Shown here one piece after another: positions 1 to 64,000 of a stretch of DNA of 64,000 bases. The stretch comes from an uncultured Candidatus Saccharibacteria bacterium (GTDB lineage: Bacteria > Patescibacteriota > Saccharimonadia > CAILAD01 > BJGX01): NCBI GenBank assembly GCA_964552475.1, contig CAZKFZ010000002.1, positions 70,160 to 134,159 on the forward strand, written 5' to 3'. Positions within the stretch are counted from its first letter, which is position 1, and each line of letters opens with the position of its first letter. Below the pieces are notes generated by a model, which did no database searches, had not been told where the DNA came from, and was given only the letters and a program-made list of their open reading frames with translations. A program made the position numbers and the translations under genes.

Positions 1-225
1 TTCAAGTCGCTTGGGGGTTACCCCGTGTTCGTTGAAGGCTCTGCTTACAGATGTTGCGATGGTGAAACCTGGCGGTACCGGCAGCCCAAGGGCAGCCATC
101 TCCGCCAAGCCCGCACCTTTGCCACCCCGTACTTTGGAGTTGCGAGTAGTGCTACTACCTTCGTTAAAAGGCAGTACTGCCTGACGGTTAGACGCCACGT
201 TTCTTCTCCTGTAGATAGTTGGATA
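1..225 (+). ncRNA. rnpB: RNase P RNA (rnpB), 3' portion, 5' end truncated by the window
   Basis: GGTGAAAC-CTGGCGGTACCGGCAGCC matches the universally conserved P10-P12 block (E. coli GGGUGAAAGGGUGCGGUAAGAGCGCACC). The upstream GGGGGTTACCCC resembles the GGGGGGGAAACCC stem. The overlapping track ORFs 25..234(+) and 45..254(-) have no coding support. Confidence 0.5.
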
Positions 226-267
226 CGGCTGTGAAATAACGATTTTATAAGCATTGTTTCACAGCCG
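226..267 (+). terminator. Perfect 11-bp inverted repeat hairpin (cggctgtgaaa / tttcacagccg) after rnpB
   Basis: Perfect 11-bp stem seen directly. No strong T-run follows, so it may instead be part of the RNA 3' structure. Confidence 0.3.
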
Positions 268-424
268 TAACCAGGTACTACAGGGTTTGTTGATATAATT
301 ACTATTTAGTTGTCAAATTTCAACAGATAAACCATTGATAAAGTTTATCGGCTATCTATATTACTACAAAACACCTTATTTGTCAATAGTTTTATAGGTC
401 TGCCAATGATTGTATAATACCTAA

Positions 425-1234
425 ATGAAACAAGCTCTAAATCAAGAAATTGTGATAATCAAGGTTGGCACTAATACCCTTGTACAAAAACTAGCTACTA
501 AAAAGGAGGTATTGGGCAAGGATGTTTTTGAGAGCATCGCTAGCCAAGTATTAATACTCAGAAAAAGCGGCACGCAGGTGATATTGGTCTCTTCGGCAGC
601 TATTACTGCCGGTATGATAGCTACAAAATTAAGCATTCGCCCGTCTGAGAGCGACTCTATTCCTGAACTTCAACGCCTTGCTAGTATTGGCTGGCGACAC
701 ATACTCAACCACTGGCAAGAAGCCTTTGGAGATTTAGTAATTGGTGAGCTACTACTTACGAAGTACGAACTAAGCCGAGATTTGCCAGAAAGAGATGAGG
801 CTCTCCGTACTATTTATACCCTATTATCACATGGTGATTTACCAATTATTAACGAGAATGACGCAATATCCCACGACGAAATAACTTTTGGTGATAACGA
901 TATGTTGGCAGCAAATTTGGCTTTGCAAATTACAAACTCACCTCTATTTGCTAGTAAAGTAAAATTGATGCTACTAACAGATGTTGACGGATTGTACAGT
1001 GATAAAAATGACGCCGACACAGTTATTAGAACGGTAGACGACATTTCTAAATACAAACACCTAGCAGATAACACCACATCTAAAAACTCAAAAGGAGGTA
1101 TAAGAAGTAAGTTAGATGCCGCCGATCTTATTACTTCTAAGGGAATAGAAATGATTATTGTAAATGGCAAAGCTCCAAATTCTATCTTACGCTCACTAAA
1201 AAGAGAAATAGGTACAACTTTTGTGGCTAAATAG
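425..1234 (+). CDS. proB: Glutamate 5-kinase / amino-acid kinase family protein (ProB-like, no PUA domain)
   Basis: N-terminus IVIIKVGTNTL matches the ProB/aspartokinase ATP-binding start. 269 aa fits the kinase core. An AAGGAGG-like sequence lies upstream. Confidence 0.55.
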   Translation: MKQALNQEIVIIKVGTNTLVQKLATKKEVLGKDVFESIASQVLILRKSGTQVILVSSAAITAGMIATKLSIRPSESDSIPELQRLASIGWRHILNHWQEAFGDLVIGELLLTKYELSRDLPERDEALRTIYTLLSHGDLPIINENDAISHDEITFGDNDMLAANLALQITNSPLFASKVKLMLLTDVDGLYSDKNDADTVIRTVDDISKYKHLADNTTSKNSKGGIRSKLDAADLITSKGIEMIIVNGKAPNSILRSLKREIGTTFVAK

Positions 1235-1242
1235 ACAAATTA

Positions 1243-1283
1243 ATGTAAATAAAAAACGGAACAATCCATACACGGTGTTCCGT
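1243..1283 (+). terminator. Rho-independent terminator (aacggaaca...tgttccgtt + T-run)
   Basis: aaaaacggaacaatccatacacggtgttccgttttttat. Stem followed by T6. Bidirectional position between proB and a minus-strand small ORF. Confidence 0.6.
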
Positions 1284-1299
1284 TTTTTATACTGTAGCC

Positions 1300-1461
1300 T
1301 TAGAAAGCTTTGGTGAGTATCCAGATTGCTCCAGCAACGGCTAGAAAGAAAAGACCTAGTCCAACTGGTGATCCCCAGCTAAACCAAGAACCCCATGAAC
1401 GCCAATGTTTTTTTGACCGTTCATACCAATCTATCTGCTCTTGTGGTGTCATTTTTGCCAT
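1300..1461 (-). CDS. Small hypothetical membrane protein (53 aa), not in the ORF track
   Basis: Minus-strand ORF MAKMTPQEQIDWYERSKKHWRSWGSWFSWGSPVGLGLFFLAVAGAIWILTKAF, with a GGAG 8 nt upstream of the ATG. Preferred over the overlapping track ORF 1310..1591(+), which has no RBS. Confidence 0.3.
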   Translation of the reverse strand: MAKMTPQEQIDWYERSKKHWRSWGSWFSWGSPVGLGLFFLAVAGAIWILTKAF

Positions 1462-1663
1462 CTCTTTGACTCCTTATTTAGTTGATATTGAGTCTCAAAA
1501 TTTATGTTTGCCAGTAAGTAAGTTGTTCTTAGGAAACTTAAGCTTACTCTATAGTCTGGGCTTAATAACAAACTTAATTATAGCAAATTAACAAGCAAAG
1601 TATAAAATTAGCTGGGCTTACTCAGTATATAGAGCTGTAGTTTAATATACTATTCTTGCTAGG

Positions 1664-1849
1664 TTAACTTGTCTTAGTGAAACCAATAGTGCCAGTAACT
1701 TGAAGCACAAGACCTATAGTTAGTAATAGCATTTGTAGACTTTGTGAATCTTTCTGCATGATTCCTGTAATGATCAAGAATATTCCTGCAGCTATTAGCA
1801 TTACGTTTAATACTTTGTTACCTAAATTTGAAGATTGTTTTTTTGCCAT
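1664..1849 (-). CDS. Small hypothetical membrane protein (61 aa)
   Basis: Two hydrophobic helices. ATG preceded by aaagaaagtATG, a weak SD. Confidence 0.3.
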   Translation of the reverse strand: MAKKQSSNLGNKVLNVMLIAAGIFLIITGIMQKDSQSLQMLLLTIGLVLQVTGTIGFTKTS

Positions 1850-2039
1850 ACTTTCTTTCTTTTAATAATGCTTATGTTTATTGTAACAAATAGTATACTT
1901 GGTAGACTATAAAAAATTCAATCTTTAATTTGGCTGAGCATACAGGTCACGAACATCGCAAACAGGGGTAATGAGACACATAAATGAGACAAATGGGACA
2001 TAAAACTAGTATGTTTTGCAATTTGAGACCCAGATTTGA

Positions 2040-3026
2040 CTACCTTGACTGAATATCCTTTAAGCTAGTGCCCCCAATGCTATCGGTGTATGGATTTGGT
2101 GTTTCAACCTCAGTTGGCTGCACTGCTACAATTGTGTAAGTTTTTGAAGGATAAAGTCGAGTCTTTTTGAAAATATTTATACATTTTAGGTCCTCTTTTT
2201 TGACGTAATGTCTGAAGTAAGCATTAGCTACTATATCGGCCATCCGTATCTCAAAATACTCCTTTGAATCATAAAAATTCATACAATTTCGAATTTCATT
2301 AGTAAAGACAGCTAGATTCTCTCTAGATTTTGGATATTTGTTAAATCGTTTTATGTATGGATGATTACTTTTCCATGTGTCTAGATGGATGAACCCGCCA
2401 CCATGATATGACAAATGCCACAAAGCGGTCCTCATTGTGTCCAACCAGTAGCGCATATGAATCGGCTTTTCTATAAATCCTTTGTCCATGCGTATCGTTA
2501 GTTCACCAAGTTCACGATCGAATCCCTTGTTTACGCTCCAAATAATAGAGTCGTTAATTGCACCAAATATCGTGCTAGCTAGAAGTTCGATTTTGAGAAG
2601 TGTTTTAAGGCTGCGCTTTGATAGCCATTTGGACATATCAACGTAAAATTGTGCAATTTCGTAATATTCTTTGCCATCTTTTCTATACTGGTCAGCGCCT
2701 TCAAGCAGTTGTCGCACATTCTTAGTTCTCTGGTTTTTAACAGTTTCGACATTGAAATCAATCAAGGGGGTAGCAAATACATGGTGCTTCGTGCCGTGGA
2801 CATTGTTGTTAAGCAAGATATTTTCAGCAAAATACATCAATTGTTCATCATTGAGCAGCCAGCCTTTTACTTCGCCGTCTTTCTTGCATTCTTCGGGTAA
2901 ATCGCTTTCCCACTTTTCAAACACACTTTTTAATTTATCGTACTTCTTGGGACGTACATACACGGCAGCAAACATGCCCATATGCTCGTCCTTGAAGCTG
3001 CCCGAGTCATCTATTCCAACAATCAT
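2040..3026 (-). CDS. Hypothetical protein, 328 aa (N-terminal MIVGIDDSGS, possibly DUF3800/RNase-H-like fold)
   Basis: Long ORF. Start overlaps the stop of the upstream gene by TAATG, indicating translational coupling. Family not recognised confidently. Confidence 0.5.
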   Translation of the reverse strand: MIVGIDDSGSFKDEHMGMFAAVYVRPKKYDKLKSVFEKWESDLPEECKKDGEVKGWLLNDEQLMYFAENILLNNNVHGTKHHVFATPLIDFNVETVKNQRTKNVRQLLEGADQYRKDGKEYYEIAQFYVDMSKWLSKRSLKTLLKIELLASTIFGAINDSIIWSVNKGFDRELGELTIRMDKGFIEKPIHMRYWLDTMRTALWHLSYHGGGFIHLDTWKSNHPYIKRFNKYPKSRENLAVFTNEIRNCMNFYDSKEYFEIRMADIVANAYFRHYVKKEDLKCINIFKKTRLYPSKTYTIVAVQPTEVETPNPYTDSIGGTSLKDIQSR

Positions 3027-3661
3027 TAGGGATATTCAGCGCCAATCACGTTTAGAAGAAGCTCAGTATTTACGTCCTTTGATTCAAGCAAGAAATCTAC
3101 TGTAATCCGTGTAACATCTGGCAAATAGCTTAAAAGCGAATCGCCGTTAACGATCCAGTTACGATTGCTTCCGTCATGCTCAAACACTTTATGAGACTTA
3201 GCTTTCTCCAAAATATCTTCTATCGATCCACTGTGCCCAGGCCTAAATTCAAAAGAAAGTACCGCTTTTCCGGGCTCTACAGTGAGCCTATGTGCCAGAT
3301 AGTCCCTGAAGCCGCTCCACACCAACTCTAAGATTTCGCCGTTGCCAGAAAGACCAAGATCTAACCCACTACTTTGGATAAACTTCATAAAATGGACGAA
3401 AGTTTCAGTTTCATTTATAGCACTGCCATCTGGATTGAACTTATCGGGTCTTTTGACGCAGTAATAAGTTTTGCCTAAGAAATTAAGTGCTGTAAAAAGA
3501 CTTAATGCTACTACAATGTTGCCACCGCCAATATTATCAGATGTCCCTTTATGTTGAAGGTTATGCTTTCTTATGTAGATGAAAGCCTTAAGATCATTTT
3601 GAACGCCCGCAATTCGGTCTAGGATATCTTCGGTACATTTTTCTACAACAGGGTCTCTCAT
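3026..3661 (-). CDS. Hypothetical protein, 211 aa
   Basis: Long ORF, first gene of the coupled pair, downstream of a 410-nt divergent intergenic region. No recognisable motifs. Confidence 0.45.
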   Translation of the reverse strand: MRDPVVEKCTEDILDRIAGVQNDLKAFIYIRKHNLQHKGTSDNIGGGNIVVALSLFTALNFLGKTYYCVKRPDKFNPDGSAINETETFVHFMKFIQSSGLDLGLSGNGEILELVWSGFRDYLAHRLTVEPGKAVLSFEFRPGHSGSIEDILEKAKSHKVFEHDGSNRNWIVNGDSLLSYLPDVTRITVDFLLESKDVNTELLLNVIGAEYP

Positions 3662-4071
3662 AAGCTAACTATAAAACTTAATATGACTGTCATCAAGCAA
3701 ACTATACAGTGGTGATTGGAATGACGACAGTTTTAGCGAGTTTGTCAGAGTTTGTTAGACTTCATTGTAAAATAGTGTTCTGATATTGCAATTGCCGAGC
3801 CTGCTTGATATTCTGAAGTTACGCATAAGCGTTACATTAACAATCTAGCTACACAGTTCCAAGGAGTTAACCGAAGCTCAACATATGAGCGCCCCCGAGG
3901 AATTGGTCATAATCTTATCCCAACGGATACGACAAGAGGTATATTTCACACTGCACCAGCAGTCGTAGGAAACGGCCCAGTTATGATTAATTCTTTAGTG
4001 GTGCTCTTTTATTTGTCTTGAATTGTGCCCAATTGAATTTGTGGTTGGTATAACTACAAAGGAGAAGAGGT

Positions 4072-5403
4072 ATGGATGCTTCAAAGCAGCTCAAGATTGA
4101 GCAAGTTAAAATATCAAAACTAAAAGCAGCAACTTACAACCCGCGCAGCTGGAGTGAGGAGACCAAAAAGCAACTGGCCGATAGCATCAGTCAGTTCGGA
4201 TTGGTAGATCCACTGCTGGTAAACGGTGCCGAGAACCGCAAAAACGTAGTAATTGGTGGGCATTTTAGACTACACATAGCTAAAGAACTCGGGTACAAAG
4301 AAGTACCTGTGGTTTATTTGGATATTCCAGACGAAGCGCGTGAGAAAGAGCTGAACCTTCGTTTAAACAAAGCGCTCGGCGAGTGGAACTGGGAAATGTT
4401 GTCCGAGTTCGACGAAACACTGCTGGCTGATGTTGGCTTTAGTAGTGAAGAGTTGGACACCATCTTCGATATTGAACTTGAGGAGTCGGATACCTTTGAT
4501 CTGCAAAAAGAACTGAAAAAACTGGATATCAAGTCAATTGAAGCCAAAAAAGGCTATGTGTACAAGCTTGGTGATTCAAGGCTAATGATTGGTGACAGTA
4601 CTGTTGATTCTGATTTCGACAAATTAATGGATGGTCAATTGGCTGATATGTGCCTGACGGACCAGCCGTATCGGCTCTCATACACTAAGGGTGGCATCCG
4701 CCAGGGTAAGCCAACTGAGGGCTTTGGTGCTAAGCGCAACCGCAAGTATTTGGAAACTGACGAGTTACCCGAAGACTTTGTCCAGCTCTGGATGGCAAAT
4801 GTTGCCAGGCATGCCAAAGATGATTTCTCTATCATTGCCTATGAAGCGTGGCACAACATGCGTGAAATGTGGGACTGCATGTCCGAGCATTGGACCATCC
4901 GGAATATGCTCATCTGGCACGTACCGAAACGTCATCAAGGTTTTGCTGCCAAGTACAAATTCTTCAGTAAGTACGACATAGCCATGGTTGGCAGCAGCGG
5001 CACCGTGCAGTACAACCACGACGAAGAACCCGATGGCTTACAGGAGGAATATGAAGCTGCACTTTACGCCACAGTCGGTAAGCCGCAATGGGAAGGCTAT
5101 CAGAAAGGCCGCAAGTATCAGCCAAGTGACTTTGTATCGTTTCCTGCAAATGATGAAAAGAGCTCCGGCCAAGGAATAATCTTTGGTACAAAGCCACTTG
5201 AAATCCTAATCCCGTACATAAAAGTACTGACAAGACGTGACGACCTGATAGTTGAGCCCTTCGGCGGGTCAGGATCGACGCTAATTGCAGCTACTATGCT
5301 CAAACGGCGTTGTTTCATCATGGAAAAATCACCAGTTTACGCTGAAGTGATTATGAAACGATGGGAAAATCTTACTGGTCTCAAGCGGGAGAAGCTGTCG
5401 TGA
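4072..5403 (+). CDS. ParB-like nuclease N-terminal domain fused to an N4/N6 DNA methyltransferase (beta-class)
   Basis: N-terminus is ParB/Srx-like (GGHFRL). LTDQPY (motif IV-like, DPPY variant) precedes EPFGGSGSTLIAA (motif I FxGxG), typical of pfam01555 phage/plasmid MTases. SD aaaggagaag upstream. Confidence 0.7.
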   Translation: MDASKQLKIEQVKISKLKAATYNPRSWSEETKKQLADSISQFGLVDPLLVNGAENRKNVVIGGHFRLHIAKELGYKEVPVVYLDIPDEAREKELNLRLNKALGEWNWEMLSEFDETLLADVGFSSEELDTIFDIELEESDTFDLQKELKKLDIKSIEAKKGYVYKLGDSRLMIGDSTVDSDFDKLMDGQLADMCLTDQPYRLSYTKGGIRQGKPTEGFGAKRNRKYLETDELPEDFVQLWMANVARHAKDDFSIIAYEAWHNMREMWDCMSEHWTIRNMLIWHVPKRHQGFAAKYKFFSKYDIAMVGSSGTVQYNHDEEPDGLQEEYEAALYATVGKPQWEGYQKGRKYQPSDFVSFPANDEKSSGQGIIFGTKPLEILIPYIKVLTRRDDLIVEPFGGSGSTLIAATMLKRRCFIMEKSPVYAEVIMKRWENLTGLKREKLS

Positions 5404-5828
5404 GCCGAAATAAGAAAGCAGATAAGAAACAATTGTTAGCGAAGCTCGCGGAAACACCGATTACTGAGGCAGCCTGTAAGAAAGTTGGGCTGCCTCGCTC
5501 AACCTATTACCGCTGGCGGAAAGAAGATCCGGATTTCGCTGAGCAGTGTGATGAAGTTATTGAGCTTAGTGTTGGCCGGATTAATGATCTGGCAGAATCA
5601 CAGCTTATCAACGCCATTAAAAACCAGAACATGTCAGCTATAACATTCTGGCTTAAGCATCATCACCGAAGCTATAGGAATCGACTGGAAGTCGATGCAC
5701 GATTACAACCGGTGCAACAAGAGCTGACACCGGAGCAAACTGAAATGGTAAATAAAGCCCTGCAGCTGGCAGGCATAACAACATTAAACGAGGAGCAAGA
5801 AAATGATGAACGATCAATTAAAGCGTAA
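5400..5828 (+). CDS. Phage terminase small subunit-like HTH protein
   Basis: GLPRSTYYRWRKEDPDF HTH typical of TerS. Probable GTG start at 5400 overlapping the upstream TGA (track ORF begins at 5361). Directly precedes and overlaps TerL. Confidence 0.55.
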   Translation: MSRNKKADKKQLLAKLAETPITEAACKKVGLPRSTYYRWRKEDPDFAEQCDEVIELSVGRINDLAESQLINAIKNQNMSAITFWLKHHHRSYRNRLEVDARLQPVQQELTPEQTEMVNKALQLAGITTLNEEQENDERSIKA

Positions 5829-7311
5829 GTTATTTACCGACAAACTAATCCGGGCAGAGGTAACGGCAAATAGCCACCTATACTTCTTCTCGACCTATTT
5901 TGCTAATTATATGGAGTATGAGATATCTGATCTGCACCGGGAGCTGTTTGCACTCACCGAGCAAGATGAAACACCACTGGCAGTCGTGATGGCGTTTCGT
6001 GGTTCTGCCAAGTCAACGATTATGACTATGAGCTACCCTATTTGGGCGGTAGTTGGTCGGCAGCAAAAGAAATTCGTGGTTATTGCTAGTCAAACACAGT
6101 ATCAGGCGCGGGTTCACTTAACTAACATCAAGCGGGAGCTGGAAAGCAACGAGTTGCTGGCAAACGATCTAGGGCCGTTTGTAGAACAGCGTGAAGAGTG
6201 GGGGTCAACCTCACTCTTCATCCCTAAGTACAACGCCCGTATCACCGCTATATCTACTGAGCAGAGCGTTCGTGGTATCCGTCACGGCTCTAAGCGTCCA
6301 GACCTGATCATTGCTGATGACGTCGAAGATGCACAGTCTGTGAAGACCCGTGAGGGCCGTAACAAGACCTTTGACTGGTATACAGGTGAGATCATCCCCG
6401 CGGGCGATATCAACACAAAAAGAATAGTTGTTGGTAACTTGCTTCACGAAGATTCGCTACTGATGCGTTTAAAGGATTTGATCGAACGTGACGAGATAGA
6501 TGGCTCTTTCATTGAATGGCCAATTGTAAAGCAAGGCAAAAGCACATGGCCGGGTAAATTTCCTGATAAAGCTGTCGTCAAGCGAATGGAGCGCAGTGTT
6601 GCCAGCCGTATCGCATGGGAGCGTGAATACATGCTTAATTTGGTTGCTGACGACGATCAGATTATCGACCGCAAAATGATCCAATACTACGACGAGCTGC
6701 CAACACAACTGCGTGGCCAATATACTCGTATTATCATTGGCGTCGACCTTGCTATATCTGAAAACGATAAAGCTGACTTTACTGCCATTCTAATACTGGA
6801 TATACGTGGCTCTGGCGACAGACAGCGGATGTATATAAGGCCAAATATCGTAAACAAGCGGCTGTCATTTCCCGATACGGTTAGCTTGCTTAAGGAGACT
6901 AGCGACAACTTTCGATACCCGAAGCTTTACATCGAACAGACAGCCTATCAAGCGGCAGTGGTACAACAACTCACTGCTGATGGGCTTGATGTGCAAGGTG
7001 TGACGCCGCACTCCGACAAGCGTTCACGACTTAATATGGTAGCTGACAAAATTCAACGTGGTGTCATCCTGTTTCCGCGTATGGGCGCAGAGGAACTAAT
7101 TACACAGTTGATTGGGTTTGGTGTAGAGAAACATGACGACCTAGTAGATGCCTTAACGACTGCTGTTCTTGAGTTTATACGTGATGATCGCCGTGGAGGC
7201 ACAGTAACAATAGGCAGAGCCTCGGATATTTTTGGTGATAGGTATCCTGGATCAAACCGTCGCAGAAGTGGCCGTGATTATTGGAATCGACGGTTAGATG
7301 ATTGGGATTAG
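5803..7311 (+). CDS. Phage terminase large subunit
   Basis: Walker A-like RGSAKST and Walker B IIADDVED in the N-terminal ATPase. C-terminal RNase-H-like nuclease (IGVDLAISEND...D). 502 aa. Confidence 0.8.
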   Translation: MMNDQLKRKLFTDKLIRAEVTANSHLYFFSTYFANYMEYEISDLHRELFALTEQDETPLAVVMAFRGSAKSTIMTMSYPIWAVVGRQQKKFVVIASQTQYQARVHLTNIKRELESNELLANDLGPFVEQREEWGSTSLFIPKYNARITAISTEQSVRGIRHGSKRPDLIIADDVEDAQSVKTREGRNKTFDWYTGEIIPAGDINTKRIVVGNLLHEDSLLMRLKDLIERDEIDGSFIEWPIVKQGKSTWPGKFPDKAVVKRMERSVASRIAWEREYMLNLVADDDQIIDRKMIQYYDELPTQLRGQYTRIIIGVDLAISENDKADFTAILILDIRGSGDRQRMYIRPNIVNKRLSFPDTVSLLKETSDNFRYPKLYIEQTAYQAAVVQQLTADGLDVQGVTPHSDKRSRLNMVADKIQRGVILFPRMGAEELITQLIGFGVEKHDDLVDALTTAVLEFIRDDRRGGTVTIGRASDIFGDRYPGSNRRRSGRDYWNRRLDDWD

Positions 7312-7338
7312 GCAACTTCTGGCAAGTGGTAGAGCTGT

Positions 7339-8118
7339 CTACTTAGCTTCGGCTTGTTTTAGTTTTACCACTTCGTCGCGGTGGTTCCAGAAAATACAGT
7401 AGTCACAGTCTGGATTTGCATCTGGGATTATATCGGCGTCCAGAGTCTGTTTCAGTTTCAAAATAGTAGGCTCGACCCACTCATCATTGCCGTCGTGTTC
7501 AATCACGTGGATGTCAAAGTTAATGCAGGCATCAAAAGACTCTTCGTTGGGCTTGCCGGTGCAGTAAACCCAGTATGCTTTGTTAGACATTTTGAGGCCG
7601 TTCTTACGTAGAAGCCATTGGTATACCTCCAACTGACGTCGATAACCATTATGATAAGATGCATCGCCTAGTTCTGTTACAGGGTCTGCTTTAGCCGTAG
7701 CCTTGTAGTCAGCAACGATATACTCACCATTACCGCTGATCCATAGGTCGTCGATAGCACCGGTGATAATCAATTTAGTAGGCTCATGTAAATACTGCAC
7801 GCCCTTGAAGTTCTCGCGCCATTCATCAATCATTTCGTGTGGTGCGGGCTTTGCATCTACGCCAAACTGATCAAGTAGAGGATGCGAACCACCGTTTTCT
7901 CGCAATGTATCAAACTCATTTTTTAGCATGGAATCTACAGCTGAGTTCAATGCAAATGGGAACCCAGGTGGACGACCAAGTCCAAGTCGACGATCAATAT
8001 AGAAGCACCGTGGACACTCCATAAATAAGTCTATTTTTGACCGTGAAAGTTTGAAAGGTTTATCGTCGGTAGGCGAGTATATATTTCTTGTTCTTTTGCC
8101 TTTGTAATATTCGCTCAT
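7339..8118 (-). CDS. Cas4-like / RecB-family PD-(D/E)XK nuclease with Cys cluster
   Basis: N-terminal KLSRSKIDLFMECPRCFY, a central D...VADYK core, QLEVYQW (QxxxY) and C-terminal CDYCIFW. Start overlaps the MTase stop by ATGA. Confidence 0.7.
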   Translation of the reverse strand: MSEYYKGKRTRNIYSPTDDKPFKLSRSKIDLFMECPRCFYIDRRLGLGRPPGFPFALNSAVDSMLKNEFDTLRENGGSHPLLDQFGVDAKPAPHEMIDEWRENFKGVQYLHEPTKLIITGAIDDLWISGNGEYIVADYKATAKADPVTELGDASYHNGYRRQLEVYQWLLRKNGLKMSNKAYWVYCTGKPNEESFDACINFDIHVIEHDGNDEWVEPTILKLKQTLDADIIPDANPDCDYCIFWNHRDEVVKLKQAEAK

Positions 8119-11100
8119 TTTGTAGAAGCTTCAATTAGTTGGAGTTCTTTATCGGTCAGATCATAAAGCTTTCCAGCTAGTATATCTATCTTGTCCCATA
8201 GTTCGCCAGCGTCATCAGTACTATTTCCTATTATTCTTTCACCAATATTGATAAGTTCATTCTTAATTTTTCCCCTCTCTGGTGATATTTTAGGTATTCG
8301 AAAAAATGTTTTCACGGAAGAAATAGGAAGCAAATAGTCTTTTTCACCTGGGCTTTTAAGCAGTAGCTCAAACATATATTTATTTATTGCAGAATTCAAT
8401 AGTAGCCAGAGATAAATAACTTCTTTTTTATTTTTGCTAGCAATAATAGCAGCCCGTCCCATTGGAAAAACAATATCTTCATCAGTAAATGAAAAGCATT
8501 TTGGATTTTTGACACTCCATACTATCTTAAATTCCTGCTCAAGAACGACATAGCCCTGACTGTTCTTCGTTAGTTGAATTGCTGCTTTATCCTTAGGGTA
8601 AAAATCTTCTGTTAGGAGAATTACATCCTTCATACCTTTTGAATTAAATAATTTATAGTATTTATTTTCATCGTCGACTGACTTCAATATTTTAGAATTA
8701 TTCAAAGTGAATCCTACATCAAAATAAAAACTTGAACCGAAGTAATTAACACTTTTTGCGTGGTTATAATAAATATCCGCTATCTCAGCAGACATATATT
8801 TCGATAATATACTTTTTTGGGGGCCGCCAAGGGTGTGTATAGACCAGTTGTTGATACTCTTAATAAGTTCTTCTTTATTAACTGGTTGATAATTTATTTT
8901 GTTCAAATGGTCTAATTTACTCTTTGTGAACAGCGCAGTATATTCGCTATTTTTTTCATTTATAACAAAGAGTACAAGACTACTAGTAGGTACAGTGGAG
9001 GTAGCCGTATCCCCCTTAAACACCATATCATCAACTACCAATAATCGATTTAGAGTTTGAGTTTCTGAAACAAGGTATCGAACAACGTCAAGGTCTTTGG
9101 CGGTTAATAGGTTTTGTGGCACGATAAATGATATGCAACCCTTAGGTTTAGCTAAGCGCGTTGCCCTAGCGAAGAAAAATGCATAGAGGTTTGGCTTAGG
9201 TGGGTATGTCTTTCTGCTTATAGGGGTACTATGAAGATTAACTCCGCAATAATTGCCAACTGATTCATCAGAGCTTTTAAGATATTTAGCAAAAGTGTCG
9301 TTTGTCTTTGAAAGTGCATTAATACTTATATAGGGCGGATTAGCAATGACGATATCAAAGCCGCCATTTTCAAATACATCTGGGAAGTTGAGCTGCCATA
9401 TAAAAAAAGGCTTTACCTTCGACATTTTGAATTTCGATAGGCGATCGATTTCTTGATGCTGATTATTCTCTTTTAGTGTTTCTTCAATTAGTTCCCATTC
9501 AGTGTCATTTATTTTTGATTGTATCTTTCTTTTTACTATTTTGTCAGTACACGCAAAATAATCCTTATGAAGTTGAATCAATAAAGTACGAGTTTTTTCA
9601 GATTTACTAAATTTATCAAAGAGGCCTTGATTGTTATTTGGTACATTCTGCCTACCTTTCAGTTGGATTAACTGCTTATTAATTGACTTTAGCTGTGACT
9701 GGAGTTGATTCTGTTTGATTGGGGTCAACATGTTAGTAGAATGTAAACTCAGATACTCTCGCTGTAAATCTGCCTGCCTTAAAACTAAATTGCTCGTTGC
9801 TTCTACATCGAAATTATGGTCGCCATAAATAAGCTCATCATCGAAGAGTTTAATTTTTCCGTACTTCTCAATTAGACTGTTGCCCTGCATAATCTTAAAA
9901 TCCAAATTAGGCAAAGGTCTAATGCCTCTATTCTTTGCGTTATCATCAATCTCTTCATCAACAATCAGAGTCAAAAAACAACGCAATCTAGAAATCTCAG
10001 TGGCAATAGGTTGTATATCAACCCCAAAAATGGATTTATTTATTATTCCAAGCTTTCGAATGTAGTTAGCACTCTTGTTATCAAATTCTCTTTTTAACTC
10101 CAGGCTCGTAATACTTTGAAGTTGCTTATTCAACCACCATTTTGCGTCAGGATCCAGTATCGATATTATGTGCAAGATTTTCTGAAGCATTCCAATCGGG
10201 AACGCCCCAGAACCACAAGCTGGATCAATGACAGTTAGTTCGCTGAGGGCACCAAGCACTAACTCCACTTCCTCTTCATTTAGTTTATTGCCAATATCGT
10301 CTTCTAAGTCATAACTTACTAACGCACTAAGTTTGCTTTCAGGGACAATTGTCATTGCTGATAAAAACTCAATTAAACTATTGCTTACCATATAGTCGAC
10401 AATTTCTCTTGGAGTATAAAAACTCCCTGTACTTTTTCTTACGGTTTCACCTGTTTCAGGATTGATTCTTGCAAGAAGATTTTCAAAAACCCGCCCTAGC
10501 ATTTCAGGATCAATCGATAGCTCAGTATCTATACTAGTATTTTCGTCTACAGTAAAATTGTATCTCTCAAGAAGATCAAATAAATCCAATAACCACTTGT
10601 CTGTGATTGTTTTTGGTGAGCTATCGTCTCCATAATAATCAATTATGTCATCGCTAAAAAGGCCCCCATTTAAGTAAGGTATTAAGTCATATGGTGCTTG
10701 CTTAAATTTAGATAGCCTAGCATCCATTTCCTTATTTAGGACCTCAAAGAACAATGGTTCCAATACGCTTTTAAAATATTCTGGCTTCCTCGAGGCTTCT
10801 AATGATAGAACCGCATTTGGAATTAATGGTATGCCTTTAATGCTCCTCTTTTCCCGTAAAAACCAACAAAATATAATTCTACCAATTAACCTAACTGCAA
10901 ATTCTTGACAATCTTCGTTGCTACCGGGGTATTTTAATTCTTTTTGAATATTTTTTGCACCAACAAGGCGGTCGTATAATCTTGCAATTTCTTTATAAAA
11001 GGCATTGTTAACAACCTCAAGTGAGAATCTTTCTTGCAGCTCTTCTAGTGTGCTTACAGCACCTTTTGCAATTAGATAATTGAATGGTGTGGCCGTTTTT

Positions 11101-11507
11101 GCTCTTGGGCCTAAAACATAAGAGTAGCGCCTTGGATTTGAGAAAATTTTTTTAATCTTACCTTTAATTTCATCTATGGAAATTGAGATATATGAAAGTC
11201 TCCATTCTTGTTCACCGGTGGTCGACACATAAGCAACTAATGCTTTGTCAATGTTGTTCTCAGCCATTAGCTTGAATGTGTCTGTCGCCAACTTAACACG
11301 CACAGAAACAGTTGCATCGTGCGTAATGACCAATACATTATTAAATCTATTGTCTAAAAAATGACCTATATTGTCAGCTTTTTTAATGAGAGACGAAGAA
11401 TGTTGAATATTTTTAGATTCTGAATATAGCTCAGTTTCAACGAGCCCTGTTACAAGTTGCTTAAATGTCTGTAAATTGAATTCCTTTGATAGATCATCTC
11501 TATTCAT
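8115..11507 (-). CDS. Large gamma-class N6-adenine DNA methyltransferase (Eco57I / type IIG / BREX-PglX-like), 1130 aa
   Basis: FYTPREIVDYMV, motif I DPACGSGAFP, motif IV VIANPPYI. Long N-terminal region and a ~400-aa C-terminal putative TRD. No obvious PD-ExK nuclease motif in the N-terminus. Confidence 0.8.
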   Translation of the reverse strand: MNRDDLSKEFNLQTFKQLVTGLVETELYSESKNIQHSSSLIKKADNIGHFLDNRFNNVLVITHDATVSVRVKLATDTFKLMAENNIDKALVAYVSTTGEQEWRLSYISISIDEIKGKIKKIFSNPRRYSYVLGPRAKTATPFNYLIAKGAVSTLEELQERFSLEVVNNAFYKEIARLYDRLVGAKNIQKELKYPGSNEDCQEFAVRLIGRIIFCWFLREKRSIKGIPLIPNAVLSLEASRKPEYFKSVLEPLFFEVLNKEMDARLSKFKQAPYDLIPYLNGGLFSDDIIDYYGDDSSPKTITDKWLLDLFDLLERYNFTVDENTSIDTELSIDPEMLGRVFENLLARINPETGETVRKSTGSFYTPREIVDYMVSNSLIEFLSAMTIVPESKLSALVSYDLEDDIGNKLNEEEVELVLGALSELTVIDPACGSGAFPIGMLQKILHIISILDPDAKWWLNKQLQSITSLELKREFDNKSANYIRKLGIINKSIFGVDIQPIATEISRLRCFLTLIVDEEIDDNAKNRGIRPLPNLDFKIMQGNSLIEKYGKIKLFDDELIYGDHNFDVEATSNLVLRQADLQREYLSLHSTNMLTPIKQNQLQSQLKSINKQLIQLKGRQNVPNNNQGLFDKFSKSEKTRTLLIQLHKDYFACTDKIVKRKIQSKINDTEWELIEETLKENNQHQEIDRLSKFKMSKVKPFFIWQLNFPDVFENGGFDIVIANPPYISINALSKTNDTFAKYLKSSDESVGNYCGVNLHSTPISRKTYPPKPNLYAFFFARATRLAKPKGCISFIVPQNLLTAKDLDVVRYLVSETQTLNRLLVVDDMVFKGDTATSTVPTSSLVLFVINEKNSEYTALFTKSKLDHLNKINYQPVNKEELIKSINNWSIHTLGGPQKSILSKYMSAEIADIYYNHAKSVNYFGSSFYFDVGFTLNNSKILKSVDDENKYYKLFNSKGMKDVILLTEDFYPKDKAAIQLTKNSQGYVVLEQEFKIVWSVKNPKCFSFTDEDIVFPMGRAAIIASKNKKEVIYLWLLLNSAINKYMFELLLKSPGEKDYLLPISSVKTFFRIPKISPERGKIKNELINIGERIIGNSTDDAGELWDKIDILAGKLYDLTDKELQLIEASTK

Positions 11508-11512
11508 AGCGC

Positions 11513-14500
11513 CTATTTAAGCTCCTCGGTAAGTATGAGCATACTAGACTGGTTTCTTGACGCATCGGCTGCACGTCGAATTTTAGCTATATATTGAATT
11601 GGTATACGTTCGCTAAGGTGCTTGTATGCCTCATCTGGGGCATCACCTATAACAATATTCCTTATTAACTTTAGCTCTGAGTCTGCGAGTGCGTCTAGGT
11701 CGTAAATGGATTCAATTAAATCCTGACAATAATTTTTCTGACTTGAACTTTCTAGTTTTTCGGAAAGAATCTTCAATTTTGCAATTGCTTCTTGACGACC
11801 TTTATCTGGGACTGATTTGTGAGTATTTGTTTTGTATAAATGATCTCGAACTTCTTGGAATAATTTATGGTAATTTTCTGATACTTCCTGTCCCTGCAGA
11901 TTTTTATCCGCTTCAAACAATTCCAGCGCTAATTCAGTGTTAATATACTCAGTTTCTTCTGAACCAACTTGCTTCAGGCAAAAGACACTTGTCTCACCAC
12001 GTTTACCATAGAGAACAACACCCTTTGTTGCATTATTACTCTTTCTTCCCACCTTAGATTTATTGACTGCTTCTTGCTCTACTAAATCTAGAATTTCTTT
12101 ATTGTGTTTGAGAGAGTTCCAAAGGTTGCGGAATTTATTAATTGAACTTTCTGATTCTTCCTGCGACTTCGCGTCGTTAAATTTATCCGAGTAGTAGGCT
12201 TTCAGCTCTTCCTCGCTCGTGAGCTTTTTAGTGTCATCACCCAATAGAGCATTAAAGATGTGTACCTTTATAGTAGATATGGATTTGGTATGTGTTTCTT
12301 CTTCACCGATTTCACTCGGGAAGAAGTTGTAAATGAATAGTTCTTCATAAACCTTTTTATTTACACGATTGATTCGCCCAATACGCTGGATCACTCGAGT
12401 CGGGTTATAGGGGATGTCGTAGTTATATACGCAATCTGCTCTGTGTAAGTTATATCCTTCTGAAATTGCGTCAGTAGCAAGTAAAATTTGAAATTGATCT
12501 TCTTGCTCATCCACTGGCAGACCGGCGTCAAAGTTTTTGGCAATAATCTTTTTGGTAGATTGATTAGCTTCTTGTCCTGAATAGGTAATTATCTTGTCTT
12601 TTAGTTCAGGATCTTTTTTGAGTTGATCTGCAATGTAATAAATTGTGTCGGTAAACTCACTGAAGACGATAACCTTACCATCAGTAGTTTTCATTTTACT
12701 TTTCAAATGTTCAACAAAAGTATCGAGCTTAGGATCGACTTCTTTTGTGCTTTCATCCTCAAACCAAAGTTTCTGTATTTGTCTTAGGATTTCTCCGTCC
12801 TTGCGTAATAGTTCTATGTAGTCAGGTTGTAAATATTTAGCCTTAATAATTCGGAAATCTTTAGAATTATTTTCCGAAAGTTGTTTTTGTAACTCTTCTA
12901 TTGGGTCGGTTTCAGACAGATTTTCATCGATTTCGATTTCATCCATCAGATCATCAGGTTCAGGTATATCAAGTTTTTTGGAAATTGGCACTCCGCCAAC
13001 TTTCTCATACCAATTGATCACTAATTGGTTCGAGATGATCATTTTATTTAGAGTGCTCCTGAAAGCATTCTTTGAGCTTTCAAATCTTCTAACCAGTAGG
13101 TGGCGCATGAACTTAGAAACGTTCGATTGACCCTGCTCAAGTCTTTGAGCAATGTCATCTTCGTCATCAAATTCTTTGGCTAGTTCCTTTTTGTAGTCTT
13201 CACGACCCTCATCAGTAAAGTACTTGGTCGGCTGGTATCGAGCAGCCAGGTAATGCTCGCCCGGAACAGCTTGATCAGATTCTGGGTAGATTGTATATAA
13301 AGTATTTTTGTAAAGATCAGTTATTTCCTGCAAAGGATATTCGATGTTGGCAGGCTCGTTAACTTTGGGAAAATGAATACCCTGAGTTTTTAAGTCTTCT
13401 CGGTACTCATCAATTCTCTCGAGATCCAATCGAGAACGTCTTATTACTGCGTCTTCAATCAAGCGGCGCAGTTCTTTAGCAAGTGCCTCAGCCTTTTGCT
13501 TGATCTTTTCAGAATCCGATTTTTTATCTTTTCGCAGTTTTGAATATTCACGAATTAGTTCACGGAATGCCATACCTAGATTTTCAGCGGTTTTTAACGT
13601 TGCGGCGCCAGGAATTTGGAAGAGCTTGATTAAGGCGTATACGTCTTTTGGGTCATTATTAAATGGGGTAGCTGAAAGTAGCAATACCTTATGACCAATT
13701 GCTAATTGGTGAATATCGGTATAATCATATGTCAATTCGTTTCTAAACCTATGAGCTTCATCGATTACAATTAATTTCGGTCGCTTGTCTTCTTTATAAT
13801 ATTGGAAACATTCATTAATTTTGCCCCGACTCCAGACTTTCCCAGTAAATCCAAATTTGTCCATGTACTCCTGCCATTGGTCGCATAAATGAGGAGGTGC
13901 AATTATAACTGTGTAAAGGTCATCACGTTTGTATAAGTTATATGCAATAGTTGAGCCGATAATAGATTTGCCTAAACCAACAACATCAGCAACAATCGCG
14001 CCGTTGTAGTCGTCAATTTTTGCTATGCCTTCCTTGATGGCGTCGATTTGATATTTAAGATTACTGTATAAGCCTCCGGTTATCTTGTAGGGCATATGGA
14101 CATCGCTGTCTTCTAAGTCGCCAAAATATTCACGAAGAACCTTAATATATACGTGATAAGGGCTAGGTAATTTATATGGCCAAGTTGATTTCTTGAATCT
14201 ATCAACAATTTCTGGAGCATCGGACCTGTCAATTAAGGTGACAGCTCTTCCGTCGTTCCATTCTTTCTCAAAAGTATCGCTCCACTCTTTAATGTAACTT
14301 GGTTCAGTAAACATATGGTTCTTTTCACCCTGTTTGCGTAATCCGCTAGTTGTCAGGTTGCTTGAACCCATGATTACTAAGCCGTTAGGGAATAAAGAGC
14401 CTATGTCTGTGTCTTTCTTGAGTCTAAATACATAATATTTAGAATGCTCTTCTTCAGATGACATTTTTATTTCTAGAGTGCCGTTTTTAAGTTTTTCGAA

Positions 14501-14866
14501 TAAGATGTCCAGAGTTTCACTGCTAGCAACCTCATCAAAATCCCTTAGGCTATTAATGCTAGCGATTGAAGTTTCAATAAAGTTATCAATTTTTTCTGAT
14601 CTGGTGGCACTTGCATAGCTACCAATTTTTGATTTGAAGCTAGTCCCGTCCTGATAGTTTTTGCCAAGTTCACTTATAACCTTAGGATCCAACTCCATAC
14701 CAACAAGAATTCTAATGGGTATGTCTTTTATGAGATCCTTAATTTCTTCGAATCCGCTAAAGAAGAAATACCCAACGGCGATGTCGATTGATTCACAGTG
14801 TGGAGCAATCTTTGCGATCTCATCAGCCAAAATTCGACTATGGTTGTCGATAATCCCACTTTGCAT
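11513..14866 (-). CDS. PLD-family nuclease domain fused to an SNF2-family helicase, 1117 aa
   Basis: N-terminal HKD motif HSKYYVF...IMGSSNLTTSGL. Helicase motifs I DVVGLGKS, II LIVIDEAHRFRN, III LLSATP, and the helicase-C block LATDAISEGYNLH...QRIGRINR. First gene of the operon, followed 5 nt later by the MTase. Confidence 0.8.
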   Translation of the reverse strand: MQSGIIDNHSRILADEIAKIAPHCESIDIAVGYFFFSGFEEIKDLIKDIPIRILVGMELDPKVISELGKNYQDGTSFKSKIGSYASATRSEKIDNFIETSIASINSLRDFDEVASSETLDILFEKLKNGTLEIKMSSEEEHSKYYVFRLKKDTDIGSLFPNGLVIMGSSNLTTSGLRKQGEKNHMFTEPSYIKEWSDTFEKEWNDGRAVTLIDRSDAPEIVDRFKKSTWPYKLPSPYHVYIKVLREYFGDLEDSDVHMPYKITGGLYSNLKYQIDAIKEGIAKIDDYNGAIVADVVGLGKSIIGSTIAYNLYKRDDLYTVIIAPPHLCDQWQEYMDKFGFTGKVWSRGKINECFQYYKEDKRPKLIVIDEAHRFRNELTYDYTDIHQLAIGHKVLLLSATPFNNDPKDVYALIKLFQIPGAATLKTAENLGMAFRELIREYSKLRKDKKSDSEKIKQKAEALAKELRRLIEDAVIRRSRLDLERIDEYREDLKTQGIHFPKVNEPANIEYPLQEITDLYKNTLYTIYPESDQAVPGEHYLAARYQPTKYFTDEGREDYKKELAKEFDDEDDIAQRLEQGQSNVSKFMRHLLVRRFESSKNAFRSTLNKMIISNQLVINWYEKVGGVPISKKLDIPEPDDLMDEIEIDENLSETDPIEELQKQLSENNSKDFRIIKAKYLQPDYIELLRKDGEILRQIQKLWFEDESTKEVDPKLDTFVEHLKSKMKTTDGKVIVFSEFTDTIYYIADQLKKDPELKDKIITYSGQEANQSTKKIIAKNFDAGLPVDEQEDQFQILLATDAISEGYNLHRADCVYNYDIPYNPTRVIQRIGRINRVNKKVYEELFIYNFFPSEIGEEETHTKSISTIKVHIFNALLGDDTKKLTSEEELKAYYSDKFNDAKSQEESESSINKFRNLWNSLKHNKEILDLVEQEAVNKSKVGRKSNNATKGVVLYGKRGETSVFCLKQVGSEETEYINTELALELFEADKNLQGQEVSENYHKLFQEVRDHLYKTNTHKSVPDKGRQEAIAKLKILSEKLESSSQKNYCQDLIESIYDLDALADSELKLIRNIVIGDAPDEAYKHLSERIPIQYIAKIRRAADASRNQSSMLILTEELK

Positions 14867-15002
14867 TTTTATTTTACAACTCCATACATAATTATCTATT
14901 CTACGCTAATTACATCTGTCATTCCATAGCTACACAATGTTTTATTTAATTTCATAATATTCCTAGCTTTTAACTAGGTTTGGCGGTACCTTGTTGCTTG
15001 CA

Positions 15003-16265
15003 ATGGAGCAAGTAACAGACATAAAATACTGCCTTTATGCTCGGAAATCGAGCGAACAAGACGAACGTCAGGCCATGTCGATAGATTCACAGCTAAAGGA
15101 GATGTTGGCGCTTGCTGCCCGTGACGGTTTGAATATAGTCGAGACCAAGCATGAAAGCCATTCAGCCAAAGAATCGGGGCGTCGGCCTGTATTTAACGAG
15201 CTGTTGGAAGATTTGAGGGCTAATAAATTCAACGGTGTACTTACATGGGCACCAGACAGGCTATCACGTAACGCTGGCGACCTAGGATCGTTAGTTGATC
15301 TAATGGACAATAATAAGCTGCAACAGATCCGCACATTCGGACAGAGCTTTCGCAATACGCCAAACGAAAAATTCTTACTAATGATTCTGTGCTCACAAGC
15401 GAAGTTAGAAAATGATAATAGAGGGGTTAATGTTAAGCGAGGTATTCGCGCCAAGTGCGAAACTGGCTGGCGACCTTGCATGCCTCCGTTAGGCTACTTT
15501 ACTAGGGGAGCAAGCGGTAAAGGTAAAGACGTTATAATTGACCAAGAGCGAGCACCTTACATCGTCCAGATGTTTGAAATGTCCGCCGAAGGCAAAGGCG
15601 GCAGACACATTCGACAGTGGTTGGAAGATAATAATGTCAAAACACGTGGCAATAAATCTATACCGTTAAGTATGATTTACCGGATATTAGGGAGTTCTTT
15701 CTACTACGGTGAGTTCGAATACCCCAGGAAAAGTGGGAAGTGGTATAAGGGTCAACACGAGCCACTTATAACCAAAGAGTTGTTTGACCAGGTGCAGATT
15801 CAGCTAACAGTACCAGTAAAGACCAAATGGGGCTCGATTCCATTCCCTTATAAGCAGTTCTTGAAATGCTACAGCTGTGGATCCAGCATTGTTGGTGAGC
15901 AGAAAACTCGGCATTATAAAAATGGCAATACGCCAACATTCACCTATTACCACTGCTCAAGACAGGTAAAGCGAGACTGCAAAGAACCATTTGCCCGCGA
16001 GCAAGACATTGCAGATGAACTAAGCTTAATGTGCAACGAATTAATTACCGACCTAACACTGCTTGAGCCAGGATTGCGCGACGCAATAGATAAGTTTACT
16101 AAGATGATGAAAGTTACTCACGAAACCTATAGCCCAGATGAAATGGTGGGCGGTTATATCAAATATGTGCTACGCGAAGGCACACTTTTCGAGAAAACTA
16201 GATTAATCCGGAACCTGAATATTAAGCTCGCATTACATGATCGCAAACTTGTAAAAATTGACTAG
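15003..16265 (+). CDS. Large serine recombinase (resolvase/integrase family)
   Basis: YARKSSEQ with the catalytic Ser near the N-terminus. C-terminal zinc-ribbon cysteines (CYSCGSS...YYHCS). The track starts at TTG 14991; ATG 15003 is more likely. Confidence 0.8.
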   Translation: MEQVTDIKYCLYARKSSEQDERQAMSIDSQLKEMLALAARDGLNIVETKHESHSAKESGRRPVFNELLEDLRANKFNGVLTWAPDRLSRNAGDLGSLVDLMDNNKLQQIRTFGQSFRNTPNEKFLLMILCSQAKLENDNRGVNVKRGIRAKCETGWRPCMPPLGYFTRGASGKGKDVIIDQERAPYIVQMFEMSAEGKGGRHIRQWLEDNNVKTRGNKSIPLSMIYRILGSSFYYGEFEYPRKSGKWYKGQHEPLITKELFDQVQIQLTVPVKTKWGSIPFPYKQFLKCYSCGSSIVGEQKTRHYKNGNTPTFTYYHCSRQVKRDCKEPFAREQDIADELSLMCNELITDLTLLEPGLRDAIDKFTKMMKVTHETYSPDEMVGGYIKYVLREGTLFEKTRLIRNLNIKLALHDRKLVKID

Positions 16266-16302
16266 TAGCTTAAAAGCTTGTGCTTGTTGCTATAATGAGG
16301 CT

Positions 16303-16743
16303 ATGAAACGCCAAACGCTGTCACGCTACGACCAAATTACCGTTGATCCTCGACACGGCGGTTACAGTGATATTAGGCTTTGGCCATGTTATATGGTGTT
16401 TAGTAGCTTAATCTTGTTTCTAGCTCCGCAGATCGGTATGTTCCTCTCAATAATGCTTGTAGGTGTTCCTTCATTTTTCATCGCTAAGAAAGTAGCGGAT
16501 ATGACGACTTCGGATGAGCCACTTGTCAGATACGACATTGAAAAGTGGGTTGATGACATGATGGCGGCAGAAGACAAAGGGTTACCGTTGCCAGCAATGG
16601 AAGCTTACGCATACATAGAGCCTATTATCGTAAAACAGAAGGTCGCCAAACAACCTGAACCGATAAGTTCTAGACCTGCTTTCAAACAGATAACGATAGC
16701 ATCTAGGATTAGAACCAAAAAACCGACTCTTCAGTCGGTTTAA
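16303..16743 (+). CDS. Hypothetical membrane protein (about 146 aa) between the recombinase and the tRNA
   Basis: ATG with a GAGG SD (track ORF begins earlier, at 16258). Two predicted TM helices. Confidence 0.35.
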   Translation: MKRQTLSRYDQITVDPRHGGYSDIRLWPCYMVFSSLILFLAPQIGMFLSIMLVGVPSFFIAKKVADMTTSDEPLVRYDIEKWVDDMMAAEDKGLPLPAMEAYAYIEPIIVKQKVAKQPEPISSRPAFKQITIASRIRTKKPTLQSV

Positions 16744-16813
16744 TAGTAAATCGATTCAGCTTCTTTATCTTGGTTAAGATTTGCACCGTACGGGTCACGT
16801 TTGGTGAAAATCG

Positions 16814-16888
16814 TGGCTGGGACGGAAGGATTCGAACCTTCGATCTCTTGAGCCAGAATCAAGCGCCTTACCACTTGGCCACGTCCCA
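16814..16888 (-). tRNA. tRNA-Gln (anticodon CTG), CCA encoded
   Basis: Hand-folded cloverleaf TGGGACG TG GCC AAGTGGTAA GGC G CTTGA TTCTGGC TCAAG AGATC GAAGG TTCGAAT CCTTC CGTCCCA G CCA. Track ORF 16740..16922(-) rejected. Confidence 0.8.
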
Positions 16889-16949
16889 TTGTTGTGGATA
16901 TATGTAATATAAGAGCAACCAACAGTCTAGCATTTTTATATATTTTTTT

Positions 16950-17612
16950 CTAGCTAGCTATTATGCCAAAACCTTTGGCTAGTAAGTAGACACCAAAAAC
17001 TAATAGCATTGCCTGAATAATAGCTTTGTTGTGGCGAGTCATAAAAACTCTTAATCGCTCAAGCACACTTTTCGAACTGCCGGGTAGAACTATTGCGATT
17101 ATTAATGGAAAAGCTATCATGGTCATTACTACTGGAATAGATATAAATAAAACAGACATCTTCTCTATGCTATCTAACGAACTCACAGCAATGTCTTTGA
17201 CGGCAGGTAAAAACAAAACAATCGTACTAAAATTGGTAATCATTAATGCCGTACCTAGAGCTAAGCTTTTTGCTGGGCCTAATTGTTTGTGGTTTTTGGC
17301 TTTGTTCGCACTTTGATGTGCGGGTTTTTTAAAAAAGTTTTTAACCGCCAGAGCTAGTAGTAACAAACCTGCTACTAAATCTATAACAGAACTCACATTG
17401 CTATTGGACGGCTTAAATTGTATATTGGCAAACAAAAATATTCCAGGCACACCAATGAGCAAAAGTGGTATTATTGCCCCTACTAGGTAAGTAAATCCTT
17501 TTAGTTTGGGTGAGTCTTTGGTTGTTAAGACAGCAATCATACCAATAGTTGCAACTGGGCTAATTGCTGCACCAATCAGCAGGGGTAGTACATGTAAAAA
17601 TACTTCTTGCAT
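16950..17612 (-). CDS. Polytopic membrane protein (GAP/LysE-like, hypothetical)
   Basis: 220 aa with about 6 hydrophobic helices. Confidence 0.5.
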   Translation of the reverse strand: MQEVFLHVLPLLIGAAISPVATIGMIAVLTTKDSPKLKGFTYLVGAIIPLLLIGVPGIFLFANIQFKPSNSNVSSVIDLVAGLLLLALAVKNFFKKPAHQSANKAKNHKQLGPAKSLALGTALMITNFSTIVLFLPAVKDIAVSSLDSIEKMSVLFISIPVVMTMIAFPLIIAIVLPGSSKSVLERLRVFMTRHNKAIIQAMLLVFGVYLLAKGFGIIAS

Positions 17613-17665
17613 TTATTTATAATAACACTTTAAAACAGTTATGTTTAATTCATTATTAAATGTCT

Positions 17666-18340
17666 CTAAAACTCTATCAGATCGGGTCTGTTGGTTTGAG
17701 TCTTTTTGAGAGCTTCAGACTTGCGCCATTTAGCGATCTCAGAATGGTTACCATTTTTCAAAACTTCTGGAACTATTTGCCCTTCAAAATCATCTGGTCG
17801 AGTATATTGTGGGTATTCCAATAAACCAGCCGAGAAAGACTCATCTTTGTTAGATTGATCGTCACCAAGTACTCCAGGAATTAAACGCACTACACTATCC
17901 ACTACCGCCATCGCCGGGATTTCGCCACCAGTCAGCACAAAGTCACCCATTGAAACTTCTTGGTCGACAATACTCGATATTCGCTCATCAAAGCCCTCAT
18001 AGTGACCACATATAATAATTAAGGAATTGGCTTGTGACAATTTCTTGGCAACAATTTGATTGTACTGTTTGCCACGAGGGGTCATTAGCAGTACTTTTGC
18101 CTCAGGTTCTTTTTTGTGAATGTCTAGAACAGCCGCAAAAATTGGCTCGGGCTTAAGTACCATACCGGCACCACCACCATAAGGAGTGTCATCTACAGTT
18201 TTTCTTGGCCCTATACCGTAATCACGTAAATTTACCAAATTAAACTCTACTAGCCTTTCATCTTGGGCTTTTGCAAGCATAGACATACCAATAACTGGCT
18301 TGAACATATCTGGAAACAGGGTAATAATGTGTATTTTCAT
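17666..18340 (-). CDS. trmD: tRNA (guanine37-N1)-methyltransferase
   Basis: MKIHIITLFPDMF start, GGGAGMV, GHYEGFDER. Standard TrmD. Confidence 0.85.
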   Translation of the reverse strand: MKIHIITLFPDMFKPVIGMSMLAKAQDERLVEFNLVNLRDYGIGPRKTVDDTPYGGGAGMVLKPEPIFAAVLDIHKKEPEAKVLLMTPRGKQYNQIVAKKLSQANSLIIICGHYEGFDERISSIVDQEVSMGDFVLTGGEIPAMAVVDSVVRLIPGVLGDDQSNKDESFSAGLLEYPQYTRPDDFEGQIVPEVLKNGNHSEIAKWRKSEALKKTQTNRPDLIEF

Positions 18341-18387
18341 ATGACTTATTATATTAAAAACCCCTACAAATAAGTAGGGGTTGGGTG

Positions 18388-19434
18388 TTATAGCATTTCG
18401 TAAAGCTCACCTAGCCAAGCGCTGGTCTCTTCAATACCTTTACAGGCATCAGTAATGCTTTGGCCGTATGTAAGCTTAGTTGGATCATCTCCAACCGCAA
18501 ACTTCTGTTTACCAGCCACTAGGTTACATTCAGCCATAATACCAGCCACTCTCGTAAAGCGTCGTGCTGCAACAACCTCGCGACCTACCTCAAACTGTCG
18601 TGTGAAGTCACCGCTACAATTACCATGTGAACAATCTACAATTATGCGCGAGCTCATTCCTGCCTCATCGAGTAATACTTGGGCTTCGTAGAGACTTTGT
18701 ATGTCGTAGTTCGCCCCTTTAGTTGAGCCTCGCATAACAAGACACGTGTCTTGGTTACCAGTAGTAAAGTGTAGTGATTCTTGGCCAACATCATCACTTC
18801 CTACAAAGCACCGTGGCTGTGCCGCTACGATCATCGCGTTGATGGCTGTTGCCACATCGCCAGTTTGGTCGTGCTTAAATGCTACAGGCATAGATAGCCC
18901 CGTTGCGAGCTTACGGTGTGGTGGGCTTAGTGCAGTACGAGCACCAATACAACCAAGGCTCACTAAGTCGGCAAACTTGTGAGTCAGCTGATTATCTAGA
19001 AACTCGGTCATTACGGGCAAGCCAAGGGTGGCGACATCCAACATTAGCTTACGGGCCATTATTAGACCATCATTCATAGCGAATGTCCCGTCCATATGTG
19101 GGTCGTAGACTAATCCATCCCAATCATCACCGGTGCGTGGCTTTTCACAGTATACACCAGCAACAATAAGCATCTTTTCTTGGTACTTTTTGGCCATTTC
19201 GGCTAGCCATACAAAGTATTCCGTAGCTGCATCGATATCATGAATAGAACATGGTCGTGGGGCCACAAGTAGACGAGCCTGGCGGCGACCAAATATTACA
19301 TTGGCAATTGCCGCCCTTTGTGTAACTATCTGGTTGCGCAAAATATTCGATACAGGTAGCATAGCCTTGAGCTCACCGGCACTAACTATTTGCTCTGTAC
19401 GAACTATTCGAGTGTTTTCACTTACAATCTGCAC
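18388..19434 (-). CDS. aroG: 3-deoxy-7-phosphoheptulonate (DAHP) synthase, class I (AroG/F/H type)
   Basis: PRPCSIHD and EKPRTGDDWDGLVYDP motifs. Likely GTG start at 19434 with an AGAGGAG SD (track start TTG 19461 lies in a T-run). Confidence 0.8.
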   Translation of the reverse strand: MQIVSENTRIVRTEQIVSAGELKAMLPVSNILRNQIVTQRAAIANVIFGRRQARLLVAPRPCSIHDIDAATEYFVWLAEMAKKYQEKMLIVAGVYCEKPRTGDDWDGLVYDPHMDGTFAMNDGLIMARKLMLDVATLGLPVMTEFLDNQLTHKFADLVSLGCIGARTALSPPHRKLATGLSMPVAFKHDQTGDVATAINAMIVAAQPRCFVGSDDVGQESLHFTTGNQDTCLVMRGSTKGANYDIQSLYEAQVLLDEAGMSSRIIVDCSHGNCSGDFTRQFEVGREVVAARRFTRVAGIMAECNLVAGKQKFAVGDDPTKLTYGQSITDACKGIEETSAWLGELYEML

Positions 19435-19457
19435 TGAGTCTCCTCTATTTGGTAGGT

Positions 19458-19486
19458 ACAAAAAAATCCCGGTGCTTCCGGGATTT
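19458..19486 (-). terminator. Intrinsic terminator hairpin (atcccgg/ccgggat + T7) immediately upstream of the aroG RBS; candidate attenuator
   Basis: Minus-strand reading gaaatcccggaagcaccgggattttttt, then 20 nt to AGAGGAG-GTG. Confidence 0.55.
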
Positions 19487-19513
19487 CATGAATAAACAAA
19501 ACTTTCCTAGAAG

Positions 19514-19573
19514 CTAGGCAATATCTCCCTCAAAGAAATAAAAGTTTGGTTTGTTCATAACGAATATCAGCAT
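19514..19573 (-). promoter_or_regulatory. Candidate leader peptide MLIFVMNKPNFYFFEGDIA (19 aa; 4 Phe + 1 Tyr) upstream of the DAHP synthase terminator
   Basis: Minus-strand ATG...TAG read directly from the sequence. There is no clear SD. Confidence 0.3.
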
Positions 19574-19619
19574 AACAAAAAAGACCTGGTGATGCAAGTC
19601 TTTTTTGATTTTTTCAATA

Positions 19620-20045
19620 TTAGATGTCGGTGTCTAAGTCTTCAATACCTTCGCGAGCCTTTGCCTTAATGTCTTCGGCAGTTGTGTCGGGTTCTAGCGT
19701 ATCTGATTGCGAAGATTTATTGTCGTTGTCATCGCTAGTTGTAGTATGAGCAACTTCAGGGTTTTCTTTTGCTGTTTTGGTGTGCTCCGAACCTTCGGGC
19801 TCTGCAATTTTAAGATTGTATCGAGCGTCATCTTTGGCCCCCAAAACACGTAATAATGTTCTAATAGATTTGGCGGTTGCACCACCTTTACCAATAATCT
19901 TACCCATATCGCTTGGGTCCACACTAAGCTCTAGTAGTACGCCCCTGTCATCTACTGTTCTGGTAATCTCAACCTTGTCTGGGTTATCAACCAACGCTTT
20001 TACTACATATTCAACAAATACCTGATCTTTTTCACTTGTAGCCAT
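19620..20045 (-). CDS. KH-domain RNA-binding protein (KhpA/YlqC-like) with an acidic C-terminal extension
   Basis: GKIIGKGGATAKSIR KH GXXG loop. SD aggagaaactctatcATG. Sits next to rpsP as in many bacteria. Confidence 0.65.
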   Translation of the reverse strand: MATSEKDQVFVEYVVKALVDNPDKVEITRTVDDRGVLLELSVDPSDMGKIIGKGGATAKSIRTLLRVLGAKDDARYNLKIAEPEGSEHTKTAKENPEVAHTTTSDDNDNKSSQSDTLEPDTTAEDIKAKAREGIEDLDTDI

Positions 20046-20160
20046 GATAGAGTTTCTCCTAAAATTACTTTAATGACTTTATTATACAAACTTTTATGAT
20101 ACTTTGCGAATAACAAAACACTCTAACTAATTTTAGTTTTTTAATACTAAAAAATAGTGA

Positions 20161-20688
20161 TTATTTACTTTTGTCGGCTTCTTTAGCTGTAGTTTCTTCA
20201 ACAGCTTTGGCTGTTTCTTCGGTAGCTTTAGCTTCTTTAGCTTTGTCTTTTTCTTCAGCTATTGTACCTACGTCAGTTTTTTGATCTTTGGTTTTTTCTT
20301 CGGCATTTGTAGCTTCGCTAGTAGCGACCTCGGCAGTTTTAGCTTCACCTTCTGTTGTTGCCTCTTGATCACCTCCATCTACTACTGCTTCTGGTGTAGC
20401 TTCGGCTTCTTTTTTGGGTTTTTTATTGCGATCATGAGTCTTAGCCCAAGCTGGCAAGTCAACGCCTTGAGATTTTAGAATTCTCAAGACTCTATCTGAT
20501 GCTTGGGCGCCATTGCTTAAATATTGAGCGATTTCTTCTTTTTTGAGAGCTACTTCTTTAGTGTGAGGATTGTAGGTTCCAAGAATTGCCAAAAACTTAC
20601 TGGTGGCGGCACGACGTTTGTCGGCAGCTACAATACGATATGTGGGATATTTATGACGGCCATGTCTGGCTAAACGAATTACAACCAT
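20161..20688 (-). CDS. rpsP: 30S ribosomal protein S16 with a long charged C-terminal tail
   Basis: MVVIRLARHGRHKYPTYRIVAADKRRA is the canonical S16 N-terminus. Confidence 0.85.
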   Translation of the reverse strand: MVVIRLARHGRHKYPTYRIVAADKRRAATSKFLAILGTYNPHTKEVALKKEEIAQYLSNGAQASDRVLRILKSQGVDLPAWAKTHDRNKKPKKEAEATPEAVVDGGDQEATTEGEAKTAEVATSEATNAEEKTKDQKTDVGTIAEEKDKAKEAKATEETAKAVEETTAKEADKSK

Positions 20689-20762
20689 TGATTCCTTTTT
20701 TTATATAACTTAAGTAATTTATTGATTTGCCAATCACTAGTGGGCAAAAACGAATACGCCCT

Positions 20763-20792
20763 ATTGTACCTGTAAATAAGTGTGTTTGTCAA
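20763..20792 (-). promoter_or_regulatory. Sigma70-like promoter for rpsP (TTGACA-18-TACAAT on the minus strand)
   Basis: -35 TTGACA at 20787-20792 and -10 TACAAT at 20763-20768, directly after the smc stop. Confidence 0.45.
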
Positions 20793-20797
20793 CAGAT

Positions 20798-23254
20798 TTA
20801 ATTGGTTGCATAAACCTCGGCTTGTTGCAAAGCTAGTGGTAAAACCTCGCTATCACCTTTTGGTGTGCTGGTGATGCCAAATAGATTGTGGGCAGACTGC
20901 ATGGTCTCGTGATTATGGGTAATAACAAGTAGTTGTGAATGTTTTGATAGTTCTTCCAAGACTTTTGTAAATCTAGTAGAGTTTTCGTCGTCTAGAGCAG
21001 CATCAACTTCGTCTAGTACAATAAATGGACTAGGATTGGTAAGAATTATTGAGGCTAGTAAAGCAATTGAGGTAAGGGCTTTTTCTCCACCAGAGAGAGC
21101 AGAAATGTTTTTACCACGTTTGCCTGGTGGTTGAACTATAATTTCTATACCAAAATCCTCTTCAATAGTAGATAGTTCTAGATAGGCATCTCCACCACTG
21201 AAAAGTTTTTTAAAATATTCTCCAAAAACTTTATTGAGTTTTTCGAAGGCTTTCTTAAATCTCTGCTTCATATCTTTTTCTAAAGATAATATAAGAGTTT
21301 GAGTATCGACTATGGCTTTTTCTAGATCTTTTTTTTGGGTTTGTAAAAAGTCTATTCTATGAGCCGTTTCTTTTGCTTCGTTTATCATATGAGGGTCGAT
21401 TTCTTCTAAAGCTTTGAGCTCGGCTTCTAACTGTGAAACATCACTAAGACTTGAGGTTTTTGAAGAAGATGAATTACTAAATTTATATTCTATACCAAAC
21501 CATTCTTCAGCCTGCTTGAATAACTCGGCTTGCTGACTTTGTAGAAGCTTTTTATCGTTCTTGCCCTGCTCTATAGCAAATTCTAACCGGGCTTTTTCAC
21601 TAGCTAACTTTTCAATATCATCAATCTCAGAAGGTAAGCTGTCTGAAGAGGCGTTATAAAATTCCTCTCTTTTAGAGGTAATTTTGGTAGTTATTTTTTT
21701 AAGTAACATTTGTTGCTTTGAAATTTGCAATTTATGATCGGTAATCATTTTAAGATTATCTTCATATATTTCAGTTTGTTTTTTGGTGTTCTCTATTTCA
21801 CTCAAAACAGTTTCTTTATCGGTATGTAGAGTGGCGATATCTAGCTCTATAGATCTAAGCAAGATAGTTTTCTCGGTTTGTAATTCTATAATATCTTCAC
21901 GACTTGCCATACTGTTACTTATAGAATTTTGTAATCGAATAAGTTCAGTTGCCATGACTGCGGCATCGTCACCGAGTGCCAACTCTAACATATGAGAAAG
22001 TTTGTGCATAGTTTGATCAATAGCTTGTCTTGGGGTACCTTGTCGCAATTGTACTCTCATAAGCTGAACAAGGCCTAGAGCGTGATTAACAAACTCTTTC
22101 TTTTGACTCTTTTGTAGTTTGTTCTGCACAATGTTTAGCTTACTGCTTAACTCGCCTAATTCTTTATTAATCTTACTAACTTTTAACTCTAGCTCTTTAA
22201 TTTTTGAGTTTTGTCTGTCATGGTCTACCTCTAGTAAACTAAGTTGCTTGTTGATATTTTTTAATCTGTTCTCCAAACTATGACTTTGATTGTTGGCAGG
22301 TTGCATTTCTTTTTGCTTACTTATCAAGACATTGAGTTCGCTCTGGGTAAGCAAAAGTTTTTGAGTAAGGTTGTCACGTTCTATCTCTAAGTTTTTTAGA
22401 GTCTGTTCTTGCATCTCGCTATCTTTGTTGGAGTTGAAATTCAAATTCACTCTACTATGTAGTTCTTTTGATTTCTCAACTATTTGATTGTGTTCTAGCT
22501 GAGACTTATTTATAGCAATCTCAATATTGGCAATTTTTTTTGTGATATCACTATAAGTATCACTTAAATAACTGTGGCGGGCCTTCTCTAGATCGCTCTT
22601 TAATTTATCGGCTTTTTCTAGGCTTTTGGCTTGCTTCTCTAGAATAGCTATTGTAGGTTTTAGCTCGGCTAGCACTCCATTAACACGTTCAAGATTCTCA
22701 CTAGCCTGATTAAGATCTCTACGCGCTGTATTGCGACGTATATCGTATTGGCGAATTCCACTCGCTTCGTCAAAAAGAGTTTTTCTTTCTGGCCCTGTGG
22801 CCGTTAGAAGCTGATCTATCATACCTTGTCCAATAACTGTATACGATTGTGTGCCAAAACCCGATTGGGCTAGTAACTCTTCAATCTTTGTTAGCTTAGT
22901 TTTTCGGCCGTTAAGCCGATATTCACTCTCGCCCGAGCGAAGTAGTCGGCGCGACAATTCAATTTCAGTAGTATCTAAGTCGATAATGCCTTTGGTATTA
23001 TCTAAATGCAAAATAACTTCTGCCAAACTCGCTTGTGGTGTAGATTTAGTTCCATAAAAAATAATATCCTCAGCTTTGGCTATTCTTAGCCGACGGTTTT
23101 TTTGTTCACCTAATACCCACCTAATAGCATCGGCAACATTACTTTTGCCCGAGCCATTTGGTCCAACTATTGCAGTAATACCTTTATTGAATTCGAAAAT
23201 TCGTCTAGCACCAAACGACTTAAAACCAGCTATTTCAAGCTTGCTTATTTGCAT
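20798..23254 (-). CDS. smc: Chromosome partition protein SMC (short form, 818 aa)
   Basis: N-terminal Walker A GPNGSGKSN. C-terminal signature LSGGEKALTSIAL and Walker B IVLDEVDAALD. Long coiled coils. Confidence 0.8.
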   Translation of the reverse strand: MQISKLEIAGFKSFGARRIFEFNKGITAIVGPNGSGKSNVADAIRWVLGEQKNRRLRIAKAEDIIFYGTKSTPQASLAEVILHLDNTKGIIDLDTTEIELSRRLLRSGESEYRLNGRKTKLTKIEELLAQSGFGTQSYTVIGQGMIDQLLTATGPERKTLFDEASGIRQYDIRRNTARRDLNQASENLERVNGVLAELKPTIAILEKQAKSLEKADKLKSDLEKARHSYLSDTYSDITKKIANIEIAINKSQLEHNQIVEKSKELHSRVNLNFNSNKDSEMQEQTLKNLEIERDNLTQKLLLTQSELNVLISKQKEMQPANNQSHSLENRLKNINKQLSLLEVDHDRQNSKIKELELKVSKINKELGELSSKLNIVQNKLQKSQKKEFVNHALGLVQLMRVQLRQGTPRQAIDQTMHKLSHMLELALGDDAAVMATELIRLQNSISNSMASREDIIELQTEKTILLRSIELDIATLHTDKETVLSEIENTKKQTEIYEDNLKMITDHKLQISKQQMLLKKITTKITSKREEFYNASSDSLPSEIDDIEKLASEKARLEFAIEQGKNDKKLLQSQQAELFKQAEEWFGIEYKFSNSSSSKTSSLSDVSQLEAELKALEEIDPHMINEAKETAHRIDFLQTQKKDLEKAIVDTQTLILSLEKDMKQRFKKAFEKLNKVFGEYFKKLFSGGDAYLELSTIEEDFGIEIIVQPPGKRGKNISALSGGEKALTSIALLASIILTNPSPFIVLDEVDAALDDENSTRFTKVLEELSKHSQLLVITHNHETMQSAHNLFGITSTPKGDSEVLPLALQQAEVYATN

Positions 23255-23322
23255 TTACAAAACTCCTCGCATTGATCTATTGTAGCCGATAAAACCAAAC
23301 ATAGGCAATAAAATGCCCAAGC

Positions 23323-24090
23323 TTAGGATGCTTGGGCATGGCTACCGCTATGTTGAACAATAATTTTAGCAATTAATGCATGAACAAGCGGGTTGTTGAC
23401 TATAGACATATGACCAGCTTTGTCGCAAATATGTTCAATGTTGCTCGGGATATGCGAGCTCACCAAATCATATTCAGATTGTGGAGCAATAAGATAGTTA
23501 TGTACGAGTTGCCCCTCGGGATGAGCCGAACGATGTGGGAAGACCAACATATCAGCCAAACCTACTATTGAATAGGTGTGATGTCCACTAGTTTGTTTGG
23601 CCAGGTATTCAAGTATTTGTTCGCTTATATCGCTATGTGTGGCTAAATTTTGGACAATTGGAATGGGCGCAACAAGCTTACGCAACTTGGGTCGCAGACG
23701 TACTTTACCTCTGGTTATTTGAGAAATAGACTCAACAGCCCAACGGATCGGCATATTAATCGGATCGGTCCAGGTTGTGCCCGCTAGCGGTGAGGCAATT
23801 GGAATAACCGCCCTTACTTTAGCTTCATATTCAATTGCAAGTAAGCTTGCTAACATACCGCCTTGCGAGTGACCTATGATTATCCAATAATCTTGGGAGT
23901 TTCGTAGATATTTGTCACCTATTTCGTGAGCTGATTGCTCAATATCTCCCAGTCCTAGTCTAGGTATAGCCTCATAAAAAACTGACTTTTCACCAGCAAC
24001 TGATATTACAGCATCTATAAGTGATTGGTAAAAGAACTTTGCTCTTTTGGGCGCAAAAGTGCCATATATTATTAGTACCTTGAGCTTCAT
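23323..24090 (-). CDS. Alpha/beta hydrolase (esterase/lipase-like)
   Basis: GHSQGG nucleophile elbow. 255 aa. Confidence 0.6.
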   Translation of the reverse strand: MKLKVLIIYGTFAPKRAKFFYQSLIDAVISVAGEKSVFYEAIPRLGLGDIEQSAHEIGDKYLRNSQDYWIIIGHSQGGMLASLLAIEYEAKVRAVIPIASPLAGTTWTDPINMPIRWAVESISQITRGKVRLRPKLRKLVAPIPIVQNLATHSDISEQILEYLAKQTSGHHTYSIVGLADMLVFPHRSAHPEGQLVHNYLIAPQSEYDLVSSHIPSNIEHICDKAGHMSIVNNPLVHALIAKIIVQHSGSHAQAS

Positions 24091-24147
24091 TTGGTACCTC
24101 GCTTTGTAAAGAACTCAGCGATTAGCTGTTACAAGTAATTTTAGACC

Positions 24148-24190
24148 AAAAAGCCACAACATACTAATTTTTGTGGCTTTTTGGTCTTAT
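24148..24190. terminator. Bidirectional terminator, perfect 14-bp inverted repeat (ccaaaaagccacaa / ttgtggctttttgg)
   Basis: Seen directly between rnc and the esterase gene, flanked by A/T runs. Confidence 0.6.
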
Positions 24191-24210
24191 TGCCTTGTCT
24201 TTTATGGCAA

Positions 24211-24906
24211 CTATTTAGTTTTTTTTAGCTTACCTAGGCCATTTAGGGCAGCGGCTTGTTGGGCTGCTTGCTTACTACTACCCTCGCCCTCACCGAATTT
24301 TCTTGTACCTAGGTAAACACCCATAACAAAAGTTTTGTCGTGATCAGGACCAACCTCACTAAGCACCTTATAGCTCGGAGTAGTACCCATTTTTTCTTGC
24401 GCTAGCTCTTGAAAATGGCTTTTAGCATCTATGTATGCGCCTGTTTTAATAATTTCTTCTAAGTTCGTGACTAGTTTTGTCTCTATGAATTTTTTGGCTG
24501 CATCATATCCCTTTTCTAAATAAATCGCACCAATTGTAGCTTCAACTAAGTTTGCTAAAAGTGCTTGTCTTGTTCTACCGCCAGTTTTTGCTTCACCCCT
24601 ACTCATTAATAAAAACTGTCCAATCTCTAACTTTTCGGCTAATTCTGCTAGAGATTCTGTCTTTACCAAGGCAGATCGCCAAGAGGTAAGTTCGCCTTCT
24701 GGGTTTTGATAATTTCGATATAAGTAGTCGGTTACAACCAACTCTAAAACAGCATCACCCAAGAACTCCATTCTTTCGTTGTGTTCAAGTTTAACGGTAC
24801 GATGCTCGTTAATATAACTTCTGTGAGTAAAAGCAACCTGCAAAAGACTGGGGTCACTAAACTTTACCCCTAATATCTTTTCAATTTTTGACTGATCAAA
24901 TACCAT
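24211..24906 (-). CDS. rnc: Ribonuclease III
   Basis: ERMEFLGDAVLELVVTDYLY signature plus a C-terminal dsRBD. Confidence 0.85.
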   Translation of the reverse strand: MVFDQSKIEKILGVKFSDPSLLQVAFTHRSYINEHRTVKLEHNERMEFLGDAVLELVVTDYLYRNYQNPEGELTSWRSALVKTESLAELAEKLEIGQFLLMSRGEAKTGGRTRQALLANLVEATIGAIYLEKGYDAAKKFIETKLVTNLEEIIKTGAYIDAKSHFQELAQEKMGTTPSYKVLSEVGPDHDKTFVMGVYLGTRKFGEGEGSSKQAAQQAAALNGLGKLKKTK

Positions 24907-25553
24907 TATAAATTGTTAAGTTTTTTTATTCTGTTTATAGCTTCTCGTATTATAACTTTTGTAGCCTTGTACTCTACAATATCATAAGCTTGCTCGGCTT
25001 CAAACCATTGTACATCTACTATACCTTCAGAGTCTTCAGTTTCTAGTTGCTCATTATAATTGGTTGATTCTATTAAGTAAACAAAGTTGGTCATAAAAAT
25101 AAGTTTGTTATTCATGCGATAAAAAAAATGTATTTTGTCTAATTTACTTAAAATCTTAAGGCTTTTTAAGCCAGTTTCTTCGCCCACTTCTCTTATGGCG
25201 GTTTGCTCTAGTGTTTCACCAGACTCAACATGTCCTTTAGGAATACTCCACCGAGCCTTCAAATCTTGTAATAATACTATTTCTATTTCTTGGTCTTTTA
25301 CCCTAAAAACTATTCCACCACTCGAATATTCTCTTACAGCTTTTGCTCTTTGAGGAGTCTGTCTAGCGTGGCGCTTTTTCTTGTTGGGTCTACTGTTCTT
25401 TATCTGGCTCTGTTGGAGTTGTTGAATCCGTTCCTTGTCGGCCGGACTTTGACCCTTTAGGTTCTGTTTTTGGGGTATCGAAAGACTCTGATTCTGCTGA
25501 ATCTTCTTTGGTTGGTTTTTCTGATTGGAGTTTTTTATCTTCTTGTGGTTCAT
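24906..25553 (-). CDS. NUDIX hydrolase with a Q/K-rich low-complexity N-terminal extension (start uncertain)
   Basis: NUDIX box [23 protein letters not shown]. The N-terminal 55 aa overlap the nusB 3' tail in another frame. Confidence 0.65.
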
Positions 25554-25986
25554 AAAATTCGCTCTGTCTATATATTGTACCTAACACCCCGTTAATAAAC
25601 TTACTAGAGTTGTCTCCGCCAAATGCTTTAGCCAGCTCTACTGCCTCATTAATAGCTACTTTGGGCGGAACTTCGCGTTTAATCATAAGCTCATAAACGG
25701 CGAGGCGCAAAATAGTCTTATCTACTTTGGCAATTTGTTCAATTGGCCACTCGGGAGCAGCTGGTGAAATCATTGCATCGATTTTTTTTAGGTTTTTTTG
25801 TGTACCGTTTATTAAATCAATCGCAAAATCGGTTTCTTCTAAAGATTCTGAATACACATCTAAATTACGCTCTGTAATCTCACTAAGATCAGTTTTTAGC
25901 TCAGCAATACCTAGAGTGGTACGAAAATCATATTCGTATAGGGTTTGTAGGGCGATAATGCGTGCAAGGTGTCTATTTGAAGCCAT
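25390..25986 (-). CDS. nusB: Transcription antitermination factor NusB with a low-complexity C-terminal tail
   Basis: [16 protein letters not shown] and LRLAVYEL motifs typical of NusB. Confidence 0.8.
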
Positions 25987-26050
25987 AGTTTGTGTATCTA
26001 TTAGGTTTAATTGTAACGTACTTTGGGGGTTTAATGCGAGTTATTTTTAC

Positions 26051-26221
26051 TTAAATATTACGTCTAGTTCGAACCAAACCCAGGCTAGCAGCCTTGTGAA
26101 GCTTTCTTGGCAACATAAGTTTGGTATTCTTCTCGTACATTAGCTGTAGCGGTGTAAGACTGTCGTGAGATCTACGTTGACCTCGAGTACTACTAGTACG
26201 GCGTTTTTTTGGTACTGGCAT
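26051..26221 (-). CDS. rpmF: 50S ribosomal protein L32 (not in the ORF track, 56 aa)
   Basis: MPVPKKRRTSSTRGQRRSHDSLTPLQL matches the L32 N-terminus ([23 protein letters not shown]). It lies right after yceD, as in the conserved yceD-rpmF arrangement. Confidence 0.75.
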   Translation of the reverse strand: MPVPKKRRTSSTRGQRRSHDSLTPLQLMYEKNTKLMLPRKLHKAASLGLVRTRRNI

Positions 26222-26237
26222 AAATTGGTCCTTTCAA

Positions 26238-26657
26238 TTAACTATTTGTTTGAATACCATTGCATTTAGATTCACATAGTAAGGTGGGTGGCAATGAAAA
26301 CAATATTTCTTGACGTAATGGTTCGCTTAAGTCTATATGGTTGTTTTCTATGGGCCACTCTTCTTCTTCGGGCTCATCACAAAAAGTTGCAATAAAATCA
26401 ACTCTTAATTTGTGTTTGAAGCTTTTTAGACACTTATCGCAAGTAAGTAAAATATTTACTTCTCCCGTAACGTGAGCACTAAACAAGTCATGTCTTATTT
26501 GTGTGATTTCAACTTTTATATTAGTTGGTTTTGACAATTCGACATTTTCAAGAGAAGAGAAGTCGCAAATAACTGTTTGGGTTGCTCCGCTTGGTTTGCG
26601 CGAGAGATCTAGAATGCTAATTGGCATTTCGTCTATGATTGTATCATAAAAACACAC
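26238..26657 (-). CDS. yceD: DUF177/YceD-family protein (large-subunit rRNA accumulation protein)
   Basis: C-terminal CxxC...C motif and conserved position upstream of rpmF. Confidence 0.6.
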   Translation of the reverse strand: MCFYDTIIDEMPISILDLSRKPSGATQTVICDFSSLENVELSKPTNIKVEITQIRHDLFSAHVTGEVNILLTCDKCLKSFKHKLRVDFIATFCDEPEEEEWPIENNHIDLSEPLRQEILFSLPPTLLCESKCNGIQTNS

Positions 26658-26756
26658 CTTTTACAATGGTTTTTAATCTTATTTATGAACTTCAAACTAT
26701 ATTTTACTTTTCTAGTCTGAGAATACGCTGAACTATAAAAGTAAAAACAATAGTAG

Positions 26757-29222
26757 CTACTTTGTAACAAAATTAACCAAGCGTCCTGGCACAACAATTA
26801 CTTTTAGTATTTCGCTATTCCCCGTAATACTCTGTTCTTTATTGGTTTTGTGGGCAAATCGCTCGAGTTCTTCTGAGCCTGCCTCTGGCGCCACTACAAA
26901 CTCACCTCGTAATTTACCATTTACTTGTATAACAATAGTTACTACATCATCTTTCACTAACTCTGGGTTGTGCTTGGGCCAAGTTTGCAAATGCACACTC
27001 TCAACACCACCACTCATTGCCCAAATATCTTCGGCAATAAAAGGAGTAATAGGAGCAAGCATTAGGGCTAAAGTCTGAACTGTACGCTTAGCAAGTTGTT
27101 CAAAATTCTTTGCAACCAAGCGATTACGATTAACTGGTTCATTTAAAAAGTTAACTAACTCCATCAGTGAAGAAACAATGGTGTTGAAGTGGCGCCTCTC
27201 TATATCGTTATCTAGCCTTTTCAGGGTTTTGTGTACTCTACTATCAATTTGCGTCTCAAATACTTCATCTTCTGCAGAGTTCTCGATGTTAGGCTTTGAA
27301 GTTGTGCACATATCTTGAGTAAGTTCATAAACTCTATTCAAAAACCTATATACACCGGCTAGTTTTTGTTCATTCCACTCGATAGCTTGGTCGTAAGGAC
27401 CCATAAACATCTCGTACATTCTTAAAGCATCTGCACCATACTTTCTTATGACTTCATCGGGATTTACAACATTGCCTTTGCTTTTACTCATTTTTGTACC
27501 GTCGGCAGCCAATATCATGCCATGACTACGTCTTTTGGCATACGGCTCAGAAGTTGGCACAAACCCCTTGTCGTACAAAAACTTATGCCAAAAACGGCTA
27601 TAAAGAAGGTGAAGGGTGGTGTGTTCCATGCCACCATTGTACAAATCTACCATTAGCCAATATTTGAGTTTATCTGACGCTGCGAACTCTTTGGAGTTAT
27701 TTGGATCTATATAGCGCAAATAATACCAACTACTCCCCGCCCAATTAGGCATTGTGTCGGTTTCACGTTTTGCTTTGCCACCACACGTAGGGCAATCTAC
27801 ATTCACCCAATCAGTAATATTAGCAAGTGGGCTCTCTCCGGTATCGGTCGGTTCATAGCTATCAACATCTGGCAACACAACCGGCAATTGATCTTCGGGG
27901 ACTGGCACTACGCCACATTTGTCGCAATGAATTACTGGTATGGGCTCGCCCCAATAATGCTGACGAGAAAATATCCAGTCTCGAAGTTTATAGCTAACCT
28001 GTTTTTTAGCGACACCCTCTTCTTGTAGCCACCTTGTAATTGCTTTTTTGCCTTCTTCTACGCTAAGACCATCAAATTTATCTGAATTTATTAAATTACC
28101 ATCATCTATATGAGGTTCTTTAGCTACGTCTGGCCCATCGATTACTTGAGTGATATCAATGCCGAATTTTTTGGCAAACTCATAGTCGCGTTCATCGTGT
28201 GCTGGTACAGCCATAATAGCTCCTGTGCCATAGTCCATTAGAACATAATCGGCTATATATATAGGAATATTTTGTTTGGTAGCTGGGTTTGTAGCGTAGG
28301 CGCCAGTAAAGACTCCTGTCTTATTTTTTTCTTCCATTCTATTGATGTTGCTTTTTGAGTTGGCTTGTTTTGCGTAAGACTGAACTTCTTTTTTGTTGGC
28401 CTCAGATGAAATAACTTCTACAAGTGGGTGCTCTGGCGCCAATACCATAAATGTAGCTCCAAAAATCGTATCAGCCCTGGTAGTAAAGACATTTATCTTT
28501 TCATTATGTCCATCTATGGCAAAATCTATTTCTGCACCCTCACTACGGCCTATCCAATTTATCTGTTGATTGGCAATTTGTGGCAAATAATCAACAGTCT
28601 TTAAGTCTTCTATAAGCCTATCGGCATAGGCAGTAATCTTTAAAAGCCACTGTTTAAGAAGTTTTTTCTCTACTAATGTTCCGCATCGCTCGTGACGGCC
28701 ATTCACCACTTCTTCATTAGCTAATCCTGTCTTACATTTTGGACACCAATTAATTGCAATCTCTGCTTGGTATGCTAACCCATCTTTTAATAGCTGTAAG
28801 AATATCCATTGTGTCCACTTATAGTAGTTAGGGTCGGTAGTATTAATCTCTCTAGACCAGTCAAAACTAAAGCCAAGTTCTTGCATTTGGCGCTTAAAAG
28901 TAGCAATATTTTTGGCTGTGGCGTCGGCCGGCCGAACTTTATTTTTTATAGCGTAATTTTCTGTTGGCAAACCAAAGGCATCCCAACCCATTGGGTAGAG
29001 TACGTTTCTGCCCATCATACGCAACCTTCGAGCAATAATATCTTGGGCAGCATAACTTCGCACATGACCAGTATGCAAACCGTCACCCGATGGGTACGGA
29101 AACTCTACCAACACGTAGTATGGCTTGTTTGAACCCTCATTATCCTTAGCAGCATAAAGGTTACTATCTTGCCAAAGCTTGCGCCACTTGGGCTCTATTT
29201 TTGCTGGGTCATATTTTTTCAT
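26757..29222 (-). CDS. leuS: Leucyl-tRNA synthetase
   Basis: HTGHVRSY (HIGH) and KMSKSKGN (KMSKS) motifs. 821 aa. Confidence 0.9.
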   Translation of the reverse strand: MKKYDPAKIEPKWRKLWQDSNLYAAKDNEGSNKPYYVLVEFPYPSGDGLHTGHVRSYAAQDIIARRLRMMGRNVLYPMGWDAFGLPTENYAIKNKVRPADATAKNIATFKRQMQELGFSFDWSREINTTDPNYYKWTQWIFLQLLKDGLAYQAEIAINWCPKCKTGLANEEVVNGRHERCGTLVEKKLLKQWLLKITAYADRLIEDLKTVDYLPQIANQQINWIGRSEGAEIDFAIDGHNEKINVFTTRADTIFGATFMVLAPEHPLVEVISSEANKKEVQSYAKQANSKSNINRMEEKNKTGVFTGAYATNPATKQNIPIYIADYVLMDYGTGAIMAVPAHDERDYEFAKKFGIDITQVIDGPDVAKEPHIDDGNLINSDKFDGLSVEEGKKAITRWLQEEGVAKKQVSYKLRDWIFSRQHYWGEPIPVIHCDKCGVVPVPEDQLPVVLPDVDSYEPTDTGESPLANITDWVNVDCPTCGGKAKRETDTMPNWAGSSWYYLRYIDPNNSKEFAASDKLKYWLMVDLYNGGMEHTTLHLLYSRFWHKFLYDKGFVPTSEPYAKRRSHGMILAADGTKMSKSKGNVVNPDEVIRKYGADALRMYEMFMGPYDQAIEWNEQKLAGVYRFLNRVYELTQDMCTTSKPNIENSAEDEVFETQIDSRVHKTLKRLDNDIERRHFNTIVSSLMELVNFLNEPVNRNRLVAKNFEQLAKRTVQTLALMLAPITPFIAEDIWAMSGGVESVHLQTWPKHNPELVKDDVVTIVIQVNGKLRGEFVVAPEAGSEELERFAHKTNKEQSITGNSEILKVIVVPGRLVNFVTK

Positions 29223-29298
29223 ATTCTTTATTTTACCTTATTTGAAGGTAATTTGTATTGATTGATAATTGTAAAAAATAAACAAATAGTGTTCGAGC

Positions 29299-29345
29299 GC
29301 GGCCCTACCAAAGCGATGTTCAGCGCTTTGGTAGGGCCGATGCCC
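29299..29345 (-). terminator. Rho-independent terminator with a perfect 15-bp stem (ggccctaccaaagcg / cgctttggtagggcc)
   Basis: On the minus strand it is followed by tttgtttatttttt. Sits between the 85-aa gene and the leuS start. Confidence 0.65.
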
Positions 29346-29364
29346 GCAAGGGAATTAAGCGACC

Positions 29365-29622
29365 CTACAGATGATGTTCAGCATCTTTGGGTCTAGGAAC
29401 AGCTCGTACAATACGAATTTGTATTTGTACTGGCTCGTTAGGTAATTTAATACCAAGGGTTCGACCAAACTTACTACTTAGGTCGGTTACCATCATCTCT
29501 ACCGCTCTAAATATTTGGTAACCAAGTGGCTTACGATGATCTAGGTCAAATTCTGCAGTTGCCACCAATCTGTCGGAGTGAATTTCTGGACGTAGATCAC
29601 GCATAACAATTTGTTTAGGCAT
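29365..29622 (-). CDS. Hypothetical 85-aa protein (possible small PilZ-like fold, RDLRPE...DLSSKFG)
   Basis: Start overlaps the upstream 54-aa ORF by ATGCCTAA. Confidence 0.4.
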   Translation of the reverse strand: MPKQIVMRDLRPEIHSDRLVATAEFDLDHRKPLGYQIFRAVEMMVTDLSSKFGRTLGIKLPNEPVQIQIRIVRAVPRPKDAEHHL

Positions 29623-29779
29623 ACGGCATTATACCGTCGGGCAGCTCTTTGCTATAACTAGGCTTAACTCTAGTTACTACAAAAACCGCACTTTCGGCCT
29701 GATCTCTCACTACCTTATCAGAAGCATTGATGTCGGTTGCCTTATTAGGTTCTTCGGTTGGCAATACTTGAGTGGTCAT
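29615..29779 (-). CDS. Small hypothetical protein (54 aa), not in the ORF track
   Basis: MTTQVLPTEEPNKATDINASDKVVRDQAESAVFVVTRVKPSYSKELPDGIMPYA. Strong SD aaagaggacagcaATG. Translationally coupled to the 85-aa gene. Confidence 0.4.
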   Translation of the reverse strand: MTTQVLPTEEPNKATDINASDKVVRDQAESAVFVVTRVKPSYSKELPDGIMPYA

Positions 29780-29840
29780 TGCTGTCCTCTTTTTTTGAGG
29801 GTACGATTATTTCCCTTTTCGGCCTCGAATTGTTTCGAAA

Positions 29841-29866
29841 CCGATTTTGAAAAACAAAAAACCGCC
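29841..29866 (-). promoter_or_regulatory. Copy A of a 26-nt conserved promoter-proximal element (ggcggttttttgtttttcWgaatcgg on the minus strand)
   Basis: 24/26 nt identical to copy B at 30610-30635. Lies about 60 nt upstream of the ORF start, overlapping a terminator hairpin for the upstream gene. Confidence 0.4.
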
Positions 29867-30049
29867 GATAGTTTCGACGGTTTGGATATTGCTTTTGGTA
29901 AATTATTTTAGCTTACAGAAATCCCAACCGTCTTCGGCAGAAGTAGAACTAGTAGGTTTAGGATATTAATTCGTTTCACATTCAAAATATTAACAATCTC
30001 ATTAGCTAATGTCAAGTTTTTTTTTATAGAACAAACTAAAAGTTAATCG

Positions 30050-30080
30050 CCCTATCCTAAAAAATATAGGATAGGGCGAT
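30050..30080. terminator. Perfect 11-bp inverted repeat cgccctatcct-aaaaaatat-aggatagggcg
   Basis: Seen directly. AT-rich flanks on both sides. Confidence 0.45.
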
Positions 30081-30232
30081 GTTGTTGAGTATTTTGTCAT
30101 TCTTAGGATGACTCGTAACTCTCGTTGCGAATATCTAATACAAAAGTGTATCGACCAGGCAACTGTCTAAATGGTGGTTTAGACTTATCTGTCTTGTCTA
30201 CATTTTTTGGTGGCTTTTCTTGCGCTTTTGGA

Positions 30233-30553
30233 TTATTGGCCATTGGTATCACCCTGCCTTTCAGGTAACATTCTAAGGTCGACCGTCACGCGGTACGAAA
30301 CTTGGCTATTGGTATCACTCAAAATACCAGACCTATCTTCTTCATATTGCCATTTGTGCGCTAGTTCGGCTAGTGAACTGGCAGCCACAGAAAATGCTCT
30401 GTAAATGTCTGCTCTACTAGGGTGTTCTGGTAGCGTTACTACACACTGATACAAACCGTGTGCTCGACCAGTTTTTACATCGGCAGTAATCGAACGATGT
30501 GGATGATCGACATCTGGAAGATTGTGGGTAGCGAAGTTTGAAAAACTAGACAT
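30233..30553 (-). CDS. Divergent 6-pyruvoyl-tetrahydropterin synthase / QueD-like T-fold protein (catalytic motif degenerate)
   Basis: FATHNLPDVDHPH...TGRAHGLYQCVVTL aligns with E. coli QueD [28 protein letters not shown], but HGH is HGL and the Cys is missing. SD gagaggaaacaATG. Confidence 0.4.
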   Translation of the reverse strand: MSSFSNFATHNLPDVDHPHRSITADVKTGRAHGLYQCVVTLPEHPSRADIYRAFSVAASSLAELAHKWQYEEDRSGILSDTNSQVSYRVTVDLRMLPERQGDTNGQ

Positions 30554-30609
30554 TGTTTCCTCTCATAAGGTGCGATTGTGTTTCTTGACGATGTAGAATG
30601 GTTTCTACA

Positions 30610-30635
30610 CCGATTCAGAAAAACAAAAAACCGCC
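30610..30635 (-). promoter_or_regulatory. Copy B of the 26-nt conserved element, overlapping the terminator aaaccgcc-aaaagag-ggcggttt of the upstream peptidase-like gene
   Basis: Direct comparison with copy A. Downstream of both copies is a shared caATCGyACC block about 25 nt before the start codon. Confidence 0.4.
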
Positions 30636-30783
30636 TCTTTTGGCGGTTTCATTGGTATTCTTTGTTTTTTCTTATATAGCTAGCTAACCGCCTCGGAGTG
30701 AGTGATTTTAATAATTGAAACAATAATGTTTTTAGTAACAAAAGACTTCATGAGCACAAGTATCGCAAAATAAAACTGCTGTG

Positions 30784-31449
30784 TCAAGACGGCTTGGTAA
30801 AAATAGCCAGGTAGTTGAAGTAGCGAAAAAATCTCTCTGTAGTAATTTTTTGCCTGGCATTATACTCTTCTGGCTTATCAATTGGATCGGTGTAGTAAAA
30901 ATAGTCGTGGGTGTTGTTTTTTTGATAACCGTTTAAAACAATTTGATGATTTTCACCATGGTCGTCAAAGTTGAGTTTAACACTTACTATTACTGGACAA
31001 TTGTGGCGAAAACTCTCTATAAGGCTATTTTTGACTTTATCATTTAGTTCATCAATACTATCTTCATTTTTAACCTGCATATTTAGCTCACTCTCTTGTT
31101 CTATAGAATAGTCTTCGTTTCTTGCTAACTTGGTAGGATTAGGATTTTCTATATTCCAATTTCTACGCCACGGTATATAGCCTAGTTTCTTAAGATAATC
31201 GACTTGAGCCGAGTGAAGCCAGTTACTGTCTCTATTAAGACCATTGTGAGCTAGTAGCCACTCTCGTATTTCGACAAGTTTAATAGATTTATCACTAGAC
31301 GGTGGCAAATAATCAATAACTATCTTCATAGCAGCAATTGCACAAATTTTACGAGCTTCTTGCGCTGGAATATGATGCTCCGGATCTTCTTGCCAAACGT
31401 GATTAACATTAAGATATATGTCTTGAAAGTCTAAATTTGAATTTTTCAT
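30784..31449 (-). CDS. Hypothetical protein, possibly a papain-like (C39-like) cysteine peptidase fold
   Basis: Cys in ARKICAIAAMKIV and a later His in ENHQIVLNGY. 221 aa. Weak. Confidence 0.35.
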   Translation of the reverse strand: MKNSNLDFQDIYLNVNHVWQEDPEHHIPAQEARKICAIAAMKIVIDYLPPSSDKSIKLVEIREWLLAHNGLNRDSNWLHSAQVDYLKKLGYIPWRRNWNIENPNPTKLARNEDYSIEQESELNMQVKNEDSIDELNDKVKNSLIESFRHNCPVIVSVKLNFDDHGENHQIVLNGYQKNNTHDYFYYTDPIDKPEEYNARQKITTERFFRYFNYLAIFTKPS

Positions 31450-31465
31450 ATTTTAGATAGAGTAG

Positions 31466-32737
31466 TTATAGCGAAAATGATTTTTTCTTACGTCGTTTCC
31501 AAACCGAAGACTGTCTAACCAAAACCTCTTCGGCATTGGTTTGTGGGTCGAGAAGTATTCTAGTAACTTCTTCGGTGTAAACCCCAGATTGACTGCCTTT
31601 CACAAGTATAACATCGCCTTTTTTTATTACTCCTTTTAGGTAGTGACCGGCCTCATATGGGGTTCTAAAAACCTTGATTTGGTCATTTTTTAAACCGCCA
31701 TGGGCTGCGGCAGGCGCCATTACCTCTTCTGCAGATTTACCAACCGTCACCAGTAAATCAACTACTTTTGCAGCCATTGTACCTACTTCTTGATGAGCAG
31801 GCGTAGATTGGTCGCCTAATTCATTCATACTACCAAGCACAGCAATGTGTCGTCCCTTCAATTCTTTTAAGGTATTAAGAGCCGATATGGCAGCGTCTGG
31901 ACTTGAGTTGTAGCTATCATCTATTATGCGAGTACCTTCAATACCTCTTAGTAAGTTCATTCGGCCAGACACTGGTTCTACGTGAGATAGTTCAAAACAT
32001 ATTGCTTCAAAAGGTATTTGTAGCTCGTGTCCTACTGCAGCGGCGGCCAAAAGACTATAGAGATTTTGCACCCCTATCATTCTTGTGTGAATAGTGTGTT
32101 TGTTTTTGCCTATTTTTAGGCTTGCTTGCAAACAACCATTTTTACTACGTTTGATATTCTCAAACCGTATGGCGCCATGCTTTATGCCAAAGCCAATGGT
32201 GCCGGTTTTATAGGCCTTTTTTCGTAGTTCTTTACTATCGGCATTGTAGATAATTTTATTAGCATTAGCAGCTGTTTGCCAGTTGTAATGCACTACGGTT
32301 TTCATATCTTTTAGAAACTCCATATGTACCGGTGCAATCGCCGATATTACTCCAATATCTAACTTTACAATTTGTAGGACTTTTTTCATCATTACAAACT
32401 CGTCGTCGGCTAATTCTAGCACAACAGTGTCGAACTTATAATGCGCAATTTCGTTATCTATTTGGGTAAATATTTTCTTCCAGGCACGTGGATCCCATAG
32501 TTTGGCAGGCACTTTTAGCCCAAATAAACTTAGTGGAATTCCAATATCAGTATTGTAGCTGTCTACCGAGTAACGAACTTTTCTGGTTGCACTCAATACT
32601 TGACCAATAGCTAACTTAGTAGATGTTTTACCCACACTACCTGTTACGCCAATAATAGTTATTTTGTGACTACTTAGTAATTTGCGAACTTTTGTATTAA
32701 GCCGAGAAATTATTATTTTTTTAGCAATGCTTTTCAT
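31466..32737 (-). CDS. murF: Mur ligase family protein, likely UDP-MurNAc-tripeptide--D-Ala-D-Ala ligase
   Basis: P-loop IIGVTGSVGKTSTK and overall Mur ligase layout. 423 aa. Confidence 0.65.
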   Translation of the reverse strand: MKSIAKKIIISRLNTKVRKLLSSHKITIIGVTGSVGKTSTKLAIGQVLSATRKVRYSVDSYNTDIGIPLSLFGLKVPAKLWDPRAWKKIFTQIDNEIAHYKFDTVVLELADDEFVMMKKVLQIVKLDIGVISAIAPVHMEFLKDMKTVVHYNWQTAANANKIIYNADSKELRKKAYKTGTIGFGIKHGAIRFENIKRSKNGCLQASLKIGKNKHTIHTRMIGVQNLYSLLAAAAVGHELQIPFEAICFELSHVEPVSGRMNLLRGIEGTRIIDDSYNSSPDAAISALNTLKELKGRHIAVLGSMNELGDQSTPAHQEVGTMAAKVVDLLVTVGKSAEEVMAPAAAHGGLKNDQIKVFRTPYEAGHYLKGVIKKGDVILVKGSQSGVYTEEVTRILLDPQTNAEEVLVRQSSVWKRRKKKSFSL

Positions 32738-32822
32738 AATTGATACTACATAGTCTAGCAGAATAAGAATTGATATTCGAATAAAAAAATGCCTATATAT
32801 TTTATATGGGCATTTGTTGGTG

Positions 32823-33380
32823 TTATTTTAGAATAGACTTTAGTACCCTAGGGTAAAGCACTCTTTCTTTTTGCTTGATTCTCTCATGTAAAGTTTCTTC
32901 GGTGTCGGTTGCTATAATACTCACTTCAGCTTGGGCTAGTACCTCGCCAGTATCTACCTTGGCAGTAGCTATATGAATTGTGCAGCCAGTTTTATCTACT
33001 CCAGAAGCAAGTGCTTGCTCTACTGCATTATGGCCTTTGAAATCAGGTAGTAAAGAGGGGTGCGAGTTTATTATTATACCCTTATAGGTTTTGAAAAAAT
33101 CTGCCGACAATATTGTCATAAACCCAGCCATTGCAATAACGTTAATATCGTACTCAGTTACTATTTTGAATAACTTCTAACAATAAAGCTTTCTGTCAAA
33201 AGACTTACTGAAGTCGGTACGTTCTAATATGATAGTTTTTATATTACTTTTTCTTGCAATATCGATCGCTCTGCATGGCCTGTCGGCAACAACCAGCTCA
33301 ATTAGTAACCCGCTATCGATGATTGCCTTGAGTAAACTGCCTGTTCCAGATGCGAAGACTGCTAGGTGTTTTTGGGTCAT
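32823..33380 (-). pseudogene. purN: Phosphoribosylglycinamide formyltransferase PurN interrupted by a single in-frame TAG (codon at 33177-33179)
   Basis: Track ORFs 33177..33380 (N-terminal half, HLAVFASGTGSLL) and 32823..33131 (C-terminal half, MAGFMTILS...INSHPSLLP) are in the same frame, separated only by TAG: ...DRKLYC*KLFKIVTEYDINVIAMAGFM. Confidence 0.6.
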
Positions 33381-33458
33381 AGTTATGTGTTTTCTTTCGG
33401 AATTTAGCCATAATTAGTATAAAAAACCCCGACGTGATTGTCGAGGTTGGCCTATCTT

Positions 33459-34238
33459 TTAAGTATGAAAGAACATTAGTGCGTACAGTAGATATTCGTA
33501 AGCTTCAATTATATCTAGCTTTCCTTGGTCGTCTCTAAGCTTACCCTGGGCATCAATGCATAGCTCAGGATATATAGAGAAGAGTCTTCCAAGGCTAAGT
33601 ACGTTGACACTACAAAGACCACCGGCTACACCTATTCCAAACCATTCGTGTAGGTTGAGATTAGTCAGGTGACTTATGTAGCTTTGGCAGAGTTCTATAT
33701 CTAGATCTACACCAACACCACCGCTCATATCAAATAGTACGTAATCTATGAGCTCTTTGTATTCAATACTAAGCTTTTGAGCTAGACGACCAATATCGCC
33801 ATTAAGCTCTTCAAAAGCTTGTTTGCCAATTTGTAATACAATTACGGCATCTGGGTAGTGTTTTCTAAACTCTACTAGCTCGCCTGGGTCTGGCCAAGCA
33901 ATATTGAGCTGAAAACCCTGGCAATTAGGGCCACCCCACTTCATAGCTTCTACCAACTGACTAGCTAAGTCTGTGGTGTCGTGAGTATTGTAGTGAAGTA
34001 GATTTAGTGCAACATTGTGATCGGTAAATATCGTTGCGATATCTTCTCGTTTAGGAAAGCTATGTGGGTGCTTATTTAGTTTTCCGCCCAGGGTAGTGTC
34101 GCTAATTAATACACCGACCATTACTTTGGCGTCAAGACCAATGCCCTCAAAGCCATTTAAAAGCTCATTTACTTCTTCCCTATTCATAAAACCAGTGACA
34201 CCAACGTAGGGTAGATGAGTGATTGTTTTTGGGCTCAC
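33459..34238 (-). CDS. Hypothetical protein, possible TIM-barrel fold
   Basis: 259-aa ORF. Family not recognised. Confidence 0.4.
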   Translation of the reverse strand: MSPKTITHLPYVGVTGFMNREEVNELLNGFEGIGLDAKVMVGVLISDTTLGGKLNKHPHSFPKREDIATIFTDHNVALNLLHYNTHDTTDLASQLVEAMKWGGPNCQGFQLNIAWPDPGELVEFRKHYPDAVIVLQIGKQAFEELNGDIGRLAQKLSIEYKELIDYVLFDMSGGVGVDLDIELCQSYISHLTNLNLHEWFGIGVAGGLCSVNVLSLGRLFSIYPELCIDAQGKLRDDQGKLDIIEAYEYLLYALMFFHT

Positions 34239-34324
34239 AGTAAAATACCTATCTTATAGAAGGTGCAATTACAGGCAATAGTTTACTGTTGAACCCACCC
34301 AGTAGTCAATCGTAAGTATTATGA

Positions 34325-34774
34325 TTATTTCTTTTTGTTATTAGTTTTTTCGGCCTTTTCTTCTTTTTTTGCTTCGGCTTCGGCTTCTTTTTCACGTTTT
34401 TTCTTGTCTATGTCTATTCTATCAAGACGCAAGAACTTAAAACCAAAATAAACCACAGCAGCAATTACAAAAAAGTCTATTAGAGATGAAACAAAGTTAC
34501 CCCAAGCAACTGTTGCTGTTCCTAGTTTAAAAGTTGCTGTAGTAAGGTTTACTTTTCCTAAGAACAAACCCAATATTGGGTTGATAATATCTACTACAAA
34601 CGAGTTTACTAGCTTAGTTACTGCTCCACCAATTATAAAACCTACAGCGAGAGTTACTACACCTTGTTCTCTTATAAAATCAAAGAATCCACTGGTTTGT
34701 TGACCAGCTGCTTCTCGGGCTTTTTGGGCCGCACTCTTGGTAGTTTTGGTTATGATATCCATCTTTTCTTTCAT
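34325..34774 (-). CDS. mscL: Large-conductance mechanosensitive channel with a K/E-rich C-terminal tail
   Basis: FFDFIREQGVVTLAVGFIIGGA...DIINPILG is the canonical MscL TM1 region. Confidence 0.8.
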   Translation of the reverse strand: MKEKMDIITKTTKSAAQKAREAAGQQTSGFFDFIREQGVVTLAVGFIIGGAVTKLVNSFVVDIINPILGLFLGKVNLTTATFKLGTATVAWGNFVSSLIDFFVIAAVVYFGFKFLRLDRIDIDKKKREKEAEAEAKKEEKAEKTNNKKK

Positions 34775-34855
34775 ACTTATTATACAACGTATCTAATAAA
34801 AAATCGTGACTTTTTTATTAGTAAAAACCCGCCAAGGCGGCGGGTTAAAAAAAGT

Positions 34856-35101
34856 TTAAAAACTAGATTCACTGAAATCTGGTGAAGCATTAGACCTTCT
34901 ATAAAGAGTATCCTCTTCTCTTGGGCCAGTGTCTTCTAAGAAAGTCATAATTAAACAATATGCAGGCAAACCAAGAAGTACCAGTGTAGATAAGAGAATT
35001 AGCTGTGTCATAACACACTCCTTTTGCGGTGTTATTTTAAACGCTTGATTAAACTTTAACCAAGTACAACCTAGATTAACATTAACTGATACTGTTTTCA
35101 A
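34856..35101 (-). CDS. Hypothetical small protein (81 aa)
   Basis: ORF only. A terminator-like hairpin cccgcc-aaggc-ggcggg lies downstream on the minus strand at about 34826-34850. Confidence 0.25.
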   Translation of the reverse strand: MKTVSVNVNLGCTWLKFNQAFKITPQKECVMTQLILLSTLVLLGLPAYCLIMTFLEDTGPREEDTLYRRSNASPDFSESSF

Positions 35102-35136
35102 TTATAAAAGACCCTCACAAAGAGAGTCTTTTATAG

Positions 35137-35213
<77 letters not shown>

Positions 35214-35402
35214 TCGTCCAAATAGTATTATCGTTTTTTGCAAAATAAAAATATATTTTGCTCCATATAGCATACTATTTCTCCTCTCGATTTACGAAAC
35301 AGCATTGCTTGGTTTCATAAATCGGTTCAGAAAAAGAATAAGAATAGCTAATAATCAATAATATTAGACATACAGAACTATACCTTAAAACGGTGTAAAA
35401 AT

Positions 35403-35606
35403 CTAGAAAGCCCGCAAGATTATGTTAAATAAATAAACCACCACTATCACTGCCAAACTACCTACTAAAAATCCTATAAATATGCCGAAGCCTAGTCTAA
35501 AACCATCACGATAAGTGTAGTGTGCTGCTCTAGTGATATCGTCGGCAGCTAGCTCTTTTTTAAAATATTCTTGGTTGTTTTTGGGGTGACGTGGCTTATC
35601 TTCCAT
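35403..35606 (-). CDS. Small membrane protein (67 aa)
   Basis: C-terminal TM helix. Ends 7 nt before the start of the next gene. Confidence 0.35.
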   Translation of the reverse strand: MEDKPRHPKNNQEYFKKELAADDITRAAHYTYRDGFRLGFGIFIGFLVGSLAVIVVVYLFNIILRAF

Positions 35607-35612
35607 TAATAC

Positions 35613-36173
35613 TTATTGTACCACTTTTGTAGCCAATAGAACCACGTGCTTAGTACTACGTTTAATAATTTTGTAGTTGCCAAAAACTTGCTTCATTTGC
35701 CTAGCTACCCAGGGTTTTAGGCGTGCTTCTACCACTATTAGTAAGTTCCCGCCGTTGTTTAGTTTTTCAAAACTTTGAGCTATCATTTGTTCTACCACTT
35801 CTCTACCGCGATGGGTGGGTGGGTTTGAGACAACTAGATCTAGTAAAGTATTATCATTTAATTCTAAAAATCCATGGCTGGCAATTACTTCAATATTATC
35901 TAAATTATTGAGCTTAGCATTGATACTAGCGATTTTAACAGCACCAATATCAGAATCTAGGCAAATAACTCTACTACTTGGGTTGCTTTTGGCCAACCAT
36001 AGACCAATAGCACCCCAACCACAACCCCAATCAACTGCAGTCTGATAGACTAAGTTTTGTTTACTTACACTTTCTAAAAGTAACTTGGTACCAATATCTA
36101 GGCCTTTTGGCGAAAATAAATCTGGCAATGTTTCGCACCGTAATTTTGTTCCCGTAATTTCAAACTCTACCAT
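35613..36173 (-). CDS. Class I SAM-dependent methyltransferase (RsmC/RlmG-like small-domain MTase)
   Basis: DWGCGWGAIGLWLA (motif I) and VVSNPPTHRG (NPPxH). Start overlaps obg by 7 nt. Confidence 0.65.
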   Translation of the reverse strand: MVEFEITGTKLRCETLPDLFSPKGLDIGTKLLLESVSKQNLVYQTAVDWGCGWGAIGLWLAKSNPSSRVICLDSDIGAVKIASINAKLNNLDNIEVIASHGFLELNDNTLLDLVVSNPPTHRGREVVEQMIAQSFEKLNNGGNLLIVVEARLKPWVARQMKQVFGNYKIIKRSTKHVVLLATKVVQ

Positions 36174-37525
36174 TGCAGATCTTTACTATTAATTATAAAT
36201 ATGTCACCTTTTTGAGCACCAAGCTTGGTAGCCACCTTAAAAACACCTTTTTTACGCAGTATTTCGCGCAGTCGCCTTACACCATCTAGTTGATTAAAAT
36301 TGGTGCGACGAGCAAAACGCTCTATCTCTTCACCGGTAACTAAGTATTTATCGTCTAATTTTTCTACATTCCAACCCAAAGATTCATCTAGCTTAATAAC
36401 CGGCATAGTGTCTTGGGGTTTTTTGGTTTTTTTAAGGGCTTTTTGAGCATCTTGTAACATTCTGTTGGCATTACGCATAAGCCCAATAAGACCCATGCCG
36501 GTAACGGCCGATATTACCTGGAGCCTATCTGGTGAAATATTAGTGTTTTTGAGTAGTGTTTCACGAATTTTGTTAACCTCGTTTTTGGGTTTGGTCTCGC
36601 ATTTAGTCAAAGCTACTATAAACGGAGTATCGCTAAGATCTATAGCGTAGTTTTTGAGCTCACCACGAATAGTTTGGTAGTCTTTTACAATATCTTGTGA
36701 GTTGATATCTATTAAATGTATTAGTAACCTACAGCGCTCTACGTGACGTAAGAAATCGTCACCTAGCCCCTTGCCTTTACTGGCGCCTTCTATAAGACCT
36801 GGTATATCGGCTAGCAAAAAGCTGGTATCATCTATATCTACTACTCCTAGGTTGGGCACTAGAGTGGTAAAAGCGTAGCCGGCTATCTCGGGTTTGGCGT
36901 TACTTACCATAGATAGTAGCGTGCTCTTGCCGGCGTTGGGCAGACCTACCAAGCCGACATCGGCTACTAGCTTGAGCTCTAAAACTAGCTCTTTAGTCTC
37001 ACCTGGTTCGCCTAGCTCAGCCATTTTGGGAGCTTGACGAATAGAGCTCTTAAAATGCCAATTACCAAAACCACCGTCGCCACCCTTGGCAATTACGGCT
37101 TCTTGATCGTTTTGCACCAAATCGGCAATAATTTCATCACCTTCTCTCACGATAGTACCTGGTGGAACTATCAATACTACTGGTTCGCCATTTTTACCGT
37201 GACGACGATTGGTAAAACCAGCCGAGCCTTCTTGGGCTTTCCAGAGCCGGCTGGTGCGATATTTGGTAAGCGTACTGGTATTGTGAGAGGCACGTACCAC
37301 AACATCGCCACCGCGACCACCGTCGCCACCGTCAGGGCCACCTTTGGAGTTACTACGACTACTATGAAAGCTAAGGTAGCCATCGCCACCTTTACCAGCC
37401 TGGACTTTAATAGTTGCTATATCTGTAAACATCTTGACATTATAGCATTTACTGATAAAATAGTCTAGAAATAGCGCACCTACAAAAAGGGGTTGATGGA
37501 TGACATCTCTATTAGAGCTACCCAA
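36167..37525 (-). CDS. obg: GTPase Obg/CgtA with a C-terminal extension
   Basis: Gly-rich Obg fold GKGGDGYLSF...GGPDGGDGGRGGDV. G-domain motifs GLPNAGKST and DIPGLIEGA. Confidence 0.85.
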   Translation of the reverse strand: MGSSNRDVIHQPLFVGALFLDYFISKCYNVKMFTDIATIKVQAGKGGDGYLSFHSSRSNSKGGPDGGDGGRGGDVVVRASHNTSTLTKYRTSRLWKAQEGSAGFTNRRHGKNGEPVVLIVPPGTIVREGDEIIADLVQNDQEAVIAKGGDGGFGNWHFKSSIRQAPKMAELGEPGETKELVLELKLVADVGLVGLPNAGKSTLLSMVSNAKPEIAGYAFTTLVPNLGVVDIDDTSFLLADIPGLIEGASKGKGLGDDFLRHVERCRLLIHLIDINSQDIVKDYQTIRGELKNYAIDLSDTPFIVALTKCETKPKNEVNKIRETLLKNTNISPDRLQVISAVTGMGLIGLMRNANRMLQDAQKALKKTKKPQDTMPVIKLDESLGWNVEKLDDKYLVTGEEIERFARRTNFNQLDGVRRLREILRKKGVFKVATKLGAQKGDIFIINSKDLQW

Positions 37526-37907
37526 CGATGAGTTTTTTCGCGAAGAAAAACAATATCTAGATGTAGTAGCTACTGAAGAAGTACAGCTAACTATTAATGT
37601 TAGAGGCGATTTTAAGTTTGTTTTTGCAGGTTATCCACGCCCTAGAGGGCTCGAAGATCAAATCTGGTCAAAACTAAGCCTCGAATGTGATTCACCTGAA
37701 GGACACTTCTCAGATGAAGGCAGAGCGATGTTGATTCAGCTATTGACTTTACATGACGCTATAAGCATAAAAGCAACTCCAAATAAGATTTCGGTTACAT
37801 TTGCTTTCTATGACCTTAGCAGTAGAGATCGCAACTTCTACAGAGGTTCAGTGGTAAGAAATATTCGCTTCTATTTGCCGGTATTAGGCACTAAAAAAGA
37901 CAGCTAA
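37500..37907 (+). CDS. Hypothetical protein (135 aa)
   Basis: ORF only. Confidence 0.35.
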   Translation: MTSLLELPNDEFFREEKQYLDVVATEEVQLTINVRGDFKFVFAGYPRPRGLEDQIWSKLSLECDSPEGHFSDEGRAMLIQLLTLHDAISIKATPNKISVTFAFYDLSSRDRNFYRGSVVRNIRFYLPVLGTKKDS

Positions 37908-37909
37908 TA

Positions 37910-38077
37910 ATGACCAAGCGTCAGATGGGAAAAGGCAAGAAAGGCAGGCCTCGTAGACCAAAACCAGGTGGCAAATACCAACGAATTATTCGTGTATCAA
38001 AGAAGGTAGAGGCTAGCTCAACAGTCTCGAGTGAAGACTTAGTACCAGACCCAACGGTCTATAAAAAGAAGGTTTAG
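37910..38077 (+). CDS. Small K/R-rich hypothetical protein (55 aa), not in the ORF track
   Basis: MTKRQMGKGKKGRPRRPKPGGKYQRIIRVSKK... ORF read directly. No SD. Followed by a terminator. Confidence 0.25.
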   Translation: MTKRQMGKGKKGRPRRPKPGGKYQRIIRVSKKVEASSTVSSEDLVPDPTVYKKKV

Positions 38078-38087
38078 CTTTTACAAA

Positions 38088-38125
38088 ACCAAAAGCCCCG
38101 GTTATTTTACCCGGGGCTTGTTTTA
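38088..38125. terminator. Bidirectional intrinsic terminator (gccccgg-ttattttac-ccggggc, T-rich both sides)
   Basis: Seen directly between two convergent genes. Confidence 0.6.
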
Positions 38126-38140
38126 TATTTGTTTTACAAA

Positions 38141-39331
38141 TTAATAGACGTATATGAAGTTACTGGCTGGGCCACTGCCCGAATTAACTCTACCCCAGCC
38201 GGCTGGGCCGTTCATTTCTGAGTAGTAAACAGTACCGCCATCTACACGCTCAATATATACAACGTGGTTGCCCCAACGGGTTACACCGGCTGCACCTGCA
38301 CGAGGAGTACTACCTACGCCCAGGCCTGCGCGTGGAGCGTTGTAAGGCCACTGATTGGCGTTACCAAGCATATTTGGCACATAACGACGGGTAGCAACAT
38401 ACCATGTACAGTAACCGTAGGCGTAAGTATTGCTAAACGAACCTGGTTTTTGAGCTCCAGACAAACTATAGGCAGTGGTTGCCGATGCGATTGATGATGA
38501 GTTGTTACCAGCAATACGCGCAGCAGGAGTGGCTATTTCGCTAGGTTTTACACCATCTGGAATAATGATTTTTTGCCCGGCCATTGGCGACTTACCTTCA
38601 AGTCCATTAAAACTGTCAATCAAGGCAGCATTAGCTTGATAACGTGAGGCTAGTTCACCTAGATTTTCATTACCGTTACTGTCGTACATAATACCCGACA
38701 CGGGTAGTATCGTAAGTCTTGCACCTGGTTTAATACTGTTTTCGTCTACAATATTGTTGGCCCATTTAATAGTGTCTGAGGTTATATTGAACTTACTAGA
38801 TAGTGAGCTAATAGTATCGCCATCTTTTACAATGTACTCTAGAATATCACGTGTAGGAGCACCAGCAGTTACTACTGGTTGTTTTTTCTCTAAAAACTCA
38901 TCGCCAGCAGTTGGTAATGAGCTAAGGGAACTTAAATCTTTGGCTTTTTGGTTGACATCGTCGCTTACCATAGCAGATGTACCATTGGCTAATACTGCAC
39001 CTGTAGCAATAAGCGATACTCTATCGTCTGACGAACTCACGCCGTTAGAAATCAAACTAGCTTGTGAACTCACGCGACCAAAGCTTACGGCAATAATTGC
39101 AATAGCAATAACACTAGCGTGAATAGCTAGTCTTTTATAACCATGTTTAGCAAAAAAGGCATTTTTTGATGCTGTAGTTATTGTCTGTATGAGATTGTGA
39201 GTTCGGGAACTTACTGAGGAATACTGATTGTTTGTAATAGGGGATCCAGTAAGTGTGTTTGTTTTGGCAAAAGTTTCTGGTTGTCCCACACCCGTGAAGT
39301 TTTCACGACGCACTTGAAGGGGCAATCCCAT
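38141..39331 (-). CDS. Secreted/membrane-anchored peptidoglycan hydrolase with LysM and CHAP domains
   Basis: LysM (GDTISSLSSKFNITSDTIKWANNI). C-terminal CHAP (YGYCTWYVATRRY...NHVVYIERV). N-terminal TM. Confidence 0.7.
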   Translation of the reverse strand: MGLPLQVRRENFTGVGQPETFAKTNTLTGSPITNNQYSSVSSRTHNLIQTITTASKNAFFAKHGYKRLAIHASVIAIAIIAVSFGRVSSQASLISNGVSSSDDRVSLIATGAVLANGTSAMVSDDVNQKAKDLSSLSSLPTAGDEFLEKKQPVVTAGAPTRDILEYIVKDGDTISSLSSKFNITSDTIKWANNIVDENSIKPGARLTILPVSGIMYDSNGNENLGELASRYQANAALIDSFNGLEGKSPMAGQKIIIPDGVKPSEIATPAARIAGNNSSSIASATTAYSLSGAQKPGSFSNTYAYGYCTWYVATRRYVPNMLGNANQWPYNAPRAGLGVGSTPRAGAAGVTRWGNHVVYIERVDGGTVYYSEMNGPAGWGRVNSGSGPASNFIYVY

Positions 39332-39663
39332 TCTCTTTATACTAATACATTTCTCCCTCCGTCAAATGACGGACTTCTACGATTTATCTGTCTCCCAATA
39401 AATGGGACTAGGAACTTCGACCTGAAGTTATTAATTATTAATTCCCTAATCTGATAAATTTCTCGTAGGAACACTTGAGTGAAGATAAGCCCACAAACCA
39501 CTTCTGGAGTATCCGTTTTACTGCTTATCTTTACTTAAGAGTACGCTCACTATACTAACACGGGCTCGAAATGATGGTCAAGTGGCATATTTTGCCTTTA
39601 TGAAGGTATAATATAGCTATTAACAGGTAAATTTGGGTAATTTGGGCACTTTTTGGTAAAAAT

Positions 39664-40770
39664 TTAGAGGTGATTTTTAATATTTTCGTTATGTTCTTGT
39701 AGGGTTTTGGCGTAGTAAACCTTGCCATCATCACCTGCCAAGAAGAAAATATAATCAGATGGCGTAAAGTTCATAACAGCCTCAATCGCATCGGTACTAG
39801 GATTGTTTATAGGTGTAGGTGGCAACCCCTTAACAAAATAGGTATTATATGGAGAATTTATTGAGATATCACCAGGGCTAGTAATAGTCTTGCCAGTAGC
39901 GTAGTTTACAGTTACATCACTTTCTAACTTCATATTGTCTCTTAAGCGGTTTAGGAACACTCCTGCGGTGAGTTTACGGTCGGCAGTAGTTAGAGCTTCT
40001 TTTTCTACAATCGATGCTAGCGTGAGTACCTGTAGTTTATTTAGACCTGCTGGACGGTTGCCCTGTAGTAATGGTTCGGCTTGGGCCCTAAAAGCCTCAT
40101 ATTGTTTTTTTACCAATACCTCGGCCGAACTACCTGGTGTAAAAGTATAGGTAGCAGGAAAAAGATAGCCTTCGGGGTTTGTCTTAGAAACTTGAGGAAT
40201 AAAATCAAAATCATAAGATAGCTTTTTGGTGGCAGCAATATAGTCGTCTTTGGCTCCGTAGCCCGCTGCAGCCCAACGCTTGGCCATTTCATTAAGGGTA
40301 ATACCTTCTGGGTAAGTTATTTTATACACCGCAATTTTGCCAGCCGACATGTCTGCCACAATCTGCCTAATTGAGCTAGTAGGCTTAATAAGATAAGGAC
40401 CAGGTTGTAAATGTCCGTGAGCAGGACCAAACTTAGCCCAGAGTACAAATACATTTTTGTCGCTTATAAGGTTTTTAGAGCTTAGCTCGGTAGCAATACT
40501 TTCTAAACTATCACCTTGTTTGACCTCAACTAACTCGCCATCAATAGAGATATCTGAACGCACCGAGCCTAGAGCCATTACAAACCATGCGATAATACAA
40601 AACACAATTATAATAACAATGCCTAGAACCCATAATATAAACTTAAAATAAGGTTTCTTTTTGGGGTCTGGGCTGAGACTACTCTTGTTTTCTTCTTGTT
40701 GCTTCTGTGGCACAACGGTAGTTTCTAAAGAAGGCTGAGTTGGGTTGGTAGGTCTGTTTGTAGGGTTCAT
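39664..40770 (-). CDS. mltG: Endolytic murein transglycosylase MltG/YceG family
   Basis: N-terminal TM. YceG-like domain (KITYPEGITLNEMAKRW ... GLPPTPINNPS). Confidence 0.75.
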   Translation of the reverse strand: MNPTNRPTNPTQPSLETTVVPQKQQEENKSSLSPDPKKKPYFKFILWVLGIVIIIVFCIIAWFVMALGSVRSDISIDGELVEVKQGDSLESIATELSSKNLISDKNVFVLWAKFGPAHGHLQPGPYLIKPTSSIRQIVADMSAGKIAVYKITYPEGITLNEMAKRWAAAGYGAKDDYIAATKKLSYDFDFIPQVSKTNPEGYLFPATYTFTPGSSAEVLVKKQYEAFRAQAEPLLQGNRPAGLNKLQVLTLASIVEKEALTTADRKLTAGVFLNRLRDNMKLESDVTVNYATGKTITSPGDISINSPYNTYFVKGLPPTPINNPSTDAIEAVMNFTPSDYIFFLAGDDGKVYYAKTLQEHNENIKNHL

Positions 40771-41162
40771 ATTGTTTTGTTTGCTAAATAATCTTCTAGA
40801 ATGATCTGGGCGGCAATTTGATCTAACATTTTTTTGCGTTCTGATATGGTGGCATTTTTACCAAGACGATCAAGTGCTCTTTGCGTACTCATAGCTTCAT
40901 CTTGCCAATCTACGGTTAGGTCGGTCTTTTGCTGAAGTTCTTGGCCAAATTTTTTTGCCGCAATAGTCTGCTTGGTAGATTCACCGCTTAAATTTCTGGG
41001 TAACCCTACAACCATCTTTGTGGGTTGGTGTAATAAAATTAGTTCCGGCAATTTATCCCAAAAATCTGGTGTATTAATAGTGATAAGTGGTTTTGATTCG
41101 CCATTTATAGCCAAGGCCACCCCAATGCGAGCAAAGCCGTAATCAAAACCCATTATTGTCAT
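40767..41162 (-). CDS. ruvX: Putative pre-16S rRNA nuclease / Holliday-junction resolvase-like YqgF
   Basis: GFDYGFARIGVAL start and (V)VGLPRNLSGE motif. Confidence 0.8.
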   Translation of the reverse strand: MTIMGFDYGFARIGVALAINGESKPLITINTPDFWDKLPELILLHQPTKMVVGLPRNLSGESTKQTIAAKKFGQELQQKTDLTVDWQDEAMSTQRALDRLGKNATISERKKMLDQIAAQIILEDYLANKTI

Positions 41163-42832
41163 TGATCAGTACTAACCTTAATCTCTACAGTAATGCGATT
41201 AGCAAAATATGGTAAATAAGGTAGTAGGGCTGGGGTTGTCTCGGCCTGTACCCCACTTACCTGTGAGTATTTGGGCTGAACAATTTCTACTAAACCTTTT
41301 TTGCTCTTACCTGCTACGTCATGAGCAACCTGATTAGTATCGATTGTCTGTCCATAGTAGGCATTGCTAGTTGCCTGCATATTTGCTTTCTCAGTCCCTT
41401 CTAGTTTAACAACAGTATATTTGGCGTCTGTGGCACCAGTCTGGTATATCTGGTTGTTACCCGGTACTTGAGTTTTGGTTTGAGCCTCAAAAAGCTTATC
41501 TAGATCGTTCTTGGCAGCAGCTAGCTCGGTGTATTTCACCCTAGCACTAACAGTACCACCAGAACTTTCGGTGTCAGCTGGGGCAGTGGTGTTAATATTG
41601 CTTACTTCGCTTTGAAAAGTTTCTACAAATACCTTTTGGTCGTCTTTACCTCGAGTCTGCAAATCTTGCTTGGCGCTCTCAGTAGCCGAGTTGATCATAT
41701 CTGTTTTGGCTTTGTCGATATCGGCTTGAGTCACTACTGTAGCAACCTTGGTGGTACCACCAGAAGTTGTTCCGGTAGCCTTATAAAGACTAGATAAACC
41801 ACTTATTGAGAAATTTGAACTACTTAGGTTGTAGCTGTCGCCAGATGCAGTAGCAGTGATATTAGAACTAACCGCTGCCGAACATGTCACCACACCACCA
41901 CCAGCACTTCCGGCCGGAATAGTCACGGCTTGGGTGGTAGCAAAGTTTTTGCCACCAGAGCTCACTGTACTACCAGCAGCCAACTGGTGAGAATTGGTGT
42001 CATCACAATTACGAATAGATATAGTGCCGCTCGCCTTGGCGCCAACATCTTTTTTACCTGTTGCGCTATACTGGGCACTAAGATCTTTGGTAGTACTTAT
42101 CTGATCAGCTGCTACTACTCCATTTTCAAAATCTGATTTTTTTGTACCGGCATCTAGAGTAAATTTAACATTTACAGGTGTTTTTACAGCTTTGGCTATA
42201 AGTGTAATCTTGGCGGTTGGTAAAAATACATAAGCTAGGCCAAATAGTATTATCGCCATTAGCACTGCTATAAAGATGGCAATTTTTTTATTGAGACCCA
42301 TAAAATTAGGGACTTTTGGTTCGTTGCTTTTATTGGCTCGCTTTTCTTTACGACTGGGTTTTGAGGTCTCGTCGATAGATTCGTCGTCTTCACTTAGTGA
42401 AATATGCTTTTTCTCAAAAGCACCACTTTTGCTCGAAGACTTAGAAGACTTACTCGACGACGGTTCTGATTGCGCTTGGCTTGAGGGTTCTTCTTGTTCT
42501 AGTACAACTGGCTCTTTGGTGAGCTCTGGTTGTCTGGTAGGCGCCTCTGGAATACTCGGTTCGGCTTTCACATTGTGAGCCATAAGAATACCTAACCCAG
42601 CAGCCAAGCTTATAGTGGCTTTATCGGTACTAACTAGAATAAGTTTTTTATGGCTGCTAGAGGCTGCTTTTTTCAGTAATTTAAGATTTACTGCGCTTTG
42701 TAGCATAGTACTGCGCGCTGGAACAGCTAAACGAACCTCACTAGCATGGCTGCTCTTGAGTTTATCAATAGCCTCGGTTATTTCAGAGTCGGCTTCAAGA
42801 TATATTACGTTGGGGTCGGTATTTTCGGGCAT
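41159..42832 (-). CDS. Hypothetical membrane protein with S/T-rich low-complexity ectodomain (557 aa)
   Basis: Long ORF overlapping ruvX by 4 nt. Central TM helix. Confidence 0.5.
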   Translation of the reverse strand: MPENTDPNVIYLEADSEITEAIDKLKSSHASEVRLAVPARSTMLQSAVNLKLLKKAASSSHKKLILVSTDKATISLAAGLGILMAHNVKAEPSIPEAPTRQPELTKEPVVLEQEEPSSQAQSEPSSSKSSKSSSKSGAFEKKHISLSEDDESIDETSKPSRKEKRANKSNEPKVPNFMGLNKKIAIFIAVLMAIILFGLAYVFLPTAKITLIAKAVKTPVNVKFTLDAGTKKSDFENGVVAADQISTTKDLSAQYSATGKKDVGAKASGTISIRNCDDTNSHQLAAGSTVSSGGKNFATTQAVTIPAGSAGGGVVTCSAAVSSNITATASGDSYNLSSSNFSISGLSSLYKATGTTSGGTTKVATVVTQADIDKAKTDMINSATESAKQDLQTRGKDDQKVFVETFQSEVSNINTTAPADTESSGGTVSARVKYTELAAAKNDLDKLFEAQTKTQVPGNNQIYQTGATDAKYTVVKLEGTEKANMQATSNAYYGQTIDTNQVAHDVAGKSKKGLVEIVQPKYSQVSGVQAETTPALLPYLPYFANRITVEIKVSTDQ

Positions 42833-43007
42833 AGATATATAATATTATAGCGTAATTGGCTTGTGCTTGCAGACAAATGCCTGCCAAAATATAACGAGCT
42901 TGAGCATTTTGTTGTGACACACATATTATACTTGTGTTTTTTAAGTAGTTATGCTATAATACAGCTGGATTTTCGAAACCTGTTAAGACGTACCTAAAAG
43001 GAGAGAG

Positions 43008-43385
43008 ATGCCTACCGACCCCATGGAAGCGTTTATGGAAAAGCATTGGCCAGCCTCTAACGCTACAGTACAGGCGGGGCGTACAACCACAGCCGTTGTA
43101 CAGACCAGCCAGACACCGGTTACTAGCCAAGTAGTATCTACTGATATACCTGAAGAAGTACAACCTACTCAACCTAAAAACAAGACCGTCGCTATTGTCT
43201 TGGCAGTATTTCTGGGATTTTTCACCTGGATTTACACCTACAAGCGCGATGCTTGGAAGTTTTGGCTCAACCTGGCATTAACAATTGTTACTTTTGGCTT
43301 GTGGAATCCGATTGCATGGATTTGGGCAATGGTCGATGCCTTCTTGAAACCAGAGGATTTCTACAAGGAGTTTCCCAACAAGTAA
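43008..43385 (+). CDS. Small membrane protein (125 aa)
   Basis: ttatgctataat promoter-like -10 and aaaggagag SD upstream. Two TM helices. Confidence 0.5.
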   Translation: MPTDPMEAFMEKHWPASNATVQAGRTTTAVVQTSQTPVTSQVVSTDIPEEVQPTQPKNKTVAIVLAVFLGFFTWIYTYKRDAWKFWLNLALTIVTFGLWNPIAWIWAMVDAFLKPEDFYKEFPNK

Positions 43386-43436
43386 CTCCAGTGTATCTAC
43401 TAAACCAAAGCCCCGCTTCACAGCAGGGCTTTTAAC

Positions 43437-44765
43437 TTACAAAGAAAGTGTGCGACTTAGACGCTGTAAAACATTTTCACCCACACTTTGAGAGCCAATA
43501 ATATCTAGGCCAAGATTGGCCAGACCCATTGGAGTAATTTCTTGTGGGCTAGTCAGTTGACCAGTAGTATCTATTACTCTATTGACCTGTGAAGGATGAA
43601 TAAAATCTATAGTAGGCTTGCGAGTAAATGGTAATCCTTTGTACCAATCAGTGCCAGTAAGAGCGTGTTTTATCTCAGGAAGCGCCGAGCCTCCTCCACA
43701 AAGCAAAATTCTATTGGGTAGGTGCTCGATACTTTCAAACTCGGCCAAACCCAACTCTACTCCACTTAGCCAAGTATCAACGTCGCTTTTTAGAGCTTCG
43801 GTAACAGCTTTTTCTTTTTTGCCGTCTAACTTGCCGGCGGTATGGTCTAGTTTAAGATCTTCGGCCTCATCAAAATTTACTCCCATGCTAGAACTTATGC
43901 GTTTAGTAAAACTGCGCCCACCAATAGCAAACATTTGAGTGCCTTCTACTCCTCCATTATTTACTACGGCAATATCAGATGTACCACCCCCAATATCTAT
44001 AAAAATAGCCGAAAATTCGGTACTGTCGTCAGCCCCAACACTCTTAGCTACAGCAAAAGGTTCGGCGGCAATATTAATAAGGTTAAGGTCTAAGTCGGCA
44101 GCAACCGTTTGTAAAGCTCCTAAATGAACCATAGGCGCAAAGGCGTTAAAAATTTGGATAGTTACATCTTTACCTTGAAACCCAACTGGGTTAGTTACTC
44201 TATAACCATCGATATGCACATCTACCACTGCAGCATTAACCAGTTTTACCTCTAACTCACGTTTACCAGTCTCCCAGCTAAGTTGTTTTTGAACTTCGTC
44301 AAAAGCCTGTTTCTGAATGCGGTCAATAATATCCATTAGTTCGGCTTGGTCAATCTTTACATCTGGTCTAGCTCGCCGATAACTAACGCTTGTAGTACCA
44401 CCCTTCACCAACTCTCCAGCAATACCAAGAACTGCATCTTTGGCAACAGTTTGGGCCATTTCCTCAGCTCTACGCAAGGCTGCATCGCAGTTTTCTACTA
44501 CACCAGCAATGTCAGTAACTGCTCCACCAGCCATATCGGTAAGTCTTTGGCGTTGACGACCAACACCTACTATCTCTACAGCTTGATAGGTTTTACCTGC
44601 AGAATCAGTGTGGTCTTTTATTTGACCGATAAGTGCCTTGACATATTCGGTACCAATATCAAGAGAAACCAAGAATTGTCCATTTTTTTTCTTTTGTTTG
44701 AAGCCAGGTAGTTTCATGTATTTATTAAAAATCCTTATGCTCATTGTATCAGGCTTGCAGCTCAC
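43437..44765 (-). CDS. ftsA: Actin-like ATPase, FtsA/PilM family (FtsA-like by length)
   Basis: VSLDIGTEYVKA phosphate-1. FIDIGGGTSDIAV and LCGGGSALP motifs. 442 aa. Confidence 0.6.
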   Translation of the reverse strand: MSCKPDTMSIRIFNKYMKLPGFKQKKKNGQFLVSLDIGTEYVKALIGQIKDHTDSAGKTYQAVEIVGVGRQRQRLTDMAGGAVTDIAGVVENCDAALRRAEEMAQTVAKDAVLGIAGELVKGGTTSVSYRRARPDVKIDQAELMDIIDRIQKQAFDEVQKQLSWETGKRELEVKLVNAAVVDVHIDGYRVTNPVGFQGKDVTIQIFNAFAPMVHLGALQTVAADLDLNLINIAAEPFAVAKSVGADDSTEFSAIFIDIGGGTSDIAVVNNGGVEGTQMFAIGGRSFTKRISSSMGVNFDEAEDLKLDHTAGKLDGKKEKAVTEALKSDVDTWLSGVELGLAEFESIEHLPNRILLCGGGSALPEIKHALTGTDWYKGLPFTRKPTIDFIHPSQVNRVIDTTGQLTSPQEITPMGLANLGLDIIGSQSVGENVLQRLSRTLSL

Positions 44766-44818
44766 AATAAACTCGGTATACTAGTTAACAGTTCTGTACC
44801 TTGTATTGAAAGGAAAAT

Positions 44819-45688
44819 ATGCTTGCGCGATTGTGGTACTTTCCAAGTCTACACGGCCAAGACCCAAAAGCAGTAAAAGCATTTAAATTTACTTTCGAGG
44901 TAATTACTAAGTTGCTTGTAAACTGGTGGGCACTAGCCTTAGTTTGGTTTGGTCAAAAAACCAAGCAGTTTTGGCTAGTAAGATTCGTTAAACAACTTCC
45001 TAACGCCATGAGTTGGTTTAGGTTTCCAGCTATTGTAGTTGTGTGTTATGGCTTAGCCAATTCTATTCACACCAATAGTCATAGTGATGCTACCTACTGG
45101 TTTATTGCAATGCTACTAGTAATAGCATTGGACGCTCTAGATGGACCATGCGCTCGCGACCTCGACGCCGTCACAGAATTCGGTAGTCGCCTCGACCCTG
45201 CATCTGACAAGTTCTGTTTTGCGTGTATAGTTTTGATCTATTGTGTTAGTAGCTTATTTGAGTACTCAATAGCTTTTTGCTTGGTGGCCTTTGGGCTTGC
45301 TATATGGTGCCTGCATGTTGAGTTAAAACTCATTAGGCTTTCGCTAGGGCCTTTCCGTAAGCTTTTAGATGAAGTAAAACAGTACTCTCCAGATTTTCGA
45401 GACCCTGGTGCGTCTACTGCTGGTAAAGTTAAATTCAACTTGCAAATGTTGGCCTGTGTAATTGGTTGGGTGGGGTTGGTATATTTTCCGGCCGACCCTA
45501 CAGCAATTCTGCTAATGGCCATTACTCTGTTTGCAGCACGCACCTTTGGCGATAAAAGCTTGGGCTGGCATCGGCGAGAATATATGGTAATTGCCTGGAT
45601 GAATTACATCATTAAGATAAATCCAAAAGTTAACATTGGACTCAAGCCTGTTAGCTCAAACATTGTAGCTTTGGACAAATCAGCATAA
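44819..45688 (+). CDS. CDP-alcohol phosphatidyltransferase family protein
   Basis: DALDGPCARDLDAVTEFGSRLDPASD matches D-x2-DG-x2-AR-x8-G-x3-D-x3-D. Multiple TM helices. Confidence 0.7.
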   Translation: MLARLWYFPSLHGQDPKAVKAFKFTFEVITKLLVNWWALALVWFGQKTKQFWLVRFVKQLPNAMSWFRFPAIVVVCYGLANSIHTNSHSDATYWFIAMLLVIALDALDGPCARDLDAVTEFGSRLDPASDKFCFACIVLIYCVSSLFEYSIAFCLVAFGLAIWCLHVELKLIRLSLGPFRKLLDEVKQYSPDFRDPGASTAGKVKFNLQMLACVIGWVGLVYFPADPTAILLMAITLFAARTFGDKSLGWHRREYMVIAWMNYIIKINPKVNIGLKPVSSNIVALDKSA

Positions 45689-45903
45689 ATATACCCTCAA
45701 ACCTGTTGGTTTGGGGTTTTTATTATCTATAAAATTGTTATGTTTTTTTGACAACTTTTTGTAATAGTTTTCCACACCCTGTTGTCAAACTATTTTGACA
45801 AATACATAAGCATTATATAGAATAGTCTTAAACGGGGTGGTACTTGGCGTTAATTTAACAAAATACTTATGGTATAATAACCTATAAGTGACATTCTAAA
45901 GAT

Positions 45904-47388
45904 ATGACAATCAAGAAAATTACTCCTTATCAAATATTCGACTCTCGTGGCGAGCCAACTCTTTTAGTAATGATGTACTCAGACAATGGTCTTAAAGCGA
46001 GCTTTGGGGTGCCAGCTGGAACCAGCTTGGGTCAATTCGAGGCTGCTGAGAAGCGTGATGGTGAGGGCCCATACGGCGGTAATGGCGTACAAGGTTGTAT
46101 TGGAGTCATAAATACCGTCATTACCCCAAAGTTTATTGGCTACCCTTTAGATCAACAGGAAGATTTTGACGAACTACTGATTGCACTTGATGGCTCTGAG
46201 CGAAAAGAGAACCTTGGTGCCAACACTCTTTTGGCGCTCTCTGGTGCGTACCTTAAATTATCCGCATTAGTTAGCGAGAAACCTTTGTGGCAGTACATTG
46301 CAGAGCATAATCAGACAAGTCCAGAGTTTCCTAGGCTATTCGCAAATATTATAGGTGGTGGTATGCATGCACCTGGCTTAGATATACAGGAGTACATGGT
46401 AATACCCCAAAGCAACGCACCTAGCGCAAGTATTGCAACAATTTATGAGGTGTATCACACCATACGAACTGTTATGCAGAACCTTTATGGTCCTTCGGCT
46501 ACACTGGTAGGCGAAGAAGGAGGTCTTGCGCCAATTGGTACTAGTACAGAGGTAATACTGGAGGCTTTATCACAACTTAATACTAAGATGAGTTCAAAAT
46601 TTGATATCGCCCTAGATGCTGCCGCCAATACGTTCTTTAAGGATGGTGTATACAATATAGAAACTCAAAGCTTGCATGCTTCTGATCTTCTAAAGCTCTA
46701 CCAGGGTTGGGATGCTAAGTTTAATTTATATGCCATTGAAGACCCTTTTGCCGAAACCGATCTAGAAGGTACCGAAATAATAAAAGGTATGAAGGGCCAA
46801 AACAAACCCTTTTTAATAATAAGTGACGACTTTACAGTTACCAATAAGGCTAAAATAGAACAATTACAAGCCGATGAACTTTTCGATGGAATAATTATTA
46901 AACCCAACCAGGTAGGTACTTTTAGCGAAACATTTCAAGCGATTAGAGCAGCTCGTTCTAGTAAGGCCAAGGTAATTATTAGTCACCGTAGCGGTGAAAC
47001 CAACGATTCGCTAATAGCTGATTTGGCATATGGTGTAGGTGCTATGGGGCTTAAACTAGGAGCTCCAATTAGAGGCGAGCGTGTAGCTAAATACAATCGC
47101 TTATTAGAGATAGAAGCCGACCTAGACGCCAATCAAAAACAAGCCAGTAGTACAAATGTAGTTTCAGCTCCTACTGCTACACAAAAATCTCCCACACCTA
47201 CCACTGTAGAGGCCGCCCCACCGCCATATTCTTCGGCATATGTTGCTCCAGCGCCTTTTGTGAATCCGGCTAGTGCAAAACCCAATCAACCAAACCCAGT
47301 TTTTACCCCACCCACATCTCCTCTCAACCAATCAACCCCCAGTAATCCATCTCCAGTAGTTAACCCCACTCCACCTGCAAGCGTATAA
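45904..47388 (+). CDS. eno: Enolase with about a 70-aa Pro/Thr/Ser-rich C-terminal extension
   Basis: ITPYQIFDSRGEPTLLV N-terminus and SHRSGETNDSLIADLA active-site region. 494 aa against about 430 for a typical enolase. Confidence 0.85.
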   Translation: MTIKKITPYQIFDSRGEPTLLVMMYSDNGLKASFGVPAGTSLGQFEAAEKRDGEGPYGGNGVQGCIGVINTVITPKFIGYPLDQQEDFDELLIALDGSERKENLGANTLLALSGAYLKLSALVSEKPLWQYIAEHNQTSPEFPRLFANIIGGGMHAPGLDIQEYMVIPQSNAPSASIATIYEVYHTIRTVMQNLYGPSATLVGEEGGLAPIGTSTEVILEALSQLNTKMSSKFDIALDAAANTFFKDGVYNIETQSLHASDLLKLYQGWDAKFNLYAIEDPFAETDLEGTEIIKGMKGQNKPFLIISDDFTVTNKAKIEQLQADELFDGIIIKPNQVGTFSETFQAIRAARSSKAKVIISHRSGETNDSLIADLAYGVGAMGLKLGAPIRGERVAKYNRLLEIEADLDANQKQASSTNVVSAPTATQKSPTPTTVEAAPPPYSSAYVAPAPFVNPASAKPNQPNPVFTPPTSPLNQSTPSNPSPVVNPTPPASV

Positions 47389-47409
47389 AAATATCAACAA
47401 AAACTATTT

Positions 47410-48294
47410 TTGCTATATAATATGGCAATGCACAGAATCACTCCTGGTAAAACAACGATAATTAAGAAGTATTTATTGCCAGCATTACTCACAATAAGTG
47501 TTGTAGTTATTTTTCAAATACTCAGGCAAAACATTATATTAGGCAATAAAACCAACTCGCCTATCCATACTCAGCCCAGCAAAATGATCAATGTTGAGGT
47601 TCCGGTCGAACAGGCTACCAAACAGCCCTCGCAAGACATACTCGCTCAAGCATCCATACCAAGAGCTATACCCATCCTTATATACCACAAAACTCCAAGC
47701 AATTTTGCTCAGCAACTAGATAATTTGGTTTCTAAGGGCTATACCACTATATCTATGAATCAGTTAGCAGACTATTTTGATGGTATAGATACCATACCCA
47801 ACAAGCCCGTAATAATTACTTTCGATGACGGTTTTAGCGATCAATTTCATGCTCTAGATCAATTACGGTTGCGCAATATGAAAGCAACTCTTTATATGAT
47901 TATCGGTGGCCCAAAATCGCTCGGATGTATTGGCATTACACGTTCAAATTTTAGTTGTGGTGACGACTATATGAATTGGACACAGCTAAAACAGCTTGCG
48001 CAATCCAACTCTATAGAAATCGCCGCCCACACCCTCAACCACCCCAATCTAACTTCTCTAACACCAGAAGAGCAAATGACTGAAATATCTGAGAGTAAAA
48101 AAATACTCGAGACCGAACTGGGTAAACCAATCACCTCTTTGGCTTATCCTTATGGCAGGTTTAATAACACTACTGTTGATTTGGCAAAAAAAGCCGGATT
48201 CCGCACTGCCGTCACAACAGTAGATGGCTATATTCAAAGTTCACAAAACAGACTCTCTCTTATGAGGGTACGTAGTGCACTTACGCTACCTTAA
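47410..48294 (+). CDS. Polysaccharide deacetylase (NodB-domain) family protein
   Basis: ITFDDGFSDQ and AAHTLNHPNL motifs. N-terminal TM. Confidence 0.7.
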   Translation: MLYNMAMHRITPGKTTIIKKYLLPALLTISVVVIFQILRQNIILGNKTNSPIHTQPSKMINVEVPVEQATKQPSQDILAQASIPRAIPILIYHKTPSNFAQQLDNLVSKGYTTISMNQLADYFDGIDTIPNKPVIITFDDGFSDQFHALDQLRLRNMKATLYMIIGGPKSLGCIGITRSNFSCGDDYMNWTQLKQLAQSNSIEIAAHTLNHPNLTSLTPEEQMTEISESKKILETELGKPITSLAYPYGRFNNTTVDLAKKAGFRTAVTTVDGYIQSSQNRLSLMRVRSALTLP

Positions 48295-48335
48295 AATTTA
48301 CATATAGTTATTATTCTGATATTATTTTCTAATAT

Positions 48336-48683
48336 TTGTACCATATAGTTAGGAGCTACTACGTGCCGGGTTACCGAGTAGAGGTAGAATGGCAAATATC
48401 CGACCTACGTTTTAGCAGAATATTCTCGACCGAACAGTTTCCAGATATTTTAGAATTATTAAGAGAGTATTGCGAGATAAAGACCTACAATACCTTATGT
48501 GATTTTGTGTTTTTTGATGTATACATCGACGCCACTAGCTCTGATGCTGCTGAAGAGATGGCTGTAGAATATACAAAAGAATCTTTATTAAGAGTGATTA
48601 GTAGTAACGATATACTCTTGTTCTACGTAAAAGCGTTACCTGTAGACGATCGCAAAAATATAGTAGCTATAAGTAACACCTAA
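48336..48683 (+). CDS. Hypothetical protein (115 aa)
   Basis: ORF only. Confidence 0.3.
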   Translation: MYHIVRSYYVPGYRVEVEWQISDLRFSRIFSTEQFPDILELLREYCEIKTYNTLCDFVFFDVYIDATSSDAAEEMAVEYTKESLLRVISSNDILLFYVKALPVDDRKNIVAISNT

Positions 48684-48767
48684 TAGTCTAATCCCTAATA
48701 TTGTTTTTAGGGATTTTTATTTTGTAAACGCTTAAGCTATAATTAATCTAAATAAAAAGGATACAAA

Positions 48768-49331
48768 ATGACAATAAACATAGCCGGTCCATTTGAATTA
48801 TTAGATCCAGACACACCATTAGTTTTTAAAGATGGCAACGATATATATGGTGCATTTCAAAAGCAATACGAAACACACAAAAAAGGGTTTTTCATTCTAG
48901 CCCCGTCTGGTGCAGGAAAAACACATTTTATTAAGAACCAGGATAAAAATGAGTGGATTGATGGTGACGACTTATGGCAAGCTACAAATGCACACCCTAA
49001 TAATGACTGGTGGCTTGAGTCTTTAGAGGCAATTAATGAAATAGACGCAAGATGCGATGTAGTTACCCAGCAAGCAAAGAAACTTGGCTTTTGGATACTC
49101 GGTGCTTCTAATTTATGGTTAGCACCAGATGCAATCGTTATTCCTGATTGGGAAACACATAAGTCATGGATAAAACACCGTGAAGAAACAAATTACGATG
49201 GAGGTGCAAAATCAGATGCACTTGAAGGTGTACAGAGTCATAGAGCTGCGATAGAAGAGTGGGCAAAAAGGGGTGTGCCAAAGTTCGAAACAGTTGGTGA
49301 AGCAGCGGAATACTTAACTTCTAGTCTTTAG
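48768..49331 (+). CDS. P-loop NTPase (hypothetical, kinase-like)
   Basis: Walker A ILAPSGAGKTHF. aaaaaggatacaaaATG SD. Confidence 0.5.
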   Translation: MTINIAGPFELLDPDTPLVFKDGNDIYGAFQKQYETHKKGFFILAPSGAGKTHFIKNQDKNEWIDGDDLWQATNAHPNNDWWLESLEAINEIDARCDVVTQQAKKLGFWILGASNLWLAPDAIVIPDWETHKSWIKHREETNYDGGAKSDALEGVQSHRAAIEEWAKRGVPKFETVGEAAEYLTSSL

Positions 49332-50276
49332 CGGAACTTCGTACTGCTTGCCTGCGATTGTACTTTTAGCTTTTCCTTCTTGGGGTATATCAATAGTTAT
49401 GCCTGCGCCGTAATCAACTAAGAAAGTGTCGTCCTTCTCTTTACCAGCTATCTCGCGTTTTACTAAAGGACTTATAGTGTCATAGTGAGTGGCAGCCCAA
49501 ATAACTAGTCTTCTTCCTGGGTGTGATTTGTGGTATGCTTCGGCGTAACGAGCCAAAGTATCTACTGCACTTATCGTTCTATCGGCAATATCATCTGGAC
49601 CCTCTGCTCCCATCGCAACCCTCTCTTCTGCATGATGGTCACCTTCGAATGCTATCCAAAAAGCTTGAGTCTTTTTACCATGCTTTTCTTCTAGCATGTC
49701 TATATATTCAGGACTTTTGTCAAAAGCCTGGGGTTCTCTCAAGCGAGGTTCTATGCGAGGTTGACCCTTTGCTAATTGACCCCCAAGGGTGCGTACAGGA
49801 GTTGTATTATTAATAATTCTATCTTCACCGAGCCCAGCGTCTTCAAGGGCTTCTTGCATACCTTTCTGTACAGCGGTTGCGGTTTCTAAACTTCTTCTGC
49901 CACCACCCATATATTGTGTGTCGCTTGCAATTATTAGTATGTCAAGTGTATCCCATTCATCTTCTGGAATCTCTGACAACAAACCCTCTACAAAACTTCT
50001 GGCTTTATCTTCTTGGTCGTTTTCTGACTCTAAAGTAAGACTTCCAACTCTTGGGTCAGATACTTCTGTTATGTATTTACCGTGTCGTTGCAATACTATT
50101 TCAGTACCTCCAACACCGAGGTCGTGTGGCTGAATTTCATCCGCAAAGATCTTTTCGGGTAGTTCGTTTTGCTCTCTGAGTGACTCGCGTAATTGATCGT
50201 AAACACTAGGCTTACCTTCGTTGTTACTACCCTCGTCAGAACTAGACGGTTCTGATCCAATGTTTCTACCAGCCAT
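49314..50276 (-). CDS. Histidine phosphatase superfamily protein
   Basis: RHG signature (IVLQRHGKY) and a second His region (ATHYDTI). Acidic N-terminal region. Confidence 0.5.
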   Translation of the reverse strand: MAGRNIGSEPSSSDEGSNNEGKPSVYDQLRESLREQNELPEKIFADEIQPHDLGVGGTEIVLQRHGKYITEVSDPRVGSLTLESENDQEDKARSFVEGLLSEIPEDEWDTLDILIIASDTQYMGGGRRSLETATAVQKGMQEALEDAGLGEDRIINNTTPVRTLGGQLAKGQPRIEPRLREPQAFDKSPEYIDMLEEKHGKKTQAFWIAFEGDHHAEERVAMGAEGPDDIADRTISAVDTLARYAEAYHKSHPGRRLVIWAATHYDTISPLVKREIAGKEKDDTFLVDYGAGITIDIPQEGKAKSTIAGKQYEVPLKTRS

Positions 50277-50314
50277 ACAATCCTCCTTTTGGTTTATGTG
50301 TACACAGAATGATA

Positions 50315-51064
50315 TTAAGGTTTAAAGGTATTGTGAATTTCGTCAAAAGCATTTTCGTATTTTTGATAGTTCTCTACTGGGGCTTGAGTAACCAGGGTGT
50401 AAACAGAGTTGTCTGGTTTTTTAAGTATAGTGATTTTAGCTTTAATCTTACCATTTTCACCATTATAAGTAATTATTAGGCGTAATACATCGTTCCCATT
50501 TACCGTATCGCGTGACTCGTAGACAACCTCAGAACCACTATATTTAGATTTAATACTATCGCGAATAGCATTTAGCACATCAGATTTATAGCCGTTTGCA
50601 GGAGCTGCAATATAAACTATCTCGGTCTGACCATAAACCTTACCCGTATTGTCTGAGGTGGCATCTTTAAATATATAGCCTTGGGCACCATCTTGGTTTT
50701 CGGCCTCGCGCGTCCAGCCTTTAGGGTACATAACTGTGTAATTAGGGCTAGCATTGGTAAAGCTCTCTAGGGTAATTTTTGAACTCGCAGCGGCAGCTAT
50801 AATAATGATAATAACTACTAGCGTAATAAGCATATTAATTATTGATATAATTAGCCCAGCAACTGCCAAGCCCTTACCTTTTTCATTTCTCTTAGATGTT
50901 TGAGAGATGCCAATAATTGAGCAAATAAAGCCTACTAAAGGAATAATAAAAGCCATTATAAGACCAACTATAGCTAGGGTGTTGGTTTTTTGAGGAGCAG
51001 CAGGTGTTACTGCTTCAGATAGTTTGGTGTCGTCTTTTTTTGGTTCATTGACTTGTTCTGGCAT
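50315..51064 (-). CDS. Hypothetical membrane-anchored protein (249 aa)
   Basis: Two N-terminal TM helices, then a soluble domain. Confidence 0.45.
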   Translation of the reverse strand: MPEQVNEPKKDDTKLSEAVTPAAPQKTNTLAIVGLIMAFIIPLVGFICSIIGISQTSKRNEKGKGLAVAGLIISIINMLITLVVIIIIIAAAASSKITLESFTNASPNYTVMYPKGWTREAENQDGAQGYIFKDATSDNTGKVYGQTEIVYIAAPANGYKSDVLNAIRDSIKSKYSGSEVVYESRDTVNGNDVLRLIITYNGENGKIKAKITILKKPDNSVYTLVTQAPVENYQKYENAFDEIHNTFKP

Positions 51065-51124
51065 GGTGCTCCTAGTTATTTATACCTATATTATACACCT
51101 ACCAACAAGATTATTCGAGGTACT

Positions 51125-52945
51125 CTACTCCAACACAGCCTTTATACGTCTTACACCGGCCGAGCTAGATTCTTCTTTTACAATCTTAAACTTACCAATT
51201 TCGCCAGTATGTTCTACGTGGGGGCCACCGCAAATTTCTTTGCTGTAATATTCACCATTGGGGTCACCAACTGTATATACCTTAACAACATCTGGATATT
51301 TTTCACCAAATGCTCCAAGCGCGCCTTGTGCAAAAGCCTCATTTTTAGGTAGTTCTTCAAAACTCATAGGCAAATCTTTTTGAATTGTGTCATTTACTAT
51401 TTGCTCAACCTTAGCAGTTTCTTCTGGAGTCATTTTTTGGGGATGAGAGAAATCAAACCGCATTCGCTCGGCGGTAATATTACTACCTCGTTGCATTACA
51501 TGTTCACCCAACACCTCTCGCAAGGCTTTGTACATTAAATGAGTGGCGCTATGATAACGAGTTACAACTTCACTATCGTCTGCCAACCCTCCCTTAAACT
51601 GCCCAGCACTCGCAGTTCGGCTACGCTGCTTTTGTATTTCCATTGCCTTAGCAAACTCGGCTTCAAAATCTGTAGCAATCACAATATTTTGACGTTTGGC
51701 CTCTTCAATACTTAATTCTTTAGGGAAACCATAAGTGTCATAAAGTGTAAAAGCATCTTCACCGCCCAAGTCTTTTTTATTTCGGAGCATTTTTTCGAAC
51801 TCTTTTAGACCTCTAGTAAGTGTTTGACGAAAGGCATTCTCTTCTCTTCGCAATACATTCATTATTTCGGTAGGATTTTGCAACTCGGTATATACGTCTT
51901 CATATAACGAAATTACTCTTGGCGCAATTCTTTCAAACAAACCTTGGTGTATACCTATAACTAAGGCCTCTCGTATGGCTCGGCGAGCCAAGCGTCGCAT
52001 AACATAGCCAGCATCTTTATTGCTAGGCACAACTCCATCGGCAGCCATAAATGTTATAGCCCTAGTGTGGTCGGTAATAATTCGTACCGCACGCAAAGAA
52101 GACTCTGGGCTAGTTTCTTGAAATATTTCTTTGTGAGTTTCTAAAGCATAAGACTCTACAGCTTCTTTTATTTGCTTGAGCACATCGGTATCGTAAACAT
52201 TATCTACGCCCTGCAAAACAGCCGCAATGCGCTCCATACCCATACCGGTATCAACGTTTTTATTTGCAAGCTCGGTGTAGCTACCATCTTCTTGGCGCTG
52301 GTAAGCCATAAATACATTGTTCCATATCTCTACAAAGTCTGGGTTTTCGGTATCAAACTTGGGTTTATTATCACTACCGAGATAATAAAAAATCTCTGTA
52401 TCGGGTCCGGCTGGGCCGGTTTCTACACCGCCCTGCTCCCACCAATTGTCGTCTCGGCCAAGTGCTAGTATACGGTCTCCCTCTTTTGTTACGATGCCGG
52501 CTTTTTGGTACTCTTGTATCCAAAGCTCAATAGACTCTTCGTCTTTAGGCACCTCACCGTCGCCTTTATAGACAGATACATAGAGTTTTTGGGGGTCTAA
52601 GCCCAACCAATCTTTGCTAGTTAAAAACTCCCAGCTCCACGGAATAGACTCGGCCTTAAAATAGTCGCCCAAACTCCAATTGCCGAGCATCTCAAAAAAT
52701 GTTAGGTGTGTAGCATCACCCACCTCTTCTATATCGGTAGTACGCACACATTTTTGAGAGTCTACTAGCCTCTTACCCTGTGGGTGCGGTTGACCCAAAA
52801 GGTACGGTACAAGTGGATGCATACCGGCGGTAGTAAATAGTACAGTTGGGTCGTGTTCGGGTACCACCGGGGCACTGGGTATAACTACGTGATCTTTGGT
52901 TTTAAAAAACTCTAAGAATTTAGAACGTATTTCTGCAGTTGTCAT
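51125..52945 (-). CDS. alaS: Alanyl-tRNA synthetase, short form lacking the C-Ala domain (606 aa)
   Basis: N-terminal catalytic core FTTAGMHPLVPYL. Editing-domain HxxxH/CxxxH (HSATHLMY ... CGGPHVEHTGEIG). Confidence 0.8.
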   Translation of the reverse strand: MTTAEIRSKFLEFFKTKDHVVIPSAPVVPEHDPTVLFTTAGMHPLVPYLLGQPHPQGKRLVDSQKCVRTTDIEEVGDATHLTFFEMLGNWSLGDYFKAESIPWSWEFLTSKDWLGLDPQKLYVSVYKGDGEVPKDEESIELWIQEYQKAGIVTKEGDRILALGRDDNWWEQGGVETGPAGPDTEIFYYLGSDNKPKFDTENPDFVEIWNNVFMAYQRQEDGSYTELANKNVDTGMGMERIAAVLQGVDNVYDTDVLKQIKEAVESYALETHKEIFQETSPESSLRAVRIITDHTRAITFMAADGVVPSNKDAGYVMRRLARRAIREALVIGIHQGLFERIAPRVISLYEDVYTELQNPTEIMNVLRREENAFRQTLTRGLKEFEKMLRNKKDLGGEDAFTLYDTYGFPKELSIEEAKRQNIVIATDFEAEFAKAMEIQKQRSRTASAGQFKGGLADDSEVVTRYHSATHLMYKALREVLGEHVMQRGSNITAERMRFDFSHPQKMTPEETAKVEQIVNDTIQKDLPMSFEELPKNEAFAQGALGAFGEKYPDVVKVYTVGDPNGEYYSKEICGGPHVEHTGEIGKFKIVKEESSSAGVRRIKAVLE

Positions 52946-52999
52946 GCAGATAATTATAGCAGATTAACAGGTTGAGAGCTAATTTCTAATCTTCTAGTT

Positions 53000-53656
53000 T
53001 TACAGTTTTTGAGCCCCTGAGAATGCTTTTAGTAGCTCTGCTTTTTGCTTGTTTTGTAAATCTATTGTGGCGGCGTTATTTGAACAGTTTGCTTGTGGTG
53101 GTGAATAACCCAATACAAATGTGCCCAGATTTTTCTGTTCTGTAGGGCCAGCCTCGGTTGTATTTGAAAACTTAGATATTGCACCAAGTGGTAAAACTCC
53201 TGGAGCACAGTATTTTGCTGCATCGCTACTATCGGCTCCCCATGCACTACTCATAAGTGATTTGGTAGAGAAAAATACAGTCTTGTCATTTACAAAGTAC
53301 TGCAAATCTTTGATACCATCGGTTACCGGTAGTTTAAAACCTAATTCTTTTACCTCTACAAAGTTTGAGCTGGTAAGCGCATTGGTAGCAGCGGTAGTGG
53401 CTGCACTAGCAGCTGCGGCAGCAGCATCTTCTAGAGTCTTTTTCTTGTTTTGTAGCTCAGTTATTTGGGCTTGTTGGTCAGTTACTTTCTTGTTTAGGTT
53501 TTTTATGTTCATATAGCTATAAATTGATACTGCAACTAGAGCAAAGGATAGTATTACAGCTAAAATAATCCATAATTTAGAGCTTTTAGCTGAGCTATCT
53601 GTATGTTCTGTGGGGAGTGGATTGAGATTGTTTTTATGTGTTGGCTTCTGTACCAT
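53000..53656 (-). CDS. Membrane-anchored coiled-coil protein, paralog 1 of 3
   Basis: N-terminal TM + coiled coil + two conserved Cys. Similar to 54274..54975 (FVEVKELGFKLP vs FFEIKEFGVRFK; LKAFSGAQKL vs FKAAFKTLEAI). Confidence 0.5.
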   Translation of the reverse strand: MVQKPTHKNNLNPLPTEHTDSSAKSSKLWIILAVILSFALVAVSIYSYMNIKNLNKKVTDQQAQITELQNKKKTLEDAAAAAASAATTAATNALTSSNFVEVKELGFKLPVTDGIKDLQYFVNDKTVFFSTKSLMSSAWGADSSDAAKYCAPGVLPLGAISKFSNTTEAGPTEQKNLGTFVLGYSPPQANCSNNAATIDLQNKQKAELLKAFSGAQKL

Positions 53657-53676
53657 TTATTACCTCTTTAGTTATT

Positions 53677-54261
53677 TTATGTAGTTGGGGTTGTAGTACT
53701 AGCTTGAAACCAAGCAGCTGGTAGATCGTATGATTGTCCAGTAGCTTTAGATATTGGTGAAGCAGTAGTAATTACCAGCGCCCAGCTACCATCTAGTTTT
53801 TTAAATACATAGGTTTTAGAACTGCCAGGCACTGTGGTAGAACCCTGCTGACAACTGGCTATTAGACGAGCAGACTCTTTATTGTCTGAAAACTCAACGT
53901 CTTGTTTAGAAGTTCCTACAGTTCCAATTACAAAGGTGTAATTTTTGTTGGTTGTAGGATCTTTTTGTGACTCGCAACTAGCTTTGGCCATATTCAAAAC
54001 TACATTCTTATCGCTCAATTTTTCTTCATGTTCACTTACCATGCTCTTGAGAGCATTTATTTCGGCACCAAGATTCCCTACCTTGGTGCGGTACTGTTGC
54101 CATTTATAGTAACCAAAAGCACTTACAACTATTAGGGCAATAATTGCTACAATAGCAATAATCATCCAGATTTTTCCGCTCTTTTGTGATTCTACCGGAG
54201 CCATCACCTCAGATTGAGGGACTTGAGGTTGAGGGGTGGGTACATTAATTTGTTCTTCCAT
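53677..54261 (-). CDS. Membrane-anchored coiled-coil protein, paralog 2 of 3 (more diverged)
   Basis: Same architecture: TM, coiled coil, two Cys. Confidence 0.5.
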   Translation of the reverse strand: MEEQINVPTPQPQVPQSEVMAPVESQKSGKIWMIIAIVAIIALIVVSAFGYYKWQQYRTKVGNLGAEINALKSMVSEHEEKLSDKNVVLNMAKASCESQKDPTTNKNYTFVIGTVGTSKQDVEFSDNKESARLIASCQQGSTTVPGSSKTYVFKKLDGSWALVITTASPISKATGQSYDLPAAWFQASTTTPTT

Positions 54262-54273
54262 AATTTTCCTTTC

Positions 54274-54975
54274 TTATTGTTTTGTAGAAGCAGGAATTGC
54301 TTCCAGGGTTTTAAATGCTGCTTTGAATGCTGAAATTTGTTTTTGCTCTATAGTTTTTACCGATTCGGTTTCTGAACAATCCGACTCTGGGCTCACAAAA
54401 ATGTAGAAAAATTCGCCAATTTTTTTCGCATCTTGTACTTTATCTATTGTGGTGTCGTTGATTTCTTTACCAGCCTTACCTCTTACTATTTCACCTATGG
54501 CGTTATCGGAAGGATTACAGGTAGTAGAACTACCATTTTTACCGGCATCTACATATGCAGCATTCATAAGGCCTTGGCTAGAAAATGGAGCTGAACCATT
54601 ATTGATATTGGCAACATAAATAGGTAGAGCAATATCGGCAGTCTTTTTAAATCTTACGCCAAACTCTTTTATCTCAAAAAACTGCGAGCTCTGAGTGGTA
54701 GTAGTGTTACTGCTAGAGCTTGCCGAATTTAGCGACTCTTCTAGCTCTTTGTTCTTAGCTTGCAGATCGCCCACTTCGCTCTGTAGGCTAGCAACTTGTT
54801 TTTTAAACTTAGTGGCTTGTGAATAGTAATATGCCGTGACACCAATAAGTGCTACGAGCATTAATACCACGACCACAATAATTGCTACTTTGGCTAAATT
54901 ATTTGGAGCAGGGCTTTGAGCTTGCAAATACGGGTCTGAAAAACTATCTTGGGTGGGTGGTATTTGGGGGTTCAT
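54274..54975 (-). CDS. Membrane-anchored coiled-coil protein, paralog 3 of 3
   Basis: See paralog 1. Confidence 0.5.
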   Translation of the reverse strand: MNPQIPPTQDSFSDPYLQAQSPAPNNLAKVAIIVVVVLMLVALIGVTAYYYSQATKFKKQVASLQSEVGDLQAKNKELEESLNSASSSSNTTTTQSSQFFEIKEFGVRFKKTADIALPIYVANINNGSAPFSSQGLMNAAYVDAGKNGSSTTCNPSDNAIGEIVRGKAGKEINDTTIDKVQDAKKIGEFFYIFVSPESDCSETESVKTIEQKQISAFKAAFKTLEAIPASTKQ

Positions 54976-55322
54976 ACTAACGACTTTTTAGGATGTGGTT
55001 TGAAGCTTAAAATGTCTTCTGGGTCGATAAAAATTCTGAGTAGCAAACTCACTTTTTGCAACATGCTTGTCGTATTTTTCAAGGTTGTCTTTTGAGTTAC
55101 GCTTAACTATTGGTAGAATATGATACAAATCAACCGTTGATTTTGTTTTTGTTGCCGTCAAAACGCTTATATTTTTATTTTTATGAAATTCGAGCGAATT
55201 CATAGCTTCTATTATAGCATAAGCAGTTAACGATATTGCAAGTAAGATGTAACTATGTTATAAATACTCTGATTCGCACCTTCTAAAAAAGGAACAAGAC
55301 ATTGGTAGTAAAGGTAGCTTAG

Positions 55323-56114
55323 ATGTTTATGCTAGTCTTACAACTACTTGGTATGGTTTTTTGGTTTATAGTTGCATTAGTTGTTGGCCTAGTAATGGCA
55401 AACGACAAAGCTGCAGATAAATTCTATAACTCCACAAGTAGGATTGCTAGAATATTTAGTCTAAACACACTCTACGCTCTTAGATGGTATATAGTTATGC
55501 CGTTTTATTGGGCGATATGTAGACTAGGCATGAAGTTCAACAAGATTGACGATCAATCGCCAGTTAGAGCTTATAAGTACGCTATGTTGGGATTTGACTA
55601 CTCTACTAAGTCGGTAAATACCTACATCCCCAGTACCTGTACCAAAGATCAATATCGAATCAATTATTCTACTACCGACGTGGCACGTTGTCGCTCGGGG
55701 CACAATCACCCTTCACCAGACAACCTCTGCCTTTGTGGTTTTTATGGAATAAAGAGGAGATCTTTGCTCTCAAAAATAAAGGGTAATTGGCGACCGGGCA
55801 GAAATGCTAGTACGCAACTCTTTATCTTAGAAGTAGAGCATTATGGCAAAGTAGTAGAAAGTATCTTTGGGTATCGTTCAGAAAAGCAGCGTGTACTGAA
55901 AGTTTTTGCAAAAAAAAGATGTGCTTTCTGCACTATTTACTGTCGACACAAACCTTTTTATAGACGTAGAGAGGCTATTGGCTTTGCAGTGTATAAAAGC
56001 CCTTTCGATGTAAACAGAATAGTTCTACCAGTGTGTAAAAAGCACAGTCCCAAAAGAATAATTACAATTCAAGATGTTGCCGATGGTCTTGGTACCGAGG
56101 TGGCGTGGATCTAA
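55323..56114 (+). CDS. Hypothetical TM protein with CxCGFYG / CxxC / VCxxH motifs (paralog A)
   Basis: LCLCGFYGIKRR ... YGKVVESIFGYR ... CAFC ... VLPVCKKHS ... TIQDVADGLGTEVAW. Paralogous to 56365..57306. Confidence 0.5.
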   Translation: MFMLVLQLLGMVFWFIVALVVGLVMANDKAADKFYNSTSRIARIFSLNTLYALRWYIVMPFYWAICRLGMKFNKIDDQSPVRAYKYAMLGFDYSTKSVNTYIPSTCTKDQYRINYSTTDVARCRSGHNHPSPDNLCLCGFYGIKRRSLLSKIKGNWRPGRNASTQLFILEVEHYGKVVESIFGYRSEKQRVLKVFAKKRCAFCTIYCRHKPFYRRREAIGFAVYKSPFDVNRIVLPVCKKHSPKRIITIQDVADGLGTEVAWI

Positions 56115-56228
56115 ATATCCCTTAGAAATCTAGGGGATTTTATTTTATAACATATATAACGATTGCAAATGATTAATATATATGTTATAAATGATTTGTT
56201 TTATGCACCTCAACAAAAGGAATACACA

Positions 56229-56372
56229 ATGGCCGATATCGGCAAGCCACGTAGAACTATTGAGATAGATCCTGTTGAAGTTCCTGATAGTCCTGCCGAG
56301 ATACCAGTAGATGATCCGGCACGCGAACCTAACCCAGTAGAAGAGCCAGAGAAGGTTCCAGTAGATGTCTAA
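56229..56372 (+). CDS. Small acidic Pro-rich peptide (47 aa), overlapping the start of paralog B
   Basis: MADIGKPRRTIEIDPVEVPDSPAEIPVDDPAREPNPVEEPEKVPVDV. aaggaa SD. The track ORF starts earlier, at 56163. Confidence 0.35.
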   Translation: MADIGKPRRTIEIDPVEVPDSPAEIPVDDPAREPNPVEEPEKVPVDV

Positions 56373-57306
56373 AAAGAAAGGCAAAGACTCGAAAAGACTA
56401 AAAGATATTCATATTTACTCACTTCTCTCGCTTATTGCTTTTGGATCTTACTTAGGATTCAAATACTATAGTGGCCAAGCTAGTGGGTCTGGTGGCTCAG
56501 AAGCAGTACAAGATACAATTGTAAGTCTTCTAATATTTATCGTCGACACTTTTACGATTTTTCTTGCTATCGCCTGGCTAATTGTAGCGGTTACAGTGCT
56601 ATCTGTCATGGTCTTTAGAAGAAAAATTTTAGGTCTACCAAAAGATATTTACCCTTACTACAAGCAACGCCTTAAGCATGGTAAGTCTCTAATAAAATCT
56701 GGTAAAAAAGAAAAATTCGATAGTAACACGCCAGTGCCAGAGAGTATTACCGCAAAAAAATTTGCAAGACTATACTACCAAGAAGACACCGGTAGTCTAG
56801 TTTTTAGGCCAATAGTTAATAGCACTACTACTTATGGCCTAAGAGAGAAAGCAGTTTGTTACAAACATCTCAAGGAAGAATCTCATTCACCACCAGAAGA
56901 AGACTGCCGATGTGGTTTTTACGGACTAAGGTCTTTCGACGAACTTATAGCGGGGTTTGAAATGCCCGGAAAGCTATTAAGTAGAGTTTTACTAACTTGT
57001 AATATGTATGGCAAAATCAAAGAAGCAAGTAATGGCTTTAGAGCAGCTTTACAGCAAGTCTTGTCGATTGAGTTTTTCAAGCATTGCTACATTTGTGCAA
57101 AAAAGCACCCCGAAAAATCAGTAATGGCTAGTAAAATTGCTATACACAAAAGCTCTGTTGGTATCTCTGATGTTATTCGTGGCGAGTCACTACTAATACC
57201 TGTCTGTAATCAGCATACTCTTGATATAGAGAGATCGTGGACTATTCAAGATATTAGAGATAAACTCAAAGTAGATGTTGATTGGTACGAAATCACACCC
57301 TTGTAA
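56365..57306 (+). CDS. Hypothetical TM protein with CxCGFYG / CxxC / VCxxH motifs (paralog B)
   Basis: CRCGFYGLRSF ... YGKIKEASNGFR ... CYIC ... LIPVCNQHT ... TIQDIRDKLKVDVDW. Confidence 0.5.
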   Translation: MSKKKGKDSKRLKDIHIYSLLSLIAFGSYLGFKYYSGQASGSGGSEAVQDTIVSLLIFIVDTFTIFLAIAWLIVAVTVLSVMVFRRKILGLPKDIYPYYKQRLKHGKSLIKSGKKEKFDSNTPVPESITAKKFARLYYQEDTGSLVFRPIVNSTTTYGLREKAVCYKHLKEESHSPPEEDCRCGFYGLRSFDELIAGFEMPGKLLSRVLLTCNMYGKIKEASNGFRAALQQVLSIEFFKHCYICAKKHPEKSVMASKIAIHKSSVGISDVIRGESLLIPVCNQHTLDIERSWTIQDIRDKLKVDVDWYEITPL

Positions 57307-57319
57307 CCACAAGGGTGTT

Positions 57320-58351
57320 TTATTTTATTATTCCACCCCCAACAACAATATCGCCATCGTAAAACACTGCCGACTGGCCAGGTGCAATGGCTCTTTCTGG
57401 CTCATTTAACACTACTCTCCAAACCCCTTTCGACTTTAGAGTGACCGCACATTTTTTGAGCTTGCTTCTATAGCGCACTCGTACTTCTAATTTATGTTTG
57501 GGTTCTTGCCACCAATTGCAGTCATCAATAGTAAACTCTGACTTATTTAGTAATGGTGATTCCTCGTTACTTGTAATATATACAATGTTTTTTTGAGCAT
57601 CTATATTGTAAACAAAATATGGCTTACCGCCACCTATACCCAAGCCATGACGTTGACCAATAGTGTATGAAAAAGCTCCATTGTGCTCACCAAGCTTGTT
57701 GCCATTTTCATCTAAAATAGCTCCTGTTTTGGGTCTTATAAATTCACTCAAAAAATCACTCATCGGTACATTACCAACAAAGCATAGACCCTGAGAGTCT
57801 GGTCGAGCATAATTGGGCAGATTATGTTTCTTGGCTAGCTCACGCACCTTGGTTTTAAGTAGCTTGCCCAAAGGAAATAGTACTCTACTCGCCACTTTTG
57901 GATTTATTCTATACAAAAAGTAGGTTTGATCTTTAGACTTATCAATAGCTGTTTGGAGTTGACTATTAATCATGCGAGCATAATGACCAGTCGCAATGTA
58001 ATCAGCCCCATCAGTAATACATCGACCTAAGAAAATCTTAAATTTTATTTCTGAGTTACACATAATATCGGGGTTAGGGGTAAGACCTTTTTTGTATGTG
58101 TCTAGCATATAGCTCGTGACTTTTTGATAGTACTCTTTTTCAAAGTCGTATATGTGTAGAGGTATTTGCAAATGAGCGGCAACACTGCGGGCGCTAGCCA
58201 AATCTTCAGCCCAAGGACATTTGTACCCAGCGATATCTTTGCTCCAATTTTTCATATATACCCCAACTACATCGTAGCCCTGATCTTTTAATAGTGCTGC
58301 TGCCACTGCACTATCTACCCCACCAGATAATCCTACAAAAGCTTTTTTCAT
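57320..58351 (-). CDS. mnmA: tRNA-specific 2-thiouridylase
   Basis: PP-loop VGLSGGVDSAVAA and an overall MnmA layout with catalytic Cys. Confidence 0.85.
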   Translation of the reverse strand: MKKAFVGLSGGVDSAVAAALLKDQGYDVVGVYMKNWSKDIAGYKCPWAEDLASARSVAAHLQIPLHIYDFEKEYYQKVTSYMLDTYKKGLTPNPDIMCNSEIKFKIFLGRCITDGADYIATGHYARMINSQLQTAIDKSKDQTYFLYRINPKVASRVLFPLGKLLKTKVRELAKKHNLPNYARPDSQGLCFVGNVPMSDFLSEFIRPKTGAILDENGNKLGEHNGAFSYTIGQRHGLGIGGGKPYFVYNIDAQKNIVYITSNEESPLLNKSEFTIDDCNWWQEPKHKLEVRVRYRSKLKKCAVTLKSKGVWRVVLNEPERAIAPGQSAVFYDGDIVVGGGIIK

Positions 58352-58941
58352 TGGTAATTACCCGTGGTGTATATATATAGCAACTTTTGTAATTCACTTA
58401 AAGAAATATTTTTACCAAAATCTGTTTTCCACCATTGCGACTTACTCCATCTGTCGTCGTAAGAACTGACGTTTTGAATTTCATAATCTCTACCCAGTAC
58501 TGCAGAAAATGTATCGTGAGTACGGCGTTGATGATATGGACTGGTGACCAAGATAATCTTGTGTGCATCGGTATCTAGCAATAACCTTTTGGTATTTGTG
58601 GCGTTTTGATAGGTATTCTTTGAATCTACATCGATAAGAATTGAGCTGTCGGGTACCCCTTCGCCTAAAGCCTGTTCGCGCATAGCCGAAGCGTTACTTG
58701 GACCATCGTCAAGTGCTGCGCCAGAAAATATTATTTCACTCGCAAAGCCTTGCTTGTATAGCTCTATACCTTTTTGAGCACGAGTGGTAGTCTGACCACC
58801 ACTAACTACTACTATTGCATCGGCTTTGCCAACATTGGCTGTTTGGGGACTTAAGAAAAACCCCAATCCAAAAAATATCGTTGATAGTAGTGCCGCTATT
58901 ATGGCTAGTATAACTAGCATGGTTATAAAAAACTTTCTCAT
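58348..58941 (-). CDS. DUF218 / YdcF (ElyC-like) family protein
   Basis: IVVVSGGQ...GIELYKQG...IIFSG pattern. N-terminal TM. 4-nt overlap with mnmA. Confidence 0.6.
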   Translation of the reverse strand: MRKFFITMLVILAIIAALLSTIFFGLGFFLSPQTANVGKADAIVVVSGGQTTTRAQKGIELYKQGFASEIIFSGAALDDGPSNASAMREQALGEGVPDSSILIDVDSKNTYQNATNTKRLLLDTDAHKIILVTSPYHQRRTHDTFSAVLGRDYEIQNVSSYDDRWSKSQWWKTDFGKNISLSELQKLLYIYTTGNYQ

Positions 58942-58957
58942 ATATAGTTTTACATAT

Positions 58958-60103
58958 CTATACTAACGTATTTAGAGTTTTTTTGAGAATTTTACAAAAC
59001 TCATCTATATCTTTATGTTTAGTAGATTTACCAAAGGAAATTCGTAAACTTCCTTGCGCTTGCGCTTTTGATCTACCAACAGCCAACAATGCATGACTAG
59101 GCATATTGTTAGTAGCTTCGCATGCTGCTCCAGTAGAGACTTCAAAGCCCGACGCATCTAAATAAGCAACCAAATCAGCGCCGTTCGCTCCGTCTATACA
59201 GATACTTGCTACAGAAAATATTCTTTCCTTTGGATGACCATTTTCAATAACTTTATGTTCTTGGCTGATGTCGTGAATGAGATTTGTATATAGCTCTCGA
59301 TAATAGCTTGCATATTTTTTACGCTCTTTATTTACATTGCTTAGTGCCTGAGCCATACCAACTACTAAACTAATATTTTCACTACCAGAGCGTAGACCGT
59401 TCTCTTGTTTTCCACCATAGATTATTGGATCGAGCTGAGTACCTCTTTTAACATAGAGCGCCCCAATACCTTTTGGCCCATATATTTTAGCCCCTCCTAC
59501 AGTCAATAGGTCTACTCCAAGTCTACTTACATCGCAGTTAAGAGTCTGAACAGCGGCACTCGCATCAGAATGAAAAATTACCTTTGTACCATTTGAACGC
59601 TCGTGGTTTTTAATAATGGCAGAAATCTTGGATATTTGCTGTGTTGTGCCTATTTCACTATTTGCATAACTAATAGTTACTAATTTGGTGTCGTAACAAA
59701 GTTTTCGTTCTAAATCTTGTTTATCAATCCTGCCATGTTTATCGACATTACACCAATCAATCTCGTAACCTTGCAAAGCTAAGTAATTTAGTGGTTCACG
59801 AACAGATGAGTGCTCTGTGGCTATAGAAATAATATGACCTTTTTTTTCTGCTTTAACAGCACCCAATATTGCTAGGTTATTAGATTCTGTTGCGCTACTG
59901 GTAAAAATAATTTCTTCAGTATTGGCCCCAAAAAACATAGCAATTTGTTTGCGAGCTAAAGACAAGTAGTTATTTGCCTCTCTGCTACTTGTATACTGCG
60001 ACGAAGGGTTGGCAATTACATGTTCTACATCATGCATGGCTTTGGCTACATTCTTATCTAATGGCGTTGCAGCTGCGTAATCTAAGTAAACTCTACCTCT
60101 CAT
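58958..60103 (-). CDS. Cysteine desulfurase (class V aminotransferase, IscS/NifS-like)
   Basis: YLDYAAATP start, a PLP-lysine region, and the C-terminal catalytic Cys loop TGAACE. Confidence 0.75.
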   Translation of the reverse strand: MRGRVYLDYAAATPLDKNVAKAMHDVEHVIANPSSQYTSSREANNYLSLARKQIAMFFGANTEEIIFTSSATESNNLAILGAVKAEKKGHIISIATEHSSVREPLNYLALQGYEIDWCNVDKHGRIDKQDLERKLCYDTKLVTISYANSEIGTTQQISKISAIIKNHERSNGTKVIFHSDASAAVQTLNCDVSRLGVDLLTVGGAKIYGPKGIGALYVKRGTQLDPIIYGGKQENGLRSGSENISLVVGMAQALSNVNKERKKYASYYRELYTNLIHDISQEHKVIENGHPKERIFSVASICIDGANGADLVAYLDASGFEVSTGAACEATNNMPSHALLAVGRSKAQAQGSLRISFGKSTKHKDIDEFCKILKKTLNTLV

Positions 60104-60906
60104 ATAGAAAAAAGTTCCTTTGTATTTTTTGATGTCTGCTCTACAAACGCAGTAAAATCTTCGCTTCGTAGCTTGGCTAAAAACTTTGCCGTAGCTTCTA
60201 AGTAACTAGGTTCATTACGTTTACCTCTATACGGCATCGGGCTTAAAAATGGACAATCTGTCTCTAAGAGTATTCTATTTTGCGAAATGGTTTTAGCCGC
60301 TATTAGTTGATCTTGATCTTTCGAAAAAGTCATTATACCGTTCAAGCCAAAAAATAGGCCTATTTCGTTGGCTTTATATATTTCGTTTATGTGTCCAGTA
60401 AAGCTATGTATAACCCCTTTCGTGTTTGGATAACCTTTGATTATAGAAAAAAAATCTTCCCACGCATCCCTTACATGAAACACAACAGGCAAACCACAAT
60501 CTAGGGCTAGTTTTAGTTGCATCTCTAACATATCGTATTGCTCACGCTTGGTAGAGTGATTTTTAAAATAATCAAGTCCACACTCACCTATTGCTACAAT
60601 CGCTTTTTGGTATTTGCTATCTTTTGCCAGTCTCTCAATACCTAGAAAAGCTTTTTTACCTAGACTAGCCTCGTGTGGATGAACGCCTACAGTAGAGTAA
60701 AGCTTAATCCCACTGGCCTTGGCAATTACTGTTGGGTCTAACACAAAATTCGTAGCTTTTTTTGAGTCTTCAAGATCTGTGCCAACAGTTATAATTGTGC
60801 TTATACCATTATCTTTGGCATTAATAAGTACCTGTTCTAAGTCATTAGAATAGTCATCAAAATGAATATGGGCATGGCTATCAATCAGCACCAAAATGCT
60901 CCACAA
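60100..60906 (-). CDS. tatD: TatD-family metal-dependent hydrolase (DNase)
   Basis: LIDSHAHIHFDDY and conserved His/Glu/Asp positions. Confidence 0.8.
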   Translation of the reverse strand: MWSILVLIDSHAHIHFDDYSNDLEQVLINAKDNGISTIITVGTDLEDSKKATNFVLDPTVIAKASGIKLYSTVGVHPHEASLGKKAFLGIERLAKDSKYQKAIVAIGECGLDYFKNHSTKREQYDMLEMQLKLALDCGLPVVFHVRDAWEDFFSIIKGYPNTKGVIHSFTGHINEIYKANEIGLFFGLNGIMTFSKDQDQLIAAKTISQNRILLETDCPFLSPMPYRGKRNEPSYLEATAKFLAKLRSEDFTAFVEQTSKNTKELFSI

Positions 60907-61312
60907 ATATTTCAGGTATAGGACTAAGGTAGCTTGTGTATCTAGCCCACATCGGAGTAACTACAACAAAACATTCTCCAGGTGTAAATTGGTGTTCTCT
61001 AGCACTCGGAATCTTTTCATAGTGTGTTTTGGCATAATCCTTTGCATCTTTGTGGTTTAACACCCTCGCTACTCCTTCGATTTGCACACTTTGTAGTGAT
61101 CCATCACTACCTCCAATTACCAACGAAATGTTAGGGTTGTTACGAATATTTTCAACTTTACGAGTATTGGTGCTGGTAGCAAAAATTAATTCATGCTTAC
61201 TATTGTGCGATATTCCTACAAGTGCCGATTCAGGCTGAGAGGCTTTATTAATAGTCGATACCACTGCATAAATATTAAATCTTACCAAATCAAATATTTT
61301 ATCTTTTTGCAT
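60881..61312 (-). CDS. Pyridoxamine 5'-phosphate oxidase-like FMN-binding split-barrel protein
   Basis: 143 aa with a PNPOx-like pattern. Confidence 0.5.
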   Translation of the reverse strand: MQKDKIFDLVRFNIYAVVSTINKASQPESALVGISHNSKHELIFATSTNTRKVENIRNNPNISLVIGGSDGSLQSVQIEGVARVLNHKDAKDYAKTHYEKIPSAREHQFTPGECFVVVTPMWARYTSYLSPIPEIFVEHFGAD

Positions 61313-61314
61313 TA

Positions 61315-62745
61315 CTACTCCTCCTTTTTAGGAAATAATACTCCTGGTGAATTATTTATCACTCCACTTAAGAATATTTTAATAATTTTATCTGAAGTGT
61401 CTGGTAAAAAGGGCTTAAGTGCCTTTGCTATTGAGACTATTTCACTTGCTAAGCCATTTAAGTATTCTTTGGTTTTGGTGGTGTCACTTTTTACTAGTTG
61501 CCATGGTTTGTTCTCCTCTATAGAAGTGTTGAGGTTATCTAGGCGAGCAAATATTTTGTCTAGATACTTATTAAAAGAGCAAGTAGCTATGTCGTCTTCT
61601 AAGCCAGTAATTGGCACGGTATCGATATTGTCAAATTTACCATTGCAATATTTTTCAATCATCGAGGCGGTGCGGGCTACAAGATTTCCTAAATTATTAG
61701 CTAGGTCGGAGTTATACACTTCTACAAACCTTTCACGCGTAAAGTCTCCATCGTTATCGAAAGGAATGTAACGTAGTAAATAGTAGCGCAAGGCGTCAAC
61801 ATGAAATTCATCTAAATAGGCTATAGGATCTACTACATTACCTAAGCTCTTACTCATTTTATGTCCGCCGGAATTTATGAATGGGTGCACATACACCATT
61901 TGTGGAGTCTTTTGACCAGAACTTAGTAGCATTGCTGGCCACAGTAAACAATGAAACCTTGCAATATCCTTACCTATAATATGCACATCGGCTGGCCAAA
62001 ATTTGTCATACATAGTACTATCGTCGTCATAGCCCACCGCCGATATGTAGTTGGTAAGGGCATCAAACCAAACATACATTACATGGTCGTGATCGTTTGG
62101 CACCTCTACCCCCCAACTCAACTGACTCTTTGGTCTAGATATACTAACATCCTCAAGTCCGTTTTTGGCAAACTGTAGCATTTCATTGCGACGCTTTTCA
62201 GGAACTATTCTAAGATCATTTGTTTCTATAAGATCAATTATTTGATCTTGATATTTACTAAGCTTAAAAAAATAACTCTCCATATCTAGTTTTTTTAGTT
62301 CTGTTTTGTGTATAGGACATTTGTTATCAATAGCCTCGGTAGCAGTATAGTACTGTTCGCAACCAGTGCAATACAAACCAGAATATGTGTCTTTGTATAT
62401 ATCATTTTTGCAAGCCAGCCATATCTTTTGAGAAGCTTTCTTATGGCGAGTATCGGTAGTGCGAATAAAGTAGTCGTTTGATAAATTCAGTCTCCTGGCG
62501 AGATCAATAAAATTTTCAGATAACTCATTTACAAACACCAAAGGTTCTTGGTTGGCAACCTTTGCAGCATCTAAGAGTTTTTGACCGTGCTCGTCTGTGC
62601 CAGTCAAGAAAAAGGTTTCTTTATTTTCTTCTCTCGCAAAGCGTGCTAACACATCAGCTTGTATTAACTCCATTGCATAGCCAATGTGAGGCTTTGCGTT
62701 TGCGTAAGCTATAGAGGTGGTTACGTAGAATCTATTGTTTGACAT
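61315..62745 (-). CDS. metG: Methionyl-tRNA synthetase (short form)
   Basis: AYANAKPHIGYAMELIQAD (HIGH-class) and KMSKSLGN. Confidence 0.9.
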   Translation of the reverse strand: MSNNRFYVTTSIAYANAKPHIGYAMELIQADVLARFAREENKETFFLTGTDEHGQKLLDAAKVANQEPLVFVNELSENFIDLARRLNLSNDYFIRTTDTRHKKASQKIWLACKNDIYKDTYSGLYCTGCEQYYTATEAIDNKCPIHKTELKKLDMESYFFKLSKYQDQIIDLIETNDLRIVPEKRRNEMLQFAKNGLEDVSISRPKSQLSWGVEVPNDHDHVMYVWFDALTNYISAVGYDDDSTMYDKFWPADVHIIGKDIARFHCLLWPAMLLSSGQKTPQMVYVHPFINSGGHKMSKSLGNVVDPIAYLDEFHVDALRYYLLRYIPFDNDGDFTRERFVEVYNSDLANNLGNLVARTASMIEKYCNGKFDNIDTVPITGLEDDIATCSFNKYLDKIFARLDNLNTSIEENKPWQLVKSDTTKTKEYLNGLASEIVSIAKALKPFLPDTSDKIIKIFLSGVINNSPGVLFPKKEE

Positions 62746-64000
62746 TTTTATTGCTTTTTTTTGAATTAGCTGAATCTATTGTCGGTATAGGCTTGGAGTT
62801 AACTCGGTTTAATTTATTTCTTTTTTGTACATGCGATTGTATCAATTTTATAAGTATTATTCCAGTAATAAGTAAAAGCACTACCCACATTGGCCAGCTT
62901 TGGGGGGATATTTTTGTACTAGCCAAAATTACCGAGGCATTACCGCTTTGAGTAAAATCTGCACTTAAGCTTCCCCAGGCATAACTACCAAGCACTAGCA
63001 ACCATCTGGTAGTTTTTTGAGAAGGTGCCAGCGATCCTAGGATAATATTATCTAGTTTTGTACCCTGACGGGTGTTGATCTCATAATTATCTCCGGCAGT
63101 ATCGCTAGGTGACTGCACTTGAAATCTTGCAATAGCCACAAAAGGCAGTATCAACCACTTTTGTGCAGACATTTTACTATTAGTTTGTAAAATCGGCGGT
63201 GTACTCTTATATGTAATGGTGGTGTTTTCGTACTGGTAATTGGTGTCGTTACCATTCTGCATAACTGGTGCAGGTGCATTGTCTTTGATGCCCCAAATTG
63301 CAAAAGCCAAATGGTCTAAGTCGCTAGAGCCAAAGTTCTCAAATTTTTCATTCCAAGTTGGATCTAGATTCATCCAGCCAACGTTAGGAACATAGGCCTG
63401 AACCCATGAGTGTAAAGAATCACTTACCGAATTTGATTGCTTAAGGCTTCCAGAATAACCATAGCCAATAGGCATACGCGCAGGTATGCCAGCTGCTCGT
63501 AATAGACTAATAGTAGAGTCAGAATATTCTAGGCAAACTACATTGGTAGGATTTTGAAGAGCTTTTAGGCCACCTTGTCGAATGTTGTATTTTATCTTTT
63601 CATTGTTATAACTAAGTTTGCTTACCACATAGTCATTTATAGCTCGAACTTGTTCAGCGACAGTTTTCTTATCTTTGGTTAGTTCGTTGGCTTTGGCAAC
63701 TATTGTTGGGTCGTTGGCAGGCCAATAGGGTTGTGGGCTAGTGTAAGCACTTACTAAGTTCTTGGGAATATCAGCCTTTGTGCCACTAGCAGCAAGGTTG
63801 TAGTCGATGTAGCTTACTAGACCAATAATATTTGTACTAACATTTATTTTTGTATGCGCAGGCACATCGTAATCAGCCAATATATTACCGTCTCCATCTA
63901 ACCTAGTAGATTTCGGTTGTGGATCAAGTTTTTGAACAATAATTTGTTGGCCAGTTGTGTTGGGCGGTAAAGTAACGGTGTAGGTAGAGCTAAAGCTAGA
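62732..64000 (-). CDS. Transglutaminase-like cysteine protease domain protein with C-terminal TM, 5' end beyond the window
   Basis: CLEYSDSTISLLRAAGIPAR ... H ... GWMNLDPTW core. The frame stays open upstream of the track's TTG start at 63880 all the way to 64000. Confidence 0.6.
   Translation of the reverse strand, partial: SSFSSTYTVTLPPNTTGQQIIVQKLDPQPKSTRLDGDGNILADYDVPAHTKINVSTNIIGLVSYIDYNLAASGTKADIPKNLVSAYTSPQPYWPANDPTIVAKANELTKDKKTVAEQVRAINDYVVSKLSYNNEKIKYNIRQGGLKALQNPTNVVCLEYSDSTISLLRAAGIPARMPIGYGYSGSLKQSNSVSDSLHSWVQAYVPNVGWMNLDPTWNEKFENFGSSDLDHLAFAIWGIKDNAPAPVMQNGNDTNYQYENTTITYKSTPPILQTNSKMSAQKWLILPFVAIARFQVQSPSDTAGDNYEINTRQGTKLDNIILGSLAPSQKTTRWLLVLGSYAWGSLSADFTQSGNASVILASTKISPQSWPMWVVLLLITGIILIKLIQSHVQKRNKLNRVNSKPIPTIDSANSKKSNKNVKQ

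What the first reader, a model, noticed from the sequence alone, without database searches (positions are those of the whole stretch)
1960..16888. Mosaic integrative element at tRNA-Gln with terminase small and large subunits but no virion structural genes (satellite/PICI-like or decayed prophage)
A large serine recombinase (15003-16265) sits next to the 3' end of tRNA-Gln (16814-16888), the classic integration geometry. Within about 15 kb the element carries TerS, TerL, a ParB-nuclease-domain/DNA MTase fusion, the defence-like operon, and unknown cargo. No portal, capsid or tail genes are present. Terminases without structural genes are a hallmark of phage satellites that hijack helper capsids, although a decayed prophage is equally possible. 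The terminase/ParB-MTase block is visibly GC-richer than its neighbours, which suggests modular assembly. I could not find a duplicated tRNA 3' fragment. That is expected for serine recombinases, which need only a short crossover core. The left boundary is therefore uncertain, somewhere between 1850 and 4071.
Basis: partly seen in the sequence, partly recalled or inferred. Interest (0 to 1): 0.6.

Follow-up and report, generated by a model that had tools for sequence, protein, structure and literature searches.

The report
Capsid-less terminase island at tRNA-Gln
A 14.8-kb mobile island beside a tRNA gene in a Saccharibacteria (TM7) genome carries a phage DNA-packaging motor but no virus-shell genes; it belongs to a large, conserved family that I could not find described, and it probably rides in other phages' capsids while carrying anti-phage defence genes.

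Summary
Window ~2.0-16.8 kb is an island bounded by host genes. A close relative stops being collinear at ~2003-2040, and tRNA-Gln(CTG) lies at 16814-16888. The island holds a ParB-MTase, TerS, TerL, a three-gene defence cassette, a large serine recombinase (LSR) and three unknown ORFs. It has no portal, capsid or tail genes.

It is not a one-off decayed prophage. TerL has relatives of 44-91% identity in about 100 fetched loci, where named from Saccharibacteria. These loci share the order ParB-MTase, TerS, TerL, variable cargo, LSR, then a tRNA whose 3' end faces the LSR. At least seven tRNA species are used. LSR similarity tracks the tRNA. In minimal members TerL and the LSR are 36-200 bp apart, which leaves no room for virion genes. 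The core is under strong purifying selection. The only TerL relatives followed by portal and capsid genes are at most 39% identical.

The best reading is a satellite-like island that brings its own complete terminase, uses helper capsids and holds a defence-cargo hotspot (confidence 0.55). Helper dependence, excision and packaging are not shown. PICI and cfPICI membership fails. I found no description of the family in the searchable literature. I rate it a new variant of a known kind.

The parts
425..1849 (.). Host left flank, not part of the island: amino-acid kinase 425-1234 (+), an intrinsic-terminator-like hairpin near 1253-1290, and two small membrane-protein ORFs at 1300-1461 (-) and 1664-1849 (-).
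   Evidence: PF00696 3.9e-25. All three genes are conserved in the same order in relatives L201-L203, preceded there by PPDK.
2003..2040 (.). Left junction of the island (attL region; exact crossover not resolved).
   Evidence: Nucleotide collinearity (84%) with L201, L202 and L203 runs from window 3 to about 2000-2037 and then stops. At that point the relatives carry a different segment of 60% GC. No repeat shared with the tRNA end was found.
2040..3026 (-). Left-arm cargo ORF, 328 aa, borderline DUF3800.
   Evidence: PF12686 at E 3.5e-4, 21.7 bits against a cut-off of 21. No PHROG, PADLOC or NCBIfam hit. No homologue in the other 115 terminase loci.
3026..3661 (-). Left-arm cargo ORF, 211 aa, function unknown.
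   Evidence: No family hit. 33 homologues; the two that carry a Patescibacteria label are 'Patescibacteria group bacterium', a third is labelled Magnetospirillaceae. The AF2 model is confident (pLDDT 87, pTM 0.86) but has no PDB fold match. The homologue in L207 is not in a terminase island.
4072..5403 (+). ParB_N (nuclease/CTPase-like) + N6/N4 DNA methyltransferase fusion; first gene of the conserved packaging core.
   Evidence: PF02195 4.8e-11 and PF01555 1.3e-18; phrog_498 1.4e-79. Present upstream of TerL in 70 of 77 loci with enough DNA. Against L086, pN is 0.055 and pS is 0.83.
5361..5828 (+). Small terminase subunit (TerS), an HTH-type protein. The alternative start at 5400 gives 142 aa.
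   Evidence: phrog_4044 3.3e-10 plus other TerS PHROGs; PF20901 Sf6_terminase 2.7e-4 and HTH_Tnp_1_2 1.9e-8. Present in 90 of 99 loci. pN 0.08-0.12 against pS 0.71-0.79.
5803..7311 (+). Large terminase subunit (TerL), T7-like ATPase plus RNase-H-like nuclease, intact.
   Evidence: phrog_38 2.4e-78; PF17289 and TIGR01630; best PDB match 8dgc, deposited as 'Terminase, large subunit'; NCBIfam termin_lrg_T7 5e-17. Walker A is present in 99 of 109 family members and Walker B in 102 of 109. pN 0.055-0.071 against saturated pS.
7339..8118 (-). PD-(D/E)XK (Cas4-like) nuclease. It is shared backbone with the closest relative L086 and is adjacent to the swappable cassette.
   Evidence: PF12705 4.9e-14. 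Homology between the window and L086 runs through this gene to 8119. GC is 0.442, like the core.
8115..11507 (-). Eco57I/MmeI-type (type IIG-like) N6-adenine methyltransferase, 1130 aa. Defence cargo.
   Evidence: PF07669 7e-26; PADLOC REase_MTase_IIG 8e-57, with weaker DrmMI and PglX hits. It recurs together with the SNF2 gene in L107, L169 and L185, between TerL and the LSR, and downstream of the LSR in L159.
11513..14866 (-). PLD(HKD) nuclease + SNF2 helicase, 1117 aa. Defence cargo.
   Evidence: PLDc_2, SNF2-rel_dom and Helicase_C; PADLOC 'HKD+Snf2' C3a139 3.6e-47, DrmD 1.2e-35. The cassette 8119-14893 is replaced by a type-III-like RM + DUF4391 + SNF2 cassette in L086.
15003..16265 (+). 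Large serine recombinase, the putative integrase; has the catalytic YxRxSS motif.
   Evidence: Resolvase, Recombinase and Zn_ribbon_recom; phrog_95 integrase 1.6e-62. An LSR lies downstream of TerL in 29 of 40 loci that have at least 9 kb downstream. LSR identity tracks the adjacent tRNA species: 71% against 50%.
16303..16743 (+). Right-arm ORF, 146 aa, with two predicted hydrophobic helices. Function unknown.
   Evidence: Called as a gene on Logan contig L196. No family hit. Translation.
16814..16888 (-). tRNA-Gln(CTG); right boundary (attR side). The 3' end faces the island.
   Evidence: ARAGORN; Rfam tRNA 70.4 bits. The gene is intact and near-identical to the tRNA-Gln next to trmD in L006 and L002. 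A minus-strand tRNA lies downstream of the LSR in 19 non-redundant family loci.

Best explanation
Window ~2.0-16.8 kb is an intact member of a widespread family of integrative islands; where an assembly is named, the host is Saccharibacteria.

Shown:
- The family core is ParB-MTase, TerS, TerL and a large serine recombinase (LSR).
- The islands sit with the LSR towards the 3' end of a tRNA gene.
- They contain no virion genes.
- The gap between TerL and the LSR, and both arms, act as hotspots holding interchangeable defence cargo.
- The core genes are under purifying selection.

Inferred mechanism:
1. The island stays integrated. In many members an S24 LexA/CI-type repressor, or an ImmA-type (M78) peptidase, presumably keeps it silent.
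2. On SOS induction or infection by a helper phage, the LSR excises it, together with an unidentified directionality factor.
3. TerS recognises a site on the island's own DNA. TerL cuts that DNA and pumps it into procapsids supplied by a helper phage. The ParB-like nuclease domain may assist the cutting, and the MTase domain may pre-methylate the DNA against restriction in the next host.
4. After transfer, the LSR integrates the island at the cognate tRNA locus.
5. The cargo protects the cell, and therefore the island. In this window the cargo is a PD-(D/E)XK nuclease, a type-IIG-like MTase and a PLD-SNF2 helicase.

In short, it is a phage satellite that brings its own complete terminase but steals the capsid.
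For: Family and architecture:
- TerL has 3566 homologues at E<=1e-20. The top 120 are 56-90% identical and full length, some on chromosome-sized contigs up to 1.29 Mb; the few that are named are Saccharibacteria/Saccharimonadales.
- Among the 109 TerL-bearing loci analysed (108 fetched plus the window), ParB-MTase is upstream in 70 of 77, TerS in 90 of 99, and an LSR is downstream in 29 of 40 with at least 9 kb of downstream DNA.
- The TerL-LSR gap ranges from overlapping or 36 bp up to 8.6 kb. Minimal islands such as L137, L095, L100, L102-104, L148, L172 and L193 leave no room for structural genes.

Cargo: the gap holds defence-type genes, including the MTase+SNF2 pair, type III RM, reverse transcriptase, Sie-like DUF4352, and NucS-like and GIY-YIG nucleases.

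No structural genes:
- No portal, capsid or tail cluster recurred in the all-against-all clustering of any locus with TerL of at least 44% identity. Downstream genes were profile-searched only for the window, L117 and part of L132 (PHROGs) and two L155 genes (tblastn); all were negative.
- TerL relatives of at most 39% identity are followed by portal (1e-97) and major head protein.

Selection: pN is 0.055-0.07 against pS of at least 0.75 for TerL and ParB-MTase. ATPase motifs are kept in at least 91% of members.

Integration:
- A tRNA lies downstream of the LSR in 19 non-redundant loci, always on the minus strand, covering Gln-CTG, Gln-TTG, Asn, Ser-CGA, Ser-GGA, Glu and Trp.
- LSR pairs at the same tRNA are 71% identical on average, against 50% for different tRNAs.
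- Direct repeats of the tRNA 3' end flank L179 (21 nt) and L182 (69 nt).

Mobility and presence/absence:
- The trmD/tRNA-Gln locus is occupied in the window and in L137. The same tRNA site is unoccupied in L002, L005, L006 and L032, next to trmD, and in L015.
- A core 96% identical over 5.7 kb sits in different flanks in L082 and L084.
- Two islands lie 28 kb apart on one contig.

Regulation: an S24 LexA/CI-like repressor is called or clustered in 13 loci, and an M78/ImmA peptidase occurs in others.

Precedent: defence hotspots in satellites are known for P4 (PMC9122126).
Against: - No helper phage has been identified.
- There is no evidence of excision, circular forms or encapsidation.
- No replication module (primase or Rep) was recognised in any member, although several conserved left-arm ORFs remain unannotated.
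- The window's island itself lacks the S24 repressor that many relatives have.
- No att repeats are detectable in the window.
- A satellite TerL must dock on a foreign portal. Every satellite with TerL that I could find described (cfPICI, MulchRoom/MiniFlayer) also carries its own portal and capsid (PMC10085698, PMC10690885).
- Divergence between the window and L137 is similar for TerL (58%) and TrmD (60%). Long vertical residence at this site is therefore also compatible with the data.
Confidence: 0.55

Rival explanations
1. Domesticated or defensive terminase module. The island is an LSR-borne defence island, and ParB-MTase/TerS/TerL are kept because they act against invading phages rather than to package the island. 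They might cut or mis-package phage concatemers, or act as a decoy for phage portals. The methylase would serve the host.
For: The island is densely loaded with defence genes on both sides of the core. The core is under purifying selection, so it is useful to something. No replication or capsid-remodelling genes were found. The core's GC tracks host GC across loci, which suggests long residence.
Against: TerS and TerL keep all the features of a working packaging enzyme and stay linked to an integrase and a tRNA site. No PADLOC model covers such a system; TerS and TerL themselves were not scanned against PADLOC. Known satellite TerS interference is a by-product of self-packaging. Near-identical cores in different flanks indicate that the unit itself moves.
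Confidence: 0.15
2. Split prophage or GTA-like system. The packaging and integration modules are here, while the head and tail genes are encoded elsewhere in the same small genome.
For: Cannot be excluded. Only about 64 kb of this genome and 10-kb flanks of the other loci were visible. GTAs and some defective phages do have dispersed loci (own knowledge).
Against: The remaining 47 kb of the window are housekeeping genes. The DNA left of the window is host by synteny. The island is present or absent as a discrete unit and occupies at least seven different tRNA sites, which is unlike a fixed domesticated GTA. Saccharibacteria genomes are about 1 Mb, which leaves little room (own knowledge).
Confidence: 0.1
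3. An integrative element that uses its terminase for a helper-independent route. For example, it might generate defined linear DNA that is released and taken up by natural transformation, or exported in vesicles.
For: Saccharibacteria are naturally competent (own knowledge, not tested here). No helper is known. Island sizes vary widely, from about 6.6 to 18 kb, which is awkward for a single capsid size.
Against: There is no precedent for terminase function without a portal and procapsid, because the TerL ATPase is portal-stimulated (own knowledge). There is no supporting sequence evidence.
Confidence: 0.08
4. A one-off decayed prophage. A temperate phage integrated at tRNA-Gln, lost its structural genes by deletion, and the defence operon was inserted later.
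For: ParB-MTase/TerS/TerL is a typical start of a phage late region (ParB-MTase fusions are known in prophages, PMC3089641). TerL abuts a convergent cassette of different GC.
Against: The same capsid-less order recurs in dozens of divergent loci, including members with TerL and the LSR 36-200 bp apart. All core genes are intact and strongly selected. No full-length phage with this TerL clade (at least 44% identity) was found among 29 IMG/VR and 80 metagenome loci.
Confidence: 0.04

Closest known systems
PICIs (phage-inducible chromosomal islands, including SaPIs)
   Same: Chromosomal islands of about 7-18 kb with an integrase at one end and a repressor module (in many family members). They carry their own TerS to redirect packaging, lack structural and lysis genes, and carry accessory or defence cargo (definition in PMC10085698).
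   Different: This island has a large serine integrase where PICIs typically have a tyrosine one. No primase-replicase and no capsid-morphogenesis gene were found. It carries TerL and a ParB-MTase, which PICIs do not. The host is a CPR bacterium.
cfPICIs (capsid-forming PICIs) and the Streptomyces satellites MulchRoom/MiniFlayer
   Same: Satellites that encode both TerS and TerL, often with an HNH nuclease (PMC10085698, PMC10690885).
   Different: Those elements pair TerL with their own portal, major capsid protein, protease and head-tail connectors. None of these is present here or in any family member examined.
PLEs of Vibrio cholerae, and serine-recombinase VEIMEs (marine virion-encapsidated integrative mobile elements)
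   Same: Satellites integrated by a large serine recombinase. Some VEIMEs carry TerS, RM or Abi cargo (PMC9618062).
   Different: There is no sequence relationship. PLEs integrate into VCR repeats, not tRNA loci (own knowledge). For VEIMEs the authors presume that the large terminase comes from the helper.
P4-like satellites and P2 phages with defence hotspots
   Same: A conserved backbone with a fixed intergenic hotspot where unrelated anti-phage systems are swapped in and out (PMC9122126). Here the hotspot lies between TerL and the LSR, and the window and L086 carry different cassettes.
   Different: The backbone genes are unrelated. P4 has no terminase and remodels P2 capsids with Sid (own knowledge and PMC10690885).
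Temperate phage packaging modules (ParB-like nuclease/MTase + TerS + T7-type TerL)
   Same: Gene order and families match the start of a phage late operon. The nearest true phages (L108-L111) have TerL 33-39% identical.
   Different: In phages, TerL is followed by portal, protease and MCP. Here it is followed by cargo or directly by the integrase.

Membership tests
PICI (SatelliteFinder definition, PMC10085698) | Integrase at one end of the island | tested here: met
   The LSR at 15003-16265 lies next to the tRNA end. Serine and tyrosine recombinases are treated as exchangeable in that scheme.
PICI (SatelliteFinder definition, PMC10085698) | Regulation module (AlpA/MerR/Stl-type) | tested here: inconclusive
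   No regulator was recognised in the window's island. An S24 LexA/CI-like repressor is present in 13 related loci, and an M78/ImmA peptidase in others.
PICI (SatelliteFinder definition, PMC10085698) | Primase-replicase module | tested here: not met
   No primase, helicase or Rep hit in the window's island by Pfam, PHROGs or NCBIfam, nor in the conserved accessory ORFs of relatives that were scanned.
PICI (SatelliteFinder definition, PMC10085698) | Capsid-morphogenesis gene | tested here: not met
   No head-related PHROG or Pfam hit other than the terminases.
PICI (SatelliteFinder definition, PMC10085698) | Small terminase subunit | tested here: met
   ORF 5361-5828 hits several TerS PHROGs, best 3.3e-10. 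It is conserved in 90 of 99 loci.
PICI (functional definition) | Induction and packaging by a helper phage | not testable with these tools
   This needs read data, VLP sequencing or experiments.
cfPICI | TerL together with portal, MCP, protease and head-tail adaptor/connector (9-11 core components) | tested here: not met
   Only TerS and TerL are present. The portal/MCP search was negative here but positive in control phage L108.
Functional prophage (Caudoviricetes) | Portal, capsid, tail and lysis genes within the integrated unit | tested here: not met
   None lie between the host flanks at about 2.0 and 16.8 kb. None lie in the rest of the window. None were found in the family loci examined.
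Large serine recombinase integrases | N-terminal resolvase catalytic domain + recombinase domain + zinc-ribbon domain | tested here: met
   PF00239 1.5e-20, PF07508 7.4e-16, PF13408 8e-5. The YARKSS catalytic motif is visible in the translation.
Large serine recombinase integrases | Defined attL/attR with a short common core | tested here: inconclusive
   The junctions are bracketed (about 2003-2040, and 16744-16813 or within the tRNA). No significant shared core was found.
Phage large terminase (T7-type) | Walker A/B ATPase plus C-terminal RNase-H-like nuclease, full length | tested here: met
   phrog_38 2.4e-78 over residues 13-497; PF17289; NF033889 T7-type; PDB 8dgc. Motifs.
DISARM class 1 (for the cargo cassette) | DrmA + DrmB (DUF1998) core together with DrmD/DrmMI/DrmC | tested here: not met
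   Only DrmD-like (1.2e-35, far below the NCBIfam cut-off) and DrmMI-like (4e-19) partial hits. No DrmA or DrmB gene. The best PADLOC model is the candidate 'HKD+Snf2'.

The most novel reading that the evidence does not exclude
Saccharibacteria, and perhaps other CPR bacteria, harbour a phylum-wide and so far undescribed class of phage satellites. These are integrated by tRNA-directed large serine recombinases. They encode a complete terminase holoenzyme (TerS + TerL, with a ParB-nuclease/MTase) but no portal or capsid. They would therefore hijack helper procapsids purely at the motor-portal interface, and they would be the main vehicles of defence-system exchange in these ultra-small epibionts.
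Probability: 0.45. Interest if true: 0.8.

Novelty: new variant of a known kind. Interest (0 to 1): 0.62.

Why it matters
Mobile elements and phage biology of CPR/Patescibacteria are almost unknown. I found no report of a phage satellite in Saccharibacteria or Patescibacteria in the searchable literature.

If the satellite reading is right, this family would fill the gap between two known types: PICIs, which carry TerS only, and cfPICIs, which carry the terminase plus the whole capsid.

It would also be a natural system in which a foreign TerL must work on a helper's portal. And it would supply many serine integrases that appear to track tRNA loci (seven tRNA species among 19 loci here). That pairing seems unusual to me (own knowledge), and such integrases are useful as genome-engineering tools.

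Independently of mechanism, the TerL-LSR gap is a defined hotspot. It could be mined for new defence systems in reduced genomes.

Tried and rejected
- **att repeats in the window.** An exact or up-to-3-mismatch search with the tRNA 3' 29-mer, shared k-mers of 10 nt or more between 1200-4100 and 16200-16960, a Smith-Waterman alignment against shuffles, and the repeat finder all gave nothing above chance. Two weak resemblances to the tRNA 3' end, at 1932-1955 and 1996-2041, were examined by eye. I dropped them because they score below the shuffle background.
- **Empty site in close relatives.** The genome contigs relatives are too divergent on the far side of the tRNA to give a base-precise attB. 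The 85%-identity relative gives only the left junction, because its contigs end about 1.2 kb further on.
- **Same-sample Logan contigs.** They are 100% identical fragments of the window. They break inside the tRNA and at 3791-3820, but the breaks are uninformative unitig ends.
- **Circular or excised forms.** None of the 115 loci has terminal direct repeats.
- **Known RNA families.** Rfam found only the tRNA in the island and in the conserved right-end segment of L082.
- **The right-end motif GGTC..GGAAC..GGTC**, seen in relatives, is absent from the window.
- **Structural genes downstream of TerL in atypical loci.** L117 and L132 gave no structural PHROGs. The genes in L155 are purK and purM.
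- **Literature.** Eight searches found no description of terminase + serine-recombinase islands in Saccharibacteria or Patescibacteria. The library is incomplete, so this is only absence of evidence.
- **DISARM and BREX membership of the cargo** was rejected because core genes are missing and scores fall below the cut-offs.

Full report
**1. What is in the window.**

ORF listing, tRNA scan and profile searches give the following map.

- 425-1234 (+): amino-acid kinase.
- 1300-1461 (-) and 1664-1849 (-): two small membrane-protein ORFs.
- 2040-3026 (-): borderline DUF3800 ORF.
- 3026-3661 (-): unknown 211-aa ORF.
- 4072-5403 (+): ParB_N + N6/N4 methyltransferase fusion.
- 5361-5828 (+): TerS.
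- 5803-7311 (+): TerL (phrog_38 2.4e-78).
- 7339-8118 (-): PD-(D/E)XK nuclease.
- 8115-11507 (-): Eco57I/type-IIG-like methyltransferase.
- 11513-14866 (-): PLD + SNF2 helicase.
- 15003-16265 (+): large serine recombinase (LSR).
- 16303-16743 (+): 146-aa ORF with hydrophobic helices.
- 16814-16888 (-): tRNA-Gln(CTG).

After the tRNA come SfLAP, trmD, a DAHP synthase, a KH protein, rpsP and smc.

Nothing in the island matches a portal, capsid, tail or lysis family. The rest of the window, 17-64 kb, is housekeeping: Mur ligase, Obg, YceG, FtsA, enolase, AlaRS, MnmA, IscS, TatD and MetRS.

The packaging genes are at 0.45-0.47, the two large cargo genes at 0.35-0.38, and the host at 0.397.

**2. 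Host and boundaries.**

TrmD places the window in Saccharibacteria. The best genome hit is 74% identical (an unclassified 'uncultured bacterium' bin), and most of the next-best hits are MAGs labelled Candidatus Saccharibacteria.

Relatives are collinear with window 29.2 to 17.7 kb. Several have tRNA-Gln immediately after trmD (L002, L005, L006, L032). Beyond the tRNA, none shares anything with window 1-16.8 kb. In L002 and L006 the tRNA is followed by membrane and transporter genes, with no recombinase or terminase. Those sites are unoccupied.

The left boundary comes from a closer relative, whose amino-acid kinase is 85% identical (L201 = GCA_964481235.1, plus L202 and L203). It shares PPDK, the kinase and both small ORFs with the window at 84% nucleotide identity, up to window position about 2000-2037. 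It then continues with an unrelated 60%-GC segment.

The island is therefore about 2.0-16.8 kb, or 14.8 kb, and it includes the DUF3800 and 211-aa ORFs. By synteny, the DNA left of the window start is host DNA (PPDK and others).

No att repeat is detectable.

**3. The island belongs to a large family.**

TerL has 3566 database homologues at E<=1e-20. The top 120 are 56-90% identical and full length, and several lie on chromosome-sized contigs; the few with a name are Saccharibacteria/Saccharimonadales.

Known phages in GenBank are all below 30% identity.

I fetched 4 contexts of a homologue that is 83% identical (P0008), 1 of a homologue that is 90% identical (P0002), 29 IMG/VR loci and 80 metagenome loci. 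I called ORFs and clustered all proteins. Of the 109 loci with TerL:

- ParB-MTase is upstream in 70 of 77.
- TerS is upstream in 90 of 99.
- An LSR lies downstream on the same strand in 29 of the 40 loci that have at least 9 kb of downstream DNA.

The TerL-LSR distance ranges from overlapping or 36-200 bp (L095, L100, L102-104, L137, L148, L159, L172, L193) up to 8.6 kb.

The intervening genes are nearly always defence-like.

- The same MTase + PLD/SNF2 pair as in the window occurs in L107, L169 and L185.
- A type-III-like RM with DUF4391 and SNF2 occurs in L086, and a related RM cassette (N6_N4 methylase, PD-(D/E)XK nuclease and two large unannotated ORFs) in L105.
- A reverse-transcriptase trio occurs in L093, L099, L147 and L156.
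- A DUF4352 Sie-like protein also occurs.
- NucS-like, GIY-YIG/DUF4357 and DUF4268 proteins also occur.

Left arms often start with an S24 LexA/CI-type repressor (13 loci) or an M78/ImmA peptidase, and sometimes include an HNH nuclease.

No structural module recurs among the loci whose TerL is at least 44% identical to the window's. The genes downstream of TerL in the atypical loci L117 and L132 gave no structural PHROG. In L155 they are purK and purM.

By contrast, the relatives with at most 39% identity (L108-L111) have TerL followed by portal (phrog_2662, 1e-97), protease and major head protein. The method therefore does detect virions when they are present.

**4. The core is functional, not decaying.**

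Between the window and its closest relatives (L086, L087), nonsynonymous differences are 5.5-7% for TerL and ParB-MTase and 8-12% for TerS. Synonymous sites are saturated, with pS 0.71-0.83.

Walker A (FRGS[AG]KS) is present in 99 of 109 members and Walker B (DLIIxDD[VIL]E) in 102 of 109.

All four core genes in the window have family-typical lengths. A one-off decayed prophage is therefore very unlikely.

**5. Integration and mobility.**

In 19 non-redundant loci a tRNA follows the LSR. It is always on the opposite strand, with its 3' end facing the LSR. Seven tRNA species are involved. The LSR-to-tRNA distance is 116-250 bp in the tight cases and larger where right-arm cargo intervenes.

LSR pairs that sit at the same tRNA are 71% identical on average. 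Pairs at different tRNAs are 50% identical. This fits recombinase-determined site choice, although host phylogeny is a possible confounder.

L179 and L182 are flanked by perfect direct repeats of 21 nt and 69 nt. Each repeat includes the tRNA 3' end.

In the tRNA-Asn group, the last ~210 bp before the tRNA are conserved. They contain a degenerate second copy of the tRNA-proximal flank plus the first ~25 nt of the tRNA, with an alignment score of 27 against 9.9±1.7 for shuffles. This points to crossover within the 3' part of the tRNA.

L137 carries a minimal island at exactly the window's chromosomal locus, tRNA-Gln(CTG)/trmD/KH/rpsP. It consists of an S24 repressor, two small ORFs, ParB-MTase, TerS, TerL and the LSR. 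L002 and L006 are closer to the window by TrmD identity, yet they lack the island.

L082 and L084 share a core that is 96% identical over 5.7 kb, with identical TerL protein. Their cargo differs and so do the genes beyond tRNA-Asn.

One 258-kb contig carries two islands 28 kb apart.

The window and L086 share 4072-8119 and 14893-15199 but carry different cassettes in between. This defines the swapped segment in the window as 8119-14893.

**6. Mechanism.**

The shown facts are:

- an LSR-bearing unit that is present or absent at tRNA loci;
- a selected TerS/TerL/ParB-MTase module;
- no virion genes;
- cargo hotspots.

The most economical inference is a satellite life cycle:

1. The island is repressed, by S24 or ImmA-type regulators in many members.
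2. The LSR excises it.
3. The island's own terminase recognises and packages the island DNA into helper procapsids.
4. The island is injected into a new cell and integrates at the cognate tRNA.

Under this model the MTase protects the DNA and the cargo benefits both host and island.

None of excision, helper dependence or encapsidation has been shown. No replication module was recognised. The window's island lacks a recognisable repressor. I put this reading at 0.55.

The rivals are:

- a defensive or domesticated terminase module (0.15);
- a split prophage or GTA with structural genes elsewhere (0.10);
- a helper-independent export route (0.08);
- a one-off decayed prophage (0.04).

**7. Comparison with known systems.**

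By the SatelliteFinder definition (PMC10085698), PICIs have an integrase, a regulator, a primase-replicase, a capsid-morphogenesis gene and TerS. The window meets two of the five, or three at family level. It is PICI-like in logic but not a member.

TerL is a cfPICI marker. However, cfPICIs and the Streptomyces satellites MulchRoom and MiniFlayer always combine TerL with their own portal and capsid. None is present here.

PLEs and some marine VEIMEs use serine recombinases, but they are unrelated. For VEIMEs the authors presume that the large terminase is supplied by the helper.

The cargo hotspot mirrors the P2/P4 defence hotspots (PMC9122126).

Eight literature searches found no description of such islands in Saccharibacteria or Patescibacteria. 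The library is incomplete.

**8. Verdict.**

The finding is real, and its interpretation is supported and sharpened. It is a new variant of a known kind: a satellite-like integrative island that carries a terminase but no capsid, and sits next to a tRNA (integration inferred to be LSR-mediated). It represents a widespread family in a phylum whose mobilome is barely charted.

Interest is 0.62. The ceiling is set by the untested helper dependence. The floor is set by the robust, reproducible family architecture and by the integrases that appear to track tRNA sites.

Noticed in passing
window 18388-19461 (-); also 16950-17612 (-): A DAHP synthase gene (PF00793 1e-54; local GC about 0.44-0.47 in 1-kb windows) sits between the KH-protein gene and trmD, inside the otherwise conserved rpsP-KH-trmD cluster. 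No Saccharibacteria relative fetched has it at that position. A lone aromatic-amino-acid pathway gene in a CPR genome suggests HGT. The SfLAP gene between trmD and tRNA-Gln is also absent from L002.
   Followed up: partly
L201:11191-12398 (also L202 and L203), the equivalent of window ~2003-2040: At the same left junction, the closest relative carries an unrelated 60%-GC segment with a 264-aa ORF, against a host GC of 0.43. All three assemblies break about 1.2 kb further on. The site looks like a hotspot that takes different insertions. The composition resembles Actinobacteria, the usual hosts of Saccharibacteria.
   Followed up: partly
L082:19686-19879, L084:10395-10587, L125, L134, L135, L137:12870-12993, L129, L180: A pair of same-strand motifs, GGTC-N1-2-GG(G)AAC-N1-3-GGTC, lies 100-180 bp apart just inside the island's right end. 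The proximal copy is 20-40 nt from the tRNA 3' end. There are 23 hits in 1.4 Mb, nearly all at this position, and they occur at two different tRNAs (Asn and Gln). This could be a recombinase, RDF or packaging site. The motif is absent from the window. No Rfam family matches.
   Followed up: partly
L093, L099, L147, L156 (between TerL and the LSR); RT also in L106, L143, L144: A recurrent cargo trio: a reverse transcriptase (RVT_1 3.6e-14), a ~115-aa helical protein and a ~310-aa unknown protein. It may be a DRT- or retron-like defence system specific to these islands.
   Followed up: no
window 3026-3661 (-): The 211-aa ORF has only 33 homologues; the few that are named are mostly 'Patescibacteria group bacterium'. 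Its AlphaFold model is confident (pLDDT 87, pTM 0.86) but has no Foldseek match in the PDB (best E = 1). It may have an unmatched fold. The homologue in L207 is outside any terminase island.
   Followed up: partly
L179:239-259 / 18161-18181 and L182:1706-1774 / 16622-16690 (plus 1552-1570): Perfect direct repeats containing the tRNA 3' end bracket composite islands of 17.9 and 14.9 kb. L182 has two nested remnants, which suggests successive integrations at tRNA-Trp. L179 carries a second LSR and ParB-MTase fragments, so it may be a tandem array.
   Followed up: partly
23 family loci, e.g. L082, L086, L137, L174: The ParB-MTase/TerS/TerL block is GC-richer than the distal flanks in 21 of 23 loci, by a mean of +3.5 points. 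At the same time it tracks host GC from 0.37 to 0.53. The GC contrast seen in the window is therefore a family trait and not a sign of recent arrival.
   Followed up: yes
L150, L155, L092/L093 left ends: In a sub-family, a 537-aa serine recombinase lies on the opposite strand at the left end, before the repressor, instead of downstream of TerL. In L155, TerL is followed within a few kb by the host genes purK and purM.
   Followed up: partly

Follow-up and report, generated by a model that had tools for sequence, protein, structure and literature searches.

Two adjacent genes, A and B, lie on the minus strand of the window, the 64,000-nucleotide stretch of DNA analyzed here. Gene A (3026..3661, minus strand) encodes a protein of 211 amino acids and gene B (2040..3026, minus strand) one of 328 amino acids with the N-terminus MIVGIDDSGS, both from ATG start codons. 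The list of open reading frames confirms these coordinates and lengths, which had been proposed in a first-pass annotation. The TAA stop codon of A and the ATG of B share base 3026, forming a TAATG overlap at 3024..3028 (minus strand; junction CCCTAATGATT). The translational coupling claimed at first pass is thus real in the junction sequence, and it is retained in two close relatives, as TAATG in locus L014 and as TGATG in locus L055. No Shine-Dalgarno-like sequence was found ahead of the ATG of B. Within this lineage, purifying selection acts strongly on both genes (pN 0.06–0.11, pS 0.54–0.93), with pN values of 0.10–0.11 versus pS values of 0.54–0.93 for gene A.

The pair resides in an accessory element that also contains a gene for a ParB-methyltransferase (ParB-MTase), terS/terL-like genes, a large serine recombinase, and an operon encoding a PLD-SNF2 helicase, an Eco57I-type methyltransferase, and a PD-(D/E)XK protein. 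This gene content, together with the Pfam assignments, bears out the earlier placement of the cassette within an accessory element. Across a divergent region of 410 nt (3662–4071), as delimited in the first-pass annotation, A faces the ParB-MTase gene (4072..5403, plus strand), which encodes ParB_N and N6_N4 DNA methyltransferase domains (Pfam ParB_N + N6_N4_Mtase). The ParB-MTase gene is the first of the terS/terL-like module and a fixed neighbor of a variable cargo slot: its homologues adjoin homologues of A and/or B in L055, L011, and L029, and in each of four independent elements A, B, or both occupy the slot divergent from it. Direct repeats that might mark the element ends were not detected between 1200–2100 and 16200–17700.

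Protein families of A and B

Gene B encodes a DUF3800 protein whose predicted fold is RNase HII/HIII-like and whose conserved acidic residues are all present. It passes the Pfam DUF3800 model (PF12686) by a narrow margin, scoring 21.7 bits where the cut-off is 21 (E 3.5e-4, profile positions 4–149 of 149), and eight homologues of 43–49% identity carry precomputed PF12686 assignments. A Foldseek search of the PDB with its confident AlphaFold (AF2) model (pLDDT 92.5) returned RNase HII or HIII as the top 13 matches, including 1eke, 3asm, 2d0a, and 1uax, at E values of 6e-3 to 0.3, probabilities of 0.9–1.0, and TM-scores on the target of 0.35–0.52. The first-pass guess that the 328-aa protein has a DUF3800- or RNase H-like start was therefore right, while the accompanying statement that neither protein has a confident family match is correct only for the 211-aa protein. 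Four carboxylates are conserved in B, namely D6 (in GIDDSG), E52 (in GEVKG), D181, and D264 (in E-I-R-M-A-D). The segment G4-I-D6-D7-S-G9, which lies on strand 2–8 of the model, is nearly invariant among 31 homologues, some of which have D-E instead. In RNase HII, the first-strand motif is GIDEAG, and we take the N-terminal GIDDSG of B to resemble this strand. Although RNase HII and HIII are the closest PDB folds, B is only about 10% identical to them, with TM-scores of 0.3–0.5, and its fold carries a large helical insertion of about 90 residues (90–175); its gene is, moreover, mobile and patchily distributed, unlike a housekeeping gene. In the QxxD region, D264 is invariant, while the Q position is occupied by an invariant R261 (E259-I-R-M-A-D264). 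Retron-linked DUF3800 proteins without the Q of QxxD have also been reported (PMC7736814).

DUF3800 has been described as an RNase H2-like module on varied partners, among them the reverse transcriptase of type VII retrons (PMC7736814), and as part of a TPR-DUF3800 protein adjoining Cas12a2 and Cas12a3 (PMC10910872, PMC13594972) and of Csx32 in the Cas13 CASK operon (bioRxiv 10.64898/2026.08.25.746378). The published fold is near the RNase H2 type (PMC7736814, PMC10910872), and at least 11 structured non-coding RNA motifs are linked to DUF3800 genes in either orientation (PMC5737381). No activity of DUF3800 is demonstrated in these publications (PMC7736814, PMC10910872, PMC13594972, PMC5737381, bioRxiv 10.64898/2026.08.25.746378). 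B shares with the retron type VII-A2 effector, TPR-DUF3800, and Csx32 a passing score against the Pfam model, the N-terminal G-I-D-[DE]-S-G strand, the C-terminal acidic A-D motif, and a location on a mobile element or defence island. It differs from them in that no reverse transcriptase, TPR domain, CRISPR-Cas system, or known DUF3800-associated RNA motif lies nearby, in the Q-to-R replacement in its subfamily, and in its partner A, which belongs to a protein family unreported with DUF3800. Searches with the Rfam DUF3800 motifs (DUF3800-I to XI, drum, and skipping-rope) gave no match at E<=10 in window positions 1–8000, no DUF3800-type RNA reached the Rfam gathering score in the whole window, and none was found in 32 related loci; association with such motifs is a frequent trait of the family rather than an obligatory one.

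The family of gene A is unannotated and comprises 173 clusters at 50% identity, mostly from Patescibacteria. Profile searches against Pfam, PADLOC, PHROGs, and NCBIfam returned no match for A itself, Pfam gave nothing for A and 29 close relatives or for the extra domains of longer family members, and for 30 close and 71 distant relatives the four libraries yielded only two sub-threshold Pfam HEPN matches, both among the distant ones. Neither A nor B matches a PADLOC-DB v2 model at E<=1. Searching PDB sequences with three A profiles (A1, A2, and A3) produced chance matches only, and a further database search with a broad profile added no annotated relatives. At the structural level, the AF2 model of A (pLDDT 85.9, pTM 0.85) found nothing below E 0.36 in the PDB and BFVD by Foldseek. 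The family nevertheless has a clear signature, D23 ... G45-G-G-N48 ... W115-x3-R119-[DN]-x-L-x-H124 ... D174, of which D23, G47, R119, and H124 do not vary among 71 diverse members whose mean column identity is 11%. To judge from the alignment, the invariant polar residues suggest a site for catalysis or ligand binding.

The divergent control region and a non-coding element after B

Within the 410-nt region, the first-pass annotation had pointed to a palindrome and a tandem near-repeat, which fared differently. The palindrome exists as an imperfect inverted repeat at 3674..3743, with core arms ACTGTCATC (3686–3694) and GACGACAGT (3723–3731) that are complementary at 8 of 9 positions, but it had been placed about 9 nt too far to the right. 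Extended to arms of 22 nt, its complementarity is 73%, and inverted repeats of like quality are equally frequent in 33% of dinucleotide-preserving shuffles, so that the palindrome does not stand out beyond chance; the corresponding plus-strand hairpin (3672–3745) has a folding z of −3.15. The tandem near-repeat AGTTTGTCAG/AGTTTGTTAG at 3739..3758 is real, as none of 500 shuffles reached it (shuffle mean 0.006). It is also conserved, with 25 of 26 nt identical, in the unrelated contig L023 (about 1380–1405), where no A-B cassette follows. The repeat lies just downstream of a leftward promoter-like site facing A, TTGCAA-16-TACAAT (3764..3791, minus strand), the −35 hexamer of which is situated inside a palindromic box, ATTGCAAT, that is conserved in the L023 alignment. 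By consensus scan, promoter-like sites in the region are no more numerous than expected by chance, and 3764..3791 is a putative promoter on sequence grounds. The tandem near-repeat likely belongs to the element backbone as an operator-type site bound by a protein.

On the plus strand, positions 3884..4012 are predicted to form a stable RNA structure (dG −45.8 kcal/mol, z = −5.06, 0 of 200 shuffles) with a GC stem and a terminal U-tract, ending 60 nt ahead of the ParB-MTase start codon. The structure is strand-specific, as a slightly longer stretch of the opposite, minus strand (3872–4020) has a z of only −1.39. It is a candidate leader or terminator or a stand-alone non-coding RNA. No Rfam family matches it and no copy was found among related loci or phage records, two 18-mer matches in IMG/VR being attributable to chance. 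The intergenic region of the pair-carrying relative L055 has no similarity to that of the window.

A conserved non-coding element of about 70 nt (1930..2001, minus strand) begins about 40 nt past the stop codon of B and is composed of GTCYCATTT repeats and ACCTGTATGCTCAGCCAA. It also occurs in L014, where B is 88% identical, and in L023, where B is 46% identical and the element is inverted relative to B; no consensus RNA fold was found on either strand. When IMG/VR was scanned for the core motif of the element, 79 contigs were retrieved, which were dismissed as unrelated and repeat-containing.

Genomic contexts of the two families

Adjacent A and B homologues were seen in 3 of the 29 B loci and in 3 of the 17 A loci; every such case comes from a single lineage with at least 80% identity to the window. 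Neither gene, therefore, generally needs the other, and the restriction of the pairing to a narrow lineage makes it a local union of two shuffling defence-island genes rather than a conserved two-gene system. The dedicated toxin/effector-sensor pair envisaged in the first-pass annotation is consequently not supported, since co-conservation is largely absent and each gene otherwise occurs with different partners. The defence-island setting proposed there does stand, as both families recur in the neighborhoods of defence islands and mobile elements. Scans of IMG/VR found no relatives of A or B and so gave no direct sign that either is a phage gene.

A is tightly coupled, by a gap of at most 10 nt or by overlap, to five types of downstream partner: DUF3800 (window, L014, and L055), HsdR in hsdM-hsdS-A-hsdR operons (L062–L064), Mrr_cat (L058), HEPN_AbiU2 (L149), and a protein of 243 aa that contains a hydrophobic, membrane-type segment (L008 and L059). 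Two further type I restriction-modification operons end in A (L061 and L065). Embedding in type I operons is a property of the homologues in L061–L065, the window copy adjoining DUF3800 and ParB-MTase genes instead, and for four A homologues (L010, L011, L057, and L148) no neighbor is an obvious effector. The neighbors of B homologues are just as varied and comprise Shedu, type II restriction-modification, GHKL ATPase, serine recombinase, and S24 repressor genes. One B homologue is the last gene of a PLD-SNF2 helicase and Eco57I-MTase operon homologous to window positions 8115–14866, several lie directly beside tRNA genes or LOOT RNA, and many look solitary. At 13 other loci, the upstream partners of B are unrelated to A and to one another. 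A looser relationship is plausible, in which A can be exchanged among several nuclease-type effectors and DUF3800 is an effector with several partners.

Possible functions of the cassette

We favor, at a probability of about 0.4, a reading in which A and B form a modular, abortive-infection-type cassette in the variable slot of the element, with A as interchangeable partner or regulator and B as nuclease effector. In a Saccharibacteria-type bacterium, the cassette would be cargo of an integrative, phage-satellite-like element, inserted divergently from the ParB-methyltransferase/terminase module and uniting two genes that otherwise move independently among defence islands. Both genes would be transcribed leftward from a promoter beside the conserved tandem-repeat operator, and translation of B by termination-reinitiation at TAATG would fix the ratio of A to B. 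B may act as an effector nuclease on RNA, RNA:DNA hybrids, or invading DNA, while A may sense, license, or restrain the effector, a role that is guesswork given that A has no recognizable fold or family. The outcome would be an abortive-infection-type or anti-mobile-element defence to the benefit of both element and host. This predicted function is drawn wholly from contexts in metagenome-assembled genomes, that is, by guilt by association, and from a pairing seen in one lineage.

It is possible, if somewhat doubtful, that A and B are instead self-sufficient, unrelated single-gene defence or accessory genes that were juxtaposed in one lineage, the 1-nt overlap reflecting genome compaction rather than interdependence. 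Such an origin would fit the confinement of their co-occurrence to that lineage, the many loci in which each gene stands alone or among other neighbors, and the overlapping stop and start codons that are common in the window (e.g., 8115/8118 and 5803/5828). The overlap has, however, been retained in all three lineage members despite saturated synonymous sites, and A is equally tightly coupled to other effector-like genes elsewhere, which suggests that it habitually works with a downstream partner. A more specific division of labor, which we consider quite unlikely, would make A the effector: a PrrC-like HEPN-type RNase toxin with a catalytic R-x4-H, silenced by its neighbor (B here, a type I complex elsewhere) and released on infection, in a toxin-antitoxin or abortive-infection pair. 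R119 and H124 conform to the HEPN-type R-x4-6-H pattern (consensus W-x3-R-N-x-L-x-H), all 71 divergent members have both residues, set in the motif W-x3-R-[ND]-x-L-x-H, two of these members have faint Pfam HEPN matches (RiboL-PSP 0.024, Apea 0.098), and HEPN_AbiU2 is the coupled neighbor in L149. In the EcoprrI operon, prrC sits between hsdS and hsdR, as does A in L062–L064, and the invariant Arg/His pair and the operon-end position in L061 and L065 extend the likeness to the PrrC/RloC anticodon nucleases. Unlike these, A has only 211 residues and lacks an ABC-type ATPase domain (no NTPase family match in four libraries), homology between them is undetectable, and no type I system adjoins A in the window. 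A short R-x4-H match is by itself weak evidence, A has no HEPN profile match of its own, its R-x4-H lies at the C-terminal end of a helix in the model, and a comparison of the A family with the AbiU2-HEPN neighbor of L149 by hhalign gave a probability of 0.1%. No HEPN protein was among the 41 PDB matches listed by Foldseek for the confident A model (best E 0.79), although small helical bundles are hard for this method, so that a HEPN fold is not firmly excluded.

A function outside defence appears very unlikely but would fit the RNA-related features of the locus: B could be an RNase H-type enzyme serving replication or RNA processing of the element, possibly with a nearby non-coding RNA, and A its regulator. 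DUF3800 genes are linked to many structured RNAs (PMC5737381), the predicted RNA at 3884–4012 lies 220 nt from the cassette, the 70-nt element follows B in three loci, and recombinases and repressors are often found beside B homologues, some of which adjoin tRNA genes or LOOT RNA. Against this, the window and the 32 related loci are devoid of Rfam DUF3800-type motifs, the structured RNA has no homologue and the L055 intergenic region is dissimilar, the 70-nt element has no conserved fold, and tRNA adjacency may merely mark integration sites.

A bolder and unlikely reading would make A the founder of an undescribed family of small partner proteins, widespread in Patescibacteria, that plug into swappable effectors, either nucleases or membrane proteins (type I HsdR, Mrr, AbiU2-HEPN, DUF3800). 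Acting through the D/GGGN/R-x4-H/D site, they would serve all of these as a shared switch that senses infection or licenses the effector. In this locus, DUF3800, for which the cited publications report no activity, would then gain a protein partner, making its function directly testable. This domain recurs beside retrons, Cas12a2/a3, and Cas13, as well as a dozen orphan RNA motifs, and an operon of just two genes, compact and under strong constraint, in which it has a protein partner offers a simple test object for the RNase H-like module. The unannotated A family appears again and again within restriction-modification operons of Patescibacteria; since few defence systems are known in this phylum, the family may reasonably be put forward as a candidate defence accessory of a new kind. 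The slot differs from the defence hotspots of P2/P4-type prophages and satellites in its Patescibacteria host lineage, its unrelated backbone, and the predicted nature of its defence cargo, but resembles them in that a fixed backbone, here of ParB-MTase/terminase-like genes, stands beside a slot of changing content that includes restriction-type and orphan genes.

Organisation and families of the coupled genes A and B

Gene A (3661..3026, minus strand, 211 aa) is followed directly by gene B (3026..2040, minus strand, 328 aa). The minus-strand junction reads ...CCC TAATG ATT..., so base 3026 belongs both to the TAA stop of A and to the start codon (ATG) of B. No Shine-Dalgarno-like sequence lies ahead of this ATG, which fits reinitiation. 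The overlap is kept in all three loci that carry the pair (TAATG in the window and in L014, TGATG in L055), and within this lineage pS values of 0.54–0.93, at or near saturation, stand against pN values of 0.06–0.11 for A and B. Both are thus real, strongly constrained genes whose coupling is maintained. These results confirm the coordinates and the strict coupling described in a first-pass annotation, as well as the 410-nt intergenic region (3662–4071) between A and a divergent ParB-MTase gene (4072–5403), in which Pfam identifies a fusion of ParB_N and an N6_N4 methyltransferase.

The N-terminus of B (MIVGIDDSGS) had been called reminiscent of DUF3800 and RNase H-like proteins, a resemblance now borne out at the levels of profile and fold. 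B matches Pfam DUF3800 over nearly the whole model at 21.7 bits (curated cut-off 21), and eight of its homologues carry a precomputed DUF3800 assignment. An AlphaFold model built from 31 homologues is confident (pLDDT 92.5, pTM 0.91), and RNase HII/HIII structures account for all of its best PDB matches (1eke, 3asm, 2d0a, 1uax; probability 0.9–1.0; TM-score on target 0.35–0.52), with the core broken by a long helical insertion at approximately residues 90–175. Among homologues with as little as 24% identity, E52 (GEVKG), D181 and D264 (E-I-R-M-A-D) never vary and D6 (GIDDSG) hardly does; these residues are what a metal-dependent RNase H-type site would need, and we infer a putative nuclease activity. 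The fold agrees with published work, which describes DUF3800 as a functionally unassigned RNase H2-like module. In type VII retrons it is the effector (PMC7736814). TPR-DUF3800 proteins have further been found beside Cas12a2/Cas12a3 (PMC10910872, PMC13594972), Csx32 in a Cas13-kinase operon is a DUF3800 protein (bioRxiv 10.64898/2026.08.25.746378), and DUF3800 genes neighbour eleven different structured RNA motifs as well as drum and skipping-rope (PMC5737381). B adds a member to a family that is known but has no characterised function.

For A, the earlier statement that no confident family match exists holds in profile searches of Pfam, PADLOC, PHROGs and NCBIfam. A confident model comprising a small sheet and six helices (pLDDT 85.9, pTM 0.85) likewise failed to match any fold in the PDB or BFVD (best E 0.79 and 0.36, respectively), and the family is without annotation in any library searched. 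An exhaustive profile search yielded 173 clusters at 50% identity, nearly all of 200–280 aa. Across 71 divergent members with a mean column identity of 11%, M1, D23, G47, R119 and H124 are invariant and G45, G46, N48, F88, W115, L122 and D174 nearly so, giving the signature D ... GGGN ... W-x3-R-[ND]-x-L-x-H ... D. This conservation points to a catalytic or ligand-binding site rather than a purely structural protein.

Distribution and genomic partners

Both profiles, A and B, were run over 40 metagenome loci that contain relatives of B, 13 loci with A relatives taken from species-representative genomes, and further contigs obtained by exact look-up. Among the B loci, 29 are non-redundant and extend 700 nt or more upstream; A adjoins B in 3 of them. 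B is present in 3 of the 17 A loci that extend 1 kb or more downstream. Both counts rest on the same three loci, namely the window, L014, whose B is 88% identical, and L055, whose B is 80% identical. Outside this lineage A and B occur separately, so co-conservation across genomes is largely absent and the dedicated two-gene pair proposed at first does not stand.

Organisms carrying A are labelled mostly Candidatus Saccharibacteria or Patescibacteria. In these, A lies within hsdM-hsdS-A-hsdR operons (L062–L064; 4-nt overlap with hsdR), forms the last gene of type I operons (L061, L065), sits downstream of a DEAD/ResIII helicase (L060), precedes an Mrr-type endonuclease at +3 nt (L058), overlaps a HEPN_AbiU2 protein by 4 nt (L149), or precedes, at +9/10 nt, a 243-aa protein that contains a hydrophobic, membrane-type segment (L008, L059). 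No recurrent protein partner of B emerged among the loci compared; neighbours of its homologues include S24/LexA-type repressors, large serine recombinases, rve integrases, Shedu SduA_C, a type II restriction-modification pair (L150) and a GHKL ATPase (L151). An S24/LexA-type repressor lies immediately upstream of A-B in the same direction in L055 (5310–5978) and L014 (23–412), and tblastn found no trace of one in the window. In L007 (1407–11026), a PLD-SNF2 helicase and an Eco57I-type methylase are followed by unknowns of 399 and 290 aa, with a DUF3800 gene last. The helicase is 27% identical to window 11513–14866 and the methylase 34% to window 8115–11507; this is the second time that such a restriction-like system (window 7339–14866) accompanies DUF3800, perhaps not by chance. 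Scans of IMG/VR viral contigs recovered no member of either family. tRNA genes occur 20–300 nt from DUF3800 homologues at several loci (L005 11045–11116, L018 2488–2570, L017 2198–2270, L015 3706–3777), and a LOOT RNA (RF03000, 74.8 bits) lies 286 nt after another in L035 (7225–7359); these may be integration-site markers or reflect an RNA link.

A ParB-MTase homologue is divergent from a variable block with A and/or B in four independent elements (window, L055, L011, L029). In the window, the part at 4072–16888 comprises ParB-MTase, terS-like and terL-like genes, then an operon of PD-(D/E)XK, Eco57I-type MTase and PLD-SNF2 helicase, a large serine recombinase (14991–16265) and tRNA-Gln (16814–16888). 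No capsid or portal genes lie beside the terS-like and terL-like genes, and the element resembles a phage-satellite-like island or a decayed prophage; a search for flanking direct repeats between 1200–2100 and 16200–17700 gave none. An amino-acid kinase family gene flanks the A cassette in both the window (425–1234) and L149 (4742–5623), suggesting a recurrent insertion hotspot.

Possible roles of the cassette

Since DUF3800 joins many partners, both in the literature and here, and A joins many effector-like proteins, the most economical reading of A-B is a modular abortive-infection-type cassette, to which we assign a probability of about 0.4. An integrative, satellite-like element would carry it as cargo in a hotspot, with B acting as nuclease effector, A sensing, licensing or restraining it, and the stop/start overlap fixing the A:B expression ratio. 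Somewhat less probable is that A and B are self-sufficient genes, simply juxtaposed; their separate occurrence elsewhere speaks for this, their conserved overlap against it.

R-x4-H is a hallmark of HEPN RNases, and the invariant R-x4-H of A, together with faint HEPN hits in 2 of the 71 family members, would suit a PrrC-like arrangement in which A is a HEPN-type toxin kept in check by its neighbour. However, no HEPN structures were retrieved with the A model, the A-family profile gave no signal to the HEPN neighbour, and the motif sits at a helix end rather than a start in the model. HEPN membership is thus unproven and this alternative improbable. Slightly less probable still is an element-maintenance or RNA-linked role for B. 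Considered as a modular cassette, A-B would represent a defence-island nuclease cassette of known kind with a predicted defence role. None of the papers retrieved mentions an A-DUF3800 pairing, which among the loci compared occurs in a single lineage.

Control region and non-coding flanks

The first-pass annotation had placed a palindrome at about 3695–3740 and a tandem near-repeat beside it. The palindrome exists, with its core some 9 nt to the left (3686–3694 and 3723–3731), but inverted repeats of equal quality are as frequent in 33% of shuffles. The tandem near-repeat (3739–3758) is real, as 0 of 500 shuffles reach equal quality, and is conserved in L023 (25 of 26 nt) together with a ATTGCAAT box 22 nt away, although no A-B cassette follows there. 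A leftward promoter-like site, TTGCAA-16-TACAAT, lies at 3791–3764, its -35 coinciding with the ATTGCAAT box. We regard the repeat as a putative operator-type site of the element backbone.

About 40 nt after the B stop, a conserved non-coding element of about 70 nt (1930–2001, minus strand) contains GTCYCATTT repeats and ACCTGTATGCTCAGCCAA. It recurs in L014 (2104–2162) and, inverted relative to B, in L023 (1120–1190), where B identity falls to 46%; conservation of the element exceeds that of the adjacent B protein. It has no conserved RNA fold, which makes a DNA site more likely; it may be a recombinase or att half-site or another protein-binding site.

On the plus strand, 3884–4012 is predicted to fold into a very stable RNA structure specific to that strand, with dG -45.8 kcal/mol and z = -5.06 (0 of 200 shuffles), compared with z = -1.39 for a slightly longer minus-strand stretch (3872–4020). 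The structure comprises a 17-bp stem with G.U pairs, an inner two-hairpin junction and a terminator-like GC stem with a U-tract end, and stops 60 nt upstream of the ParB-MTase start. Rfam gave no match, and no homologue appeared in any sequences searched. This structure may serve the terminase-like operon as a leader terminator, or may be a non-coding RNA like those reported near DUF3800 genes.

The stretch that separates the cassette from the amino-acid kinase gene holds, downstream of B and on its strand, two small ORFs (1300–1461 and 1664–1849, minus strand; 53 and 61 aa) whose products contain hydrophobic, membrane-type segments. A long near-perfect hairpin at 207–285, which gave sub-threshold microRNA-precursor matches on both strands in a permissive Rfam scan, is probably an intergenic terminator or palindrome.

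Follow-up and report, generated by a model that had tools for sequence, protein, structure and literature searches.

Two adjacent genes, g1 and g2, in the 64,000-nucleotide stretch of DNA analysed here (the window) probably encode a two-protein, ATP-dependent restriction-modification (RM)-like defence module, carried as cargo of a compact integrative element in a CPR host, probably a member of the Saccharimonadia. The conserved unit consists of these two genes, which are strictly paired, translationally coupled and co-evolving across genomes.

Gene layout and the mobile island

As read from the sequence, g1, g2 and g3 are intact open reading frames that run in one direction and span 7339–14866 on the minus strand. 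The features of the locus are as follows.

4072..7311, plus strand: ParB-N6/N4 methyltransferase (MTase), TerS and TerL, the island backbone (Pfam and PHROGs)
7339..8118, minus strand: g3, 259 aa, Cas4/RecB-like PD-(D/E)XK nuclease with CxxC...CxxC; accessory or backbone gene, non-core
8115..11507, minus strand: g2, 1130 aa, PglX/Eco57I-like gamma-class N6-adenine MTase with a target-recognition region (TRD); predicted modification and specificity subunit
8118..9017, minus strand: hypervariable target-recognition region of g2, residues about 831–1130 (identity drop and replaced DNA stretch)
11103..11507, minus strand: N-terminal alpha/beta domain of g2, residues 1–135, at the Type IIG nuclease position (AF2 secondary structure H-EEE-H-E...)
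11513..14866, minus strand: g1, 1117 aa, PLD(HKD)-SNF2 motor nuclease; predicted restriction subunit
11516..12259, minus strand: family-specific C-terminal region of g1, residues 870–1117 (full-length alignment in close homologues)
12362..14056, minus strand: SNF2-type SF2 ATPase of g1, both lobes, residues 271–835 (ResIII/SNF2-rel_dom 271–483, Helicase_C 713–835; invariant motifs)
14258..14794, minus strand: single-HKD PLD nuclease domain of g1, residues 25–203 (PLDc_2, 2.2e-08)
14867..14990, no strand assigned: intergenic region separating the divergent g1 and serine recombinase genes, a possible promoter (sigma-70-like site)
14991..16265, plus strand: large serine recombinase of the island (Pfam Resolvase, Recombinase, Zn_ribbon_recom; PHROG integrase 1.6e-62)
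16814..16888, minus strand: tRNA-Gln, the right edge of the island (ARAGORN)

Direct reading of the junctions showed that the g1 stop codon TAG is followed by GCGCT (5 nt) and then by the g2 ATG, and that the g2 stop and the g3 start have ATGA in common. The preliminary description of this DNA had reported three co-directional genes with a 5-nt gap and then an ATGA overlap, and the reading frames and junctions matched it; the motifs that it quoted from the three proteins were all found in the translations, and Pfam concurred with its domain calls. It had also proposed a single transcript from a promoter in 14867–14990. One sigma-70-like site lies there on the minus strand (TAGATA-16-TAAAAT, 14898–14871, with its end 4 nt upstream of the g1 ATG), but the frequency of such sites in this region was not above that in shuffled sequence, and the promoter evidence hints weakly at a common transcript for g1, g2 and g3.

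The pair is flanked by the ParB-MTase, TerS and TerL genes on one side and by the serine recombinase and tRNA-Gln genes on the other, an arrangement that agrees with the integrative-element location assigned to the operon earlier. The island is roughly 15 kb in size, and the remainder of the window consists of housekeeping genes. Positions 16667–16879, which overlap the tRNA-Gln gene, align with positions 2446–2236 of L003, the locus most closely related to that of the window.

This setting raises the alternative that the pair works chiefly for the mobile element, through post-segregational addiction or through an epigenetic or exclusion role of the terminase-bearing island. It is well established that RM systems can act as addiction modules, the window pair is itself island cargo, and about 25 of 80 pair loci adjoin a serine recombinase, ParB-MTase, TerS or TerL gene. 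However, 55 of the 80 have none of these element genes beside the pair, and many pairs reside in chromosomal defence islands or plasmids of unrelated phyla; addiction and defence are also compatible, and the biochemical mechanism would be identical. We consider a primarily element-serving role improbable and prefer a defence module. The defence-type neighbours of pair loci included OLD-family, DUF4238, SLFN/AlbA_2, DUF4365, TIR, VapC and CRISPR ring nuclease genes.

Domains and conserved residues of g1 and g2

The motifs of g1 are HSKYYVF at residue 141, GSSNLTTSG at 167, GLGKS at 297, DEAH at 369 and QRIGR at 827, and H141, K143, G167–N170, GLGKS 297, DEAH 369 and QRxGR 827 were invariant across 25 homologues. 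A Foldseek search with the AF2 model of g1 (pLDDT 76) retrieved SNF2 remodellers, RapA and FANCM. The PLD domain contains one HxK motif, so its active site would need a dimer; in Nuc, BfiI and SauUSI, the single-HKD PLD active site is formed by a dimer, and the MtsD structure points the same way (bioRxiv 10.64898/2026.09.23.753747). Residues 870–1117, for which Pfam gave no match, aligned end to end in all close homologues, but most distant ones lack them or have diverged there, and they represent a candidate MTase-docking domain. Pfam detected no modified-base reader domain in g1.

For g2, Pfam matched Eco57I (7e-26), N6_Mtase and MmeI_hel. The protein carries FYTPREIV at 363, DPACGSGAF at 428 and NPPY at 723, with DPACGSGA and NPPY invariant among homologues. 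The top full-length structural match of its AF2 model was PglX/BrxX (8q56, 9ewz, 8c45; E about 1e-17), followed by CamA, MmeI, BpuSI and DrdV. Residues 1–135 had no Pfam match, and no D...(D/E)xK was conserved in them across 30 homologues (V60/T62 in the window protein), as the preliminary description had surmised in seeing no nuclease motif in the g2 N-terminus. Mean identity among homologues was 50% for the N-terminal 560 residues versus 26% C-terminal to residue 560. At the DNA level, window positions 8121–9895 did not align to L003, the g1 of which is 90% identical, and the flanks were 70–75% identical; a TRD-sized stretch of g2 is replaced between the window and this closest relative.

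Conservation of the pair and distribution of g3

In 77 of 80 genome loci, the gene directly after g1 was a g2 homologue; contig ends cut the remaining three. Clustering of the open reading frames of about 80 related loci placed g1 in 79 and g2 in 78 and gave no further recurrent neighbour, and there is no conserved third gene. The two genes overlapped by 4 nt in 42 of the 69 full-length pairs and lay within 27 nt in 62. The identity matrices of g1 and of the N-terminal half of g2 were correlated (Mantel r = 0.75), a value reached by 0 of 999 permutations. Pairing was also kept in viral-flagged contigs and, at 23–38% identity, in Parabacteroides, Prevotella, Thermus, Synechocystis, Rhodococcus and Haloferax; the distant pairs occur in both gene orders, with the HxK, Walker A, DExH and NPPY/F motifs intact. 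Hundreds of species conserve the two-gene form, with both genes intact and of full length. The core idea put forward earlier, a PLD-SNF2 translocase-nuclease and a separate MTase-TRD protein acting as an RM-like unit, gains support from this conservation, coupling and co-evolution.

These data bear on the alternative that g2 is a self-sufficient Type IIG enzyme and g1 a helicase-nuclease that works separately, such as a Type IV enzyme of the SauUSI kind, the two being mere neighbours. PADLOC ranks REase_MTase_IIG profiles highest for g2 (8e-57), the MmeI helical spacer is recognised by Pfam, and similar Prevotella genes were labelled Type IIG by REBASE-based annotation (PMC5608340); an autonomous g2, as the best profile ('Type IIG REase-MTase') would have it, is compatible with the sequence taken alone. 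In addition, MtsD of the MANTIS system structurally resembles SauUSI (10.64898/2026.09.23.753747), and g1 has the same PLD-plus-helicase layout. However, the g2 N-terminal domain has no conserved catalytic PD-(D/E)XK residues, no modified-base reader was found in g1, and strict adjacency, 4-nt overlaps and co-evolution over phyla and domains would be unexpected for independent genes. Two independent enzymes are therefore very unlikely, and we favour joint action of g1 and g2.

The preliminary description had grouped g3 with the pair as a triad, the neighbourhood of which proved conserved for g1 and g2 but not for g3, which was found behind about 8% of g1-g2 pairs, in scattered g1 lineages. The g3 protein matched PDDEXK_1 (4.9e-14) and carries CPRC at 35, CDYC at 238, DYK at 137 and QLEVY at 162; C35, C38, C238, C241, D123/124, D137-x-K139 and Q162..Y166 were invariant in its homologues. 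If all three genes were obligate components of one system in which the Cas4-like g3 served as a dedicated second nuclease, the ATGA overlap with g2 would fit, as would the g3 homologues found directly behind the pair or one gene off in several diverged lineages (L003, L009/L014, L031, L033, L080, L093, L179); the island-borne g3 copies are polyphyletic, which suggests repeated recruitment.

However, only 9 of the 80 pair loci contain a g3 homologue of any kind, and the loci closest to these by g1 lack the gene. The sister element L092 keeps g3 with the terminase block (TerL 90% and g3 82% identical; 77% nucleotide identity over the backbone block and g3, 4072–8119), and its homology to the window covers ParB-MTase, TerS, TerL and g3 and stops precisely at the start codon of g3. 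Its cargo upstream of g3 is a Type III system, the Res of which scores 5.5e-279 on PADLOC REase_III. The possibility, raised earlier, that the Cas4-like gene tracks the terminase comes close to describing L092. Moreover, g3 shows much higher conservation than the pair next to it: in L093 it is 69% identical versus 40% for g1, and homologues at 60–67% identity lie in conserved housekeeping contexts. An obligate three-gene system is accordingly quite unlikely. Outside the two-gene core, g3 appears to be a promiscuous accessory or backbone nuclease at the cargo-backbone junction, and one may speculate that it processes DNA ends after cleavage. Other g3 homologues are the terminal gene of Type I, Type III, retron, HerA and further defence operons. 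In CPR genomes, many defence operons of unrelated kinds end with a member of the g3 family.

Relation to known systems and a proposed mechanism

HMM searches, which the preliminary description had recommended, were made with Pfam, PADLOC and NCBIfam; they recovered the domains and gave named-system scores far below the family cut-offs. Partial matches of g1 were to DrmD (PADLOC 1.2e-35; NCBIfam 153.6 bits versus a cut-off of 610), BrxHII, HmaA (PADLOC 3.6e-26) and 'phospholipD_antiphage' (NCBIfam 127.9 bits versus 1100), the parent systems of the last two profiles being taken by name only; those of g2 were to DrmMI and PglX (NCBIfam BREX_1_MTaseX, 66.6 bits versus 500). Such matches would suit a decayed, non-working remnant of DISARM class 1, BREX type 3 or MANTIS/BR type 2. 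That reading is extremely unlikely, given the low scores, the intact two-gene form with invariant catalytic motifs in so many species, and the finding of no DrmA/DrmB, PglZ/BrxC or DUF499 gene beside the pair in the window and about 80 related loci. Because these genes are not alongside, the pair is not DISARM, BREX or MANTIS (Gao_RL), and we return to an intact two-gene module.

The earlier comparison with a Type ISP/IIG enzyme divided in two, or with a reduced DISARM class 1, was upheld as a resemblance. DISARM class 1 (DrmA, DrmB, DrmC, DrmD, DrmMI) likewise brings together a DrmD-like SNF2 protein, a DrmMI-like MTase and a DrmC-like PLD, but its defining core of DrmA and DrmB (DUF1998) is missing here, the PLD is fused to SNF2 in g1, and the DrmD score falls short of the cut-off. 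The domain inventory of g1 plus g2 equals that of a Type ISP enzyme (LlaGI/LlaBIII), and g2 shares with Type IIG/IIL enzymes (MmeI, BpuSI, DrdV), also among its structural matches, the N-terminal domain, MmeI-like helical spacer, gamma-class MTase and TRD. Unlike both types, g1 and g2 are split into two polypeptides with a PLD rather than an Mrr or PD-(D/E)XK nuclease, and the g2 N-terminal domain lacks catalytic residues. The structural likeness of g2 to BREX PglX/BrxX is not accompanied by PglZ, BrxC, BrxA, BrxB or BrxL, all of which are missing. SauUSI and CglI/NgoAVII also couple a PLD nuclease to a helicase-like ATPase, with a single HKD implying a dimeric active site; however, SauUSI is a 5mC-dependent Type IV enzyme with a built-in reader domain and no MTase partner, and CglI/NgoAVII have separate R (B3+PLD) and H subunits and a C5 MTase.

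Type III RM (Mod and Res) resembles the pair in having two subunits, specificity in the MTase and a dependent SF2 ATPase-nuclease; Pfam ResIII matches g1, and one-strand methylation and inverted-site logic would be expected of g1-g2 by analogy. In contrast, Mod is beta-class whereas g2 is gamma-class and Eco57I/PglX-like, and the nuclease of Res is a C-terminal PD-(D/E)XK domain, in place of which g1 carries a PLD at its N-terminus, together with an SNF2-type motor. The PADLOC REase_III profile was not among the best 25 of 29 matches of g1.

The closest characterised relative of the pair is MANTIS (MtsA-MtsB-MtsC-MtsD; BREX-related type 2), a methylation-based defence that combines an N-terminal single-HKD PLD fused to an SF2 helicase-like ATPase with a large, specificity-setting PglX-like N6-adenine MTase (10.64898/2026.09.23.753747; PMC12839542). 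In MANTIS/Gao_RL, MtsD is a dimeric PLD-SF2 protein with one shared PLD site, the nuclease activity of which is without in vitro reconstitution, and is required for restriction; the PglX-like MTase MtsC, required together with MtsD, hemimethylates 6-bp asymmetric sites, restriction is stronger on inverted sites, and the MTase cannot bind DNA without the AAA+ loader MtsA, a loader dependence that the authors suggest may extend to other BREX-type systems (bioRxiv 10.64898/2026.09.23.753747). In contrast, the DUF499 AAA+ ATPase MtsA and the small MtsB are absent from the window and about 80 related loci, so methylation by g1-g2 would have to run without a loader, on the assumption that a PglX-like MTase such as g2 acts alone.

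In the mechanism that we propose, the variable C-terminal region of g2 would read a short, probably asymmetric DNA sequence, at which g2 would methylate adenine (N6) in host DNA, presumably on one strand. On unmethylated sites of incoming DNA, g2 may recruit or license g1, a putative dimeric SNF2-type double-strand DNA translocase, the two single-HKD PLD domains of which would form one nuclease active site. ATP-driven translocation would then allow communication between distant sites and lead to a DNA cut; like Type III, Type ISP and MANTIS systems, the pair would probably prefer two sites in inverted orientation. One-strand methylation, dimerisation, recruitment and orientation preference are the steps that we infer by analogy.

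The term 'undescribed' used previously holds in that we found neither a name nor an experiment for the two-gene form in the literature, but it overlooks precedents besides MANTIS: a pair of this type has been mentioned in passing (PMC9881135), and a broader HKD+Snf2 family, which g1 matches only distantly (C3a139), has been reported (PMC6546367). We regard g1-g2 as an unnamed two-component, ATP-dependent RM-like variant that is widespread and uncharacterised. Prevotella intermedia 17F encodes a 'Type IIG' MTase of 1117 aa, preceded by an SNF2/RAD54 helicase, and this MTase on its own was sufficient for GGYGAB methylation in E. coli (PMC5608340). A P. nigrescens locus (L095) is arranged in the same way, and its two proteins are homologues of g1 and g2; Pin17FIII is a putative member of this family, as matched by locus layout and not by its sequence. 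By lineage, the distant g1-g2 pairs cover Bacteroidota, Thermus, cyanobacteria, actinobacteria and haloarchaea.

The operon and its proteins

ORF calls placed three co-directional genes on the minus strand of the window, in the order g1, g2, g3:
11513-14866, minus strand: g1, encoding a PLD(HKD)-SNF2 protein of 1117 aa
8115-11507, minus strand: g2, encoding a PglX/Eco57I-like N6-adenine methyltransferase (MTase) of 1130 aa with a C-terminal target-recognition domain (TRD)
7339-8118, minus strand: g3, encoding a Cas4/RecB-like PD-(D/E)XK nuclease of 259 aa

As read directly from the sequence, the TAG stop of g1 is followed by GCGCT (5 nt) and then the ATG of g2, and the g2 stop and g3 start have ATGA in common. 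These coordinates and junctions are those claimed in the preliminary description, which had proposed a three-gene RM-like defence system, and all of the motifs that it had quoted for the three proteins were found. The profile searches that it had suggested returned agreeing domain calls (Pfam) and placed known-system profiles far below their cut-offs. It had also proposed a divergent promoter region at 14867-14990; one sigma-70-like site was indeed present near g1, ending 4 nt ahead of its ATG, but a promoter and terminator scan revealed no excess over chance, with sigma-70-like sites as frequent in shuffled sequence. This site (window 14866-14898, minus strand) is the sole promoter-like site upstream of g1, with 4 nt between its -10 hexamer TAAAAT and the ATG; any transcription from it would yield a g1 mRNA with little or no leader. 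A GGAG precedes the ATG by 13 nt.

Pfam searches divided g1 into the following domains:
residues 25-203: PLDc_2
residues 271-483: SNF2-rel_dom/ResIII
residues 713-835: Helicase_C

The protein has a single HKD motif, in which H141, K143, and G167-N170 are invariant, a complete SNF2-type ATPase (GLGKS at 297, DEAH at 369, ATPF at 399, and QRxGR at 827), and a family-specific region comprising the C-terminal ∼250 residues. Foldseek searches with an AF2 model of g1 (pLDDT 76) matched the double-strand DNA translocases SWR1, CSB, FANCM, and RapA; these were generic remodellers only. Sequence searches of the PDB returned only generic SNF2/DEAD matches for g1 and none for g2 or g3, and no solved defence complex was close.

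Pfam matches of g2 were Eco57I (7e-26), N6_Mtase, and the MmeI helical spacer (MmeI_hel, 2.5e-05). The motif order, FxGxG first and NPPY after, makes g2 a gamma-class MTase, and DPACGSGA and NPPY were invariant among its homologues. Its AF2 model (pLDDT 73) had its best full-length structural matches in PglX/BrxX of BREX, followed by CamA, MmeI, BpuSI, and DrdV. Residues 1-135 form an alpha/beta domain at the position of the Type IIG nuclease; no conserved D...(D/E)xK was found in this region across 30 homologues, the window sequence having V60/T62. DUF7814 was ruled out as the N-terminal domain, because its match at residues 248-286 is the helical spacer.

Mean identity among g2 homologues was 50% over the N-terminal 560 residues and 26% beyond residue 560. 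Such a diversified specificity module is typical of restriction-modification (RM) systems. In the comparison with L003, the closest relative by g1, the 3′ half of g2 including the TRD (window 8121-9895) gave no DNA-level alignment; the flanks were 70-75% identical and g1 was 90% identical. This pattern points to a recent exchange of the specificity domain.

Conservation and spread of the g1-g2 pair

A word-prefiltered protein search returned 5,551 g1 relatives at E<=1e-10, some of which may be generic SNF2 proteins. The best 120 of these 5,551 matches were 1084-1129 aa long, nearly all with PLDc_2, SNF2-related, and Helicase_C domains, and the source-named members among these 120 were mostly CPR/Patescibacteria. 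In a scan of one genome per species, g1 relatives occurred in at least 495 GTDB species representatives, mostly CPR/Patescibacteria, and 80 of the 495 GTDB loci were sampled for pairing counts. In 77 of the 80 loci, g1 was followed directly by a g2 homologue in the same orientation; the other three end at a contig edge. Independent ORF clustering recovered g1 in 79 loci and g2 in 78, every other cluster being far rarer. Among 69 full-length pairs, the two genes overlapped by 4 nt in 42 and were within 27 nt of each other in 62, and seven carried an insertion of 0.85-1.46 kb, for example a RhuM or IS200-like gene. The identity matrices of g1 and of the N-terminal half of g2 were correlated (Mantel r = 0.75), a value reached by none of 999 permutations.

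The pairing of g1 with g2 was thus strict, and it was the linkage of g3 that failed in this test of neighborhood conservation, which the preliminary description had suggested for all three genes: a g3 homologue occurred in 9 of the 80 pair loci. The three genes are not a conserved unit. The proposed RM-like module, a PLD-SNF2 nuclease with a separate MTase-TRD protein, was upheld as a prediction at a size of two genes. The proposal is partly supported, in that the locus holds a two-gene predicted RM-like defence module, with the Cas4-like g3 as a movable accessory or backbone gene.

The same g1-g2 pairing was found in 16 loci from IMG/VR viral contigs. A nucleotide search of phage genomes with the operon gave no match, and a protein search of phages with g1 gave two, both weak and partial, so the pair is not typical of phage cargo. 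Distant adjacent pairs homologous to g1 and g2 were present in Parabacteroides distasonis (g1 38% and g2 35% identical to the window), Prevotella nigrescens, Thermus oshimai, Synechocystis pSYSX, Rhodococcus ruber, and Haloferax alexandrinus. These six occur in both gene orders, with the HxK, Walker A, DExH, and NPPY/F motifs intact.

Several smaller features of the pair loci were recorded. The Thermus, Synechocystis pSYSX, Rhodococcus, and Haloferax pairs (L088, L089, L090, and L091, respectively) are plasmid-borne, have g1 identities of 23-30%, and represent four other phyla, archaea included; a VapC or hypothetical gene sometimes lies between the two genes. The RhuM gene separates g1 from g2 in the Bacteroidales loci L061, L065, and L066, as does an IS200-like transposase gene in L072 and L055. 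A DUF2779 protein of ∼500 aa (cluster c10), suspected to be another Cas4-like PD-(D/E)XK protein, is encoded a few genes downstream of the pair in L008, L017, L070, L081, L004, and L038. A trypsin-like protease gene follows it in three of these six loci and also follows the g3 homologue of another pair locus, L031.

Relation to known systems and proposed mechanism

The preliminary description had left room for the three genes being an already named DISARM, BREX, Type ISP, or Type III variant. No such match was obtained, and the defining genes were absent. The DISARM class 1 core, DrmA and DrmB (DUF1998), was missing beside the window pair and from the recurrent clusters of 79 loci, and g1 scored 153.6 bits against the DrmD equivalog NF038317 (cut-off 610) and 76.1 against NF038318 (cut-off 950). 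Scores were likewise far below cut-off for 'phospholipD_antiphage' (127.9 bits versus 1100), DpdE (103.8 versus 500), BREX-1 PglX (66.6 versus 500), and MAD2 (29 versus 720). PglZ and BrxC of BREX were neither present in the island nor recurrent in related loci. The best PADLOC match of g1, 'C3a139 HKD+Snf2' (3.6e-47), was rejected as its family, since the SNF2 protein of the sister element L092 is a full-length member at 9.4e-122; the C3a139 label itself comes only from a list of genes that occur near type III CRISPR loci (PMC6546367).

The pair shares parts of its architecture with classical RM enzymes. Like Type IIG/IIL enzymes, g2 has a helical spacer, a gamma-class MTase, and a variable C-terminal TRD, with MmeI, BpuSI, and DrdV among its structural matches; unlike them, it lacks conserved catalytic nuclease residues in the MTase polypeptide (residues 1-135, 30 homologues). 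Type III Mod is beta-class, whereas g2 is gamma-class and PglX-like, and Type III Res has a C-terminal PD-(D/E)XK domain, whereas in g1 the PLD is N-terminal and RE_endonuc gave no match. A Type ISP enzyme is a single polypeptide of Mrr nuclease, helicase, MTase, and TRD; here a stop codon and 5 nt lie between two ORFs, and the nuclease domain is of the PLD kind.

Among defined systems, the BREX-related ones centred on DUF499 come closest. Their type 2 consists of an HKD-Swi2/Snf2 helicase, an N6-MTase, DUF499, and DUF3780 (PMC12839542) and has now been characterised as MANTIS, formerly Gao_RL (bioRxiv 10.64898/2026.09.23.753747). In MANTIS, the PglX-like MTase MtsC hemimethylates 6-bp asymmetric sites only once loaded by the AAA+ protein MtsA with the small protein MtsB, the PLD-SF2 protein MtsD is a dimer with one active site formed from two PLD domains, and restriction is strongest on inverted site pairs (bioRxiv 10.64898/2026.09.23.753747). 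The HKD/PLD plus SF2 helicase effector and the N6-adenine MTase are also present in g1 and g2, with weak sequence profile matches, but the pair is without the loader MtsA and the co-regulator. No DUF499 AAA+ ATPase gene lies beside the pair in the window, where its neighbours are g3 and TerL on one side and a serine recombinase on the other, and no large ATPase cluster recurs in 79 loci; the sole recurrent large neighbour, c13 (5 loci), had no Pfam or PADLOC match. Nor was there a conserved small ORF of the MtsB type flanking the pair, and g1 and g2 were at most 27 nt apart in 62 of 69 pairs; for MtsB, PMC12839542 uses the name DUF3780 and the MANTIS preprint (bioRxiv 10.64898/2026.09.23.753747) the name DUF3870. 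We place the two-gene module, which has no name, in the design space of BREX-related, DISARM, and Type III/ISP systems, as a variant that is widespread, especially in CPR.

The two-gene arrangement has been noticed before without a name, and literature searches returned neither a name for it nor an experimental characterisation. In Prevotella intermedia 17F, Johnston et al. described Pin17FIII as a 1117-aa 'Type IIG' gene with an SNF2/RAD54 helicase gene upstream and an inverted partial copy downstream; Pin17FIII alone methylates GGYGAB in E. coli (PMC5608340). The same arrangement is seen in the P. nigrescens locus L095, whose two proteins are homologues of g1 and g2; from layout only, we infer that Pin17FIII itself belongs to the family. 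Downstream of the L095 pair (14287-16790) are inverted partial Eco57I-MTase fragments, which look like a phase-variable TRD shufflon and match the Pin17FIII locus (PMC5608340).

On the basis of architecture and analogy, we propose that g2 would recognise and methylate a short asymmetric site, and that g2 sitting on unmethylated sites would license g1. The g1 protein would dimerise into an SNF2 motor whose subunits share one PLD site, and ATP-driven translocation would couple distant sites and lead to cleavage. The weakest assumption of this scheme is that a PglX-like MTase would act without a loader. If the pair works as proposed, it represents the minimal natural form of the PLD-helicase plus PglX-like-methylase logic of MANTIS, BREX, and DISARM, with two proteins and both the AAA+ loader and PglZ missing; if true, it would offer a tractable model for how site recognition by an MTase is passed to a motor nuclease. 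With current tools the pair would be called just 'Type IIG' next to a helicase without annotation, and CPR defence inventories would therefore undercount and mislabel it.

The Cas4-like nuclease and the mobile island

The g3 protein matched PDDEXK_1 in Pfam, and its catalytic residues are intact, with C35, C38, C238, C241, D123/124, D137-x-K139, and Q162...Y166 invariant. It shares the PD-(D/E)XK and four-Cys features of CRISPR Cas4 but scored 20.2 bits against TIGR00372 (cut-off 65), and no cas genes were found in the g3 contexts examined. Within the pair loci, g3 homologues were directly downstream of the pair in L003, L009, and L033, and one gene away in L014, L031 (UvrD helicase between), and L080 (DUF4238 between). 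The g3-bearing loci span at least four g1 lineages, in each of which the nearest relatives are without g3. In the related locus L093, g3 is 69% identical to that of the window and the adjacent pair only 40% (g1) and 49% (g2).

The g3 family comprises at least 7,958 proteins. Homologues at 60-67% identity occupy conserved housekeeping contexts: M23 peptidase-g3-MGMT beside mreBCD-PBP2; a position downstream of a cell-wall synthesis cluster (mraZ, PBP, and Mur ligase genes); and rplS-g3-rnhB-yraN. Island-borne copies are polyphyletic among the chromosomal ones. Of the alternative foreseen in the preliminary description, the lack of joint conservation of the three genes was borne out, and the tracking of g3 with the terminase held in the window's own element lineage but not as a general rule: g3 was present in 3 of 12 TerL loci, and six loci have g3 without TerL.

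The g3 homologues also close defence operons unrelated to the pair. In L116 and L117, a g3 homologue is separated by 1 nt from the preceding HsdR gene of a Type I system. When metagenomes were scanned with the g3 alignment, 80 loci were returned, in which RM or helicase genes lay within 6.5 kb upstream of g3, all co-directional, in 10 of the 33 loci with >=2.5 kb of upstream DNA, and downstream in none of the 33 with >=2.5 kb downstream (Fisher p = 0.0009). The gene immediately upstream was 1-33 nt away or overlapped g3 by 8-17 nt; such genes included those for Type III Res, a Ppl-like ATPase, a DUF262/GmrSD-like protein, DUF4365, and UvrD. Also upstream were genes for a HARE-HTH/PD-(D/E)XK protein, itself directly after HsdR, a retron-type RT (PADLOC RT_VI, 1e-62), a DRT nitrilase-like protein (1.3e-99), and a defence-type HerA (4.8e-173). 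The g3-family loci on which this pattern rests are:
window 7339-8118, minus strand: g3
L116 8001-8759: g3 homologue after HsdR
L092 9001-9774: g3 homologue of the sister element
L118-L197: g3-family loci

The g3 family therefore behaves as a promiscuous terminal gene of CPR defence operons as well as a housekeeping gene, the housekeeping members being of similar identity. It may be an end-processing accessory. The slot upstream of g3 may instead be an insertion hotspot, although the very short gaps argue for operon fusion. The recurrence of a Cas4-like nuclease at the end of many unrelated defence operons suggests that CPR immunity has an accessory layer, of which literature searches aimed at other points returned no description.

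A joint reading of pair and nuclease, which we regard as a long shot, would make the pair an autonomous loader-free relative of MANTIS/BREX and g3 a repeatedly recruited end-processing enzyme. The PglX-like MTase would directly license a dimeric PLD-SNF2 motor nuclease, as the simplest member of a methylation-based defence family. The g3 protein would be a CPR housekeeping DNA-end processor, recruited independently as the last gene of DNA-breaking defence operons (this pair, Type I, Type III, retron, HerA, and DRT-type), either finishing off cleaved invader DNA or repairing self-inflicted breaks.

The flanks of the operon fit a mobile island, and its placement in an integrative element was confirmed: genes for a ParB-N6/N4 MTase, TerS, and TerL lie on one side and those for a large serine recombinase and tRNA-Gln on the other. 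The remainder of the window is housekeeping (SMC, LeuRS, Mur ligase, Obg, enolase, AlaRS, and TrmD). TerL and g3 of the sister element L092 are 90 and 82% identical to those of the window, respectively, and the two elements align at nucleotide level from the beginning of the ParB-MTase gene as far as the start codon of g3 (window 4072-8119) and no further. Upstream of g3, the L092 cargo is instead C3a139-SNF2/DUF4391/Type III Mod/Res (REase_III, 5.5e-279). In this cargo (L092 86-8992), the SNF2 protein, the full-length C3a139 member, is without an HxK motif, and the arrangement is that of a helicase-augmented Type III system.

A compact integrative element of ∼15 kb (window about 1300-16900) recurs in CPR genomes (L003, L013, L037, L040, L044, L051, L053, L068, L080, and L092). 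It carries a large serine recombinase, the ParB-MTase, TerS, TerL, and often an S24 repressor; capsid, portal, and tail genes are absent, and its cargo slot holds differing RM systems. We consider it a possible phage satellite or island of CPR bacteria that carries a terminase. Searches of PADLOC and PHROG gave no match for the island's DUF3800 protein, 211-aa ORF, or 161-aa ORF. Two of these lie at its left end and may be additional cargo:
2040-3661, minus strand: DUF3800 protein (328 aa) and 211-aa protein

A DUF3800 gene is also found two genes downstream of a chromosomal g3 homologue (L113 9896-10552).
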